Below, in pieces: positions 1-64,000 of a DNA stretch of 64,000 nucleotides. Where the stretch lies: NCBI GenBank assembly GCA_965235115.1, contig OZ249436.1, positions 23,066,001 through 23,130,000 on the forward strand, written 5' to 3'. Positions within the stretch are counted from its first letter, which is position 1. Every line of letters starts with the position of its first letter. The notes below the pieces were generated by a model. That model was not told the origin of the DNA. It searched no databases and saw only the letters and a program-made list of their open reading frames with translations. The stretch comes from Laetmonice hystrix. Taxonomy: Eukaryota. A program made the translations under genes and the position numbers.

Positions 1-574
1 GTATTATTTCCCATAAACCTAGGCTTATAAGAAAAAAGTAACCACAGTGACATATAGATATCTTAACATTTTTTAAATCAAAAATACCTGTTCTTTGTAT
101 TGAAATGCATTATATTGATATGTATGGGTTTGGGTTGGATACATTGGTTACCATGGCGAGATATGGTGGGAGATTTGATAGGTGCCACACATATGACCTT
201 ATACTTATACTTTGCCAAAAAGTGGCCCAAGACCCGTCCAGTTGCCCTTAACAACCCCTGACTAAGCAATCTCTTGCTAGGTTATCTTATAGTTATAGCA
301 TCTGAATCAGGTCGCTGACAGTCAGGATTTAATGTATATGACACAAAAAAACACTGACAAAGGCAAGCTTCATCTCTAACTGTGTCAGGGGTCTGATGGG
401 GGATGCAGAAATTTTTATTCCGGTCTGAAAACAGGTTTGGGTACAAAGGGTGCTGCCCCAACAGAGTACGTAGCGCTGAACTGGCCTGTGGTCAGCGGCC
501 TGGTTAGATTGATTACCCCTGATAACGTACATCTCTCAGATGCTGCTGGCAGGGAGAGCTGGACCTCCGTTCAT

Positions 575-1365
575 TCTACATCACTAGGACAAATGACATC
601 AGCCTATGTCAGAAATCTTGGTGTCAATCGAAAGAGTATGGATGATTTCCTATTCGTATTCAATAGTAACTATGGCTCTATCTTGCATGCTTCATGAGTT
701 ATAAGCCTTAGACGATACAAATGACCTCATTATGACGTATGGCATCATGCTGTGTCATAAATCTGGGTGTCAATTGAAAGAGCACGTATGACTTCCTATC
801 CATGTTCAATAGTAATTATTATGTCTCTTTCTTGCACACTTTATGACTTATAAGCCTTCGAAGATGCCAGTGACATCATTATGACGTATGACGTCACACT
901 ATGTCAGAAATCTCGGTGTCAATTGAGAGAGCATGTATGACTTCCTGTTTATGTTAAATAGTAACCATGGCTCTACCCTGCACTGTTTATGACATATAAG
1001 CCCGAGAAGTTTCGAATGACGTCATGATATATGACATCATGCTATGCCATACATCTTGTTGTCAATTGAAAGATTATGTATGACTTCCTATCTATGTTCA
1101 ATAGTAATTATGGTTCCATCTTGTACGGTTTACAACTTATAAGCCTTAGAAGATGCCAGTGACGTCATTATGACATCATATGGAACTCTACATCATAAAT
1201 TTTGGTGTCAAATGAAACAGCATGGATGACTACCTATTAGTGTTTAAAAGTAGTAACTATGTCTTTAAGTTCGACCATTTACATGCTTATTACGTCATAG
1301 TCACGTGACCTAAAATATAATGGTGTCAAATGAAAGAGCATGTCTTCCTATTAGTGTTTAATGTG
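575..1365. repeat. Degenerate tandem array, ~120-bp unit (satellite-like)
   Basis: The core GTGTCAATTGAAAGAGCATGTATGACTTCCTAT...TTCAATAGTAACTATGG recurs at ~620, 765, 915, 1060, 1205 and 1320 (spacing roughly 115-150 bp). Confidence 0.85.
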
Positions 1366-3149
1366 GGTCCGGGCGTTCCTGTGGTTGGAACATGGGAGCT
1401 GGGTTGGGTTGTGGGACCGGTTGCTGAGGGACTTGGGTCCAAGGCAGCTTTTCTGCGATTAGGAATGAACCGATGAATTTCCTTGGCTGTTCAAGTCAAT
1501 GCCAGGTCAACGATTTTGTCAACAACCAGCCATAAGCTTCATATCGACAACAGGCAACGTGTATAACTTCTCCCATTGTTTTGACCCTCTGTTTAGGGAA
1601 CACCACAGCCCGAGCCTGCAGTGTGTGCAACCTGCGGCATGCTTGGCTATCATCATGATAATAACATGCTATGAAAAAAGTTGTATATACATTATGTATA
1701 TTCAATTTATTTTGTTGCAAAAGTTGAAAAAGTGTGTTTTCAAAGTTACTGTATAAAATGTTTGACATTTGAAAATGTGCTAAAGTCTTTTAATTTTCAT
1801 TAGTGAACTTTGAGGTGTCGTACAGGGGCCCCTCTGATAAGGAAACACCTCCATATAGTGAACATTTTTTTTCTCAATCCCCAAAGTGTTCACTATAATC
1901 CGGAAGTTTTACTTTTAATTCAATTGAGAGATGTCCTTTGATTGTTTTAACTATGGGGTCCTATGGAAGCGCTGGAACATTTATTATAAATTACGCTAGG
2001 CTGTTCCAACATCAGGCCCCATCCCCTCAGTTTGTTACCACTTTGCGACAACCTGCCCCGTCCCGTGCCCAAACATGAGAATTTATATCCTACAGGTGAT
2101 GACCACCAACCAATAAACGAAGACAAAATAGTGAAGAATAATAAATGACGTTTTCCTTATCAACAGGGCCAAGGAATGACACTGACTGGCCGAGACCAGC
2201 CGGGCAGCATCGAAGCTTTGAAGAATATCCTCTTTAGGGTACAAACTATGGTTACATTCTCTGGTGACTGCAGTGAGAGTCCATCATCAAATACACTCAA
2301 TAATAATTCTCAATAATACCATACGGATGTTGGTGTTAAGCAGTTTGGTGGTAAACTTACTGTGGAGGTAATGAACCAAATTAATTGTATTTAGAGAGGC
2401 TACGCGATTTGTTAAATTCCAAACTCGACGTTCTAAAATGTGTGATACTTGGACTCTACTCATTGGAACCTCTAGTTGCCTCAAATAGCATAGTTTTCAT
2501 ATCGAAAACTATTATACAAAAAAGTGTTTTACTAACTGTGCCTCATTACTGTTTTTCTAATTTCAACCAATGTAAAAAGGACGAACTAATTACTATTATT
2601 GAACGCTGTAGCCCCAAAAGCTGTAATGTAGTGGACCCACTCCCACCGTTTTTCTCGGATGTCGGTGTAGGCCTATGTGAAGAAATGATATCGCAGAACC
2701 CTAGAAATAATAATCCCCCACCCACATGGAGGGATTTTCAGTCTGGTTTGGAGCCATGCTGTAACCAGCTCTGTCTGAATCTACAATAAAAAGTGAGTAA
2801 ACTATCATGACGTGGGCAGACCCTGGAGAAGTTTCACTGTTTCGAATAAGATCCTAGTTTGAATAAAATCCTAGACCGAATCTTGAACTGGGTACCGTGA
2901 ATAAGTTCCTAACTTCATGGTGCATATAAAATCGCCGAGTGCTCTGAACCTAGGACAGATATGATTCTTTATTAATGAGAACTTTCAATATTATGAAAGT
3001 TGATCAGATCTTTTGAAGCATATTCAATCTTTAAAGCTACACTGTTTTTAAAACCTGTAATATCGACCCCCTGCCATATAAATCGGCTTAGTGTAACATG
3101 TAAAACTCAAATAAAAAATTGAGCAACCAAATGTAACGTGAGAATGCTT

Positions 3150-3607
3150 AGCTTACGCCGTTGCAATTGACGCAACAAGCAATTTGCTTGCGATGACCCA
3201 TCGCAACCAGGGGGATGCCAGTCGCTTGTCTCTCACTTGTCGCATCGGTAAGGGCCTATGTCCACATAAGCGATGGGCGGCCGACAGATCCTCCACAGTC
3301 CAAAGATTTAACTCATATAACTCCGCCATTTTGATATTCATACGTATAATCACATGACAAGTAAGGCGACTTCTGGTTGGTTGATCCAGTGGACACGTCA
3401 TTGCGACGGCGACGGCTACACTTGTGGAAAGCAGGAAAACAGTGTGATTCAGCTGCAACCGTCCTCGCAAAGAATGAACATGTTCATTCTTTGCGAGTTT
3501 GCGATGACCTTGCGATGGTCGACGAAGCCTGCTGCACTATGCAATGCGACCGTGGGAACGTGAAATCGCAACATGATCGCAACGGAATCACCTGTGTATC
3601 GCCAGCT
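3150..3607. mobile_element. PIF/Harbinger-like non-autonomous element fragment
   Basis: The right end CACCTGTGTATCGCCAGC is followed by TTA, with internal TTGCGATG/CATCGCAA repeats. I did not recognise a left end. Confidence 0.4.
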
Positions 3608-4284
3608 TACGCTCTATCTTCGAATTCGAATTCCCTGATTCGCGCCTGTCGCCACCCAAGTTCTTTTTTCACATGCCGAGTTTCAGCGCCTCTACGTTGA
3701 AGTTGATCGGAGCGTGGTTTTTCAGGACAATCCACCGATCCATTTCACTGCTGATAGACACACGACCACTGTCAAGTCTTCTGTCCAACACCTTCTTTGT
3801 CAGCTTTTTAGCTAATTCTGTTGTATGTATACATTGACTTTCGTCACTTAAAAGCCTGTTTCCTCGGAGGCATATTTACAATGCAAGCGTATGATGATGA
3901 TCAAATATAGTGGAGCGATACCAGAAGTTAGCATAGGATTCCCCAGGACTTGGGACTATTATGGGATTTGTTCGACGTCATTTGCAGCGCCCCTTTCGGA
4001 GAGCAGAGGCAAATTCAAACTCCTGCTATTATCATGTTATAGCTTTGGCCCGAATCCTAGTTAACAAAGATCAACATACTGCAGTACTGCAGCAACAGTG
4101 TGTCTTCACATATCAATAGGTAGCTATTGGTGACAGGTAAGCGTTTTATTTTCGAAGTTACAATGTACCTTTAACCCTTTTGGTCACTGATTACTTTTTT
4201 CATAAGAATTTTTTATAGGGGGTATAGTGATTTAGTTGAGCTATGGTGCCTTAGGTATTGTGGTTAGAGCTTTATGATATGTAC

Positions 4285-6763
4285 TGGGTCTCTGCGGGGT
4301 TGATCTTAACAAATTCAAGGCTTTTCAAGGCCGATTTCAGCAGATTTTCAAGGCCGCTAATGACAAGATCGGGGGCAGTAGTGACTGTCGCATACTAGTC
4401 AATGCTACATACCCCTGCTACTGATATGAATGGAGCACACTTGGCTGATCAAAGGTAAAAAAAAAATAAATAAATAAAGGGACAGTTCTTCATACAATGC
4501 GATACACTGACTGGCTGCAATACGCAGATTTTAGCAAAAATTCCTGTTTTTTTATTACCCCTTTGGGGTGAACGGAGTAATCTGATTGGCTGAAGCTACT
4601 GTGCTGATACGGAATCTGTATCAGCACAGTTCTAAACGGAGCTCATTGATTGGTTAGGGAGGCGTGTGATACGGATATTCGAAATCCTGTATCAGTCGCC
4701 TTCACTGACCCAGATACACCTTGACCGAGTTTTATGACCAATCAGTGGTGAGTATTTCATTGAGGGGGCGTGGCCTAATTCAGATCGTCTTCGCCGAAAA
4801 CTGGGACAGCACCTCGATAATTCTCAAGAATACTGAATTAAACTGACTCAGCAGTCCTCAGAACTCTTACTCAACTCGTTCTCAACGTTTTTTATGCATA
4901 ATTCAAAAGTTCTCAAGCTTAGCAAACTTTCGTATGTCTTGAAATACATGATTTAGTTGATCTAGCGGAGCAGCTCGGTGGACAGTTTCCTCTCTACAAA
5001 GTTTAAGTTACGTCACTGATAACAAACGGCGACGTCACAAATAAACGATGATGACGTTTGTTGCCTAGCGCATAGATCGATTTTGAACAAACGACGACGT
5101 CACAAATAACAAACAACGGTCACGTTTGTTGCTTCAAGTATATAGATCATAGACCTAGGATGGTTTTTCCTCTTGATCTTGCCAAAATGTTATTTCTTTA
5201 GTCACATAATATCCGTTACATTGTAGAAAGGGGTAATAAAAACAGGAACAAACTCGTGTGCTGATACGGAAAGCTGTATCGGACTCGGCGGCAAGCGCGG
5301 AGTTTTACATCAGCACTCGCCCTATCGGGCTCGTGCTGATATTACTCCGCGCTTGCCGCCTCGTCCGATACAGCTTTCCGTATCAGCACACTCGGTCGTT
5401 CCTGTCTATTTATTACCCCTTTGGGGTGAACGGAGCAATCTGATTGGCTAAAGCTACTGTGCTGATACGGAATCTGTATCAGCACAGTTCTAAACGAAGC
5501 TCACTGATTGGTTAGGGAGGCGTGTGATACAGATATTCGAAATCCTGTATCAGTCGCCTTCACTGACCCAGATACACCTTGACCGAGTTTTATGACCAAT
5601 CAGTGGTGAGTATTTCATTGAGGGGGCGTGGCCTAATTTAGACCGTCTTCGCCGAAAACTGGGACAGCACCTCGATAATTCTCAAGAATACTGAATTAAA
5701 CTGACTCAGCAGTCCTCAGAACTCTTACTGAACTCGTTCTCTACGTTTTTTGTGCATAATTCAAAAGTTCTCAAGCTTAGCAAACTTTCGTACGTCTTGA
5801 AATACATGATTTAGTCGATCTAGCGGAGGAGTCGGTGGACAGTTTCCCCTCTACAAAGTTTAAGTTACGTCACTGATAACAAACGACGACGTCACAAATA
5901 ACAAACGATGATGACGTTTGTTGCCTAGCGCATAGATCGATTTTGAACAAACGACGACGTCACAAATAACAAACGACGGTGACGTTTGTTGCTTCAAGTA
6001 TATAGATCATAGACCTAGGATGGTTTTTCCTCTTGATCTTGTTAAAATGTTATTTCTTAGTCACATAATATCCGTTACATTGTAGAAAGGGGTAATAAAA
6101 ACAGGAACAAACTCGTGTGCTGATACGGAAAGCTGTATCGGACTCGGCGGCAAGCGCGGAGTTTTACATCAGCACTCGCCCTATCGGGCTCGTGCTGATA
6201 TTACTCCGCGCTTGCCGCCTCGTCCGATACAGCTTTCCGTATCAGCACACTCGGTCGTTCCTGTCTATTTACCAAAGGAAATTTTTCCTATATTTTAACT
6301 ATTTCCCATATTTCCTGCATAAATCCCTATATTTTTTGGAAATTACTAAAGTTGTCGATTAACCCGAGTTCTTGTGATTAACTCAAATGGAATTTTCGAC
6401 TCACCATCTTGTTCTCCGTTTCACATTTTAAGAACTGTATCAACATGCCGTTTCCATATACTACTCGCAGCCATAGATTGCGCTACAAGGACTCGTGCCG
6501 TAATGGTTCCTGTGCCGTAATGGTCCCTGAGCCAGTTCTGATAACGTCATGTGTGTGTCAGGCGGGAGAGTGGGGGCAAAGAATAGAGGAAATTTTAGGA
6601 TTTTCGAAAAATTTCAAGGCCGATTTAAAGATTTCCAAGGCCTATTTGATGAGTTTCAAGGCCCTCAAACCAATCTGACCGTTTTTAAGGCTATTCCAGG
6701 CATTGAATTTATTTTTCCAAATTCAAGGCTTTTCAAGGCTTTCAAGGCCCCGCGGAGACCCTG
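4285..6763. mobile_element. Non-autonomous DNA transposon (hAT-like, TTCAAGGC subterminal repeats), host of the Crypton-like dimer
   Basis: The ends CTGGGTCTCTGCGGGG and CCCCGCGGAGACCCTG are inverted repeats. Both carry TTCAAGGCTTTTCAAGGC repeats. No clean TSD seen. Confidence 0.6.
4551..6271. mobile_element. Head-to-tail dimer of an ~858-bp Crypton-like non-autonomous element
   Basis: Two near-identical copies (4551-5408, 5409-6271). Each has an internal TTATTACCCC/GGGGTAATAA inverted repeat and a ~165-bp terminal imperfect palindrome with CTCG mismatches. No TIR or TSD. Confidence 0.7.
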
Positions 6764-7289
6764 AATTGTAGAAAAAGTTTTTGCATATGATTTAAACTTT
6801 CAAATATGTCAAATTAGAGAACAATGGTATTTGTATGATTTAGTATGTATACATTTAACTGCCAAATATACAGGGCGTCCGAAAAGTTACTGTGCAGTGG
6901 GAAAAGGTTTAAATAATATATCAAACAGATCACTCCCGCCACCCTCCAAAAGGTGTTCGATAATATACAGCGTCATGTGCAGACCTGTCTTCAGGCTTCT
7001 GGGGGACACTTCCAACATTTGCTGTAGAAGAAACGGTAATAGGGAAGTTTAGAAACCATACGACAAACGTAAACGTGTACGATAAACGATAAATGTGATG
7101 TCATATGCAAATTCCAAACCGTGCAAACGTTTTCCGAAGACGGTAAAGTAAATAGGCTGGGGACCTTTGTTAGCGACGGCGAGTTGAATAGGAACTAGAC
7201 CCGTTGCGGTGATAACCACAATGGATCCCATCCCCTGGGGGGTCCTGTCTACCATGTTCTGATTTAGTAGAGAGAGCTAAGGCTATTCA

Positions 7290-8400
7290 AAATGATGGTG
7301 TCAAATGAAAGAACATATATATTGCTTCCTGTCAGTGTTAGTGTTTAATAGTAGGTACATAGCTCTAACTTCAACCATTTACAAGTTATAGCCCTAAGAA
7401 AAATAAGAAAATATGGATGATGTCATTAGGACCTGATAGGTCACGTGACCTGAAAAATAACGGTGCCAAATGAAAGAGCATATGACTTCCTATTCGTGTT
7501 CAATAGTAACTATGACGCTAACTTCAACCGTTTACAAGTGATAGCCCTGAGAAAATATGGATGGCATCATTATGACGTCATAGGTCACGTGACCTGTAAA
7601 ATAATGGTGTCAAGTGAAAGAACATATATGACTTCCTATTAGTGTTTAATAGTAACTATGGTTCTATCTTCAACCATTCACAAGTTATAGCCCTGAGAAA
7701 ATATGGATGACATTCTTATGCCATCACAGGTCACGTGACTTAAAATAATAATGGTGCCACATGAAAGAGCATATATGACTTCCTATTCATCTTCAATAGT
7801 AGACTAAGTATGACTCTAACTTCAACCATTTACAAGTGATGGCCCTGAGAAAACATGGTTGACATCATTATGACGTCATAGGTCACGTGACCTGAAAAAT
7901 ACTGGTGTCAAGTGAAAGAGCATATATGACTTCCTATTAGTGTTTAATAGTAACTATGGCTCTATCTTCAACCATTTACAAGTTATAGCCCTGAGAAAAT
8001 ATTGATGACATCGTTATGACGTCATAGGTCACGTGACCTAAAAAATAATGGTGCCAAATGAAAGAGCATTATGACTTCCTATTCGTGTTCAATAGTAACT
8101 ATGGCCCTAACTGGCACTGTTTAGAAGTTATAGCCATAGATAGCTAAACTGGCCACTGTTGAAAATTTAAAGGTCACGTGATTCATCGAAGATAGGTCAA
8201 ATCGCTTATCTTTGGATGATTCTATTAAAACCCTTGTTAGAGAGTGTTCCTGTCCAATATTATCAAATTTTACCAAAAAAATAAGAAGAAGAAGCGATTT
8301 AACCGATTTGTGACCTAGGACCCAGTTCTCCCTAAGGTCAAAGGTCAAAGGTCAAATGAAGGGTCAGTTTTAGGCTAGACCCTTGCCTGATCATAACGCC
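7290..8400. repeat. ~120-bp tandem array (same family as 575-1365) followed by a Helentron/DINE-like core segment
   Basis: About 7 units of GGTGTCAAGTGAAAGAGCATATATGACTTCCTATTAGTGTTTAATAGTAACTATGG (7290-8130), then a segment rich in AAGGTCAAAGGTCAAAGGTCA. Confidence 0.8.
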
Positions 8401-8454
8401 ATGATAGATCTTGGAAATTCCAAATATGAACTTTGAAAATGGCCCTGGACCAAG

Positions 8455-8730
8455 AGTCATTGGATTGGGATCTGGGCTGGACCAGATTGAAATCATTATT
8501 TCGCCTGGACCAGTTGCCAAATGGTCCGGATCAGATCCCAATCCTATGACTGAAAACCTCGATTGGCATCCAGGCCAGCCCAGATCCCAATTGTGATCTG
8601 GTCTGGTCCAGTTTCCAATTGGTCCGGCCCAGATCCCAATTGGCATCCAGGCCAGCCCAGATCCCAATTGGTCCGAACCAGATTCGGACCAATTGGCAAC
8701 TGGGCCAGATTGGGATCTGGGCCACGACAC
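8455..8730. repeat. Short direct/inverted repeat cluster (CCAGATCCCAATT / TTGGGATCTGG)
   Basis: TTGGCATCCAGGCCAGCCCAGATCCCAATT occurs at ~8563 and ~8640, with inverted copies at ~8465 and ~8710. Confidence 0.7.
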
Positions 8731-10850
8731 ATACATGTCGTGTAGGAAAGGCTACCACAACATGCAGTCTGGTCCCCCACACAGCGCCCCCCTTATGCTC
8801 GACAGTGGGGACCGTGCGGCCAGGCTCCTGCCGGTTACTACCGCACACTAGATGGTTATCTAATAGGTCTAATGGGAGACCCAGCAAGGCTCCACTTAAA
8901 GCGATCCGAAACCGCCACTAGCAATAGCACTGGCTACACACTGATCATCGTAACGCGCGTTACGCTGATCCAAGATGGACGATCCCGATGCTCGCTTCGC
9001 GTGTTTTTGTTCAAGTTACAAGGGCTACGGTGCATCAACAACATAAAACAACACCTGAATATCATGATAACAATGTGTGCCTGCCGTTTGTCTCAGTTTG
9101 GGGTCCTAGACGGGCGTAGATTAAGAGAAAATGGACGCAGAAGATTTGGCGATGATACCCGTAACGCGCACCGCTGATCCCCGTAACGCAAGTTTAATTT
9201 GGTGACAGGATAGGCGTAACGCGGCACCTAAACCTTTCACTGAGCCTAAAGGTTTTTACGTAGACGAGTAGACGACTTTCAACATCGGCTCGTGATCTGA
9301 TAATGAATCTCAACTTTGTAATGAGCATTATCTACTTCAGTATGAAGGTAAAACCATGAGGTACACGTATATAATAGGGCGCGGATTAACAGCGTGTGTG
9401 ATACTATACTATAGGGCCCTACTATACTATAGGTGTTACCATACAGAGTGTGTGTGGACCCCAGGGCGGGGTCACGAATCTAAGACATGCCTGGCAGGCA
9501 CCATGAGAGATCGAGATGCTTTGTCCTTCCCCAGTACCCCGGGGTAGAGCACCCTGACTCCTCCGTCACAGGGAGTACGCTAGTGAATTTTGGGTATTAG
9601 CCACAGTGGCTAACAACTGAGGAAAAGAACTAGCCACAGGGAAAAAGTTTTAGCCACAGTTGTTTTAATGTTTTTTATTTGGCAATGGCTGCTGCCAAAG
9701 TACTTTGGGCGGAAGACCACCAAAAGGCTATTGCCAAAGTACCAATCAAAATACAGTATTTGTACTTTGGCAGCAACAAGCCAGGGTAATTGCTGCCAAA
9801 GTACCAATGGGCGACTGGCTGACAAACTGCTTGTTGCCTGATCCTGCCAAAGTACTTTGGAAGCAAGAAACATGTATACGGTCAACTCGGGGTTGATGCA
9901 TGTAACAAAGTACTGTGTCCGGATTATAAAGCCACACGATTGTGCAGGAGACTGTGGGCTTCAGTATCAAAGTACGTTGTCAGCAACTTTATCAGGAACT
10001 CTTATATTGCACATGTGGACGAACAACTTTTTCTGGAAGCGCTGTTACCAAACTCTATGGGTACACATGCACTGAAGTGTGAAAGTACAAAAGTTGTTAG
10101 GTGACGTTCAGACTATTACCGCGTTATATCAGTGGCGGATCCGGGGGTAGGGAGTTAGCCCCCGTAGCCAATTTGGTCTTTTTTCACCATTGAACGGTCT
10201 TAATTGTTCATGACTACTCCCCTCCCCCAGAAAATTCTTCCCTTTAACCCCGCCCACTTCCTAAATCCCGGATCCGCCCTGTATCAATACGGTTTTTAAT
10301 ACCAAAGTAGGCCTACTTTGACAGGAAAAAGTGTGATTAAGCCTATACTACAATTTCTAAGCATGACCTACTGAGCCAACGTCCTTTTTGTCTGGAAACA
10401 TGAAATCTCTGGACCTGAGATTTAGTCTTGACACACTTTTTTCATGACACACAGGGATATTTTCGATGGCGAAGTACTTTGTCAGGTGACGCTGTCTGAA
10501 CATGACGTTTATTGACAGAATAAAGTCAGGAAGTCAAGTGGTACTATATTTTGAACATGAGCTTTATTGCCAACCGACCCTTCACATTGGACATAGAGAA
10601 TTACAACTGTCGGTGTGGAGAAAATCTTAGGTGTAAAAGCAGAAGGTATACTCGTAGTTTGCTGACGTCGTCAAGGTAATGTAGGCCTACTTAGGTAGGC
10701 CTGTATAATTTGGAGATGCCAATTAACATGCGAAACTGTGTAACCCTGAAAAAAAGCCTTTCAGACCTTCCTTCGAGAGTTACAGTAAAACAGCCTGCGG
10801 TAATTTGGCCCGAATCTGTATAGTAATATGGAACAATTGGAAAAAGTGGA

Positions 10851-11378
10851 CACGCCCTACCCCTTGCTGCCACAGTACCTTGGCAATAACAATGCAGTCT
10901 AACCCCCTACCCCTTGCTGCCACAGTACTTTGGCAATAACAATGCAGCCTAACCCACTACCCCTTGCTGCCACAGTACTTTGGTAATAGCAAAGCAGCCT
11001 AACCCCCTACCCCTTGCTGCCACAGTACCTTGGCAATAACAATGCAGCCTAACCCCCTACCCCTTGCTGCCACAGTACTTTGGCAATAAGAATGCAGCCT
11101 AACCCCCTGCCCCTTGCTGCCACAGTACCTTGGCAATAACAATGCAGCCTAACGCCCTACCCCTTGCTGCACCATTACTTTGGCAATAACAATGCAGTCT
11201 AACCCCCTATCCCTTGCTGCCACAGTACCTTGGCAATAACAATGCAGCCTAAGCCCCTACCCCTTGCTGCCACAGTACTTTGGCAATAACAATACAGCCT
11301 AACCCCCTACCCCTTGCTGCCACAGTACCTTGGGAATAACAATGCAGCCTAAGCCCCTACCCCTTGCTGCCACAGTAA
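10851..11378 (+). repeat. 50-bp tandem array, about 10.5 copies
   Basis: CCCTTGCTGCCACAGTAC(C/T)TTGGCAATAACAATGCAGCCTAACCCCCTAC starts every 50 bp from 10861 to 11361. Confidence 0.95.
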
Positions 11379-11399
11379 CAATTTGTTAACCGATGTTGC

Positions 11400-11480
11400 C
11401 AGGTTTGGTTTCCGTTGTCTAAGCTGTTCATATTGATAATGAAACCAGACATGACAGTTGTCGCACTGGATTTTTTTGGC
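11400..11480 (-). pseudogene. PHD-finger remnant (probable MULE transposase C-terminal part)
   Basis: Minus-strand IQCDNCHVWFHYQY matches the PHD motif IQCDxCxxWxHxxC, with the last Cys lost. Confidence 0.55.
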
Positions 11481-11809
11481 GCGGCCAGATCTGATGCCAG
11501 TCCCTCGCTCCACAGTCATTTGAATGGTTCGGCCAAGAACTGCTGGTACGTATGTTGGCGGTAGTCTGGTACGTGGAGCTGCGTGAGTGATGAAGGTGCC
11601 ACTCCTCTCACGAGTGCATCTGCATTCTGAATTAACAAGAATGTCGACAATCATCAATAAATCAATTTTATTTTTATCAAATTGATCAGTCTCTTTGCCA
11701 TAAATGGTAAAGTTTATGGTTACAGTGCAAGTAATCAAAGAGTCTATCAATTTTAACTGAAATGACAGATGGCGTGGTTTCTGATGAGATATTACCAAGC
11801 TAATGTGAG

Positions 11810-12075
11810 AGCAAGGGGCAGGGCGTTAGGTTGCAATGGTTATTGCCAAAGTACTTTGGCAGCAAGCGGCAGAGGGTTACGCTGCATTGTTATTGCCAAA
11901 GTACTGTGGCAGCAAGGGGCATGGGATTAGGCTGCATTGTTATTGCCAAAGTACTGTGGCAGCAAGGGGCAGGGCGTTAGGCTGCATTGTTATTGCCAAA
12001 GTACTGTGGCAGCAAGGGGCAGGGCGTTAGGCTGCATTGTTATTGCCAAAGTACTGTGGCAGCAAGCGGCAGGGT
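11810..12075 (-). repeat. Inverted copy of the 50-bp array, about 5 copies
   Basis: GGCTGCATTGTTATTGCCAAAGTACTGTGGCAGCAAGGGG is the reverse complement of the 10851-11378 unit, with 50-bp period. Confidence 0.9.
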
Positions 12076-12239
12076 TTTAGACAGGGTCGATAATATTTAT
12101 GGTACTCGGTACATAAATATCATAAGGCGATATCATAATCACATCTGTAACAGCTAAGGTCTGGCCTTGTTGCAGCCCTGTAACAATCATGGCAAAATGA
12201 TTTTAACTTCGCTCTGATTTACCGTTAATTATGTTAAAT

Positions 12240-12426
12240 AATGTAGAAATGAACTAACCTTATCCCCTCTAGGATCCATATGTCTTGTCTTCCTGGGTGT
12301 TTTTGTAGATACGTCTTCACAGTTTCTGAGGCGTATATGTGATAAACAACATTCTGACCCTGCTTGTACTGGTCAAATGCCTCAGAAAAGCTGTGGTCCG
12401 TCGGAAACGTGTCACCCAGCTTCATT
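12240..12426 (-). pseudogene. ZSWIM1/3-type MULE transposase N-terminal remnant
   Basis: MKLGDTFPTDHSFSEAFDQYKQGQNVVYHIYASETVKTY resembles the MxLGxxFxxxxxFxxxFxxY start of ZSWIM3-like MULE proteins and lies just inside the right TIR. Confidence 0.5.
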
Positions 12427-14237
12427 ATAGCAGGACTAGTCAAGATGGCACCTCCTGGTCCTAGTCTTGGCGCCAAAAAAATCTAGGTCATTATGTAACA
12501 AAGCTTCTGATTGGTACTTTGACAATAGCGTTTTGGTCGTCTTCCACCCAAAGTACTTTGGCAGTAGACACTCCGTTTTTATTTAGGTAACCAGAGTTCA
12601 TTATACTACATGTATTATACAGTCTTAATTTCTCTGTATAATATAAAGTACATGTACTTTCATTTGCCAGCTGTGTGTAGGCCTAGTGAACGTTTTTGGG
12701 GGAATAAGCTGTCCTATATCTCGAGGATAACTCTACACAAGTGGCCCTCTTGAGCAGCAAGAATATTGGGATCCAGTACAGTACACCTACACCTCAGAGG
12801 AGGCCTGGCCCAAATTGACGGGTACCTAGGCTATAATACCCTCTCATCACAGCGATCCCCCCTGACAGTCCCCACCCCTCACACCCCCGACCCCCGTACT
12901 GAGCGGCCGAGCTGCCTCCCCACCTTCATGCCATGTGACCTCAGCCATGCTATGTGTCGCCTGTCCTCTCCTGGTACACTCAGCCTGCTAGGTAATCGGA
13001 TTAAACTAGGCCTATATTACTCCTACAGGCTGACTGGCATCTGTCATAAACTCACCCCAGATGGACTGGACCCAGGCCGGGGAGACGGGCCATTACTGAG
13101 GGCCGGCCTGACCTGGGGTAGTCCGTAGTAGACTAGGGGGAACAGACGCATACGGGCGGCTGGCCTGGCCTGGCGGAGAGACCGGGTCGGGTGGGTCGGT
13201 CACCCTGGTCTCTGACCACCCACATGTCACACCGACACACGTGCTCCAACCACAGTCAGTGGTGGATCAGGCGTGCATGAGGGGGGGGGGGACCTGGGCT
13301 ATAAACTGGAGACAGCTGGAATTTGCAGGCGTGGCGAATTTGGTGGTTTATTTTGGCAGTGGAACTCGCCACAGGCTGGAAGTATTCGCGTTTGCGAGCG
13401 TGGCTACCGCTAACGTACTCCGTTCTACATGAAGTTAAACTGTCAAAACTCTGCCACAACCTGCACAAGATTTCAAATAACACAAACAATTAAATTCTCT
13501 TCAAACGAAAACTGGTTTTTTTACTTGAAAGACGAAGAATAAAGGCAGTACAGCTTACGAGTGAATGGCAGGCTAACCAGCAATGAGTCGCGTTACGGGT
13601 ATCAATAATTCGCGTTACGGGTATCATTTGTCAACATGCTTGTCCGCGTTACGGGTATCACAGCGAAAATTTTCGGAGCGATTTTTGAGATTTCTAGGCA
13701 ATCTCAGGCGCCGAGGTTCACCAAACATGATGCCACCATTACAATAAACAACTCTGACGTCTTACAGATAAATCAGAGACACGGAACTGCTTGAAATACG
13801 CCTAGTTTTAGTTGAAGCGAGACCTGCCTTCCTCCATCTTGGATCAGCGTAACGCGCGTTACGATGATCAGTGTGTAGACAGTGAATAGGGCCCATGGAT
13901 AACCATGGTATACATAGTGCCTTTTACCTGCCACCATCTAATTCCCACAAAGTCTGTGTGTTAAAAGTAATCCCCGATAGAAACTGACAGTTGCCCGTTT
14001 GCTCACTGCATCCATCTTGCCGAAATTCACTGCCGTGAGACCTTAAAAAATGGCGTCCCTAGAGCCTACCCCATTCCCCCATCACTGTGTTGGTCAACCA
14101 TCTTCACGGACACTATGTACAATAATGGTTACTGGTGAACTCGGACCATGGTTATCTCGGCCCATGTCGATTACATGACTTCATGTCCCATGCGTACCCT
14201 GTCCCAGGCTCCATGCCTCACCCGACACCCGAGTCTG

Positions 14238-14408
14238 GGGTCCGTTCCACTAAGCCCCAAAGACGTCTTTGAGATGGTCGCTGAGCCCAAAGAGGTCTTT
14301 GCGCCGACGGGTGTTCCACTAAGCTCCTATTCTTTAACATTGGCGCCGCAAAGACGTCTTTCCAAAGACGTCTTTGCTAAAGACGTCTTTCGTTAGTGGA
14401 ACGGACCC
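14238..14408. mobile_element. PIF/Harbinger MITE
   Basis: TIR GGGTCCGTTCCACTAA / TTAGTGGAACGGACCC, flanked by CTG and CAG. Confidence 0.75.
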
Positions 14409-15548
14409 CAGGTGGTCAAGAGTCTCAAGTCAACAACGGGGAGCACTCCCTTGCTCCCGGCGGGCGTGCACTGGTGGTTGGACGGGGCCAGACATGCCAA
14501 TTTGGTCGATCGACAACGTAGTGAAAAATCTCTTACCGGGCGCTTAAACGAACAGAAATTCGTCGCAATACCCTCCAACGCATGAAATGGTGGCTGAAAG
14601 CTATTATTTATACGGAGAATTGTCAACTAGAGAATGAAATGTAGGCCTACACTGGTTGGGTCATGGATGGAGTCTGACAGTAGTGACAGACTACGGCAGT
14701 CTACGGCCGGGGACATGGCGTGCACTGCCACTGTCAAAGCGTCGGGCTACCGTTCAGCTAGCACACCCAGGCATATCTTCACGAAGGATCAGCACCAAGT
14801 CAGTGGTGTGGTTAGACCTGCTGATCGGTCTCCTAGTACTATGACACGGATAATCTTACTCGCAGCTCTCAGTCTAGACTCTCTGACTACCTTGTATCCT
14901 CACCCGATCTGACAGCTGGTCGAAACTCGCGGCTCTGGCGACGTCACACTTCCGGGTGACCTGACTGTTTTTGATTGGCTGAATCAATCTCCCATGTGAT
15001 AATGTGATGTAAAATGGCGCCGAGTTCATTTCTCGGCTAGAGGTACGGTACTCGTAGTTTAAGGTTGGCATTCTCGTTTATGTAAAACCTATTGACCTGC
15101 ATTTATTGCTGATGTTATTCTTTATTGTATAAGGCATATGGGAAGGTATAAGGTAGCTGGATTGTTGCATTTGGCTTTAAGGCCGGCATTCGTTACCACC
15201 CGGTAACGTTGACCCCGGCTGGCCCTGCTCCACTGGTCCAGTCTAATGCGGCCCCCATACTGGCCATAGGGAGTGTAAGGTGGGCAGATGGGCAGCAGTG
15301 AGCGGGGCTGTACTGAGCAAACATACACACTGGCCCGGCTATATTTATAAGAGAGCCTGCACACCCCTGTGTGGCTGACACATTGGACCTGTCCCGGTGC
15401 TCAAACTCGTCAGTTACAGATACTTTCAAAACTCAAATGACTCTTATCAATACAGTTCATGCATTATGTTTCTTGAAAATTGCAGATAACCTGCTACACA
15501 TGTTCACAATTACTTGTGCCAAATATCAAAACTTTTGAAGGAATATAA

Positions 15549-16178
15549 CCAGTGCAAATTGAGACAAGAATGGGAGATGACGGTTTGTTGTTGATGGGTT
15601 CAAACGTGAGTGCTGACTGCCATGTTGCTGGGAGTAACGGCTTTTATAGTCGCGGGCGTATTTCTAGCTCTATGCATAAAAAGAAGGGACAAAGGTTCCA
15701 AGGGAATACAAGAATCATAACTAAACACCAGTTCTGAATAGTTTAACATAAAGCTTTGCTTAAATGGGTTAATTCAAACATAGACGTAGTAAGTAGATGG
15801 ACCGCTAACTTCAAATTTAGCGCCCAAGCTTACGGGACAAAATGCACGCGCCAGTGCAAATTGAGACAAGAATGGGAGATGACGGTTTGTTGTTGATGGG
15901 TTCAAACGTGAGTGCTGACTGCCATGTTGCTGGGAGTAACGGCTTTTATAGTCGCGGGCGTATTTCTAGCTCTATGCATAAAAAGAAGGGACAAAGGTTC
16001 CAAGGGAATACAAGAATCATAACTAAACACCAGTGTTGAATATTCTATTGGTGGTGTCGTTCTGAATAGTTGAACATAAAGCTTTGCTTAAATGGGTTAA
16101 TTCAAACATAGACGTAGTAAGTAGAAGGACCGCTAACTTCAAATTTAGCGCCCAAGCTTACGGGACAAAATGCACGCG
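15549..16178. repeat. Direct tandem duplication of 302 bp; second copy has a 26-bp insert
   Basis: 15549-15850 is nearly identical to 15851-16178. The extra sequence is 16034-16059. Confidence 0.9.
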
Positions 16179-16799
16179 CAGATTCGCAAATTAGCGATAT
16201 TGTTTTACTTCCTATGCCAGTATCGTAACGAAGGTTGACCACAGACGAACGAACTTCGTTAAAGTTTGCCACATATTCTTGGAAAAATATTTCCTTTCAT
16301 TGATAGTAGTTGGATAGATGAAGATTGAATGGGGGTTTGGCTCCTTTGATTTTCTGTGAAAGTATTGTTATCAGGGATTTTATCAGCAAATGAATCCAAT
16401 ACTTATGTATTCGCTAAAATTGAAAGCAATCATCAAATCATATTATTTTCTTTTATTATTTCCTCATTATGAATGAAGTAGTGTAGATACGATTTGCTAG
16501 ACGTTTTCATTAGTTCTTTTAATTTGCCAATATCTTCTGGGATTTTTGACGTACTTCTGTAACATGTTTTTTGTTTGTTTATTTCCAACATATAAAGCCT
16601 GTACACGTATCCCGTAGGGATGAAGAAGTTCATAAATGAGAACTTATATAAATCCTGTATAATATTTAGTTACTGAAAATTTTAGAATAACGTTACACAA
16701 GCGTGATACTGTGGTAGTCAATAGTCAAATAATAATAGTCATAAGCATTTAAACCGAGAAACAACAACAACTTTTTAACAACTAATTATACAGTAATGT

Positions 16800-18880
16800 G
16801 ATTAATGATGATATGAGGATGATCAAAGACAGAGTTTAATTTAACTGTTTGCTTCCAGACCATTAAGAAGTTTCAGTTTCAATCTTCTTTTGAAAGTATG
16901 GATTGATGTGTTAAACTGAATAGATTGATCTTTAAGAAACTTGTTGAGAAGCTTGGGGCCCTGATAGAATACATAATTTTCCAGTCGTTTACCTCTTATG
17001 AGGGAGAGCGAATAATGATCTGTCTGTCTAGTTGTTCTCAGCATCAGTTCCCTTCTTTTATTAAAAAGATTGAAAATTGGCTCAGGAATTTATCCATGAT
17101 GTACTTTGAACATAAAGGTAGCTAAAGAATAATTATAAATCTCATTTAATGGTAGAATGTTGGCGTTAAGAAACAAAGGGTTTGTATGAGTCCTTTGAGA
17201 TTTATTAAATATTAGCCTAATTGCTCTTTTTTGTAGCTTAAACATCGAGAGACATTAAGTGACAGTTTGTTCACATTTAACCATTTCACTACCTTTTCAA
17301 GTTCTGTATTAATAATTGTTGATGGATCAATATTTTTATTGTAGCTGTAATAAAAACTGCTATCATCTGCGAAGAAAATGGGCGTCAAAATTTCCGAAAC
17401 ATCCCAGAGGTCATTTATATAAATTAAGAAAAACGGCCCAAGGACACTGCCTTGCGGCACTCCGTTAGGTAGCTAACGTTAGGTAAGATTCAATTAATTG
17501 TAGCGGTTTTCCTCGGATTCCATAGTGGTTTAATTTCAGTAGCAAGATGTCAAAGTTGACCGTGTCGAAAGCCTTCGACAAATCTAGAAATACGCCGATT
17601 GTGCGTTAGCTAGGTCATTAATTTGTAGGTTTAGTGCAAGTTCAGTTGAGTGTTTTGCACGAAATCCAAACTGTTTATCGTAGAGAATGTTATGCTTGTT
17701 AAAAAAGTTAGTAAGACGTGAGTAAATGACTTTTTCAAATACTTTAGAAAAGGTTGGAAGAAATGATATAGGTCTATAGTTTGTATACATGTGTAATCTA
17801 TCTTCATAAGCATTTGGTGTTTTAACTAATGGAAAAGATTTATCATACGTGTCAATCAAAACCGGAAGAAGATTATTGTATGCATCAGTGGAAGATTCCA
17901 TCCTTAAGATATTTGTAAAGTTATGTGAATGAACAGTTTGGATAAATTTATCTATGTTATTTTTACTTATGTCTTTTTATTTTCATGTTAGTCACTTTCT
18001 TTTGTAAACCTTCTGTGGTCACGATTAACGGATAATGGTCAGAAATATCACTCATCAGCACATAATGACTACTGATAGGCCCTACTATTATAAGAATTCG
18101 TAAAGATATTATCAATAAGTGTTTTAGAAAGGTTATGGACTCTAGTTGGTTTGTCAATAATGGGAAGGAAGCTAAATGATAAACCAGTATTTAGTAACAT
18201 TTGAGAATTCTCAGAATTGTTCTTGAGATCAATGTTGAAATCACCAAATATATGGGTAGAATATTTAGAAACTTTCTCAAGTATATAACTGAATTTTTTT
18301 AACAAAATCCTTTACATTTCCCTGTGGTGGTCTATAAATACAACATAGAACAATATCTTTTCCTATAGGACCACCTTCAAGTTTGACACATATTGATTCA
18401 ATATCATTGTCTATAATGTCGAGATGGTGACAGTAAGGTAGTCCTTCTTTCAACATAATAGTCACTCCTCCACCAATTTTCTCGGTTCTACATTTGTTGA
18501 CACTCTTAAACCCGGTTATTTTGTATAATTTCGCATTGGAGCGTTTAAGCCAGGTTTCATTTAAACAAATAGCAACCATATTAGAATTATTCTGAATCAG
18601 AAGTGTTTCTAGTTCTTTAAGATGTTTAGGTAGACTTCTGATGTTCTTATAAAGTACACGCCGTAGATATCTATACCCTTTGTGCGTGCCGTTCCATTGT
18701 TCCACTCTTCCATTAAATTATAGTAACGGTCTATATACTGAGTTGGTTGAACTTGATTATTGGAATATCAGTTAATATCTGGGTCAATTTCGTTTAAGTG
18801 TTCTACAGAATGATTAACCCAGGATGAGAAGTTAAACTCTGGCTTAAATGGATGGACAGCATTTTGTAATTTCATTTCAA
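16800..18880 (-). mobile_element. Degenerate, internally deleted CR1/L2-group LINE ORF2 (APE endonuclease + reverse transcriptase)
   Basis: Endonuclease motifs NIRSL, CLNETW, GGGV, IYRPP, GDFN, SDHYP. RT motifs NYRPIS, QFGFR, KAFDTV, PQGSVLGP, FADD, WLxxNKLSLN. Multiple frameshifts. Confidence 0.92.
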
Positions 18881-19513
18881 TTTCAGTTTCAAGCATCACT
18901 TTCTAAAACCAAGTTCACTACATTGTATTTTTCTTACACTCGTGATCTGTACAACTAGACATGACATGACACAGATTTTTGACAAAGTAAAAATTTACAA
19001 ATAATTCTGGTTTAGGGTTGACAAATAAGATGAATAGGATGAAGAAACGGTGACATGAGGAAAAAACACAAACTTAGATAGATCCAGAAGATAGTTAACA
19101 CAAATCATGTGTACAATAGTTATGAGGTGCTCTTTAGGGTAGAACATTTCTCCTAAGGATAAGTGCATACTAGACTGAAGAAATCAGTGGTTGAGTGTCC
19201 GGTTATCATAAATGGACCATAAATTGACTTCGATAGGTAACTGGACAATGAGTTCAGGAATATCCAAGTAATCATGACATCGTGTATAGTGGCGCCATGA
19301 TTATCAGACTGCAAAAATATATACATAATGTAGACTTGCTTTACATTTTAAAAATCAAAAACCAGATGGAACAATTCACTTATAGTATGCTGAATACAGA
19401 TAGGTACGTTAATGATAAATTGGAAAATGCATGTGGATTATAGACATAGTACATAGTGGCGCCATCTGGGGTGTTTTGATTTAGAGACAGAGAATAGTCA
19501 GTGCAGTGCCTAA

Positions 19514-19968
19514 GGCTGAGTTCACATAGGAGTATACGGCACGGGTATACGGGGCACGTTTTGAAGGGCACGCGAATAGCTTAAATCGTACAATAGGATC
19601 TTATAATACCGGGTCACATCAGAGGGCACTATTCGAAAAGGCGTATAGTATAGTATAGTGGGAATCGTGCGTGTTCGATTTTAGTGCAGCGTATACCGTG
19701 GGGTGCCTGTGTTTAAAAGTTCAGCATTTACACAGTTCTTGATATTTTTTAACTAAATTTTCAGATCCAAGGGCCGATATATAGGGGTATTGACTCTGAA
19801 AATTTCAAAGAAATCAGTTCAAGGGGAGGGGCAGGGGGGCACCTCTCAATTCATGTCGGGAATTAAGACACTGGCGGACGTGACTCGCCGTGCCCGTATA
19901 GCGTATAGCGAATACCGAATAGCGAATACCGTATACCGTATACCGTATACTCCTATGTGAACTCAGCC
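19514..19968. mobile_element. PIF/Harbinger MITE
   Basis: TIR GGCTGAGTTCACATAGGAGTATACGG, TAA TSD on both sides. Confidence 0.85.
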
Positions 19969-20189
19969 TAATGTAGGTCAGTTTTTTTACATTCATTAAG
20001 ATCATTCCAAGAATGTTTTTCCCGCGAAAAGTTTTAAGTTCATTAGACCAAAGGGAGCAGCGAGGTCACCGACGAGTCGAGTCGAGAACGGGATCGTCCC
20101 GTTGTAAATGTTCATGATCCCTACCATTATCTCAGGTTGCGATCTTACAGTTCAATAGTTCTGTACCAACAGCATTAGAGGCCCCTATG

Positions 20190-20810
20190 GAGAGTTGCGT
20201 GACGTCACGTTATGTTACACACCACGTGACGTTATATGTCAGGTTGTGTAGAATATGGTCGGAAACCTGACATTATGTTGCACGTCACGTGATGTGATAC
20301 GTGATGTCGAATGCCAGGTGACGTTATATGTGACGATATGCATTACGTCACATGTCACGTGACGTTACTTCACACATGACCTTACGTCACGTGACGTATG
20401 ACGTTATACGTTACGTCACACCTCACGTGACATTACAACTACGTATGCCGTTACACGATACGTCACATAACGTATTACGTCACGTCACGTATGACGTTAT
20501 ACGTTACGTCACGTGACGTATGGCGTTATATGTACGTCACACGTCACATGACGTTATACGTGACATATGACACGTTACGTCACATACGACATGACATGTT
20601 ACGACACCGCCACATGACGTTATAGGTTACGCCACACGTCACGTGGCATACATGACGTATGACGTTATAGCTTACGTCACACGTCAGGTGACGTTACACG
20701 TTACGTCACACGTCAGGTGACGTTACACGTGATGTATGACGTTATACCTTACATCACATGCCACAAGACGTTATACATTACATTATACGGCACGTTATGT
20801 TTTACGTAAC
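20190..20810. repeat. Degenerate minisatellite of TGACGTTA/TACGTCAC motifs
   Basis: Dense irregular repeats of GTGACGTTATACGT(C)AC, which resume at 21270-21307. Confidence 0.8.
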
Positions 20811-20945
20811 ATCTAATGGTCGGAATTGAAAGATCACTTATGGTTTGCTATTTATGATCAACAGTAACTTTAACCATATCGTGCACCGTTACGTTGTTAC
20901 CAACACTTCAATGGGCTTGTAATGTCAAATAAGTCGGCGTCAGTA

Positions 20946-21173
20946 CAGGTGTCAAAGGAATGGAGGTCTGCCAGAATGGAGGTCCCCAGGACCTGGATTG
21001 TCTGGTTATGCAGGTCCTAGGTCACAACTTCGTATATGACAATATAATCAAGAAATTATAAATGGATTATGAAGAAATACTTAAATAATCCTAGGAATGC
21101 AGGTCCGTCGGACTTATACAGGAATGCAGGTCGATCGGACCTGCATTTCCGACTTGGATTCCTATCACACCTG
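20946..21173. mobile_element. MITE with CAGGTGT termini
   Basis: CAGGTGTCAAAGGAAT / ATTCCTATCACACCTG inverted ends, with GAATGCAGGTC subterminal repeats. Confidence 0.6.
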
Positions 21174-21307
21174 TGGTGGAGTGAAACGTGACGAAGGCTG
21201 TCGGCGTGGTTTTAGAGGGCATTGTACTTCAATACATTTGTGTAGTACAATGTAGCATTACAGGTCCCTCTTGAGACGTCACGTAACGTTATACGTCACG
21301 TTACGTC

Positions 21308-22400
21308 TGTGGTAAAGCGCGTGTGTGTGCTGAGGCACACTGAGGGTGGAAGCAGCCGACGCTTCCCACCCCGACCACTCATAGAGAGCCGGTGGCCGGT
21401 CGGTCAGCGATAGCGCGTCTGGCGGGAAAGATAATTAATAGACAAAGAGTTTGTTTGTGTAACGTTACTTTTCTTTACTTTTACACTTTATTATTGAACG
21501 TTATGTCACATAAGATATACCTTTAGATTGCGGATTAACTCTATGTTTATTTCGGCCAGCAGTAATTTTAATATATGATGTCATGTTATTACAGTTACGA
21601 TTTTGCTACCCAAGTCGAGATTGTTCATCATCTAAAACTGAACTTTATCTTGAATTATATAAAAATGAAGAAGTCATGTTTAACCCTTTTATAATGTGTA
21701 GAAAGCTTGTCTAGAGACAAAGACATAAGTAACTTTCTTAGGTTAATGCAGACTTTGTATATGGAGTTATTTACTCTTTTGGTCACGGCAACTAACACAA
21801 CTGGTCAGCAGTCGTGTCTGGTGTTATCCAACCCAGCGGGTGCTTTCTGTAACGTCCGCGCTCCACCTATTTAACCCCGGGACCCCTTGAGACGGACAGC
21901 CAGTGCAGTCCAGTCCAGTCCAGTCCAGTTCGAGAGAGAGAGCAGAGAGAGACAGTGCGGACACTCGCCGCATCCATGCAGTCATCCAGGCAGCAGTGCG
22001 CCTAGGGAAGCAGTGCTCCCACGACTAGCAGATAGCCAGGTACAACATGAGCCGAACAATAGCCAAGCATTGGACATTAATTACCACCTACCCGGAATTA
22101 CGTATACTCATTAGGACAATACCATGCAGGACAATATATTTATTAGGACATATCCGGACAATATTGATCAGTGGAGATGCAGCGGAAGTTTGTGACACAA
22201 GAGCCGTGACCATATCTTTATAGTATTACATTCAGTCTGCTTTCAGTTGTCAATTATGTAATAGTAAATCAGCAATTATCTATTTGTATTGTATTTTCGA
22301 TCCCAAAATTAAACGTCATTATAGATTGTCACTGAAGTTTCTTTTATTATAACGGTAATTCACCCCCAACTTTAACAACCGCACTCAGGGCAATACTATA
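21308..22400 (+). mobile_element. Probable solo LTR (Gypsy-like)
   Basis: Starts TGTGGTA and ends TACTATA (CA mutated), with 4-bp TSD CGTC. TATTTAA at ~21868 and ATTAAA at ~22308. Removing it rejoins ...TACGTCACATCTAATAGTCGGAAATGAAAGATC, matching the paralog at ~20805. Confidence 0.7.
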
Positions 22401-22739
22401 CGTCACATCTAATAGTCGGAAATGAAAGATCTCATATGATTTCCTATACATTATACACACGTGTACATGTATTTTCACATGCCTACATAGCACGGAGGCC
22501 TATATAGGCTCATCTGCCGGTTCGAAAGGGACCACCGCGTCTTTTGTCGTTTTCTATGAATGTACGTAGACCTGTCTCGACGCACGGCAAGCCCCCAACC
22601 TGACTAGTTTGGGGAAAAAATAAAACGACAAACAAAACAACATCTTGTTTAAAACAGCCAATATTAATAAAATATCCAATATCTTGGTCTTGCTGAAAAC
22701 TAATACTATTTTAAAGTCAAAGATCGAAAATTGAGTCAC

Positions 22740-23084
22740 CAAGCAGCTGGGCGATGAAGCGATAATATCAAAATGTTTTGATATTATCGCTTTGCTCGGC
22801 GATGCCTTCAGGCGACAGAATAATCCCATCGCCTGGACGCCCACACTAGGGCGATGACAGAGCGATGTACCAACACGCAAGCGATGGCAGAATTGGTCCA
22901 TCGATCGCCTTAGTCTGTTCCATAAAATGCCATCGGTTTGGTCGGCGATGACCGTTGATGGTCAGGCGATGAAGTGCAAATCATCGCCCGAGCGCCCAGA
23001 CTGCGGCGATGACACAGGTGACAGCCAAGCGATGCAAAAATGGCCAAGCGATCAACATCGATCGCCCTATAGTCTGTTCCCGGC
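22740..23084. mobile_element. Harbinger-like MITE fragment truncating the NADAR domain
   Basis: GGCGATG/CATCGCC repeats. The right end TAGTCTGTTCCCGGC is followed by TTA. Confidence 0.55.
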
Positions 23085-23087
23085 TTA

Positions 23088-24137
23088 AGTGTCGTAGGTG
23101 GCCTCTACTAAGGTGGACTCGCCCGTGTTAATGAGGAAACTACGCAACTTTTCATTTTGCGAAAATTTCTGGAGGATGATGGCTTCTTTCATCACTACCT
23201 CCTGTGCCATGATGATTCAAGGGGGATTTGTAGGGGTACGGTCTCCGATTTTTTTAATTGTGAGGGCGTCGCTTTCCAGCATGATCTTTCTGGACGCAGG
23301 TTTATTTTTTGCGCATTCGGCCTTCCTGGACTGGAAACACTTCCACAGACGTGTATATCTGCCCTCCTATTGTAAATTCGCAAGGAAAGAAATTACTCAA
23401 TGGGGAGTGACGACTGTAGAAGCCGTGACGTTATCATTAATCTTGGGGGTACGCGCGGAAGACAAGTTGAGATCTGTGGGGAGCAAGTCCATATCATCAT
23501 GTTTGTACTTAATGTTGCCGAGCATAAGGGTATCACCTTGTACCCTTGCGTCAATGTGTTTGGACTTTGCATTATGTAGCTACAGCCCGGAGATCAGCTC
23601 TCTGGGCTTTCACCTGTGCTCGGAGGTCTTCGATTACATGTAGATCTACACTTTAGATCTTGACTCCCTTAAGTGTTTGACATGCTGTAGAATGAGGTCT
23701 CGCATATTGATTTGAGTAAATCTGACGATGATGGGCCGAGGTTTTCCACCCAGACTCCTTCCATACCTATGCACTTTGTCTATATCATTTTGTATGTTGT
23801 TTGGAAGGCACATTTTCTCTGTCAGCAAGCTTGTCACAACGTCGGTCAATTGTTCCCCTTCGTGTTCGTCAAGACCGTCTATTGTCACATTTTGCTTCCG
23901 AGAATAGCTCTCAAGTTGCAAAATTCGCTGTTTTGCTTGTTGAAGCTCATACGTGAGATTTTTCACCTTACGTTTTTCTTCTGATGCACCCGCCATGTCC
24001 TTGGTGTCCAAGTGTTTGTTGACATCAGCGTCTGCCATGTTGGTTGCCAAGGACGCTGCCGAAGTGGGAGTTCGTGGTGACTGACCAGTTGGAGGATTTT
24101 TGGTGTCCTGTCTCGTCCTACGACCTTTGTCACTCAT
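23088..24137 (-). pseudogene. LINE ORF1 (coiled-coil + RRM-like, L1TD1/Transposase_22 type) fused to a NADAR/YbiA-like domain; frameshifted
   Basis: ORF1 motifs LESYSRKQNVTIDGL, DIDKVHRYG, PRPIIVRF, IEDL, RVQGDTLML. Across frameshifts it continues FYSRHSPLSNFFPCEFTIGGQIYTSVE..FQSRKA...IKKIG...VMKEA..QKFSQNEKLRSFLINTGESTLVEATYD. Confidence 0.85.
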
Positions 24138-24244
24138 GCTTCTGTACTCGATCCTGATGTTCTCCAGATCTTCATATATAGTAACCAATTTAGGCCACAA
24201 TAACTTAAAGGGAATAATGACTTGGCCATGTACACCTATCACGC

Positions 24245-24665
24245 TCGTGACATCAACATCATCATAATGTTATAATTTCTTTTTGCAGACTTATCTTTAT
24301 TTTGGGGGGGGATTAATTTGAGTGGGTACTTTTAGATATTCGGTATACGGTAACTTGTTTTGTTCTTGATCTCAGCTGTTAGATTGGTACCCACGTCAAT
24401 TTGTGTTTGTAGTGCATTTTAGTGGTTTTCCAAGGAAAGCAGAGATTGAAATTATAATGAATTTTTTCATGTAATTTTGTATATATGCTGTTTGAGCAGA
24501 CTTACAATCAAATATTCCTTCCCAGTTTTCCATTTTGCAGCAGTTCTGAAATTTTTCTCGGTTTTTAGGTGTTAAATTTCTGAATGATTTTTCCATAGAC
24601 ATTTTCGTTGAAACCCTTAGGAATAACTGAAGTGGAAAATGATCTGTTATGTCATCAACCAGTAT
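24245..24665 (-). mobile_element. CR1/L2-like ORF2 fragment (end of endonuclease and linker)
   Basis: DDITDHFP...FRNLTPKNREKF...ENWEGIFDCKSAQTAY, followed by a CFP and KNKL-like segment. Confidence 0.65.
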
Positions 24666-25303
24666 GTAATTCCGGCCCTTGGATTTCCGGTTGTTCATAA
24701 ATAGGCCTACAATGTAGGCCTATGTTGTCAACGAGTGTTGGAGTGAGTTGTGTATCTCGTGGGTTTTGTAATTAATTCAGATGCTAGCAATAAATTATAG
24801 TTTGGATAGTTTGGATAGGTCAGACGCTTAACAAACGATGCTCAGACACCATTGTGGGCAGGAACATTTGGGTGCCTATTTAAAGCCGAACATACTCGAT
24901 GAAATGAAAGGGGAATATGGCCATCCTTGCTTGTTTACAGGGCCCCCTGGTGGCAACTTAGAGCAGACTTGGCATGTAGAGCCCCCTAGTGGCTGATGGG
25001 TGCTTTACGGCTGTAACATAATAACGAATTTTTTTCTGTCCCCCAAATGCTTCGTTATAACCGGACTCGACTGTATCGTCCAATTTAATATTGGTATTTT
25101 TATCCAAAAGGTTTAAATTTTGACAATACCTAGTTAACACTTTGATAAAACTCGGGTAACACTTACCTGACAAATCAGTCGCACCTGGGTCCCCACTCTT
25201 ACCAATGGAATATGGAAAAAGCTTGACTCCGAGGTTTGACCCGTCTCACCCACAGGCGGTAACCACTTTAGGTATAGGTTTTCTACTATGGTATTAGACA
25301 CCT

Positions 25304-26640
25304 GGGTCATTCCAGGTCAAATCAAATTTTCAGAAAAATCCCCTGGTGACCCCCTTAGAATTCAAACATTTTGTGCATAAATGTACAACATATATTATGA
25401 AGCCTTGCAAAATTTTAGGGCAAAATATCCAATAGTTTTGAAGATATGACCCTTTAAACATGCCCGGGGAAGGGGGGGGTGCGAATTTCGCAAGCTTTTT
25501 TTCACGTTATTTTTTATGTCATGTTCAAGACCCTATAACTTTTGATCCAGAAGAAGTAGAGCTCTGAAATTTTCAGGATTCATCTCACAGGCTGCTATCA
25601 AGAGATATTTATAATTATTGACATGTGGTACAGATCAAGTCAGAAATCATGATTTCATCAATACGAATGTTTGTGAACCAACTTTTGTCCACGAGCCAGA
25701 CAAAAACAAACTGCTTAAAGGGAAATGTGAGTGTTCAAATCGCCACCTAGTGAGTCGCGTTGGTATCACTGGGGAAATGTGAGTATTCAAAGCGCCGCGT
25801 AGTGAACTTTAACAGAAAAATGTTTGGCTTATTTATGCAGTCAACTAGTTTGATGTGGAAATCAGTAGTATTTTTTAAACCATGAACCAAACTGTGTGCC
25901 AGAACCTGTCTACTCCATTGAATGCTATAATCAAGACCCGTGTTTTACCAAGGCACTGACTGTTTGGCAGGCTGTAACTTTTTTTTTAATTCGGTGACCC
26001 CAAATTTTTTTTGTTTTAAACTGTTAGTCCTAATCCACTTTATCTTGTCACCGAGTTTTAGGAAAAAATTGGTGGTCATTTTTTAACTATTAGTCAAAAT
26101 GTCTGAAAAATCCTGTTTTTCCCATTGAAACCTATAGTAAAGACCCATTTTTTACGGAGGCCTGTATAAAAAAATCTAATTCGGTGACATGATTTTTTTT
26201 GTTTCTTTGTACTCCTAAGGACAAAGGCTATCCCCCATAAAAATATTTTGAAAATCCTAGTGGTCAATCAAATTCCGTCGAACACTCACACTTCCCTTTA
26301 AACCTTGAAACCTGTGTACAACATCTCTAGTACCTCGTCTACTAGTGTGTATAATATGAACTCTCTGTTGATTACAACTTCTGAGATATGTGCATCCCAA
26401 TTCGTAACAAATGAAATAATAGTAGTTTCAAGCATATTTTTCAAAAGGAGGGATAGGTTGTACAGTTAAGTATTATATCTCAAATGAAAGAGTGAAATTT
26501 GATCTTTCATTTGATATGCAGAATTCTGCCAATATTCTGAAAAGGGGCATCTCTGAGTATTATATCTAGCGCATCATGTTTTTTTTGGCAAGCAAGCTTC
26601 CAATATTTAACTCCATTAAACTATCTGAAAACCACCGAGT
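25304..26640. mobile_element. Fragment of a DNA transposon with GGGTCATTCCA terminus (same family as 28240)
   Basis: Left end GGGTCATTCCAGGTCAAATCAA...CCCTGGTGACC. The right boundary is uncertain. Confidence 0.45.
25719..26297. mobile_element. Kolobok-like MITE (TTAA TSD)
   Basis: TTAA-AGGGAAATGTGAGTGTTC ... GAACACTCACACTTCCCT-TTAA. Confidence 0.75.
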
Positions 26641-26680
26641 TTAAAGCAGAAATCCTAAGAATCAATACTGTTGAGCTGTT

Positions 26681-26686
26681 TTTATT
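26681..26686 (-). terminator. RPS24: RPS24 polyadenylation signal AATAAA
   Basis: TTTATT on the + strand, about 57 nt downstream of the TGA in the terminal exon. Confidence 0.75.
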
Positions 26687-26742
26687 TGTCTTTCTGTACA
26701 CGTTGGTGAATCTTGGTTGTTTGCTGTTATCTCTTCGGCTCC

Positions 26743-26745
26743 TCA
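26743..26745 (-). CDS. RPS24: RPS24 terminal exon, coding part (TGA stop), then 3' UTR to about 26660
   Basis: Acceptor tcttgtttgtttcag|TGA, followed by AATAAA. Confidence 0.7.
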   Translation of the reverse strand, partial: 

Positions 26746-29700
26746 CTGAAACAAACAAGATTGTAATTATGGTTAAAACTAATACGTGAATGGACAACAC
26801 ACACAAGGTTGATGCTCTGCTGATGAACCGAGCCAATTGTAATATGTCAGGGTGCGCAGCAAATTTCACCAAAAAAAACTCACTTTTCAAGGACTTTTCA
26901 AGGCCATTTTCTTTAGTTTCAAGGACATGCACGCGGCAAAATCTGAGCTTGTATGGTCAATTAATAGGGCTGTATTTGACTTTAGTCAATGCAGATATGT
27001 TTCTTGTTCATGCAATACTTTTTGTGCAAAAATAAAATGACGGAGAATAGCCGACGGCAGTTGCGAGCAGTCAAATTTCCTAAGAATTTAAGACTATATC
27101 ATGCCCCGATTTCGTTACTGCCTCCCTCCCACCAAATTCAAGGATAAAATACAAGAATTCAAGCACTTTTCAAGGTTTGTATTCAGTTTTCAAGACCCTG
27201 TCAAAATTCAAGTACTTTTCAAGCCAGGCCTGAAAATTCAAGCACTTTTCAAGTTGCTGCGCACCCTGTATGTACAGTTCTTTCTAGGTAAGACATGGCA
27301 TGGAGCAGTAATGTGCCTTTTGGCAGCAACTAGTAGCTCAGGAGTGAGGCGCAATACAAAACCCACACCCACTCCACTCATATAGCTTTTCTAAAACTCA
27401 AAACCTTACCTTCTTTCCAGCAGCTCCAACCTTTGCCTTCTTTGTACCTCGTACCTTCTTCTGTCTGTTCTTTCGTTCCTTTCTCTGTTTACGAGTTGGC
27501 TTCTTAACTTCTGGTTGGCCATGCTGTAACAAAGTATAAGAGCACCAAATGAGAAAGTGACCAAGTGACAGGACATTTGTAGGTCTTTAAGGCCAATGAA
27601 AATGGTACCAAAGAAAAATTTATGTACGACTTCCAATCTCTCAATTGTGTGGGTGAGAACCAGTCTATTATGTAGTATATAGTAGTAGAGCAACAGGTTG
27701 ATGCCAATGATCATCTACATTTCGTTGCTTTTGTTTTGTCATTTAGCAGCCTATACAGAATAGATCTACTTCTTGCTCCACTACAGGCACTTGCTAGTAG
27801 CAAGACAAAAACCAGTTCGTCGGCCTATTAGTGCTTGCAAGCGGTGGCTTTGTCTTGCTTCCATCCTTTTTTACTTGTGGCAGATAGATGGCGCTGCCGT
27901 TTGTTATATCACGGCCTGGCCTATTCAACATAGTGGAGTTTGATATCCTATACTCGACTATAATCCTTACTTGGGCCGCATTTTTCAATGATCATCATGT
28001 ACATAGTCGGCTACTAAAAATCACATCCCATATATATGTCATATCACACTTCATTAATTAGCACCAATGAGTAGGCCTTATATGTGTAATAAAAGTTAAA
28101 ACATGATCTAAAAATGTATTCTTTTTCTTTATTGACATGATGGATAATATATTTCAGAGTTAGAGTGCAGAACACAAGACACACAAGATTCTTTAAATAC
28201 TTTAGATACCTAGTCAGGGTTTCCACAGACTTCCTAGTGGGTCATTCCATGTCAAATCAACCAATTTTTGAAAATTTTCCCCGGTGACCATCTTCGATTT
28301 TTTTTTCCAAAGTTGGCATGCAGTTAGACCTGTGTATCTGAAGTACAATCCTAAAATTCTGCTCGGAAATACCCAATGGTCTCCGAGTTACATCCCGATA
28401 AGTGAGGGTGGGGGTACCCCTGAAAAAACATGTTTAATTCTGAGCCATTTTTAGAGGGCTACCATTCGGAAACTGTAAGAGCTGGCAACTTGTATTTTTC
28501 CCCACTGAACCTTCAATATAGACCAGGAAAAAGCGATAGCATTTTAATTCTTTGCTTATTCCTTGGAGCACTATGCCCCCCAAAATAGAAAAAACACATC
28601 AGAGAAAAAAAAATTTAATATTCCAAAATTTTTCATGCGAAGGTTAGTTCTTGTAACTTCTTGATCTTTGGGGATTTGATTTATGGGTATATGAGGTGCA
28701 TGTAGACACCAAAATAATCTTCCAAAAATAGACACAGGTGGTGCCACTAGTGACCACAGTTGGCCGATCGCTAAATATGACCCATTTTGAGAGGCCATTT
28801 TGCCTATATTGACAAGGTGGAAGAGCATTATGATATTTTTTTCTTGATAGAGTACATTTTTGCCATTAAAGAAAACCAAGTCCCTAATGCCTTCCATACT
28901 TCCTTCCCTGTCAAATAATTTTTCAAATAATATCCATTTTAGTAAAGTTCACGTTGTGACGAGATACGAGGTACATTGTTTTCATACCATAAAATTTGTA
29001 TTATTTGCCAAAGAATTCTTCAAAGTGGTAAATAGCCTAAACTGTTTGTAGATTTTTGTATTTAAATTAATTAGTTAATTAATTAATAATAAATTTATAA
29101 ATTACCCAAACTCATGGGGGTATAACAGGGGAACCGTTGGGAATTTAGAAGAAAAATTTCAGAAATGTATTTCAGCCACTGGTTGATTTGACATGGAAAT
29201 TCCACGATTTTTTCAGGCTACATGCAAAATTTCCAATCTGCCAAGTTCCCGACAAATGAGAGAGACCCGATCAGATGATAAACATTAAAATTTGCTGGTC
29301 TAAAGACATATTTTATCTCAAGTCTAAGTCAAGTCAATCAGACATAGGTTTTTCTGAGCCCTGTGAATACAAACATACTTACTCTTACAAGCCTGAATTT
29401 AGGTTCTAATTTTTTTGCGAAGTCCAAACTATCGTATATCAGGGCAAAGCCTATCGTCTTTCCACCTCCGAACTGGGTTCGAAATCCAAAGCAGAAAACA
29501 ACATCTGGAGTGGTTTTGTACATGCGTGCCAGCTTTTCACGAATCTCAGTTTTTGGAACTGTTGCCCGACCAGGATGGAGCACATCAACAACCTGAAAAG
29601 ACAAAGGGGGAAAAATGTCAAAATCAAATATTTATGATAAACGACCTATAAATTTCATGGCCAAGGAAATAAAATGAAATATTTAAGAAATCTGCCACCA

Positions 29701-32700
29701 TTAAAAGGTATTTAATCTAAAGGCATTGCAGCAAAAGTCTGCACAGCTGTATGGCCACAACATCACATGCCACGCCTTCAAGCACTCCTAAAGGCCTGAA
29801 CACACATGGGCATCAAGCGGCATTTTCAAAATGATGCTGTGAATGTTCTGTATAGTTTTCCATTACACCGTTCACACATGGGCGGCATGTCAAAAACCAA
29901 CGCTTGCTGCCCCAATGCCATGACGCGCGACGTTAAAACTGGGAATGCCTCTGGGAGCATTTTTGACGCTCTGCTGCACAGCGAAATCTCAGACGAGCCA
30001 CGACGTCGCCACTTCCCGGACAATGCTGACACCAGACCTACCACAAGGGTGTTTGACGCGTGTCAAGACGCCTGACGGTTGACACTTGCTGCTTGATGCC
30101 CATGTGTGTCCTGGGGACCGTTTCACTAAACACTCGTATTTTACGAGCTCGTATAATCTATAGGTCACAATAGCCAAATGTACGAGTTTTTTGTTGTTTA
30201 CGAGCTATAAGGCCATATACGAGCTCGTACAGTCTTAGTGAAACGAGCCCCAGGCCTTTATTGTGGATCTAAGGCATGTTACCCAATTAATTATTTCTTC
30301 AACTGAACATCTGCAATACTTACCATCTGTTTCCTCTGCAGGAGACGGTTGGTGAGGAATTTCCTAGTTCGCAGGGTTACTATTCCTTCACTCTGGATGA
30401 AAACAAAGGGACAAATAAGCTAGGTATTACAAGTTTAAAATAGGTTACATGTACACAAGTCAGTGCCATCAAATTCTGTGATCCTAGTCAGGAAAGTCCA
30501 TTTTGAAAATGAGAAAATCTGATTTTTTTTTACTGTGTCAATTTTATGAAAATTCCATTTTTCCAAACTTCCACAAATTCAAACTCCCAAACTTCATGAT
30601 CAATTCCAAATAAAATTAACAAAATATATTAAAATCCCAGAACTCTTCCCTAGTACATCATGGAACTTTACAATTAAGGCCTAACAGAAACAAAAATGTG
30701 GAGAAAAAAAAAGAGAACTCCCAAATTCTATGAGTATGACTTTCCATAGTTTTTCCATTTTCCATGACTTTTCCTGGCCTGGAAAACCAAATTTTCCATG
30801 ACCATGCAGGGCTCGAAAAATCACGTGCCCGCGTGCACCTAAATTTTTATCAGGACACCTAAAAAGGATTCTGTCATGAAAGAACGTGCCCAGACTGGCA
30901 CCTTCATATGACTCAGGCCATTACACATACCGTATACGTACAGTCACTACATGCACTCACAGCAGTCAAGACTTTCATGGCTTGCTATGATCCCCCTCCT
31001 CCATGCGAAATTTCCCCTCTGTCTTGTTGGTATCACAATTTACCCTCGCAGAAGTTTAAGAAAAATACAGTAGACTACGTAGACTAACTCTTAGCATCAA
31101 GCATGACATTATCATTTCAACTCAGAATGGCCGGACCCCAAGAATTTTAAGATGGGGAAAAACTAGGTGCCCCTAGCCTTCAGAAAAATTTTCAAGCCCT
31201 GACCATGGGAAACCTGTCAGAGAAAGTGATGACACGTGAAAAAACAGGGGCTATTTATATGTCTGAGACTATCGCCCGTATTCAGAAACTCCACTCACAC
31301 TATTTGAGTGCCAGTCAGCACTAACACTTATTTAGTGTTGGGTTATACTAGTAATAGTAAATGAGCGAGACATTGACGTTAACACTCATTCGCTCCATAG
31401 ACCTCACTCACACTTAAAATAAAGAGTCCACTTATGAGTAAATGTTAAGTTCCATTTGCACATGTGCAGTAACGACAAACAACAATGGCGGACAGGAGGA
31501 ATGAATCCTCGGTTCAGTTTATAGCGAGCGCAGCGGCTCGCGAAGCGAGCTCTATGACAACACGTGTGAAAGGGTAGCCAAGGCAAGACATACCGTCTCA
31601 CATAAAATTTTCGTCACGTAAAGCCGGAACCGGAAAAACCATGGAGCAAATCCATGGAGGGTCATGAGACTGTGTGATTTGTGACGTCACACTAATGAAC
31701 AAACAGTCACACGAGTGTTTGTTGATTAAACCATCTACTGTGACGCCACAATATCCTGACGTTCGGTGCTGCTAAGTGACCAGTCCTGACATTGTATAAT
31801 GTAGGCCTGTAACTCCTGTCACTGCGCTCGCCCTCTAGGTAGCACCCATATTAAAAATGGCTGTAATATATTACAGAATGAGCGCATTACTTCCTAAACT
31901 GTGTGCTGCACACCACCAGATGTTAAGTAATCATACAAGTATTCGTAGATATGAATCAGTGCCGTTTCTTTATTTGAAGGGATTTTGCAAAATCTCTATG
32001 ACCCTGCCAACAACCCTAACACGCCAGAGTATAGCCTATAGTATAGGGGAGAGTCAACGGCTACCTCTCACCTAGCCTCTTACATAGGCCGTGTGTACGG
32101 CCTATCGTCTAGCGAACGCGCTGAGAACAAACGTTCTAGCGCAGAATAAATGTGTGCTAGCGCACCTCTTCCATCACTTCAAATAAAAGATTGCCTTTAC
32201 CTTCAGCTACTGAGCCCAATGAACTTACTTGGTGTTCCTCTAAGCAACAGATTCGGTCCATTTTCCAAACCAAGCGACCACTTTCCATAGTCTTACAACC
32301 GGCGCCATTTCTGTAAACCCACATCCGGGGTCAAGCTCACGAAGGGAGCAGTCATTTCAGACGTTGGCTATTAGTTTGGCGCCATAATGGAGGAATTGCT
32401 GTTTGGTCTAGAATAATGAATGCTCCCCTGCTGATCGCAGGTGTGCATGTTTTGAACATGCGCAGTAGAACAAACAGTATGGCGGCTAACGGCAGTGAAC
32501 CAGCGTGATTCAGAATTTCGAAAGTCTGATTTATTAAAACTTTGGGCAAAAATCCTCGGAAAAGTGTGCAGCAGAGGAACAGAAGATGGGCTGCGTTAGA
32601 ATTGACACCTCAACTGGCAGTAGTTACGATGGATTTTGCACAGCGAGTGATTGACATAGGAGGTAGGGTTTTTCGTGTTAACGCTGTCCGTCCCTACACT

Positions 32701-33903
32701 GGGGACGATACTCCGTCTACCTCCCACCCTAGTCCAGGAACCTAGACCCTGTTCTGCTAGTTTGTTGTCAACAGGGTCTAGGAGTTAAGCTTTCAAATCC
32801 AGTGGCACCTTGCCATGCCTACCCCCGTGGCAAACTTCACTGGCTTCACTCACTCACTACGACTGACTCATCCGGTGACAGCAGACACCTTTTTCTCTCT
32901 CTTCACACCATTATTGGGGTATGTTGATTAATACTGAGTTCGTGTGCGGCTGTCGTTTGCAACCCTCTCTGAAATCGTCGATGAATCTGTCGCCATCTTG
33001 ATTCGAATTTGGTTAGCGGTGACGTCATGGGCATGTTTCTGGTAAAAGTGCAATCGCAATGGGAAGTGAACAGCACCACGCTGGCTGGGAATCTGCGTGG
33101 TTCGTTCCGCCTGGCGGCCACATAACAATTCATATGTTCATGACCAATCGGTCAATCCAACATGGCTATACTTCCGTTCGACGGTTGTGTAGAGAACAGG
33201 CAAAACCGTGCACAAAAGTATGCTTTATAAAGACCGCAACGCAACACATCACCGTGAATCACACATTAATATCTTTTGTATCTACTAACTTGGCAAGTTT
33301 TACCACCCGGAGTGATCCCAAAAGGAAGTTATCAGTCGCCGAATGACGCGAACCCCCGTCACTCGAACGTGAAATGTGGTTGCCACGCAATTTTTCGATT
33401 CAACTGCCAGAGTCTGATACAGACTACATATCACTGCTATTATCAGATATCAGACAGACTCTGGCTTGTTGGAGTACCTCCCACCCCAACCCGTGCACAC
33501 TACTTGTGGACGATAATGAAGGTAAATAAGGCTATTAAGGCATGTCCGAACAGAATCCTCAGAAAAAGTGGATGAGAAAACTTCCTCCCAACGCCAAGTC
33601 AGTAGGTTGGATATTCCTGCTCCGCTGCCCCTTATCTTCACATTACAAAATCATAACAAAAATGACAATTTCCCACAGTGTGACAACGGATAGCCATCCG
33701 ACCAAATTACACTAGGATCTTCAAGCGAAGATCCCTCAATTCGACCCCGTCAATTCGCATACTTATGAACCAAAACACAATGTATCTTCTCAGAACCCCC
33801 ATTAAAGATATTATCTGGCAAGAACTTATGATAATCTGAGTGGATGTCACTTAAATCACATGATATTTGTGGATTCCAAAAAGAGCAACTTTCCACATAC
33901 CAT
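26743..33903 (-). CDS. RPS24: 40S ribosomal protein S24 (eS24), spliced: join(33901-33903, 30324-30392, 29383-29592, 27410-27523, 26743-26745), 132 aa
   Basis: [132 protein letters not shown]|stop. All introns are GT-AG, phase 0. Confidence 0.95.
26848..27268. mobile_element. hAT-like MITE with 5-bp TSD in RPS24 intron 4
   Basis: CAGGGTGCGCAGCAA / TTGCTGCGCACCCTG, with TATGT on both sides. Confidence 0.8.
27410..27523 (-). CDS. RPS24: RPS24 exon 4
   Basis: ttacag|HGQPEVKK...GAAGKK|gtaagg, 114 nt. Confidence 0.95.
28240..29197. mobile_element. Non-autonomous DNA transposon (GGGTCATTCCATGTCAAATCAACC TIR) in RPS24 intron 3
   Basis: TTCCATGTCAAATCAACC at ~28246 and its inverse GGTTGATTTGACATGGAA at ~29181. 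It interrupts a CAGGGTTTCCAC-type repeat. Confidence 0.65.
29383..29592 (-). CDS. RPS24: RPS24 exon 3
   Basis: cttttcag|VVDVLHPG...KFRLVR|gtaagt, 210 nt. Confidence 0.97.
29793..30256. mobile_element. Harbinger MITE with a second Harbinger MITE (30114-30250) inserted in its right TIR
   Basis: Outer TIR GGCCTGAACACACATGGGCATCAAGC. Inner TIR GGG(A/C)(C/T)CGTTTCACTAA, flanked by CTG and CAG. Confidence 0.75.
30324..30392 (-). CDS. RPS24: RPS24 exon 2
   Basis: tttcatccag|[23 protein letters not shown]|gtaagt, 69 nt. Confidence 0.95.
30807..31201. mobile_element. hAT-like MITE with 6-bp TSD, nested in a TTTTCCATGAC-type repeat
   Basis: CAGGGCTCGAAAA / TTTTCAAGCCCTG, with ACCATG on both sides. 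Confidence 0.7.
33901..33903 (-). CDS. RPS24: RPS24 exon 1, coding part (ATG only)
   Basis: Minus strand CCTTTTCTACGCCATCTTCACCAAGAATC-ATG|gtatgt. Confidence 0.85.
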
Positions 33904-34045
33904 GATTCTTGGTGAAGATGGCGTAGAAAAGGCCGAAAACACCGGGCAGAGAACTTCCGCTTCCTACCAGAGATATCCCATGAACCCTGCGCATACTCAC
34001 CAGGTGGCGCCAGTGATTTCCTCAAACAGGGACTTCCGGTACAGG
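33904..34045 (-). promoter_or_regulatory. RPS24: RPS24 promoter/5' UTR: TCT (5'TOP) initiator, YY1 and ETS/GABP sites
   Basis: CCTTTTCT at 33925-33932 (TSS about 33931), CGCCATCTT at ~33915-33923, GGAAGCGGAAGT at ~33953-33964, ACCGGAAGT at ~34032-34040. Confidence 0.8.
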
Positions 34046-34726
34046 GGGGACAAGAGAAGTGTAGTCAAAAAGACTCTATGAAAGAGTGTAGCTGTAGGAT
34101 GATCACTCTTTGACTCGACTACCAGTCCTAACATGTGGCGGGCAACAAGCCTAACGTTCATTGCGCAAGGCTTGCGAAGTTGTAGTAAGAAACGGACTTG
34201 CTGATTGATTAAAAATAATGGGCGTGTAAATGACTCTATCTTCGCGCTACCATTCGCCACGACGTTCGCTGGAGACAGCGGTCTCGGTCACCCGACTGCC
34301 GCTGAGCCCAGTGAGGGTCTGGGGCCCGTTTCACTAACAACTGTGGAGACAGTGGAATGGAAGTTGCAAATCAGCGTCACAGCAGAGAGTGGTCACAGCT
34401 CGAGGTAGACAGGTAGATTACGGACGGTAAATCTAGCGGCACAGTTACACTTACACTAGTTACAGATCAGCTGTCACCGACACAGGTGACAGGGGCCCAG
34501 GGGCAACATAAAATATAATTTTTTGCAATATTCAATTAAAGGCAGCGGTTATTCCAGTAGCATACCCAGGGGGTGCTTGGGGTGCTCAAGCACCCCCCTC
34601 AATTTGCCCAATTTTTTTTGGGTGCGCTTGTTGCCTCGTAAAAGCCGTAAAAAATAAGACTAAGACGTTGATTATTTCCACTACAGCACCCCCTGGGTCC
34701 AGTTTCTGGGTACGGCCGTACACCAC

Positions 34727-35392
34727 TTTATTATACCTTTGCACTAAATAACGAGCGCTAATTGGCTGAGCTACTAGTGTAATAAAAATATCTGTATTAC
34801 CCCTGTCCACTGACCTAAAAATAGTTGGACCCAGTTCTGTACCAATAAACATCCAGCATTTGTACCATGTGATTTGTGTTTGACCTACTTTAAATCCTGT
34901 ATCACCACTGTTTACTGACCCAGATCTGGTCCGACCTCATTTTTCCACCAATGAACGGAGAGTGCGTGTTTTAATACCTACGTCACAATTCATTTGTTCC
35001 ACTGTTACCTTACGTCACAATCCTTTTGTTGAATTGTTACCATGAACGATGTCGTCAAAATGACCTACCCCCGGTACGTCATAATTCATCGTCATAGTTA
35101 TGTCACAATGTTGTAATCGCGTCGCATAAAATAGTCACCAATACAGCGCATTTTTACTAAGTGAGAAACAATTAATCCAACTTAAATATATTACCATTGA
35201 TTAATATATGAAAAAGGTATAATAAATACAGGAACAAACTCGTGTGTGATAACGGGATTCTGTATCAGACTCGGCGGCAAGCGTGGAGATTCACATCAGC
35301 ACTCGTGCTTCGCCCTCGTGCTGATATTACTCCACGCTTGCCGCCTCGTCTGATACAGAATCCTGTATCACACACTCGGTCGTTCCTGTGTA
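34727..35392. mobile_element. Crypton-like non-autonomous element, relative of the 4551-6271 element
   Basis: TTATTATACC/GGTATAATAA inverted repeat and a terminal palindrome ACAGGAACAAACTCGTGTG...CACACTCGGTCGTTCCTGT closely matching 5242-5405. Confidence 0.7.
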
Positions 35393-35479
35393 TGTATTCT
35401 GCCGGCGTATGGATGGGTCATGTGACTGCAAGAGCATTCTTATTAGATGTTGTCTGACAGCAGAATAGCGGATTATTAG

Positions 35480-35934
35480 GGTGTCAGGTGAAAACGTCCC
35501 CAACCAAAGACGTCCCTAAGTGAAAACGTCCCCAAGGTGAAACGTCCCCATTAGGCCTATGTATTGTTCTATATCACTTAGACTCTATTTGTGAATTGTT
35601 TGTTACACGTTAGTGTGATACCTTGTTACAGGCCTTATAAAGTTATATTAGATTGAGAGAATGCCCAACATGTGCGCCCCTCGCAAAATCCGCCCGGCAT
35701 GTCCAAACCATCCTCTCCCTTCCCTACCTCCTCGCGGAACACATTTCATGACATCGGCCTTCGGACAGTAGATTTACAAGGTACGGCCCAAAGTAAAATC
35801 ATTCTTTTCATGGAATACATTTTCCAACCAGTGGATCAGCGGGAGCATGCCGAGGGGCGGACATATGACCGGTGGTGGTTGGGGACGTTTTCACTTAGGG
35901 ACGTCCTTGCATGGGGACGTTTTCACTGGCATTC
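35480..35934. mobile_element. MITE with GTGAAAACGTCCCC subterminal repeats and 8-bp TSD
   Basis: ATTATTAG on both sides, with inverted repeat blocks at both ends. Confidence 0.7.
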
Positions 35935-35951
35935 ATTATTAGCGAAGTTTA

Positions 35952-36318
35952 GGCCCGGTTTCCATGTACGCGGAATTTCTGGCACTGAAAATTCAGCGTG
36001 CAATTTTTATGCTTGATAGCAAACGGGGAGTCCCTTTCCATGTGAGCGTTTCAGCAGCTGACTCAGCCCATCACGTGGGTCTTGGCCCCCATAAACTGAG
36101 GAATTCCACCCAGAACTCCCCTGCATGGTGACATTGTCCAGCTGTCCTGACAGCTACCCGCACGCGAAAAAGTTCATGAGCGACTGAATTTTCAGTGCGC
36201 ATGTGGAAACACGTACATGGAAACGGTACATTTGTTATGCACAGGATCGACTTTTCACCATGCAGTCTGTGAAAACGCACACGTTTTCACTTACATGTAC
36301 ATGTATGGAAACCGGGCC
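35952..36318. mobile_element. PIF/Harbinger MITE
   Basis: TTA-GGCCCGGTTTCCAT ... ATGGAAACCGGGCC-TTA. Confidence 0.85.
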
Positions 36319-36424
36319 TTACGGGGGTTTCCATAAATTAGTTCCTGCAAAGCCCACTAGCTGGCACCAGTCACTGGGTAAATGTGCTGAGTCGCATGCA
36401 GTCACTGCTTCTTCCGGAGTCATG

Positions 36425-36510
36425 GACTAGGGGCTGGACAGTGAAGGAATTACAAAAGTATTTGGCAGAAAGAGGTTTGCCATGCAACAAGAAGACCAAA
36501 CTAGATAGCA
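36425..36510 (+). pseudogene. SAP-motif-like remnant, probably transposon-derived
   Basis: WTVKELQKYLAERGLPCNKKTKLD resembles the SAP pattern xVxELxxxLxxRGL. It is an isolated fragment. Confidence 0.35.
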
Positions 36511-37647
36511 GGGCTCTCAAAAGTAGCCGGTCACCGGCGGCAAAACACCGTCTAAAACAAGTGTTGCCGCCGCCTACTTTTTGTTGAATGACAAAAAATC
36601 TTTTTAACAATATTCTTTTTTCACTTTCCTGCACATAGGATCCGTACAAGGCCTAAGCATGTACCAAAAGAACATGTCAGTGATGACCAATTGCCCCTCT
36701 CAGATGCCAGGTAATTGCATATCAGGGGGACATTGTTTCAGATTTTTCCGGGGGCGGGCCCTCGGACTCCCCCCCCCCCCCCCCGAGAGCTGTACACTGC
36801 AACTTTCTCTTCTGTACCCTGCTACTCCTGCCAACTTTGAGAGCCCTGAGATAGGATGTGGCGATAGCCACATTATGAATCCCATCCCCCTGGGGCGTTC
36901 CCGTCCCACCCATTCTGTTCTATTCGTTTTCAACATGAAACATGGCTCCATCTTGTACCTTTCACAAGTAATAATCTTTAGTAGATGCCAATATTGTCAT
37001 TATAACGTCAAACAGCACGCTACTATACATCATGAATCTTGGGGTAAATTGAAAGAGATTCCAATGCCATAATTATCATAGGCATCGGAAGATACTTTTT
37101 TCTTAGAATATGCCAATGACGTCATTATGACGTCATACGATATGCTACATAATAAATATTGGTATCAATTGAAAGAGCATCTTTCCATCATGATTAATGG
37201 TAACTGAGGGCCAATCTGGCACCGTTTAGCAGTTACACTTACAGGCCAAAGAAAATCATTAAGCGACAAAGTAGGCTAAATACTAAAATATGAACATACT
37301 TTTATATACTTTTGTAAGGTGATTTTACGTTACTATGCGACTATTATGCACTTTTTCTTTTATTTTTGTGACCAGGTTCTCAACCAAACCGAGCAGTGCT
37401 TACAGTCTGCAATTTGGTGACTCCATCTGTAGGTGCTGCGATCCCGGTCTTATAGAACCAATGGGCGAGGGGTAGGGGATCAGGGGAAATGCCTCAGAAA
37501 ATTTTGAAATTTGAAGGCATTTGGCCCATTTTGGACCAAGAGAAAGGTATTAAATTGCATGTAAAAGGGGGTGTTTTTCAAAATAGGCCCTAAATACAAT
37601 TTCCTTCTTCAGATGGTGTAGTCGGCTATTTACAGGATGTACAGGAT

Positions 37648-37691
37648 GTATTAATTAATTAATTAATTAATTAATTAATTTATTTATTAAT

Positions 37692-37762
<71 letters not shown>

Positions 37763-37820
37763 GGACTGTATTTATTTATTTATTTATTTAGGACTTTATT
37801 TATTTAGGACTTTATTTATA
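37648..37820. repeat. (TTAA)n/(TTTA)n microsatellite
   Basis: Read directly from the sequence. Confidence 0.95.
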
Positions 37821-37829
37821 AAAATTCTA

Positions 37830-38310
37830 CCATTCAAAGTCAAGTCTCTTGTTTTCCAAATAATTAAGGTTGTCTTTAGGGATTGTAATTTGGATTCATA
37901 ATTAATCTGCACCATCCTCTGTTTATTGTGACTTTAGAAGTTTAACGGTTGTATCTGTTCATTTTAAAACCAAAAGCTTTTCCTACATTATGCCTTGCAC
38001 TTCCAATCCGAGTCCCTTTATACTGGTCGAAGTTAGATCTATGGGGGGAAAATAAAAAATAAATCCACATGGCTTCTGTTTTATCCATACTAATTTTAAA
38101 CCAGAATATTTGCCAATTTTTTTTCACTACCTCCAAAAAGGCTTTTGTAGATTCTTTATCTGCTATTAAACCAGTAGTGTCGTCCGCGAAAAGTGACACC
38201 TTCAAATTTTATACCCTTTATGTACAACCTGTACCAGGATATCTAGCCATTCCTCCATGGTGAACAACTCTGTATCAAGCTCGATCCAATGCTTGAACCT
38301 GCTAGTGACC
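37830..38310 (-). mobile_element. L1/Tx1-like reverse transcriptase fragment
   Basis: KVSLFADDTT...(frameshift)..SGLKISMDKTEAMWI and an upstream FKHWI motif. Confidence 0.7.
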
Positions 38311-38833
38311 AGGTTTGAGGGAGGTTTTGATCTGTTTGAGCATATAATGAAGTTGATCCTCAGTGGGGCATACCAAAATTGATTTGATCTCAGATTTAAT
38401 CCAGATCAACGTTGATCTGAGCTTCGTCTTGGGATGATGACTAAGGTCACACCGATAAGTGGAACACTGTCAACGGCGACTTTTTAAAAATACCGCCCGG
38501 GTCAAGGGCCAAATAGGGTATAAACAAACGGACGAAGCCAGGGGGAGAATGTCTCTACATTTCGGTTGATTATTCCTGTATTAAACATAGGCGGATCCAG
38601 TGGGGTGTCGGCGACGCCGGACCCCCCCCCCCCCCCCTCAAATTTATAACCCTAGTGCATGACGCGTAGGGCCTATAAGGGCCTATTTTGAGATAATTTG
38701 ACTAATTATGTGTGTTCAAGCCGCAGACACAAAGTAGGAGGTATAGGCCTAGCAGTAGGCGTTTTAGGCCTATAGATTTGTCATTCAGGCGGTCCTATGG
38801 CTCTCGTCGCGGGCGAGCGTGCGGATTTTGGTG

Positions 38834-41496
38834 CAGGTGTATACATACGCTCAAACCACTACCCCCTCAAAGCACCACGGTAGGGCGTACGCCCAAACCA
38901 CTCTAGAGCAGGCCCGTAGCCAGCCTTTCAGGTGGGGGGGGGGGGGGGGGGTCTGGACTTCGATGGGCGGAACAAGGTATATGGTTGGGCAGTCTAGGAC
39001 AGGGCCGTAGCTAGAAATTTCTGAGTTGGGGGGGGGGGGGGAGTCATGGGTGGATCCAGGAGAAGGCAAAGGCTCCAAGACATGAGCGGGGGGTCTGGGA
39101 AAAAAATGGAAATTACAGGGCCAAATACGCGTTTTCCTGGCATCTGGAAAATAAATCGAAGGTTTTCCAGAGCCTATCCAGCACTAAAGGGTGGAACAAA
39201 ATCTTAGGGATGGGCAACTGGGGGGGGGGGGGGGGGTCGCCCGACCCCCCCGACCCACCCTGGCTACGGGCCTGTAGAGTGATCTAAGCGTACGCTGAAA
39301 CCACTCTACGGCCCTGGTGTGATGGGAGCATGCTATATTGTAAGCCTATAGCCCTATAGGCAGTGGCGGATCGGGGGGGGGGGGGAGGTGTCGGCGACGT
39401 CCAGACCCCCCCCCCCTCAGATTTTGCCAAATTTAATAGTTTATAACCATTTTTATTTTATTTTTACAACAGACCCCCCCCCCCCCCCCTTCGATTTGCA
39501 TGGATATGCTGGACCCCCCCTAGGACCCTCCCCCCTGAATATAGACCCTAGATCCGCCCCTGATAGGTAGGGGTTATCTAGCCATACGGTCGTTGCCTTT
39601 TTGGGGGGAGGGCGAGGAATTTAAAGGGGGTTTGTATGACCCCCGAACCCCCCAGCGTACGGTCATGACCGTCATCTATTTGGGTGATTAGCTTTAAAGT
39701 GTAGGCCTATATGTTACGACGAGGGCTACTTTATTGATAGTTTATCTTTATGGCATAATAATGCACTGCTGTAGAATGGCAAACAAATGTCGACTCGGCA
39801 AAGAATGAACAGAAGTTACATCTCCGAGTGCAGTCTAAAACAGCTGGACAACACACGTGTTGACCATTTTACTTTGTTCTCACACTGTCTTTGGCACCAA
39901 AACTGTCAATCTAGGATGCTGCTTTCCAGAGGCGGATCTAGGGGGCCCCAGGGGCCCGCCCTCCCTATATTTTGGACAAAATTGATTTCGTGTAATCATT
40001 TCAGTTAATTTGTTCTTTTCTTTTAATTATTTTCAATTTATTTTAGTACTTCACAGGTCTCACCTTCAGGGTAACCCCCCCCCCCCCAAATGTCCTATGT
40101 GCACTTTCATTGCTTCGCCAAATATAGGCTAACCCCTTTCCGACTTCCTTCCGGTCGCCCCCCCCCCCCCCCAAGCGAAAATCCAGGGGCAGGTTGCACT
40201 AACGGTCCTACGGGTTAGGACTGAATTTAGGACCAGTCCTACTAAGCGTCATGCCCCCCCAAGCACTTCATATCTATCTGAGTTTCAATAGCCCTTGAGA
40301 TATAAAAGTATATATTATGGATATTGGCCCCTGTTGAATGTAGGACTGGTCCTAAATTCAGTCCTAACCTGTAGAACCGTTAGTGCAACCCACCCCTGGA
40401 TCCGCCCCTGCTTTCATAGGGACTAGGCCTTGAGGTCCCATGGGCCGTCCCTTTCGTGATGTCTTGAGCGATTATAGCCAGAACGGCCTGAAATTCTGGG
40501 TCACGTTAAGCGTGAAATTTTACCACTTTTAGCAATAACTTCTTAACGCTGGTAAGTTAATATATTAAAAACACACGGAGAGGTGTCTTATAATATGATA
40601 TAGGCCTTCCCATTGCTACAAAGGATTCTATTTCCGTAACATATACTTTAACATCAGTAGGCCTACTAAAATGACGTTTCACTTTGCGCCATTGGCGATT
40701 TCACTTTGCCCCAGGTCGGGAGTCAGGGGCAAAGTTGAATATTTCTGATTTATTTTACACGAACTTTGTTTGTGTCATCTGTAAGTGTTACCCCGAGGTC
40801 AGAACATAATAGTCGAAATGGTTTGCACCGTCTACATTTTTCACAGCGTTTTGGCCATGCAAAATGTTGTGGTCCGCTTTGCCCTGGTCTCCCGTAGTCA
40901 TCTGATCTTCTTTACCGCTTCATGTTCTATAAATTATAATATGATTAAATTTAAATTTAAACGCCGCCTCTGTCCTCAGCCCTACGCACACAGTCGAGAC
41001 AATTGCAAATTATTTCCTTTTTTTCATGAAGTTAAGATGTAACAGCAACATAGGCTTATATGAATTTTATAATAAACAAGTTAACCTTATATTTCCCAGT
41101 GTATTTGTGCATGTATTCTTCATGATAGGTCTATTCTTGTTGGGTGATAGGCCTAAGTTTTAGAATTATTTATTGTGAAAGACAATTATTCATTGACATA
41201 AAGAGATCATCTTGGCCACAATGTATCAGCAAAATAATTGCTATTTATTATATAGGCCTAGGTCTAAGCTGAGATGCTATGCTCCTTTGTCATTTGTCCT
41301 ATCACAGGTAGCCACGGGTAGAGTGTTTTCAGCGTGGGGTAGTGTTTTGAGATTCCGTGTGGGTAGTGTTCTGAGCGTGAAGGTAGTGGCCTGAGCGTAC
41401 GCTGAAATCACTACATGCAGTAGTCATCTGGGCGTACGCTCAAACCACCCTATAGAGTGTTCTGAGCGGGGTAGAGGTCTGGGCGTCCTACACCTG
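38834..41496. mobile_element. CAGGTGTA-terminal element carrying several nested G-tract hAT-like MITEs (38909-39274, 39361-39562, 39927-40410) and a Harbinger MITE (40187-40395)
   Basis: The ends CAGGTGTA..ACGCTCAAACCACTACCCC and GGGGTAGAGGTCTGGGCGTCCTACACCTG. Nested MITEs have 5-bp TSDs TAGAG, ATAGG and CTTTC. Confidence 0.6.
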
Positions 41497-43904
41497 TTTG
41501 CGGGTTCCAGTGGTGTATCCAGGATTCGTCGGGAGGGGGGAGGGGGGTCAAAGGATTGGTCGGGGGGGGGGGCAGATGATCACATTTCCATGTTATCCTG
41601 TTATGGGAGGGGGTTCCGTGCAAGCCACCCCCTGGATATGCCACTGGGTCCGACCCTCCAGATGCGGGTCACTGGGGGGGGGGGGGGGGGGGGTTCAAAG
41701 CATGAAAGTTTGTGTATGGGAGGCGGGATGAGTGAAGGTTCGAAGAATTATTGGGGGGGGGGGGATTGAAGCCTAGTAAAACCCACCCACATTTTTCATG
41801 GGGGGGTGCAACCCCCCTAACCCCCGGTTCCGCCGCCTATAATTATGTATGGTGGTATCCAGCAGCCTGTGTTGGGTGACATGAGAGTCTGGATGATCGA
41901 GACTGCCTCCGCGGCCTCTCACCATGGGGGGGGGGGGGGCCTACCCGCAAGGATACTCACCAGGTGGCGCCAGCTATTAAATCCGAGGGAGCGCGAGTGT
42001 GGGGAGCATGCTGGTCTCATTCCTGTAATTCAGGTATGTTCCACCAGATGGCAGCACACCTGCAGCGCCAGGCGCGGTCAGGCCACGTGCGCTGTCAGTG
42101 CTGGCCGTCCTGTCACATGTCACAGTCAGGCCGGGCGCGTACCGAACCTCCGAATCAGACCATGGACTCCTAACATGGGCCCATCTCCTGCTTATCGTAT
42201 CCATCTTGAAAATACCGGATTGGGGGGGGGGGGGGGGGGCTACACTATCCCAGCATCTGGGGATAAAAGACGCCATGGCAGTTGAGTATAGGGCCTATGC
42301 ATTCTGGCTTATTTTAGGTAGGCTATAAAACTGTATAGACTCCTCTACCTAACTTAAAATGAAAAAATAGATAGGGGGCCTAAGGTTTTCTCATTTCCGT
42401 ATTAATTTTCGACTTTTTTTTCAGAAAATAAAATTATTGGAGGGGGGGGGGGGGGGGGGGGCTATAGCAAGATGAGCAGAAAGAACACGGCCGTAGAATC
42501 TCGATCGGCCAAATCCCAGACACGGTCCGCCCAACGCATGTATAGCCGGCGCTCCGGTACTTCACTTTCATGGAGGAAACGTCACGCTGGTTTTAGTCAA
42601 TCATAACTTTATTATATCCTTATCTCCAACCACACAATTACACAATACATATTCACAATAAGCGTGTCCACTAGGCGGAGTAGTCCAGAATAATACCAAA
42701 AGAAATCTGAAAATCCCGGGGGGGGGGGCAGTTGCCCGTCTTGCCCCCCCCCCCCCGCAGGCTACGGCCCTGGTGGTCACAATATTGCAATTAATTGCGG
42801 GATACCATTAATTTGACGAATACATGCCTCCTCCTCTCCATCTAGCCTTCATTCAGCAGAGGCTCAGCAAGGAGACAGGGAACAGGCAAGGAATCATCGC
42901 GGTTTTCATACCAGAGAACCTGTCATTCAAACATTTAGATAACATTTTATTTTCTTTCAATGAACACACTACAGCTCGTTTCACCAACACATTTATTGTA
43001 TTTATTTAACGCTTGTGTTTCGTTTCCTTTTAGGATAGGGGCCATACGCGTGGAAACCATATTTTCATTGGGGGGAGGGGGGCTGAGGCATGGCCCGGCA
43101 AAGCGCCGTAGGGGGTGCGGTTCAGGGGGTCGAGCCCCCCATGGCAACCAATATTTCTTTTCCCCCCAGAACTTATGAGTTGACCATGCTGACCCCTCTT
43201 CCAATAGCAAATTCTACCCATGACCCCCCCCCCCCAAAAAAAAAACAATCCTGGGCGCCCCCCCCCCCCCGTCACTGCAGTGCCTTCATCTAATTAATAT
43301 GCATCAACAAGAAAACTTTGTCTCCTTAGTGCTGCCACTGAATAGGACATGTCCGACATCATAATAGTGATGCTTGGAATCCCTTGGAATCCAAAATAAG
43401 CTAAATATGTTCAAAAAAGACGATATCAACCATCCAGAGGCCTCTGTCGCCCAAAGCTATAAGTGTGACTTTCCTTTTTCTGATTTTTGGTCTCCTGGCA
43501 GTGGCATATCTCTGTTATTAAAATATAATATTGGCAAATAGTGGGGAGGGGGCGAAACTCAATCAAATTAAAATTAGATCTGTTATTTCGCATGCGCTCC
43601 ATACTGTACGTAGGCCTATATGGAGCGTATAGACAGCACTGACACAACCGAGATAGACGCGGAATACCAAGATTTAATTTTAATTCGATTGGTAGCCTAG
43701 ATTGGGGCGAAACAATATTATGATGATATTTTTTGATTTTTACCCGTTCATGATGAGGCAACCTTGTGACAGTAAGCCATCACGATTCACGACCATGAGG
43801 ACCATGTTACGTGTACGATGTGGTGTAGGTAGGTCAAGCGGCATCTGATTATCTGGTTTTCACTGTTCCAGCCAGGTGTGATCCTTGCGGTGATCAACAG
43901 ATTA

Positions 43905-44185
43905 ATTAGAAATTAGAATTAGAATAAGAATAGAAATAGAAATAGAAGATTTATTAATTAAATATAGATACAATGTATAATATAAATATAGATATAATAA
44001 ATATAGATATAATATTAATTAAATATAGAATTATAGATTAATTATAGAATTAATTATGAACCTTAAGTATAGAATTGAGTATAGAATTAAATATAAAGTT
44101 AAATATGAATTAAATATAGAATTATAGATATAGATTATAAATATAGAATTATAGATTAAATAGAAAATATCAGATTAATTATAGG
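43905..44185. repeat. AT-rich low-complexity repeat (TAGAAT/ATATAG)
   Basis: Read directly from the sequence. Confidence 0.85.
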
Positions 44186-44881
44186 TTGCAATGAACTCGA
44201 GGCAGCCTCAAAATGAAACCAGGATAATTGTGTACCTATTTTTGTAATCAAGTTTTTCCTTTTAATGTGCTGGGAGGTCTGTCATGGTAGGAGACAAAAG
44301 GTTTATTCCTCCAAGGGATAATTTTTGCTTTGATTCCAGTTTGCTTTGAATGGGCTGGGAGGCCTGTCGTGGCTTGAGACGAAAGGTGTATTCGTTCAAG
44401 AAATGGCCAGACAACATCATGGCCATTTCACTTCTTATCAGTTACGTTCGTGGGTATCGTGACTGGATACTGAATGGTTGTGACCTTTGTAATAGGCCTA
44501 CATTAAAATCTATCTGAAAAAGACTGGACATGTTTTGTATTTCTTTTTTTCTTCAAAGTTGATTTTGCTTAATTCCTTTGTATTTACACGTAATCCATAA
44601 AAATGACGCCCTCTGTTTCAGGTCCCCCTTTACAGTACTGGACTGCGTTCTCTTGGTTCAGAAAAGAAAATATAACACCTATTTACAAATGATGACGAGT
44701 TTCTGACGAATTTTTGACGAATTGACGAGTTTACCTTCGGCAGACAGGGCGTTCTAAGTACCCAAAACTACTCCTTTTGGGGTGCTTGGATTGAGTAGGC
44801 AAAACTACTCAGATTGACGAATATTTTGCCCGCTGAGATTTTCTGTGTAGCAACAGTTTGAACGGACATGTATACTTCTTA

Positions 44882-45150
44882 GGCTGGGTTTCCATAGGAG
44901 TATACGTTTCACGGCTCAAGGTTCACGCGTGAATAGAAGAATGTACACATCATTTTCAAAGTGCAGTATTATGGCCGTAGGCGTTCACGTGTCACTCTTC
45001 ACACTCATGTCACGAGTCACGCGTGAATCAAAGAACGAGCTTGCTCGTTTTCTCTGACGTGAAAAGTCAACGTGAACTTGGTGGAAACCGTCAAGAAAGT
45101 GAACCATGAAGCGTGACACGTAAGGCGTGAACTTCTATGGAAACCCAGCC
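44882..45150. mobile_element. PIF/Harbinger MITE
   Basis: TTA-GGCTGGGTTTCCATAG ... CTATGGAAACCCAGCC-TTA. Confidence 0.85.
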
Positions 45151-45156
45151 TTATAC

Positions 45157-45437
45157 ACTGGCGGATCCAGGATTTCACTAAAGGGGGGGGGGGGGGGGGG
45201 GGCACAGAAAAGTAATTCATGATTGTTTGCATTTCTAACTAAAGCTGAATGCTCTTGAATGTGAGTTTTAGAGGTATAGGCCTACATAATAGCTCAGGGT
45301 TTCCCTGAAATACACCGTCACTGTTAAAATTATTTAAAAATGAGTAGGCTATAGCCGTTTATAGGCCTAGAATCTATAATGAGTGAAGCTAAAGGGGGGC
45401 ACGTGCCCCCTGTGCCCCCCTCTGGATCCGCCTTTGT
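45157..45437. mobile_element. hAT-like G-tract MITE; close paralog at ~49481-49731
   Basis: CACTGGCGGATCCAGGATTTCACTAAGGGG...CCCTCTGGATCCGC in both copies. Confidence 0.7.
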
Positions 45438-46363
45438 CATAGGCCGAGTTCGTTTGGAACTCTAGAGTCGATCCAACCGGTACGAGTGCCAATCGAACTC
45501 AACAAAACCCGAGGGTAGCGATCCGCGTGACGTCTGACCTATGTACATGTACCCGGTCCGACTCAACCCTGGCCAATACGGGCAATTTTTACATGTTGTT
45601 TATCATGGTTCGGCGCATTATAAGCGATAAAATGTGCGCCTTGTGACAATGGCGATTATGCTTCGCGAGGGCGGCGACTGGTTTGCGATCGCCCGAGCCC
45701 CAGAAAATGTAACCCCAGTCGCGTGCACTCGCCAATATGAATTTCAGTGGATCAGATTCCGCGACTGTTTCGCTGTATTCTCGCTGTATTCGTAACTTTC
45801 AGGAGCCTCGCTAAAAGAAAGACATATGCAGAGACCTTACTTTGTGGGGAATAATTCTGGGTACTTTTTTCTATAGGTCGTCGCGACAAATTTTGCTTGG
45901 CAAGCGCTGCTAGGTGGAAGAGTCACAAACTTCCAGGTTTTAGGAATACTTTTTGATTATTTGAAATGGTCGTATACGAAAAAAAATCATTGAATCTATT
46001 TATTAAATTTCATACTGAACAAAAGCCAAATATGTCTAGTTTCTTTTCCAATAACTTCCATGTGACTTGATTCATTATTGCCACCGCGAGCGCGTTTGCA
46101 AGCACCTGAGTTAAGGCCTGTACCCGCTAGAGCGTTTTACCGCTGCGGTCCACGCTGAGCGACAAAACGCGCCAGTGGGTTCAGTCCTTACGCCAAGCAC
46201 AACCGCCTTCAGGAGATATGTGGACATTTCCGAATTACGTGGGAGTCCGAATTTTATCACGATCAATACAACAATAACAGCTAAAGGCCTAAACCCACTA
46301 GCGCGTTTTGTCGCTCAGCGTGGCCCGCAGCGGTAAAACGCGCTAGTGGGTACAGGCCTTCAT

Positions 46364-47228
46364 GGTACGTTCACACTTGCGGCGCGACGCGGTGCGGTGA
46401 GGTGCGGCAAAAAATAACCACGCGGTTCTTCAAAATCAGGGGCCTTATTCACAAAGGGCACGCAAGACTTGCGGACTCGCAAACTATTATTAACCAACTG
46501 GACAACAATAGTTTGCGAGTCCGCAAGTCTTGCGTGTCCTTTGTGAATAAGGCCCCTGTACTGTTCACACATAGCGCGGCTCGGCACGGCGCGGCGCAGT
46601 GCGATGGGTAGAAATTTCAGGAAATGACGTATTGAAGGACACCAGTCGTACTCAGGTGTCCTTCAGACCTCAAAGATAATGGACGTCTTGCTGCATGACA
46701 GCCACCTTGATGAAGAAGAGGAAGAAGAATATTTCTTGTGCATGATAGCTAGCTATCGTGGGTTGAAAAGACCCAGAAGATGGTGGGTGCATCCCATTAA
46801 CCAAAGACGGAAAATGTAGCCTATGGGGCATTCAATTCACTTGTGCCTGAGTTAAAGATGCATGTTGATCGCTACAGGCAATATCTACGCCTCGATGCTG
46901 AACAGTTTGCCGATGTACTGGGTTATGTTGCTCCTGTTATAACCAAAAAAGATCCATCATAGAGAAATGCCATCAGCGCAGAGGAGCGACTCAAAGTAGA
47001 GGAGCGTCACAAGGGGGGTATTCCTTCCGGAATCCTCACGCGGCAAGCGAACCAACGCGGAAAAATACTGCAGGAGAGTTCGTGGGCGGTGAGAATCGCT
47101 CGCCGCGTCATACCGCGTCCTGCCGCACCGCACCGCACCGCAAGTCTGAACACGTTCATTACTTAACATTGGGAGCGTTTAGGGGCGGTTAAAACCGCGC
47201 CGCGCCGCGCCGCAAGTGTGAACAGGCC
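46364..47228 (+). mobile_element. Internally deleted PIF/Harbinger element, copy A (contains nested MITE 46440-46555)
   Basis: TIR GG(TAC/CCT)GTTCACACTTGCGGCGCG. Transposase N-terminus RRWWVHPINQRR...FNSLVPEL...AISAEERLKV. Confidence 0.85.
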
Positions 47229-47231
47229 TTT

Positions 47232-47986
47232 GCCTGTTCACACTTGCGGCGCGGTGCGGCGCGGCGCGGCGCGGTTATAACCGCCCCTAAACGCTCCCAA
47301 TGTTAAGTAATGAACGTGTTCAGACTTGCGGTGCGGTGCGGTGCGGCACGACGCGGTATGACGCGGCGAGCGATTCTCACCGCCCACGAACTCTCCTGCA
47401 GTATTTTTCCGCGTTGGTTCGCTTGCCGCGTGGGGATTCCGGAAGGAATACCCCCCTTGTGACGTCATTTACTTTGAGTCGCTCCTCTGCGCTGATGGCA
47501 TTTCTCCATGATGTATCTTTTTTGGTTATAACAGGAGCAACATAACCCAGTAGGCCTACATCGGCAAACTGTTCAGCATCGAGGCGTAGATATTGCCTGT
47601 AGCGATCAACATGCATCTTTAACTCAGGCACAAGTGAATTGAATGCCCCATACATTTTCCGTCTTTGGTTAATGGGATGCACCCACCATCTTCTGGGTCT
47701 TTTCAACCCACGATAGCTAGCTATCATGCACAAGAAATATCCTTCTTCCTCTTCTTCGTCAAGGTGGCTGTCATGCAGCAAGACGTCCATTATCTTTGAC
47801 GTCTGAAGGACACCTGAGTACGACTGGTGTCCTTCAGTACGTCATTTCCTGAAATTTCTACCCATCGCACTGCGCCGCGCCGTGCCGCGCCGCGCTCTGT
47901 GTGAACAGTACAAATTTTGAAGAACCGCGTGGTTATTTTTTGCCGCACCTCACCGCACCGCGTCGCGCCGCAAGTGTGAACGTACC
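47232..47986 (-). mobile_element. Same Harbinger element, copy B (inverted relative to A)
   Basis: ORF 47377-47790 encodes the same HARBI1-type N-terminal region. TIRs are present. Confidence 0.85.
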
Positions 47987-48034
47987 TTTAAGAAAAATTA
48001 AGCTTTTAGTCCGCAAATTACGCCGGTGAAATTG

Positions 48035-48767
48035 TGTTCAGACTTGCGGCGCGGTGCGGCGCGGCGCGGCGCGGTTTTAACCGCCCCTAAACGCTCCCAA
48101 TGTTAAGTAATGAACGTGTTCAGACTTGCGGTGCGGTGCGGTGCGACAGGACGCGGTATGACGCGGTATGACGCGGCGAGCGATTCTCACCGCCCACGAA
48201 ATCTCCTGCAGTATTTTTCCGCGTTGGTTCGCTTGCCGCGTGAGGATTCCGGAAGGAATACCCCCCTTGTGACGTCATTGTCGGCCCACCGGACTGATGA
48301 GGGTTGGTTTTTGGTAAGAATTCTCTGCCTGAAGTGAGAATTATCGGGCAATGGCCGACGAACCAGCGTTAAGGTCGAACACTATGTTTATTGTCGGGTA
48401 TATTAACAGGCAGCAATGAAAGTAAGGGACTCTTGTGTGTAAACATTGGTTAATGGGATGCACCCACCATCTTCTGGGTCTTTTCAACCCACGATAGCTA
48501 GCTATCATGCACAAGAAATATTCTTCTTCCTCTTCTTCGTCAAGGTGGCTGTCATGCAGCAAGACGTCCATTATCTTTGAGGTCTGAAGGACACCTGAGT
48601 ACGACTGGTGTCCTTCAGTACGTCATTTCCTGAAATTTCTACCCATCGCACCGCGCCGCGCCGTGCCGCGCCGCGCTATGTGTGAACAGTACAAATTTTG
48701 AAGAACCGCGTGGTTATTTTTTGCCGCACCTCACCGCACCGCGTCGCGCCGCAAGTGTGAACGTACC
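48035..48767 (-). mobile_element. Same Harbinger element, copy C, with a foreign internal segment; related MITE follows at 48773-48957
   Basis: Ends match copy B. 48279-48446 is unrelated sequence. Confidence 0.8.
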
Positions 48768-50981
48768 TTAAAGGGGTGTTCACACGGGCGGCGCGGTGTG
48801 ATGCGGTGCGATGCGGTGAGACAGAGAGACAGAGGCGCGACCTACCGCGTCCTACCGCATCGCGCCGCACCGCAGATGTGAACACCAAATAGGTTAAACA
48901 TGGGGAGCGTTCAGGCACGGAAAATTCCGCATCGCACCGCGCGCCAGTGTGAACACCGGGGCACATCTGTAATATGTGCGGTATGGTGAGAGCTGCTCCA
49001 CTCGATTATCACAGTCTCGAGAGAAATGATACACAACTTTCCCCTCGGAGAGGGTCAGAGTCTCTCGGACTACAGCACAGATCAACGGGCTGACCAAGTG
49101 GGCGGCCGGGTGCGGGGGTCGAGTCCGCGGCACAGGGGTCAGTTGTTGGCTAGGAGACCTGCCCTCTGCTGCTGCCCTCTACCACCGCACCAAAGATGGT
49201 TCGGTCAGACTGTCACCAGAGGGCGCAGGTCTCAAGCCAAGGTCAGTTGTCATAACCGATCAACAACAACAACAATGGCGGGCAGTTCGGGCGGTTGTTG
49301 TGAAACATGTGCCTAAAAAATGCCTCACAGCACCAATGAAACAAACATTAATACACATCAAAACAAACAGCTAGGGGAATACTGTAAATATGCCTGGCGT
49401 ACTTTCACGTTGATGCTTCGAAAGGGAAAAGCGGTAGAGCGATGACAACGCAACCCCCTTACGGTATTAGTATATAGATGCACTGGCGGATCCAGGATTT
49501 CACTAAGGGGGGGGGGCACAGAAAAACAATTCATGATTGTTTGCATTACTAATTAAAGCTCATGCAAATGAGAGTTTTAGAGGTATAGGCCTACATAATA
49601 ACTCGGGGTTTCCCTGAGATACACCGTCAGTGTTAAAATTAATTAAAAATGAGTAGACTATAGCCGTGTATAGGCCTAATTAGTGAAGCTAAAGGGGGGC
49701 ACGTGCCCCCTGTGCCCCCTCTGGATCCGCAACCTTGGGCCAATGTTGGCTGTTGGTGAAGACATACGTTGGGCCAACGATATGCCAATGTGCAAAAAGA
49801 CATCTGCCCAACGCCAACTGCCACTGCTGGACTAACGTATCTACACGCGAGATGCATGGGTGTGCGGTAGTGGTGGTGAACAGGGGGGGGGGGGGGGGGG
49901 GGGTGTCTCCAGTGGCGCAGAACGATACTTGCTGAAGTTGCTGAAGGTAGGACATAAGACAGCCCATGGTGGCGCGTGCGCGCGCAGGTTAAGAAGGGGT
50001 CTTATCGGGGCTAACGGATAATGCCCCGCAGTGTCAGGACCGCGTGGATTATCTCTTGAGCCTCGTTTTGCCCTCGATGCAAACTAGGATTAACGGTCAG
50101 GCGTGGCGATAATAATAGATTTTTGGCTGGCTACTGACGGAGATCCTTTGCGGACAGTTCAATCAGTTGAAGCCCTGATTAAAAGCTAGGATCATATGGA
50201 TGGCGGTGACAGGGGCTGCGAGGGTCCGACCCGGCAGGTCGGGAGTCTGTGTAAATCTGGCCGCGTGCCGGTCGGAGGTGCTGACAGACGATGACCGAGG
50301 GGGCAGGCGGCCGGCTGTACGCCGCACCCCCCGACCTTACGGGATCAAGGGCCCGTCTACATCATGGCGTCCTGTCACCCCGCTCGGCCCTCGCCCCGCC
50401 CCAATCTGGGCCAATCTTTACTGGCTTATTTATCGCGGCAAATATTTGGAATAACTCATAGACGTGTCAGCGGTGGATCCTACAAGGCCTCGCCGCCACA
50501 CGTCCTCGTGAGAAATTGATACTCAGCCTGTCTTCTCGTGGATGCAGGTAATCTTTGTAATCTGAACTGCCGGCCGGGCCAAAGTGCGTGCCCGGGGCAG
50601 CATCAATCCCCCGGCCGGCCACTGGCTCGGACCATTGCCGTCGTTCCAGTCCACGGCAACCAGCCCCCTTCAATGGGCGGCCCCTCACCGCATGGATCAA
50701 TCAAATGCTCACCCACCTTAAATAATGATCTATGGAAATGCGATTGAATATACCACCAGACCTGATTGAAAAGTTTTCGATTCAAATCTTTCAATTCAGA
50801 GCCCATCCAATCCGAATGATCGATCGCTCCCTAAATGTCGTCGTCTGTGGTCCGGTTCTAAACGCCAATAGGTTAGGACCATTTCATAACTTACAAGACC
50901 ACTGCAAGCCTTCCTGTTCCCAGGAACCTATAAAATTAATTGTTTATTTGTGAAGACGCATAAGAAGCCATGGTTTGTTTG

Positions 50982-51088
50982 GAGAGAGAGAGAGGGAGGG
51001 AGGGAGGGAGGGAGGGAGGGAGGGAGGGAGGGAGGGAGGGAGGGAGGGAGGGAGAGGGAGAGAGAGAGAGAGAGATAGAGAGAGAGAT
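50982..51088. repeat. (GA)n/(GAGG)n microsatellite
   Basis: Read directly from the sequence. Confidence 0.95.
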
Positions 51089-52184
51089 TGACGTCGTGGT
51101 TCCAGCATGCAGCGGGGGTGGTTGAGGGATTAGAACCCCTCCTTGTGTCCCAAAGTGCCCTTGTTGGCTAACTGTTGCAGGCGTGCATCCAAGGGCAAGG
51201 GGGTGCAGGGGCGCACGCTCCCCTTTTTTGAAGAAGTGACAAAAATTAATGCTAGGCTATAGCCTAAATACTTTGAGAAACTGTCACAATCTCTATATCC
51301 AGATGCCAGGAAATAGCGGTTTTTTTTGGCTTCTAACTTCACAAATTTTCTGGGTGAGGTGCCTATAGACCCTCCCCTGCAGATGTTCGCCTCGAGCCTT
51401 TGGCGCTCGAGCCGAGAGAATCCCCCCTGTGCAGTGCTGTAACCGCGCCTGTTCTGTGGGTAGGTGCCCTTTGAGAAGACCCAGGGGCGGGTTACACTAG
51501 TCCTACTGAGTGTCTTCACTTCATATCAGAAGCACTTCATATCTATATCGGAGTTTCAATAGCCCTTGAGATAAAAAGAAGTTGACAAATTACATTTAAA
51601 TTATGGATATTGGCCCCTGTTGAATGTAGGACTGGTCCTAAATTCAGTCCTAACCCGTAGGACCGTTAGTGCAACCCGCCTGAACCCCACCCTTGAAGAA
51701 ATCCTGGATCCGCGCCTGTAGGCTATTGCTCGTGATGAAATTTTAATTTGAGTATATGTGAAACACCTACCACAATGGTATCATGTACTGGGCGAGTCAT
51801 TTTTACGCTGTATTAAAATCTGTCTTTTTAATCTGATCTTCACTAACATTAGTGTATACGTAGCTATTATGTAACATCATGATCCATATAAACTTTTTTT
51901 TATAGCAGTGACGTAGTGAGTTAATGAAATGGTGGGGGCGTAAATCTATAAGGAAAACCTGACAAGCCAAAAAAGAAGAAGAAAAAAAGGTCTTCAACAA
52001 TGCTGACAAGCAAAAACAACAGACACACAAAACGAGCCAAACGGGGGGGGGGGGGCGTACGCCGGGTACGCCCTAAATGGCTACGTCACTGCAAACGTTA
52101 ACTATAGTGTATAATATCCAAATTCTTGAAAGGTAAGACTTTCATGTGACGCTTCGGCTTTAGTCACAATTTTACGACATTTGT

Positions 52185-52451
52185 GGGGCCTCGGGTGGCC
52201 GAGTGGTCTAAGGTGTCGGCTCCATCATGACACCTAGGACCATCGCCTCACACCGCTGCGACCCGGGTTCGATTCCCGGCCTGGGCTGCATGTGTGAAAG
52301 GTTTGTCAGTCAGTTCCTTCCCGAAGGTCGGTGGTTTCCTCCGGGTACTCCGGTTTCCTCCACCAAGAAAAACTGACTTTCATCTCATCTTCACCGCCGT
52401 GATATGACCCTGGCTGTTGCAAGGCGTAAAACCCCAAATACCCACCCACCC
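52185..52451 (+). mobile_element. tRNA-derived SINE with V-type central domain
   Basis: A box TGGCCGAGTGG, B box GGTTCGATTCC, V-domain-like GGTTTCCTCCGGGTACTCCGGTTTCCTCC, (ACCC)n tail, 11-bp TSD ACGACATTTGT. Confidence 0.9.
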
Positions 52452-52997
52452 ACGACATTTGTACTGCAAGTTAATTGCATGTTCGTCACTGATAAAGAAA
52501 TAACAAAACGTCGGATAAGTGAAACACCTGCTTTGAAGTTATTTATTATAATACCTTGCAAGTGAAGGTCCGAAATAGACATTTTTAAAATAAGCGTTTT
52601 AACTAGCACATAGGCCTAATATCAACATAGTAAATTTAACACTTTGGCAACATCGCCCGTAATCCCTGCACAGGGATGAATCTTAATGAAGAAGGATACT
52701 GGAAGTGAATCAGACACATAAAAATAAAAGTTAACTCATTCATGCGTAACATACAAATCACGTGTGGTGGAACGTTAAACCTAAAGGGTCAATACATAGG
52801 CAGCAGGTACCGCATCATAAAATCTTCTGGCCGCTGCCACGGGGGTGCACGCATTTACGAAAAATCTGAAAAAATATGACATGATGCCATTATAATAACT
52901 TCGGTGTATTCATTTTAAAGGCAGGGTAAACACCTACGGCAAATAAGGTTTCGTAGACCAAATGAAACACCAGCATTTACCTCAGGGCAATAAATGC

Positions 52998-53280
52998 CAC
53001 AATTACGTTGTCTGAATGAAGTAATTAACGTGTAACCGCCCGATGTATGACGCCGCTGGTTCTTACCTTGACCTTCTTGTGTGTTCATCAGAGGCAAATG
53101 CTGCACACCGCGGCGTATTGCGTAACATTACGTGTTACTCTGCTCACAGACCTTGTCTACACGATGTTTGGAGTCCCAACGTTTGTAAACGTCCGAGTTG
53201 TTGAACACACAAGTAGAACCAGCGGCGTCACATATCGGGCAGTTACACGTTAATTACTTCATTCAGACAACGTGATTGTG
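52998..53280. mobile_element. MITE with CACAAT termini and about 68-bp TIRs
   Basis: CACAATTACGTTGTCTGAATGAAGTAATTAACGTGTAAC... and its inverse ending ...CGTGATTGTG. TSD unclear (ATGC/TTGC). Confidence 0.7.
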
Positions 53281-53282
53281 TT

Positions 53283-54050
53283 GCTATCTATATAACCCCT
53301 CGCTTTGCTCGGGGTTTTATAGATAGCACCCCTAGGTTGTTCTTTTTTTTCTCTCGAAAAGAAATCCTCGATTTCATCTCGTGTTTTTTTCTCTCGAAAA
53401 TATCAGTTGATATCGTATATTAGGCGCAAAATATTATTTTCAGAGAGGGTACTGATCTGTTTACCTACAGTATAGGGGGCGCTCGTGTGATCGCCACCCA
53501 TTGTACGGTAGCCCAGAAGTACAAGTGTAGCTAGGCATTTTAGTAAGCGTATTATAGTGGTTATGCTAATTTCTTTTGCCCATGGAACAAACAGTAAAAC
53601 GAGAATAAGTTAATCATTTATTTTGCCAACTCGAGCAATTAAGTGCGGTGGCCAGCCTCGACAGTAATGTTGAAGGTGCAGTGTTGATATACAGTTCCTG
53701 ATGGGGCCACTGTGGATGTGTCCGTTGAGGTCGCAGCAGCAGATGGAAAGCGGTTTGGGAAGGTCTCACTCATCTCAGAAGGGTCAACAGAATCGATCAG
53801 ACTGCTGATGGCGACCTTTTGAGGATCGGTTGCCCCGACGGATGCGACGTTGCGACGCGTTTGCGAATACCGTTCCGGTAAAATTGAGGTCGTTAAATTA
53901 AAATATGTTGGACTTTTAGGCCCCGAGTGAAGGTTTAAAGGTTTTCCGTAAGTTTTTATTAGTGTACTTCTGAGCCACCGTACAGTCATAGGCAGAGCAT
54001 GGTCTGACAGAATCACGTGATCGTGTGATCGTCATGGTTCACTGAAAGCA
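53283..54050 (-). mobile_element. Crypton-like element remnant (terminal palindrome + tyrosine recombinase/DUF3504-type C-terminal tail)
   Basis: Palindrome GCTATCTATATAACCCC-TCGCTTTGCTC-GGGGTTTTATAGATAGC. Minus-strand QKVAISSLI...VYQHCTFNITV resembles the CryptonA C-terminus. Confidence 0.5.
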
Positions 54051-54071
54051 CCACCACAAACTGGCCACCAG

Positions 54072-57000
54072 GGCCCATATTCATAAAAGCCTGCTAAGCC
54101 TAGTTGGCAACTATTTTGGGCCTTAGCTGCCAACTAAGCCTAGTTGGATACTAGATATTATTCATAAAATGCCGCTTAGCTTAGTTGACTGCTAAATTGT
54201 CTGCTAACTTTAGAGATGATCTTGGGTACCTCTAAGTCACTAGTTGACAAATAAATCCTTCATTTGTATGTTTGACTCTGACGTGAAAGCATGGCTAGAC
54301 GGATGAGGAGGGATAGAGTATTCAGAGACAGGCGTAATCCAATTGATATTTTTATGATGATGAATTGATCAAGCGATATCGATTTTCACGGAAAGGCATC
54401 ATGTTTAATAACGTTTATGTTTATAACTTTTCAAATGTTTGTTGGCGATCCCATACAAATATCACAATAAACCTCCTGCCGAGGTGTCAACAGAGTTTCA
54501 CAAGCGCTATCTGGGAAAATTAACAACTTTGTAAAGTTGCCTGAACAAGGGCAAGTTGATGTAATTTAAGATGAACAGGATCAGGAACTTTCCAGGTATT
54601 ATAGGCTGTGTTGACACATATTTGGATAATTTCACCCCATCTTAATGAGGCTGACTATATCAACAGGAAAGGTTATCACTCCATAAACGTTCAAGTGATA
54701 TGTGATCATAAGGGGAAATGGATAAACATTGTTCATAGATGACATCCTTGGTTGGTCCTTTAGAACTGTCTGTACATTGATTTCTATAGGCACACACAGT
54801 TCGTGCATGCACAGCTCTATTATTAGACACATAAACATGCCATCCCTATTGAAAGTGAAACTGACGCATGTTGGGATTTGTGGTTTGGCACACGGCCAAC
54901 TGCTAAGTTAACAACCAACTAAATCCTAGTTGACAACTACCTGGCACTGTCCCTATCAGGGTTTTATGAATCTGGAAATAGCAGGAAACTATGGAGCAGG
55001 AAACTAGGCATTTAGCAGCCTGCTAAGGCCTAGTTGGCTGCTAGTTTAGTAGGGTTTTATGAATATCGGCCCAGGACTGACCACCACTGCCCTATATATC
55101 GTGGTCTGTACATGCCATATGGGGGTTGTGCTCACTCAACTGTGCATTTATCAGTTGGGGATCCTTGGCATGTCGACTCTATGCTTCATAGCTACCAGGG
55201 CCCATATTCATAAAAGCCTGCTAAGCCTAGTTGGCAACTATTTTGGGCCTTAGCTGCCAACTAAGCCTAGTTGGATACTAGATATTATTCATAAAATGCC
55301 GCTTAGCTTAGTTGACTGCTAAATTGTCTGCTAACTTTAGAGATGATCTTGGGTACCTCTAAGTCACTAGTTGACAACTAAATCCTTCATTTGTATGTTT
55401 GACTCTGACGTGAAAGCATGGCTAGACGGATGAGGAGGGATAGAGTATTCAGAGACAGGCGTAATCCAATTGATATTTTTATGATGATGAATTGATCAAG
55501 AGATATCGATTTTCACGGGAAGGCATCATGTTTAATAACGTTTATGTTTATAACTTTAAATGTTTGTTGGCGATCCCATACAAATATCACAATAAACCTC
55601 CTGCCGAGGTGTCAACAGAGTTTCACAAGCGCTATCTGGGAAAATTAACAACTTTGTAAAGTTGCCTGAACAAGGGCAAGTTGATGTAATTTAAGATGAA
55701 CAGGATCAGGAACTTTTCAGGTGTTATAGGCTGTGTTGACACATATTTGGATAATTTCACCCCATCTTAATGAGGCTGACTATATCAAGAGGAAAGGTTA
55801 TCACTCCATAAACGTTCAAGTGATATGTGATCATAAGGGGAAATGGATAAACATTGTTCATAGATGACATCCTTGGTTGGTCCTTTAGAACTGTCTGTAC
55901 ATTGATTTCTATAGGCACACACAGTTCGTGCATGCACAGCTCTATTATTAGACACATAAACATGCCATCCCTATTGAAAGTGAAACTGACGCATGTTGGG
56001 ATTTGTGGTTTGGCACACGGCCAACTGCTAAGTTAACAACCAACTAAATCCTAGTTGACAACTACCTGGCACTGTCCCTATCAGGGTTTTATGAATCTGG
56101 AAATAGCAGGAAACTATGGAGCAGGAAACTAGGCATTTAGCAGCCTGCTAAGGCCTAGTTGGCTGCTAGTTTAGTAGGGTTTTATGAATATCGGCCCAGG
56201 ACTGACCACCACTGCCCTATATATCGTGGTCTGTACATGCCATATGGGGGTTGTGCTCACTCAACTGTGCATTTATCAGTTGGGGATCCTTGGCATGTCG
56301 ACTCTATGCTTCATAGCTACCAGGGCCCATATTCATAAAAGCCTGCTAAGCCTAGTTGGCAACTATTTTGGGCCTTAGCTGCCAACTAAGCCTAGTTGGA
56401 TACTAGATATTATTCATAAAATGCCGCTTAGCTTAGTTGACTGCTAAATTGTCTGCTAACTGTAGAGATGATCTTGGGTACCTCTAAGTCACTAGTTGAC
56501 AACTAAATCCTTCATTTGTATGTTTGACTCTGACGTGAAAGCATGGCTAGACGGATGAGGAGGGATAGAGTATTCAGAGACAGGCGTAATCCAATTGATA
56601 TTTTTATGATGATGAATTGATCAAGAGATATCGATTTTCACGGGAAGGCATCATGTTTAATAACGTTTATGTTTATAACTTTAAATGTTTGTTGGCGATC
56701 CCATACAAATATCACAATAAACCTCCTGCCGAGGTGTCAACAGAGTTTCACAAGCGCTATCTGGGAAAATTAACAACTTTGTAAAGTTGCCTGAACAAGG
56801 GCAAGTTGATGTAATTTAAGATGAACAGGATCAGGAACTTTTCAGGTGTTATAGGCTGTGTTGACACATATTTGGATAATTTCACCCCATCTTAATGAGG
56901 CTGACTATATCAAGAGGAAAGGTTATCACTCCATAAACGTTCAAGTGATATGTGATCATAAGGGGAAATGGATAAACATTGTTCATAGATGACATCCTTG

Positions 57001-58437
57001 GTTGGTCCTTTAGAACTGTCTGTACATTGATTTCTATAGGCACACACAGTTCGTGCATGCACAGCTCTATTATTAGACACATAAACATGCCATCCCTATT
57101 GAAAGTGAAACTGACGCATGTTGGGATTTGTGGTTTGGCACACGGCCAACTGCTAAGTTAACAACCAACTAAATCCTAGTTGACAACTACCTGGCACTGT
57201 CCCTATCAGGGTTTTATGAATCTGGAAATAGCAGGAAACTATGGAGCAGGAAACTAGGCATTTAGCAGCCTGCTAAGGCCTAGTTGGCTGCTAGTTTAGT
57301 AGGGTTTTATGAATATCGGCCCAGGACTGACCACCACTGCCCTATATATCGTGGTCTGTACATGCCATATGGGGGTTGTGCTCACTCAACTGTGCATTTA
57401 TCAGTTGGGGATCCTTGGCATGTCGACTCTATGCTTCATAGCTACCAGGGCCCATATTCATAAAAGCCTGCTAAGCCTAGTTGGCAACTATTTTGGGCCT
57501 TAGCTGCCAACTAAGCCTAGTTGGATACTAGATATTATTCATAAAATGCCGCTTAGCTTAGTTGACTGCTAAATTGTCTGCTAACTTTAGAGATGATCTT
57601 GGGTACCTCTAAGTCACTAGTTGACAACTAAATCCTTCATTTGTATGTTTGACTCTGACGTGAAAGCATGGCTAGACGGATGAGGAGGGATAGAGTATTC
57701 AGAGACAGGCGTAATCCAATTGATATTTTTATGATGATGAATTGATCAAGAGATATCGATTTTCACGGGAAGGCATCATGTTTAATAACGTTTATGTTTA
57801 TAACTTTAAATGTTTGTTGGCGATCCCATACAAATATCACAATAAACCTCCTGCCGAGGTGTCAACAGAGTTTCACAAGCGCTATCTGGGAAAATTAACA
57901 ACTTTGTAAAGTTGCTTGAACAAGGGCAAGTTGATGTAATTTAAGATGAACAGGATCAGGAACTTTTCAGGTGTTATAGGCTGTGTTGACACATATTTGG
58001 ATAATTTCACCCCATCTTAATGAGGCTGACTATATCAAGAGGAAAGGTTATCACTCCATAAACGTTCAAGTGATATGTGATCATAAGGGGAAATGGATAA
58101 ACATTGTTCATAGATGACATCCTTGGTTGGTCCTTTAGAACTGTCTGTACATTGATTTCTATAGGCACACACAGTTCGTGCATGCACAGCTCTATTATTA
58201 GACACATAAACATGCCATCCCTATTGAAAGTGAAACTGACGCATGTTGGGATTTGTGGTTTGGCACACGGCCAACTGCTAAGTTAACAACCAACTAAATC
58301 CTAGTTGACAACTACCTGGCACTGTCCCTATCAGGGTTTTATGAATCTGGAAATAGCAGGAAACTATGGAGCAGGAAACTAGGCATTTAGCAGCTTGCTA
58401 TGGCTGCTAGTTTAGTAGGGTTTTATGAATATCGGCC
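54072..58437 (+). mobile_element. Tandem array of four ~1-kb deleted Harbinger elements (54072-55071, 55199-56196, 56324-57321, 57449-58437) with identical 127-bp spacers; period 1125 bp
   Basis: TIR GGCC(C/G)ATATTCATAAAA with CWG flanks. HARBI1 remnants [44 protein letters not shown]. Confidence 0.92.
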
Positions 58438-58522
58438 CTGGTCAGCTCAGGACCTGGAGCGCTATATTCAGTCTCGCTTCGCTCGACTGAACATAGCGCT
58501 CCAGGCCCTTCGCTGACCAGTG
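58438..58522. repeat. Crypton-type terminal palindrome
   Basis: CTGGTCAGC..CCTGGAGCGCTAT.TTCAGTC-TCGCTTCGCTC-GACTGAA.ATAGCGCTCCAGG..GCTGACCAG. Confidence 0.55.
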
Positions 58523-58523
58523 C

Positions 58524-59062
58524 CGGTGTGATGTGGTAAAGTGACCCCGTGGTAAAGTGACCCCGGGGTCAATTTACCACGTGGTAAATCGACCCCCGGG
58601 TCACTTTACCACAGTGGAAAAGTGACCTCCCCTGTGGAAAAATGACCCAGGTTGAATAACATAGATATTAGGCATAACGTCTATCGTCATTTTACTGCTT
58701 CTTGGTATTTTTCAACAGTTTTGACACCTGTTCAGCAGTACTCACTTTCGCGACTTGCGCAAATTTAAAAGGGCAAACCAGCAGATCTATACGGGTGCTA
58801 CCTGTACGCCCCTCGGTTAGGGTTAAGGTGAGTTTAGGGTTAGGTCTATTTGAATTAACACTATTTGCAAATTGCGCAGATTGACAAATTGAGTACGACA
58901 TATGAACAAAAACATCCTTTTGTATCCTTGTAAAATAAACAGAAAAAGAAATGTCTTAACTTTTCCTTGATGGTCAGATTACCATAGGGAGGGTCACTTT
59001 TCCACTGTGGAAAAGTGACCCGGGGGTCAATTTACCACGGGGGTCAGTTTTCGATGTGCCAG
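58524..59062. mobile_element. MITE with GTGGTAAAGTGACCCC subterminal repeats
   Basis: Inverted repeat blocks at 58533-58650 and 58987-59050. Confidence 0.6.
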
Positions 59063-59436
59063 GGGCCGCACAGAAGGTTGATAGTGCTATCAGCATCACT
59101 ATCAATACTGATAGCCATTGAGTTTTAGTGGCCAGTATCAAAACCCACACTATCAGCACCTTCTGTGCGGCTGGCCCAGGTAGCTATCTAGAACATATCG
59201 GCAGATAATCCACAAACTGCAGATGAAATTAGTACTTCACTCATCGTTTGCCGCCATCTTGTACCCGGGTTGTAGGCCTACTCTTGGCACAGCGAGAGTC
59301 GCTCTTGGAGGGTAGAGGTAACCTCATCGATGACAGACAGTTCGGCAACTCGAGCGACTCGGGTGATTTCGATTGCAACTCGGGTAGTCGAACTCGGGCA
59401 TGAATCGAAGTCGGTCATTGGTGCACTCGGCCCCCG

Positions 59437-60135
59437 GGCTGCGTTCGGATGGGCTGTTCTTGACACTCGAACCTGGTCTTGTTGTTCGGATGGACTGGGG
59501 AACCAATACGAACGTTGTTCTTTTCATACGAACAGTGCCGAACATGTTCACGAACATTGTTCTCCCCACTCCCCAACAAGGCAGGGGTGAGAAGAACAAA
59601 TATGGCGGACGGCATGCCATCAACGTCAATGTTCTCATGTCAAAATTGGAATATTTGTAAATTTATTCAAGAACAGTAGTCATTTTGAAAGAAAAGATGC
59701 TTAGTATATCAATCATATAGGATACCGGTAATTGACTGACCAAGAAGACCAGTTTGGCCTATAGCCTAGGTCTAGATATGTGGTAAACTGGGCGCTCCGA
59801 CGCTGGACAGGTCAATCACAGGTGCTAGCTTGCAAAGTTGACAGTGGCGGATCCAGAGGGGTCCAGAAAAGGCCTTGTCTCCCCCCTAAAAATTCTACAA
59901 CTACCAAAGGCATCACGCTGTCACATTTTGAAAGAACTAGACTAGTGATTCACCACCAGATAATTGTTCAATTCATCATTGCTGGGTGCAGCCATTTTGT
60001 AAGGTTATAGTTCTCGGTGTTTGGATGGTGCTATGAAGAACATGTTCCAGGTGCGTGTTCTTTGTTGTTTGAATGATCAGGAACATGTTCCTGAAGTGTT
60101 CAGGAACATCAAGAACAGCCCATCCGAACGCAGCC
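59437..60135. mobile_element. PIF/Harbinger non-autonomous element
   Basis: TIR GGCTGCGTTCGGATGGGCTGTTCTTGA, with CCG on both sides. Confidence 0.75.
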
Positions 60136-60480
60136 CCGGTGTCCAGTCCAGTCCCTCCAGGTCTAGAATAACTCCACCAGGGGGCGCCAATGCTTGGTCG
60201 ATACCTCTATAGGGCTATGGTTGGAACCTCCAGAGGGCGCTTCTGTCCAGGACCCTGGATCCGCGCCTTTTTATAGTTTGTTATATTTGGTACAGGTTCG
60301 CGTGGGGAGCTCATGCAACCCACGAGTGTCCGTTATGCAGCCCACGAGTGAGTCTCATTTATACCTGTATTTAATCAGCCTGTTTTGTAACTGCTGGGGG
60401 CAGAAAAATGTGGAGAAAATAAAGATCCGGAAGTCAGTCGATGCTCAGCCATTGACTGGTGTTCAGCCATGTAACAACTG

Positions 60481-60744
60481 GGCGCGTTTTTTTTGTTTAC
60501 TTTTCCACCGTGAGCAAGGGTGAGCTGAGCTGAGCAAGGGTGAGCGTGAGCTTATTCTCGCCGTTTTCATGTTTTTTTTTGGTTGCTTTTTTCCATGAGG
60601 CGTGCTCATGATGAGCAAGCTCGCGGAAAAACACCCTAAAAAACGAAAACAGTGAGCAAAACAGTGAGCATGAGCTTCTGCTCACCCTTGCTCAGCTCAG
60701 CTCACCCTTGCTCACTGTGGAAAAGTAAACAAAAAAAACGGGCC
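60481..60744. mobile_element. PIF/Harbinger MITE with about 65-bp TIRs
   Basis: CTG-GGCGCGTTTTTTTTGTTTACTTTTCCAC... / ...GTGGAAAAGTAAACAAAAAAAACGGGCC-CTG. Confidence 0.8.
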
Positions 60745-61672
60745 CTGTACACTAGCTCCGAGTTATTATTTGGTCGTTATGGACCTGGGCAAGCGATAGG
60801 ACACTTTACAAAGTGGTGACCGGGACGGGTCCACTGGGATAATTCCGCCAGGACTACTATGTAGTATTTTACAAACTCGTGACTGCGATGGGACATTTTA
60901 CAACATGTTCCTGAGCTGCGCGTTATGAGAACGTCAACACCATTATACCTGGAACTTTGGGATCCTGCAGGACACATGATTGTGTGCTCGTGAGTCTATA
61001 GCCAGGTAACTTCATTCTCCTGTTACAATTGCGGCAAGCTAATGCTTGCTCCTTCAATGGTGAGTGCATGCTATACAGTCTGTAGTTCCGAGTCACTGAT
61101 TATTTCCATGTTCAACCATTGTTAGCCTCATTTACCTCCCAGGGTTTCTTCAGGCCAGCTTCTGTTGTACAGGGCCTACAGATAACACCACGGAATCGAC
61201 GCGAGCCTTATACTTTACTCCTATGCGGGAGAAATAGTAATCTGTAATTTGTATTTGTGCATTTCAATATCGCGTGGTTTACCTCATGCAGATGAGAAAT
61301 AAAGTCTGTGTTTGTTTGCTCCCTACAAACGTAGTTTGGACTCACAAAACCCGTACGTTAGCCATAATGTCATTGGATGACGTGCATGGCGTTGGGACAC
61401 TGTGCACCTAATGTCCAGATGGTCACGTCCCTGGCCGCAGCCAGATTTGGTAAATGAGCGATACTCTCGGCAGTTTACGGCATGGCTCGGAAATCGACCT
61501 GACCACCGGCCGAGCCATGGGACCCTATGGGAATAAGGTTATTTAACAATCAGCGCTTCTGATTGAAGCTAAATTCACCTACTGGGTTGGTAAAGGTGGT
61601 AGAGAGTTCTACGTAGGATCGATCCAATGACCTTGGACGATGAGCATATGCTGATACGGGGGCAGGGGTGTG

Positions 61673-61727
61673 TTTTTAGCCCCCACAACGGGGGGCTTAT
61701 AATTCGACCTCCGTCCGTCCGTACGTG
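61673..61727 (+). mobile_element. Helentron/DINE-1-like 5' end
   Basis: TTTTTAGCCCCCACAACGGGGGGCTTATA (T-run plus short hairpin), followed by (GTCC)n. Confidence 0.55.
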
Positions 61728-64000
61728 GGTCATATCGCCCAGAAATGTACATTTGGCGAAAAAGAAGGTCAAAATTGAAAAACATGAATATTAATGTATT
61801 TTTTGCCTAAAAGTATTCTATAGGTAATGAGGTTTCTGAGAAATGTCATTATACTGATATCATCCTAACGGTGTAGTTTCTGTAGCAGTTCAAAGTATAG
61901 GTGCCTTTTTTCCGTGACGTCCGAGATAATTTTGGGTGCTGGAATGTATGATCTCAATTATTAGGCTTATTCTCCATTCTATTGATATCATGCTTTGTAA
62001 TTTAATGCTTCAGGTTATCTGTGTTTGAAATTTAGAAACAGAATTCGTGTGGCCCTTAGCAAATCGTTTCTGATGGGCTTTGCAAAAATGAATTTCTTCA
62101 GGAAAAAGGTACCAACCAAAGCATTTTTTCTTCTGTAAATTGACTTTAGTTTTACTATGAATCCCAGCTCTGAAACAATTTTTTTTTACCATGTAACAAT
62201 CAATCAAAAGGTATACTTCTTTGGGAAATTATAAATTTTAGACACCAGACGACAAGTACGATGCCCAGAATTATTTTTTGGTGTGTATCATAAGTCTCGG
62301 ACGTCACTTTTGCATCTCGAACGTCATGCGTCTGTTTGTTCTGAGTACAAATGAACACATATTTATAAGTACAAAACATAGAAAATTGAGGGGATGATTG
62401 CAGTAACGTCCAACCCAACAGTATATTGGTCAAATTGTACCTGTTTGGTGCAAATTATCCTAAGACACAGGTTTGTTCGAGGCTTTGGACATTCTTGCTC
62501 ATTATGTGTGGGTTTGTATGTTATTGCATTGCACTTTGTAAAAAGGCCATTTTGGTGTTAAATACTTCATTTTTTTCCTCAAAACAACAACCATGTGGGT
62601 TTCGATGTTACTGCACCCAGCCCCCAAATCATAGGCCTATGTCTATCGCACCCTATGGACATGTAATCGTGTTTTTTTAGAAGAGAAGCCAATTTGAAAA
62701 TTCATCCAAAAATTTAAGTTTAAGAAACAGTTAACTAATAATATACACACACACCTGGTCCTCACATGCATCTTCAGACATAATTTCACTAACATTGGAG
62801 AACGATTTATATTCAGAATGCAGTTCAATGTGAGAACACGTGACGTCCGAGATTTCGAAATTATATCAAAAATGGTACTAAGATAATGGATTTGGTAAAT
62901 TATTGGTTGTATTCATGTAAAGTATGCCAAAAGTGCTAGAAATATTGGTAAAATTTATTCATGGTACCGAAAGGAACTGAATTGGGAGAGGGTGAAAAGT
63001 GGGCATGACGTCCATAATAAATATCTCGGACGTCTCGCTATAGTGCTTTCTTTTGTCCACAGAAGTAAAAATCATAAGTTTAGATGTTCAAGAACAAGAA
63101 ATAATCTATACAGATACACAGAGGGATCTTGGCCAATACTGATAGAAGAAGAACCTATACACGACTTTTTTCAGCCCTTTTTTCTGTAAATTTGTATACT
63201 TTCGAGACGTCCGAGATTTGCTTAGGCAGCATTTTTACATAAACCTAGGAGACGAACGTGAAAACCACAGTTTCACACAAAAATACAATCTATTTAAGAC
63301 ATGTATAAACGTTTAAAACAGTGTCAATTAGCATGAAATTCAGTCTGCAGTCATTTCAAGAAAAGTATAAACAAAATCTCGAACGTCATCTTTTGACAAA
63401 CAAACAATCGGACCAAAACTTCATCTTCACTTCAAAGGGAATGCACGTCTCATATCCCCCTGCAACGGGCACTGAACACTTGAAGGTCAGAACTACTTTG
63501 TGGAAATCAACATGTTTCCGGACAAAATTGAGTATATATGTTTTCTTGGAAGGAATCAGATGTCCATCTGACGTAATGTTTCACTTTTCGGAAGTAGTAT
63601 AACACTGACATTCAGGATTTCGGGGAAATAAGATGAAGTATTTGCTAAAAACATGCTTAAATCGATCCTCCCGACGTATGCGACGTATCCATGCAGCTGG
63701 AAGTGCCGTCATACCGTTGTAACGACTCGTCAAAAGGGCAAAAGACGTATGCGACGTCTCGGACGTCACGCTTGTCTCGGACGTCATGTTCGGCATTTAC
63801 CCACCTCAATTTTTGTGTTACTGTGAATGGATTGCGTTAATATATGGAGGGTATTTTGCCTTTGAGGTAAAGATTATTTATGTATAGCACGGGGATTATT
63901 AGTTGGAAAAGACTTAATTTATCTAGGTATTATTGTGCATGACGTCCGAGACTTGTTTTAGTATAAAAGTTCTCAAGCGGCGGTAGCTGGGCAAGATTAC
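61728..64000. mobile_element. Unclassified DNA transposon with dispersed TGACGTCCGAGA repeats; may run off the window
   Basis: Starts GGGTCATATCGCCC. GACGTCCGAGA or its inverse occurs about ten times between 61916 and 63952. Confidence 0.5.

What the first reader, a model, noticed from the sequence alone, without database searches (positions are those of the whole stretch)
2668..62639. TA -> TAGGCCTA micro-insertions throughout the window: probable excision footprints of an unidentified GG...CC transposon
Seen: I counted about 25 exact TAGGCCTA octamers (e.g. 2668, 10308, 10682, 14642, 24702, 24715, 38744, 41253, 47551, 59273), where about one is expected by chance, plus TAGCCTA, TAGGCTA, TAGGGCCTA and TAGGGCCCTA variants. 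Paralogs show they are insertions at TA: Harbinger copy B has TAGGCCTA at 47551 where copy A has TA (46916), and copy A has TAGCCTA at 46817 where copy B has TA (47651). Established: Tc1 (CA...TG ends, TA target) leaves TACATGTA-type footprints. Inference: an extremely active TA-targeting element with GG(G)...(C)CC ends has left such scars. The 6-bp form preserves reading frame (it adds GL in ORF 47377-47790).
Basis: partly seen in the sequence, partly recalled or inferred. Interest (0 to 1): 0.7.

Follow-up and report, generated by a model that had tools for sequence, protein, structure and literature searches.

The report
Transposon excision scars at TA sites
The eight-letter word TAGGCCTA is scattered through this invertebrate DNA because six letters were inserted again and again at plain TA sites, most likely as scars left when a cut-and-paste jumping gene hopped out, although the jumping gene itself was not found.

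Summary
Confirmed: 25 exact TAGGCCTA in 64 kb against 0.71 by shuffling, in 23 independent contexts. They are insertions at TA. Both Harbinger pairs hold, and 144 of 144 spanning homologs lack the extra residues. Three further places point the same way: two LINE remnants and one inverted-repeat pair. Flanks are symmetric, A-W-R-TA-Y-W-T, as for Tc1/pogo targets. The same scar, at about 0.4 per kb, occurs in other animals' DNA from metagenomes. There its variants always keep two G or two C on one side, which rejects independent trimming of GGG...CCC ends and suggests self-complementary GGC/GGCC ends or a templated repair step. No TA-GG...CC-TA element was found in 436 kb, while TA-CA Tc1-like elements were common, so the source and its superfamily stay unknown. 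'Extremely active' is not shown: 2 scars per 96 substitutions in paralog pairs. The scan reported the same scar 17 Mb away in this genome, and analogous scars in other genomes. Verdict: excision footprints (0.75), a new variant of a known kind.

The parts
2668..2675 (.). TAGGCCTA, origin not tested
9412..9421 (.). TAGGGCCCTA, the only G3C3 form; origin not tested
10308..10315 (.). TAGGCCTA in a fully palindromic flank of the pogo/Passer target type
   Evidence: target consensus from PMC9976928 passage
10682..10689 (.). TAGGCCTA, origin not tested
12678..12685 (.). TAGGCCTA, origin not tested
13007..13014 (.). TAGGCCTA, origin not tested
14642..14649 (.). TAGGCCTA, origin not tested
17213..17219 (.). 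TAGCCTA that is a chance match: it lies in frame in LINE coding sequence
18076..18084 (.). Nine-letter variant (G2C3/G3C2): 7 extra bases that shift the frame of a LINE endonuclease remnant
   Evidence: DNI-to-DH span 79 nt = 72 + 7
24702..24722 (.). Two TAGGCCTA (24702, 24715) around a 5-base CA..TG core: 19 extra bases inside a second LINE endonuclease remnant; at least one, probably two, TA-to-TAGGCCTA events nested with another scar
   Evidence: span 91 nt = 72 + 19
32044..32074 (.). 27-base TA-flanked mini element with GG ends (7 of 8 end bases complementary); candidate remnant only
32085..32104 (.). 16-base TA-flanked mini element with GGCC ends (6-base inverted ends); candidate remnant only
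35552..35559 (.). TAGGCCTA, origin not tested
37584..37592 (.). Nine-letter variant, origin not tested
38667..38675 (.). Nine-letter variant, origin not tested
38744..38751 (.). TAGGCCTA, origin not tested
38765..38772 (.). TAGGCCTA, origin not tested
39702..39709 (.). TAGGCCTA inside the left inverted repeat of a ~954-base Kolobok-like insert (39692-40645); the right repeat has plain TA. The left arm has 8 extra bases, i.e. 2 more than the scar alone explains
   Evidence: (joints)
40658..40665 (.). TAGGCCTA; may be shared by other copies of a multi-copy repeat
   Evidence: joint 39690>40658
41148..41155 (.). TAGGCCTA, origin not tested
41253..41260 (.). TAGGCCTA, origin not tested
42289..42297 (.). 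Nine-letter variant, origin not tested
42372..42382 (.). G5C2 variant, origin not tested
43611..43618 (.). TAGGCCTA, origin not tested
44493..44500 (.). TAGGCCTA, origin not tested
45277..45284 (.). TAGGCCTA shared with 49586 (same MITE family, one event)
45362..45369 (.). TAGGCCTA shared with 49671 (same MITE family, one event)
46557..47003 (+). Harbinger-type transposase remnant, copy A; empty TA at 46916
   Evidence: 6 of 9 long homologs scanned carry DDE_Tnp_4
46817..46823 (.). TAGCCTA: 5-base insertion that frameshifts copy A
47465..47912 (-). Harbinger-type remnant, copy B (inverted duplicate of A); empty TA at 47651
47551..47558 (.). TAGGCCTA: 6-base insertion adding Gly-Leu in copy B
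49586..49593 (.). TAGGCCTA, paralog of 45277
49671..49678 (.). TAGGCCTA, paralog of 45362
52611..52618 (.). TAGGCCTA, origin not tested
59273..59280 (.). TAGGCCTA, origin not tested
62632..62639 (.). TAGGCCTA, origin not tested
8371..59768 (.). The other 13 seven-letter variants (8371, 12827, 29033, 32032, 37272, 40125, 42319, 43693, 45345, 51253, 51260, 51719, 59762); a mix of scars and chance matches that was not sorted

Best explanation
The words are excision footprints of a TA-targeting cut-and-paste DNA transposon. The element inserts at a TA in a symmetric A-W-R-TA-Y-W-T context and duplicates the TA. It later excises with cuts a few bases inside its own ends, and end-joining repair leaves TA + GGCC + TA, less often a 3-, 5- or 6-base core. 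Shown: insertion polarity, duplicated TA, target bias, spread over many unrelated contexts, the same scar family in other animals. Inferred: that an element sat there, its end sequence, the cut positions and the repair route. The variant spectrum suggests the overhangs pair with each other (ends starting GGC or GGCC) or that repair copies the opposite overhang. Plain independent trimming of G-run ends does not fit. The superfamily is open: IS630-Tc1-mariner/pogo type (my odds about 55%), a PIF/Harbinger relative with a TA duplication (about 30%), or another group (about 15%).
For: 25 vs 0.71 expected. Polarity from outgroups: 144 of 144 homologs spanning residues 68-96 are shorter than copy B, 122 by exactly 2 residues (151 compared, 7 did not span). 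123 of 125 proteins with a measurable W-V-x..G-x-F motif (copy B included) have the 15-residue spacing, while copy A is frameshifted there. In two LINE remnants the DNI-to-DH span is 79 and 91 nt, and both equal 72 nt plus the scar letters. One arm of an inverted-repeat pair has the scar, the other plain TA. Purine next to the TA in 40 of 50 flank positions vs 0.52 background, P 3e-5; T at -2 and A at -3 in half; 0.72 vs 0.51 in 149 unselected copies from other animals. Published targets are ATATATAT for ZB/SB (PMC7913693) and AAGTACTT for Passer (PMC9976928). Mariner-type excision leaves the duplication plus element-end bases (PMC4561436). In 119 animal-like loci (367,352 bases) there are 167 copies not selected by the search pattern vs 4.5 expected; 2 of 8 well-flanked six-base indels there are TA vs TAGGCCTA. 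Known precedents for GG ends with a TA duplication: an Entamoeba Fot-like element and fungal PHISTA.
Against: No resident source. Of 30 TA-GG/CC-TA end pairs with at least 10 of 12 matching bases in the window and 120 loci, none is a clearly bounded element on inspection, whereas 8 clear TA-CA...TG-TA elements were seen in the loci. No filled allele among collinear gapped paralog pairs. No ITm-type transposase hit among 129 window reading frames scanned. Reads could not show polymorphism: one sample, contigs only, 12 of 144 indel rows shown, none a 5-7-base loss at a scar. Only 4 of the 25 eight-mers could be polarised. The LINE argument rests on two remnants without a homolog set (one search found none). 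TA+GGCC+TA cannot be told from T+AGGCCT+A with no duplication. The spectrum test uses other species, pooled and chosen by the motif.
Confidence: 0.75

Rival explanations
1. No full insertion-excision cycle: a transposase or host nuclease cuts at TA and repair adds a templated or enzyme-supplied GGCC, or an element with AGG...CCT ends inserts between T and A with no duplication and leaves AGGCCT.
For: It explains why the commonest scar has no resident element while Tc1-like elements with rarer scars do. Templated inserts by polymerase theta at transposon breaks are documented in C. elegans (PMC4490562 passage). Spy elements insert without duplication (PMC4482050 passage).
Against: The core is constant whatever the flank, so it is not copied from the neighbourhood. 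No enzyme that adds GGCC is known to me (own knowledge). Spy targets AAATTT, not TA.
Confidence: 0.13
2. Leftovers of the canonical Harbinger/Tourist MITEs that abound here (GGC ends), collapsed between their GGCC ends.
For: GGC-ended MITEs are present (19513-19969, 35951-36319, 46113-46360). One TAA-GGCC-TAA word exists at 30675. A 16-base TA-flanked GGCC-ended remnant lies at 32085.
Against: Those MITEs have 3-base TAA/TTA duplications where readable, while the tested scars add 5, 6 or 7 bases around a 2-base TA. Only 1 of four TWA-GGCC-TWA words occurs, once. mPing-type elements excise precisely (PMC4561436).
Confidence: 0.05
3. A fixed word inside repeat consensus sequences, or a selected protein-binding site.
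For: 4 of 25 copies are inherited within one MITE family. 40658 may be shared by a multi-copy repeat. Copies are mildly clustered (8 bins, P 0.045).
Against: 23 contexts are unrelated. Copies interrupt dead coding remnants and one arm of an inverted repeat. The length variants form a regular series.
Confidence: 0.03
4. Programmed removal of germline elements in body cells, so that the sequenced tissue shows only scars.
For: It would explain the missing resident element.
Against: Scars are inherited through duplications. One-base decayed forms are in excess (TAAGCCTA and TAGACCTA in 7 distinct contexts each vs about 1.7 expected), which points to long residence in the germline.
Confidence: 0.02
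5. Library or assembly artefact (linker or ligation junction).
For: The word is a perfect palindrome containing a six-cutter site (own knowledge).
Against: Same word, variants and flank bias in independent public assemblies. Inherited and decayed copies.
Confidence: 0.01

Closest known systems
Excision footprints of Tc1/mariner and pogo elements (Tc1, Sleeping Beauty, ZB, Passer, Stowaway/Osmar)
   Same: Both TA copies kept, a few constant bases between them, symmetric AT-rich target. Passages read: PMC4561436, PMC7913693 (2-4 bp footprints, ATATATAT target), PMC9976928 (0-4 bp, AAGTACTT target), PMC4490562 (Tc1 leaves two-base non-complementary 3' overhangs).
   Different: The core is GGCC, not CA/TG-derived. 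No source element was found. The variants keep two bases on one side and reach 6-7 core bases. The density is about 0.4 per kb in natural DNA.
Fot/Fot-like pogo elements (PMC7386202; passages and rows of supplement 3 read)
   Same: Several have GG ends; one row (Entamoeba invadens, GGGGT ends) has TA/TA duplications.
   Different: The GG-ended rows I saw are fungi, red algae, oomycetes and an amoeba, most with TAA or TAAA duplications. I saw 37 of 99 'GGG' hits, so animal rows may have been missed. Their footprints were not described in what I read.
PHIS superfamily: PHISTA, ISL2EU, canonical PIF/Harbinger (PMC12730594 section 14 and 2 of 15 PHISTA supplement rows; PMC4482050 passages)
   Same: GG/GGC/GGG ends are typical; PHISTA makes TA duplications; ISL2EU makes 2-base duplications.
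   Different: PHISTA is reported from rust fungi only; ISL2EU duplicates AT; canonical Harbinger duplicates TWA and excises precisely.
Earlier scan notes: e1-7908793 (same genome), e1-7787614, e1-7811178 (TACATGTA), e1-7577140 (TACCGGTA in diatoms)
   Same: Same reading: uniform insertions at TA, source element not found. Unchecked AI notes, not independent support.
   Different: This report adds outgroup polarity, nested scars, and the asymmetric variant spectrum in other animals.

Membership tests
Tc1/mariner-pogo (ITm) excision footprint | Insertion at TA with both TA copies retained | tested here: met
   (formally equal to a 6-base insert between T and A)
Tc1/mariner-pogo (ITm) excision footprint | Symmetric AT-rich target preference around the TA | tested here: met
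   published consensus
Tc1/mariner-pogo (ITm) excision footprint | Core letters equal the terminal bases of a resident TA-flanked element | tested here: inconclusive
   No bounded TA-GG element in 436 kb; only two mini remnants (32044, 32085); no whole genome held
Tc1/mariner-pogo (ITm) excision footprint | Source element encodes an ITm-type DDE/D transposase | not testable with these tools
   Source not found; no such Pfam hit among 129 window frames
Tc1/mariner-pogo (ITm) excision footprint | Empty, filled and footprint alleles at one locus | tested here: inconclusive
   Empty and footprint states seen in paralogs; no filled state; read tables cut, one sample
Canonical PIF/Harbinger (Tourist) | 3-base TWA duplication | tested here: not met
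   Tested scars duplicate only TA
Canonical PIF/Harbinger (Tourist) | Precise excision without element bases | tested here: not met
   Constant 3-5 base core left; published behaviour
PHISTA (PHIS with TA duplication) | TA duplication and GG ends | tested here: inconclusive
   Scar is compatible; 2 PHISTA consensus rows seen start with a G run; no element here
PHISTA (PHIS with TA duplication) | Harbinger-type DDE transposase of that lineage | not tested
   Source not found; the DDE_Tnp_4 remnants in the window were not placed in a tree
ISL2EU | AT duplication | tested here: not met
   ATGGCCAT occurs 2 times vs 25 for TAGGCCTA; definition
hAT-type footprint | Added bases are a palindromic copy of the flank | tested here: not met
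   Core is the same in all flanks; definition

The most novel reading that the evidence does not exclude
An undescribed TA-targeting transposase lineage with self-complementary GGC/GGCC ends (or a hairpin or templated step at excision) works in hit-and-run fashion at very low copy number. It has written a scar roughly every 2 kb into the non-coding DNA of several invertebrates, making it a leading source of small insertions although almost no element is left to annotate.
Probability: 0.3. Interest if true: 0.7.

Novelty: new variant of a known kind. Interest (0 to 1): 0.45.

Why it matters
Excision footprints are known from laboratory assays but are rarely counted in natural genomes. Here one scar family marks about 0.4 sites per kb. 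That is a record of transposition that resident-element annotation misses entirely, and a directional source of 5-7 base insertions (2 of 20 indels in the window's paralog pairs). The scar's letters and variant spectrum make a concrete prediction about the ends and cutting chemistry of an element not yet identified, so the question is directly testable with a whole assembly. It also warns that an enriched TAGGCCTA 'motif' in such genomes need not be regulatory.

Tried and rejected
No whole genome is held, so no genome-wide count was possible. Searches for a TA-GG...CC-TA element in the window (outputs of 9 and 12 were cut) and in 120 loci found none. Recurrent TA-GG 'ends' across loci had conserved upstream letters, i.e. 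were internal to repeats. Sequencing runs: 3 runs, one sample, contigs only, possibly the source of the assembly. Laid on 37850-46100 they gave cut tables (12 of 144 indel rows, 15 of 331 joints, 18 of 3141 loose ends). A loose end behind 45365 in 2 contigs could not be interpreted. A triple-motif scan of viral contigs gave 16 loci, mostly tandem repeats, without dispersed scars. A 26-base repeat word of the window was absent from metagenome contigs. No homologs were found for the LINE endonuclease frame. A 469-residue frame in L044 is a low-complexity host exon, not a transposase. The 9-base difference at 55026/58401 is a deletion in an internal repeat, not a scar. Controls: 18 of 408 other TA-N4-TA and 11 of 329 other TA-N3-TA words had an 'empty' match, nearly all self-overlaps or tandem repeats. 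One locus (L094, bacterial-looking) was dropped before the spectrum counts. The RPS24 exon did not resolve the phylum. Ten literature searches found no paper on TAGGCCTA as a natural footprint; one search listed 40 of 283 papers, none on this subject by title, and subscription journals and Repbase are not covered. PMC4455052 and PMC2874221 passages added only general background.

Full report
Observation. The window holds 25 exact TAGGCCTA, at the coordinates given, against 0.71 in dinucleotide shuffles and 1.01 under an order-2 Markov model; no other TA-N4-TA word or palindromic 8-mer comes close. Seven-letter variants number 15 (6.6 expected), nine-letter variants 4 (0.59), plus one G3C3 and one G5C2 form. 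Two pairs of copies are inherited within one MITE family, which leaves 23 independent contexts. The DNA is a repeat-dense animal region with an RPS24 exon. That exon's named relatives are mostly bilaterian animals and do not fix the phylum; other scan notes say 'probably annelid' (unchecked). No whole genome is held.

Are they insertions? Yes, where it can be tested. The inverted Harbinger-type duplicates (46557-47003 and 47465-47912) differ by 10 substitutions and 2 indels in 442 aligned bases, and both indels are scars. Outgroups give the direction. Of 151 homologs, 144 span the site, and all 144 are shorter than copy B, 122 by exactly two residues. At the other site 123 of 125 measurable proteins share copy B's spacing, while copy A is frameshifted. 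Six of nine long homologs scanned carry DDE_Tnp_4. Three more places agree. In two LINE endonuclease remnants the span from the DNI motif to the DH motif is 79 nt (with the nine-letter variant at 18076) and 91 nt (with the two eight-mers at 24702 and 24715 around a CA..TG core); both equal 72 nt plus the scar letters. This rests on two sequences only, since no homolog set was found. The 19-base case can also be read as one scar later duplicated as an 8-base target, so it shows at least one event. An insert of about 954 bases, delimited by joints in public contigs, has the scar in its left inverted repeat and plain TA in the right one, with two further unexplained bases. A counter-example keeps the count honest: the seven-mer at 17213 is native LINE coding sequence. 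In all, 4 of 25 eight-mers, 1 seven-mer and 1 nine-mer were polarised; the rest are inferred by class.

Target signature. Read outward from the TA and pooled over both sides, position 1 is a purine in 40 of 50 cases (background 0.52, P 3e-5), position 2 is T in half and position 3 is A in half. This resembles ATATATAT (ZB, SB; PMC7913693 passage) and AAGTACTT (Passer; PMC9976928 passage). Mariner-type excision leaves the duplication plus element-end bases, whereas Harbinger-type excision is precise and hAT footprints copy the flank (PMC4561436 passages).

Other animals. Twelve of 24 long frames scanned had Pfam hits, mostly animal-type (TRIM, SRCR, CDK5 activator, RasGEF). Only one locus shares a repeat with the window, so these are other species. 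After dropping one bacterial-looking locus, 119 loci (367,352 bases) hold 167 copies not chosen by the pattern, vs 4.5 expected. The 21 loci of 5 kb or more carry 0.41 extra copies per kb, like the window's 0.39, though selection by the motif biases this upward. The purine bias recurs (0.72 vs 0.51, 149 copies). Among 144 well-flanked indels between paralogs, 2 of 8 six-base ones are TA vs TAGGCCTA, 1 of 6 five-base ones is TA vs TAGCCTA, and 7 of 24 two-base ones are TA vs TATA. Seven directly repeated scars show that one TA can be hit twice.

What the variants say. In these loci the forms with exactly two bases on one side are all in excess: G1C2 144 (38 expected), G3C2 32 (1.8), G4C2 16 (0.4), G5C2 1 (0.08). 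The others are not: G1C1 73 (80), G3C1 3 (7.7), G4C1 2 (1.6), G3C3 0, G2C0 94 (129). If each end of a G-run terminus were trimmed independently, G3C1 should reach 17.6 (observed 3, P 3e-5), or 11.7 under the most lenient scaling (P 0.003). Overhangs that pair with each other would do better (inference): three-base GGC overhangs give the seven-mer with a central mismatch, as Sleeping Beauty's ends do (recalled), and the eight-mer by a perfect two-base overlap. Four-base GGCC overhangs, or repeated copying of the opposite overhang, can give G3C2 and G4C2. Against a simple version of this, the non-overlapping products of GGC/GGCC ends were all absent (0 in four words tested). The sample pools species, and the window's own counts are compatible but too small to test.

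The missing element. No bounded TA-GG...CC-TA element was found in the window or the loci, 436 kb in all, while eight clear TA-CA...TG-TA Tc1-like elements were seen in the loci, whose own scars are much rarer (TACATGTA 29 vs 8.3 expected). Two tiny TA-flanked remnants at 32044 and 32085 have GG and GGCC ends but prove nothing. No ITm transposase was hit among 129 window frames. The three public runs are one sample, contigs only, and their tables were cut; of the 12 indel rows shown, 5 are TA losses or gains (4 places) and none is a scar-sized loss. Precedents for GG ends with a TA duplication exist in two superfamilies: a Fot-like pogo element and fungal PHISTA. ISL2EU duplicates AT and canonical Harbinger TWA, and both fail here.

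Rate. Over 11 paralog pairs in the window (5,842 aligned bases) there are 96 substitutions and 20 indels, of which 2 are scars. One-base decayed forms are in excess. So the process is substantial and includes recent events, but 'extremely active' is not shown; long accumulation fits as well.

Verdict. Excision footprints of a TA-targeting cut-and-paste element, confidence 0.75; it works like a Tc1/mariner footprint, but membership cannot be claimed without the element. Ten literature searches found no description of this scar (open-access library only). The scan itself noted the same scar 17 Mb away in this genome and analogous scars elsewhere (unchecked notes). New variant of a known kind; interest 0.45.

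Noticed in passing
window 27406-29631 (minus strand): Host RPS24 gene: an exon at 29341-29631 matches Ribosomal_S24e; a likely last exon lies near 27406-27714. No TAGGCCTA occurs between 24723 and 35551.
   Followed up: partly
window 12607, 12649, 22464, 23635, 30446, 36292, 36298, 45544: A second scar-like word, TACATGTA, 8 copies vs 1.3 expected, with a direct repeat at 36292-36305; TACAWTGTA 7 vs 0.7 (one duplicated).
   Followed up: partly
window 8928-13884: 4.96-kb element with 52-base inverted ends starting CAC and a 5-base duplication (Transib-like by recalled rule), holding inverted arrays of a 50-base unit and weak PHD and ZSWIM3_N hits.
   Followed up: no
window 54064-58441: Four head-to-tail copies (period about 1125, 98-99% alike) of a GGGC-ended, CAG-flanked element with a DDE_Tnp_4 remnant, like the NuwaI group.
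   Followed up: no
window 39692-40645 and 25716-26300: Kolobok-like inserts flanked by TTAA-type duplications (family name by recalled rule); public contigs skip the first one.
   Followed up: partly
window 38519, 38978, 43529, 43581: Other copies of multi-copy repeats differ from the window by one TA, possibly duplication-only footprints or slippage.
   Followed up: no
window 578-1362, 7289-8140, 36920-37235: Arrays of a 146-base repeat; a related sequence occurs in metagenome locus L060 at about 80% identity.
   Followed up: no
window 16800-18717 and 23646-24790 (minus strand): Two or three decayed LINE remnants (RVT_1, endonuclease motifs, a weak L1-type ORF1 hit).
   Followed up: partly
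window 52185-52430: Looks like a tRNA-derived SINE by eye; not scanned.
   Followed up: no
L052:9544-9704 vs 13366-13511: Two inverted copies of 160 bases differ by several scars, three in one copy and one in the other, one nested in another TA-bounded insertion.
   Followed up: partly
window 45365: Two contigs of run X3 leave the window's sequence right after TAGG inside a scar; could be a filled allele or a divergent MITE copy.
   Followed up: no

What the first reader, a model, noticed from the sequence alone, without database searches (positions are those of the whole stretch)
23088..24137. LINE ORF1 fused to a NADAR (YbiA-like) domain: a retroelement that may carry an ADP-ribosylation eraser
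Seen: the minus-strand ORF1 (coiled coil, ESYSRKQN..IDG, HRYG..PRPIIVRF, IEDL, VQGDTL) continues across frameshifts into FYSRHSPLSNFFPCEFTIGGQIYTSVE-FQSRKA...IKKIG...VMKEA..QKFSQNEKLRSFLINTGESTLVEATYD (23421->23088). The ORF track misses this part. Established: this is the NADAR motif order (LSNF, E.yfQ..KA, K..G, KF.QN..L...L..TG...LvEa...D.WG). NADAR enzymes are N-glycosidases, and some remove ADP-ribose from guanine in DNA. The ORF1 accessory domains I know are esterase, PHD and zinc knuckle. Inference: this LINE lineage may package an enzyme that reverses ADP-ribosylation of its nucleic acid or RNP, as a counter-defence. This copy is dead; a MITE cuts it just before the expected WG motif. 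I cannot confirm whether the fusion has been described.
Basis: partly seen in the sequence, partly recalled or inferred. Interest (0 to 1): 0.85.

Follow-up and report, generated by a model that had tools for sequence, protein, structure and literature searches.

The report
Broken LINE with NADAR-tagged ORF1
This is a decayed copy of a jumping gene (a LINE) whose RNA-coating first protein carries, in working copies elsewhere in the same genome, an enzyme domain that in other organisms strips ADP-ribose off DNA and RNA bases; the fusion is real and abundant, but it has already been noted in print for oyster elements.

Summary
On the minus strand, an L1-type ORF1 (24137->23431) runs co-linearly into a NADAR domain (23430->23088). 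Both are broken by stops and two pairs of frameshifts. About 3 kb of repeat DNA then interrupts the NADAR domain. Its tail follows at 20065->19985, and APE+RT ORF2 remnants lie at 18839->16843.

Intact relatives exist in the same genome. One 450-aa frame holds coiled coil, RRM, CTD and NADAR (Pfam E 2e-35) and is followed by an APE+RT ORF2. Of 50 loci read, 36 were intact, in 19 families. At least 150 NADAR loci pass the Pfam cut-off. In public protein data, 703 50%-identity clusters match at E<=1e-30, and 150 of 158 proteins I held have both parts, ORF1 first.

The catalytic Glu/Lys/Glu are almost invariant, and NADAR is the most conserved part of the protein.

The function, removal of ADP-ribose from nucleic-acid bases as a counter-defence, stays an inference. 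A 2025 paper already notes NADAR in ORF1 of oyster 'Tx1' LINEs, and this scan met the fusion before in an annelid. A new side observation: an LTR retrotransposon Pol in this genome also carries NADAR. Overall: a real feature, a member of a barely described but known kind, of moderate interest.

The parts
16565..24275 (-). Whole decayed LINE copy, including a nested insertion of about 3 kb. The 5' limit is approximate.
   Evidence: tblastn of an intact relative's ORF1 and ORF2. DNA similarity to sister fragments starts at query positions 26-99 of window:23079-24300:-. The 3' end was set by comparing the 3' UTR with the intact copy L011.
23431..24137 (-). ORF1 start (ATG at 24137), a short coiled coil, then L1-type RRM and CTD. 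Broken by TAG at 23645-23643 and by frameshifts near 23635 and 23575.
   Evidence: Pfam Transposase_22 is sub-threshold at 16.9 bits. The model of the intact relative matches the human L1 ORF1p trimer 2yko (E 3.8e-7, TM 0.71).
23088..23430 (-). NADAR domain, first three quarters, in three pieces: 23305-23430, 23220-23366 and 23088-23216. Frameshifts lie near 23425 and 23340, and TGA replaces the conserved Trp codon at 23219-23217.
   Evidence: Family profile hits at E 8.8e-13, 1.5e-8 and 2.1e-12, co-linear. Pfam NADAR E 4.6e-7 for the last piece.
20073..23087 (.). Inserted, unrelated repeat DNA that splits the NADAR domain. It includes a dispersed repeat (22560-23090) and a palindromic ACGTCACGTGACGT-type satellite (20197-20830). 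The low boundary is approximate.
   Evidence: The gap in the tblastn alignment falls between aa 417 and 420. The repeat 22560-23090 has 61 matches in the genome, and about 10 near-full-length copies end at query position 525-531. Repeat families are listed.
19985..20065 (-). C-terminal tail of the NADAR domain and end of ORF1 (CSLWSNELKTFRGKNILGMILMNV...). The WG motif is degraded and the stop codon is lost.
   Evidence: tblastn aa 420-446, 66.7% identity. Family profile positions 125-151, E 0.0078. Sequence.
16843..18839 (-). ORF2 remnants: APE endonuclease and reverse transcriptase, in several frames, with internal deletions (aa 393-596 and 811-914 of the relative are not matched).
   Evidence: tblastn pieces at 37-63% identity, E 1.75e-83 to 2.5e-39.
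16565..16842 (-). 3' UTR with a stem-loop motif shared with the intact family (AAGTTCT...AGAACTT, then CTTCATC) and an A-rich tail.
   Evidence: Direct comparison (window) (L011 3' end). The alignment was made by eye.

Best explanation
Window 24275->16565 (minus strand) is an old, dead copy of an APE-type LINE. Its ORF1 protein is an L1-type (type II) RNA-coating protein: coiled coil, RRM and CTD, with a YbiA-type NADAR N-glycosidase domain fused in frame to its C-terminus. In working copies elsewhere in this genome the 450-aa ORF1-NADAR protein most likely trimerises through its coiled coil and coats the element's own RNA. That would bring three NADAR active sites per trimer to the RNP and to the site of target-primed reverse transcription.

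The most likely job of NADAR there is to hydrolyse ADP-ribose from guanine or cytosine bases of the template RNA, the new cDNA or the nicked target. This would undo a host (or microbial) nucleic-acid ADP-ribosyltransferase that would otherwise block reverse transcription.

Shown: the architecture, copy number, intactness, purifying selection, conserved catalytic residues and predicted folds.

Inferred: trimer formation, catalysis, the substrate, and the counter-defence role.

My odds: about 0.97 that it is a LINE with a true ORF1-NADAR fusion, about 0.8 that the domain is an active hydrolase, and about 0.4 that its substrate is base-linked ADP-ribose on nucleic acid. The single confidence given (0.45) is for the whole statement, mechanism included.
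For: Architecture:
- Intact ORF1 of 450/451 aa has NADAR (PF08719, E 2.2e-35, 122.8 bits, profile 9-163 of 163). A 1050-codon ORF2 with Exo_endo_phos and RVT_1 follows 415 bp downstream.
- ORF2 lies downstream on the same strand in 25 of 30 loci. One of these, L029, has an internal deletion.
- 36 of 50 loci hold an open full-length ORF1-NADAR, in 19 groups at 97% aa identity. Identity between groups is at most 62%.
- Several groups have 2-4 near-identical copies.

Abundance:
- The own-genome search gave 95 matches at E<=1e-10 from 94 scored of 944 candidates. By my count of that table, 74 have no stop inside the match.
- All 150 scored of 741 candidates pass the Pfam NADAR cut-off.
- In public data, 17677 representatives match at E<=1e-3, 4274 at 1e-10 and 703 at 1e-30.
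- 150 of the 158 proteins held have both segments, with ORF1 first in 150 of 150.

Selection:
- Between families, NADAR pN is 0.19-0.28 against pS 0.70-0.95.
- Where dS is not saturated, dN/dS is 0.09-0.13, similar to RRM+CTD at 0.05-0.10.
- NADAR is the most conserved block, with mean top-residue frequency 0.453 against 0.39-0.41 for RRM/CTD.

Catalytic residues, mapped on 8bau (alignment) with the residue roles of PMC11543638 section 12:
- E43 = E329, kept in 151 of 151.
- K50 = K336, K in 123 plus R in 21 of 151.
- E125 = E409, kept in 147 of 151, the other 4 being gaps.
- W89 = W373, kept in 144.
- D130 = D413, kept in 121.
- W133 = W416, kept in 139.
- E329, K388, E409 and G439 are invariant in the 100-row alignment.

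Fold:
- The AF2 model has pLDDT 90.1 and pTM 0.78.
- Foldseek matches are 8bau (E 1.4e-11, TM 0.73), YbiA 2b3w (TM 0.75) and the human L1 ORF1p trimer 2yko (E 3.8e-7, TM 0.71).

Trimer test:
- Residues 60-300 in three copies scored 0.77 against a best control of 0.57.
- The runs agree in at least 88% of contacts, partner pLDDT is at least 82, and the contacts follow a heptad pattern at 60-145.
- The mark was reached by 21 of 30 solved one-chain pairs and 0 of 23 single chains in the tool's calibration.
- The pass may come from memory of the solved L1 ORF1p trimer.

Chemistry from papers (passages read):
- NADAR and YbiA-type enzymes, including a eukaryotic and a sponge one, remove ADP-ribose from G, and NADAR/YbiA types also from C, in ssDNA and ssRNA (PMC11543638, PMC11125620, PMC12945103).
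- Guanine-N2 DNA ADP-ribosylating activity occurs in six edible clams, including CARP-1 (PMC11209040).
- NADAR sits in polyproteins of annelid/bivalve picornaviruses and of an oyster nidovirus. There it is proposed to counter host macromolecular ADP-ribosylation (PMC9503650, PMC12377751).

Convergence: an LTR retrotransposon Pol in this genome also carries NADAR, between protease and RT.
Against: - No enzyme assay exists for any ORF1-NADAR.
- No nucleic-acid ADP-ribosyltransferase was found or properly searched for in this genome. The one Pfam family tried rang nowhere, not even in the controls, so it is uninformative. I do not know that this host is a clam-like animal with CARP-1.
- Three ADP-ribose contacts of the solved eukaryotic NADAR are not kept: R79 -> D363, Y84 -> R368 and R93 -> Q377. 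Columns 363 and 364 are variable. The ligand or its binding mode may therefore differ.
- NADAR enzymes also cut N-glycosidic bonds in riboflavin intermediates (PMC11543638 introduction). They have also been proposed to act on soluble ADP-ribose derivatives and RNA-repair by-products (PMC9503650).
- The window copy itself is dead and belongs to a rare subfamily. Only one other partial copy, at 85-91% identity, was found.
Confidence: 0.45

Rival explanations
1. The NADAR domain is an active hydrolase, but its substrate is not base-linked ADP-ribose on the element's nucleic acid. It would instead act on soluble ADP-ribose derivatives (immune signals), on by-products of RNA end repair, or on another N-glycosidic adduct of RNA. 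It would help the RNP survive or process its RNA.
For: The catalytic residues are conserved, which fits any hydrolytic role. PMC9503650 (passages) proposes soluble ADPr derivatives and RNA-repair by-products as NADAR substrates. PMC12477816 suggests processing of RNA intermediates of transposition. Three ADPr contacts of 8bau are not kept. A nematode trans-splicing factor is reported to hold NADAR domains (PMC9303266, search listing only).
Against: Every NADAR subfamily tested so far in vitro removes guanine-linked ADP-ribose from DNA or RNA (PMC11125620, PMC12945103). Fusion to an RNA-coating protein places the enzyme on nucleic acid rather than in solution.
Confidence: 0.25
2. The NADAR fold is kept as a non-catalytic nucleic-acid- or nucleotide-binding module of ORF1p.
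For: Earlier notes of this scan (e1-7350017, e1-7350018, not checked here) describe LINE ORF1 NADAR-fold domains in other genomes whose catalytic residues are replaced. The Pol NADAR of L075 has His in place of the last-strand Glu.
Against: In this family E329 is kept in 151 of 151, E409 in 147 of 151 (the rest gaps) and K336 as K or R in 144 of 151. Such invariance of the residues shown by mutagenesis to matter (PMC11543638 section 12) is hard to explain without catalysis. His at that position is also the state of active phage NADARs (PMC11125620).
Confidence: 0.07
3. ORF1 and NADAR are juxtaposed by chance in this window, or the ORF1-NADAR genes are host genes rather than parts of a mobile element.
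For: In the window itself the two parts are linked only across stops and frameshifts.
Against: There is one open frame in 36 of 50 loci. ORF2 APE/RT lies downstream in 25 of 30 loci. Near-identical dispersed copies on different contigs share 5.3-5.6 kb at 99.4-99.7% identity. The order is ORF1 then NADAR in 150 of 150 public proteins.
Confidence: 0.01
4. The domain does housekeeping metabolism, as bacterial and plant YbiA does: it clears reactive riboflavin-pathway intermediates.
For: It has the YbiA-type Glu in the last strand. That activity is known for bacterial and plant NADARs (PMC11543638 introduction).
Against: A metabolic clean-up enzyme has no evident benefit to a retrotransposon. It would not be expected to stay fused to an RNA-binding protein under selection in 19 or more families here and in hundreds of clusters elsewhere. 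Animals do not make riboflavin (my own knowledge).
Confidence: 0.02

Closest known systems
ORF1 proteins of 'Tx1' LINE families of Crassostrea gigas in Repbase, reported to carry YbiA-family NADAR domains (PMC12477816, Genome Biol 2025; passages and the Fig. S2 legend read)
   Same: The same kind of fusion: a LINE ORF1 with a YbiA-type NADAR domain in an invertebrate. That paper also states that the role is unknown.
   Different: I could not see the Repbase sequences, so identity of family or clade is untested. The ORF2 here has no zf-RVT or Cys-rich C-terminal hit, and the intact copy ends in a (TC)n-like tail after a 3' stem-loop. By recall these look more like CR1/L2-type than L1/Tx1-type elements. 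That paper gives no counts, no catalytic-residue analysis and no structure.
Human LINE-1 ORF1p (type II ORF1p; PDB 2yko, 2ykp, 2ldy, 2w7a)
   Same: Coiled coil, RRM and CTD in the same order. The predicted fold matches (E 3.8e-7, TM 0.71). A predicted trimer forms through heptad contacts. An APE+RT ORF2 follows.
   Different: Sequence identity is 18-19%, and Pfam Transposase_22 is only sub-threshold (16.9-20.4 bits against 22.4). L1 ORF1p has no enzyme domain. Type II ORF1 also occurs in CR1, L2 and R1 clades (PMC4120745 passages), so it does not place the element in L1.
Phytophthora nicotianae NADAR (PDB 8bau) and E. coli YbiA (PDB 2b3w)
   Same: Sequence match at E 1e-16 and 5e-12. Fold TM 0.73 and 0.75. 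Glu/Lys/Glu, the D..W motif and the Trp are kept. The last-strand residue is Glu, which defines the YbiA type.
   Different: Those are free-standing enzymes. Here the domain is the C-terminus of a retrotransposon RNA-binding protein. R79, Y84 and R93 of 8bau are not kept.
NADAR at the N-terminus of Pol in one Gypsy lineage of Ectocarpus (PMC12477816)
   Same: A retroelement that has captured a YbiA-family NADAR domain.
   Different: A different element class, host and position. In the present genome an LTR-element Pol also has NADAR, but between protease and RT.
Esterase-bearing (type IV) and PHD-bearing ORF1 of CR1/L2 LINEs (PMC4120745)
   Same: An accessory domain grafted onto LINE ORF1. ORF1 evolution is modular.
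   Different: The fold and chemistry differ. NADAR is not among the ORF1 domains listed in the passages of that paper that I read.
Macro and NADAR domains in polyproteins of invertebrate RNA viruses, and phage NADAR / DarG antitoxin mimics (PMC9503650, PMC12377751, PMC11825919)
   Same: A genetic parasite carries an ADP-ribose-removing domain. A proposed or shown role is reversal of host ADP-ribosylation.
   Different: Those are viruses and phages. For PMC11825919 I saw only the search listing. No transferase partner is known for the LINE case.

Membership tests
NADAR superfamily (Pfam PF08719), YbiA type | Profile match above the curated cut-off | tested here: met
   The intact relative scores 122.8 bits against a 35.1 cut-off, E 2.2e-35, covering profile 9-163 of 163. 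All 150 scored loci in the genome are over the cut-off. The window copy alone has only a 43-aa piece at 30.7 bits, but four co-linear pieces hit a family profile.
NADAR superfamily (Pfam PF08719), YbiA type | YbiA-like alpha+beta fold (helical core flanked by two small sheets) | tested here: met
   The AF2 model has pLDDT 90.1. Foldseek gives 8bau at TM 0.73 and 2b3w at TM 0.75. This is a predicted, not a solved, structure.
NADAR superfamily (Pfam PF08719), YbiA type | Catalytic Glu and Lys of the core and Glu in the last strand (E43, K50, E125 of P. nicotianae NADAR) | tested here: met
   E329 in 151 of 151, K336 as K/R in 144 of 151, E409 in 147 of 151. The window copy keeps the three codons (TSVE, RKA, LVEA) but has TGA at the conserved Trp.
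NADAR superfamily (Pfam PF08719), YbiA type | N-glycosidase / de-ADP-ribosylase activity | not testable with these tools
   Needs a biochemical assay.
Type II (L1-like) LINE ORF1p | Coiled coil followed by one RRM and a CTD | tested here: met
   The model has a helix at 67-145, then alpha/beta domains at 149-300. It matches the L1 ORF1p trimer 2yko at E 3.8e-7 and TM 0.71 over 190 columns.
Type II (L1-like) LINE ORF1p | Pfam Transposase_22 (PF02994) above the cut-off | tested here: not met
   16.9 bits (window ORF1) and 20.4 bits (P0001) against a cut-off of 22.4. No hit at E<=0.01 for the L011 ORF1. Membership therefore rests on the predicted fold, not on the sequence profile.
Type II (L1-like) LINE ORF1p | Homotrimer through the coiled coil | tested here: inconclusive
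   The prediction passes the mark (0.77 against a best control of 0.57). The pass may reflect memory of the solved L1 ORF1p trimer, and it is not a measurement.
Autonomous APE-type LINE | ORF2 with apurinic-type endonuclease and reverse transcriptase downstream of ORF1 | tested here: met
   Exo_endo_phos E 5.3e-6 and RVT_1 E 1.7e-31 in a 1050-codon frame. Present in 25 of 30 loci. Remnants in the window lie at 18839->16843.
Tx1 / L1 clade of LINEs (the label given in print to the oyster elements) | RT-based phylogenetic placement with reference elements (RTclass1 / Repbase) | not testable with these tools
   No named LINE references were available. The 120 listed ORF2 relatives carry no clade names. 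PDB matches to L1 ORF2p and to R2 are equally weak, at E 4e-9 to 4e-8.
Tx1 / L1 clade of LINEs (the label given in print to the oyster elements) | Cys-His motif / zf-RVT region at the ORF2 C-terminus and an A-rich or target-derived 3' end (features recalled, not from a call) | tested here: not met
   No zf-RVT or other C-terminal family in ORF2. No Cys-rich motif is visible in the last 150 residues. The L011 copy ends in a (TC)n-like tail with no TC repeat at its 5' flank.
DarT1-NADAR (DarTG1) toxin-antitoxin | NADAR encoded next to a DarT1 transferase; Asp in place of the last-strand Glu | tested here: not met
   The neighbour is an APE+RT ORF2, not a transferase. The last-strand residue is Glu. 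The domain may work like the antitoxin enzyme, but it is not a member of that system.

The most novel reading that the evidence does not exclude
Retroelements of two unrelated classes (LINEs through ORF1, LTR elements through Pol) and RNA viruses of the same kinds of marine invertebrates have each taken up a NADAR hydrolase. [quoted passage not shown] ORF1-NADAR would then be the first transposon-borne eraser of a nucleic-acid modification. It would also point to an unrecognised eukaryotic analogue of the bacterial DarT/NADAR conflict.
Probability: 0.3. Interest if true: 0.8.

Novelty: new member of a known kind. Interest (0 to 1): 0.45.

Why it matters
If the NADAR domain really strips ADP-ribose from RNA or DNA bases on the LINE particle, it would be a transposon-encoded counter-measure. 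It would point to a host defence, base ADP-ribosylation of parasite nucleic acids, that so far has been shown as immunity only in bacteria.

The family is very large: at least 150 loci here and hundreds of clusters in public data. It is intact, so natural proteins are at hand for a direct assay. The parallel presence of NADAR in an LTR-element Pol of the same genome, and in RNA viruses of bivalves and annelids, makes the question sharper.

The window copy itself is an ordinary dead relic, and the fusion as such is already in print.

Tried and rejected
- Pfam on the small window pieces: only one of the three NADAR pieces hit. A family profile replaced this test.
- Naming the LINE clade from relatives' names: the 120 listed ORF2 relatives bear no clade names. 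PDB gives equally weak L1 and R2 matches. A look-up of earlier notes by ORF2 sequence found nothing. The clade is left open.
- Host transferase: Pfam Enterotoxin_a (PF01375) gave no match in the genome and none in the 14 control genomes, so it is uninformative. No other ART family was tried because I had no tested accession for pierisin/CARP-1-type enzymes.
- Expression: no RNA holder listed. The four runs listed belong to one study and sample and are kept as contigs. No reads were laid.
- Within-family dN/dS: copies differ by 0-4 changes per domain, too few to say anything. Between families dS is saturated in 17 of the 24 pair-by-domain comparisons, so only pN against pS and the seven finite ratios are quoted.
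- NADAR tree: the careful search did not finish, and only the quick tree (SH-aLRT, midpoint root, no true outgroup) was seen. It puts 18 of 19 own-genome families in one clade (support 99). It leaves the LTR-Pol NADAR unresolved outside that clade, so neither a donor nor the number of captures can be stated.
The copy analysis therefore rests on 50 of the 95 listed places.
- First alignment run timed out and was repeated with faster settings.
- 'MITE' label: no terminal inverted repeat spans the insertion. Only the repeat nature of its end was confirmed.
Full report
WHAT IS IN THE WINDOW

The minus strand between about 24275 and 16565 is one decayed LINE. ORF1 starts at the ATG at 24137 and reads through a short coiled coil, the ESYSRKQN...IDG and HRYG...PRPIIVRF motifs, and on to ...RSKV. 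Reading the sequence against an intact relative shows:
- TAG at 23645-23643
- a pair of frameshifts near 23635 and 23575
- a second pair near 23425 and 23340
- TGA at 23219-23217 in place of a conserved Trp codon
- TAA at 23087-23085, where foreign DNA begins

tblastn with the ORF1 and ORF2 of an intact relative gives:
- ORF1 aa 115-417 at 23993->23079 (49.8% identity, E 4.6e-83)
- ORF1 aa 420-446 at 20059->19985 (66.7% identity)
- ORF2 pieces from 18839 to 16853 (37-63% identity), with two internal deletions

The 3' UTR shares a stem-loop motif with the intact family and ends in an A-rich run near 16565 (compared by eye).

TESTING THE NADAR CALL

Pfam sees NADAR in only one of the three window pieces: 23085-23216, E 4.6e-7, 30.7 bits, below the 35.1 cut-off. 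I therefore built a profile from the NADAR part of 150 public ORF1-NADAR proteins and ran it over all 2218 six-frame pieces of the window. The four best hits are the three pieces at 23430->23088 and the tail at 20065->19817. They cover profile positions 7-34, 35-73, 81-118 and 125-151 in that order, with E from 8.8e-13 to 0.0078.

THE INSERTION

About 3 kb (23087->20073) splits the domain just before the WG motif. The part next to the break (22560-23090) is a dispersed repeat with 61 matches in the genome. About ten near-full-length copies end at the same position as the break. Further in lies a palindromic ACGTCACGTGACGT-type satellite at 20197-20830. No terminal inverted repeats spanning the insertion were found, so 'MITE' is not shown.

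INTACT RELATIVES

The genome held for this window (627 Mb, 35 contigs) has many intact copies. L011 (G000:C11) carries:
- a 451-aa ORF1 with NADAR at residues 306-450 (PF08719, E 2.2e-35)
- 415 bp downstream, a 1050-codon ORF2 with Exo_endo_phos and RVT_1

Copies on three contigs share 5.3-5.6 kb at 99.4-99.7% identity, so the family moved recently.

The protein search of the genome gave 95 matches at E<=1e-10 from 94 scored of 944 candidates. By my count, 74 have no stop inside the match. The Pfam NADAR search gave 150 of 150 scored (741 candidates) above the cut-off.

Of the first 30 loci, 25 have ORF2 downstream on the same strand. The five without are:
- L017, L019 and L043
- L030, whose ORF2 pieces lie on the other strand
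- the window itself, where ORF2 lies beyond the insertion

Of 50 loci read in full, 36 hold an open, full-length ORF1-NADAR. They fall into 19 groups at 97% identity, and the groups share at most 62% identity. A further 20 places could not be fetched.

The window's own subfamily is rare. Only one other partial copy, at 85-91% identity, was found.

BEYOND THIS GENOME

An exhaustive search of 1.84 billion cluster representatives found 17677 matches at E<=1e-3, 4274 at 1e-10 and 703 at 1e-30. Of the 158 proteins I then held, 150 contain both an ORF1 (RRM/CTD) segment and a NADAR segment, always in that order. The eight others are fragments, proteins in which only the NADAR segment was detected, or multi-NADAR proteins. 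The protein atlas lists NADAR clusters of 415-489 aa whose few recorded taxa are annelids.

SELECTION AND ACTIVE SITE

I mapped the alignment to the solved Phytophthora NADAR (8bau) onto the residue roles given in PMC11543638, section 12 (read in full). The chain numbering is the paper's plus 2. This gives:
- E43 = E329
- K50 = K336
- K75 = K359
- W89 = W373
- E125 = E409
- D130 = D413
- W133 = W416

In 151 aligned family members:
- E329 is kept in 151
- K336 is K in 123 and R in 21
- E409 is kept in 147, with 4 gaps
- W373 is kept in 144
- D413 is kept in 121
- W416 is kept in 139

A 100-row alignment has E329, K388, E409 and G439 invariant. The last-strand Glu marks the YbiA type (PMC11125620 passages).

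Three ligand contacts of 8bau are not kept: R79 -> D363, Y84 -> R368, R93 -> Q377.

NADAR is the most conserved block of the protein. Between families, NADAR pN is 0.19-0.28 against pS 0.70-0.95. The finite dN/dS values are 0.09-0.13, comparable to RRM+CTD at 0.05-0.10. Within families there are too few differences to use.

STRUCTURE

AlphaFold2 on the 100-row alignment gives pLDDT 90.1 and pTM 0.78, with a disordered N-terminus (1-50), a long helix (67-145), two alpha/beta domains, and the NADAR domain. Foldseek against the PDB returns:
- 8bau (E 1.4e-11, TM 0.73)
- YbiA 2b3w (TM 0.75)
- the human LINE-1 ORF1p trimer 2yko (E 3.8e-7, TM 0.71)

ORF1 is therefore type II by predicted fold, although Pfam Transposase_22 stays under its cut-off.

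A three-copy prediction of residues 60-300 scored 0.77 against a best control of 0.57, with heptad-spaced contacts. At least 88% of contacts are shared between runs, and partner pLDDT is at least 82. The mark was reached by 21 of 30 solved one-chain pairs and 0 of 23 single chains in the tool's calibration. Since an L1 ORF1p trimer is solved, the pass may come from memory.

MECHANISM

By analogy with L1 ORF1p, the protein should coat its own RNA as a trimer, which would tether NADAR to the RNP.

Papers (passages read) show that NADAR and YbiA-type enzymes, including an oomycete and a sponge enzyme, remove ADP-ribose from guanine, and NADAR/YbiA types also from cytosine, in ssDNA and ssRNA (PMC11543638, PMC11125620, PMC12945103).

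Guanine-N2 DNA ADP-ribosylating activity was found in six edible clams, and CARP-1 lacks a receptor-binding domain (PMC11209040).

NADAR occurs in polyproteins of annelid/bivalve picornaviruses and in an oyster nidovirus. It is proposed there to counter host macromolecular ADP-ribosylation (PMC9503650, PMC12377751).

The most economical reading is that ORF1-NADAR erases base-linked ADP-ribose from template RNA, cDNA or target DNA. This remains an inference:
- nothing here tests activity
- I found no host transferase (the one family tried was uninformative)
- I do not know what animal this genome is from

WHAT IS KNOWN ALREADY

I ran four searches for NADAR in LINEs:
- NADAR + retrotransposon: 140 papers, 20 listed, mostly hits on an author name
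- NADAR + ORF1: 56 papers, 15 listed
- DUF1768 + non-LTR: 0 papers
- 'NADAR domain' + LINE as whole words: 12 papers, all listed

Among the papers listed, only PMC12477816 makes the link. [quoted passage not shown] S2 legend).

The passages I read from the surveys of ORF1 domains (PMC4120745, PMC5203782) and of bivalve LINEs (PMC10294476; NADAR occurs 0 times in its main text) do not mention it.

This scan also met the fusion before, in an annelid genome, with the same prior art (e1-7275890). I had found the paper independently.

CLADE

Type II ORF1 occurs in L1, CR1, L2 and R1 clades (PMC4120745), so it does not settle the clade. The ORF2 here lacks any C-terminal zinc-finger family. The intact copy ends in a (TC)n-like tail after a conserved 3' stem-loop, with no TC repeat on its 5' flank. 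By recall these are CR1/L2-like rather than Tx1-like traits, but I had no named references to test this.

SIDE FINDING

Two NADAR matches lie in open frames of 1660 and 1649 aa. The one 46 kb upstream of the window (L075) is an LTR-retrotransposon-type Pol with the order aspartic protease - NADAR (E 7.9e-30) - RT - RNase H, preceded by a gag-like frame. Its NADAR is 40% identical to the LINE one and has His where the LINE family has the last-strand Glu. That is the state reported for phage NADARs (PMC11125620). The quick tree leaves its origin open.

VERDICT

The window copy is a dead member of a very large, active and selected family. The fusion is already in print in one paragraph, so I rate it a new member of a known kind, with interest 0.45. 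The open and testable question is what the NADAR domain does for the element.

Noticed in passing
L075 = G000:C1:23017300-23022800 (46 kb upstream of the window); a second match at G000:C8:28856722-28857147: LTR-retrotransposon-type Pol with a NADAR domain between the aspartic protease and the RT (Asp_protease_2, NADAR E 7.9e-30, RVT_1, RT_RNaseH). The last-strand Glu is replaced by His. Two retroelement classes therefore carry NADAR in one genome.
   Followed up: partly
P0013 (4240 aa) and P0016 (1075 aa): Public proteins with 7 and 5 tandem NADAR domains and no ORF1 segment. In the quick tree their domains group among LINE ORF1 NADARs.
   Followed up: no
window 20197-20830: Irregular satellite of palindromic ACGTCACGTGACGT / TGACGTTATACGTTACGTCA units, with periods of 12, 17, 24 and 29 nt. 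Each unit joins a CACGTG and a TGACGT motif. It lies inside the DNA inserted into the LINE.
   Followed up: no
window 22560-23090: Dispersed repeat with internal direct repeats of about 155 bp (CATCGCC... units). There are 61 matches in the genome, with about ten near-full-length copies at 89-96% identity. Its end abuts the NADAR break.
   Followed up: partly
window 24388-24713 (minus strand): Fragment of another LINE ORF2 (endonuclease end and linker, aa 287-395 of the L011 ORF2, 28-41% identity) directly upstream of the ORF1 start.
   Followed up: no
L011 6480-6592 and window 16565-16660: A 3' UTR stem-loop (AAGTTCT..AGAACTT followed by CTTCATC) is conserved between families that share only about 50% protein identity. 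The intact copy ends in a (TC)n-like tail and the window copy in an A-rich tail.
   Followed up: partly
L011 300-971 and 6593-6650: The intact L011 copy sits inside a tandem array whose units contain GCTAATTAGGCTAATTACACTAAT. The same motif flanks both ends.
   Followed up: no
window 19894-19950: A (CCGTATA)n microsatellite of 8 copies between the ORF1 tail and the ORF2 remnants.
   Followed up: no
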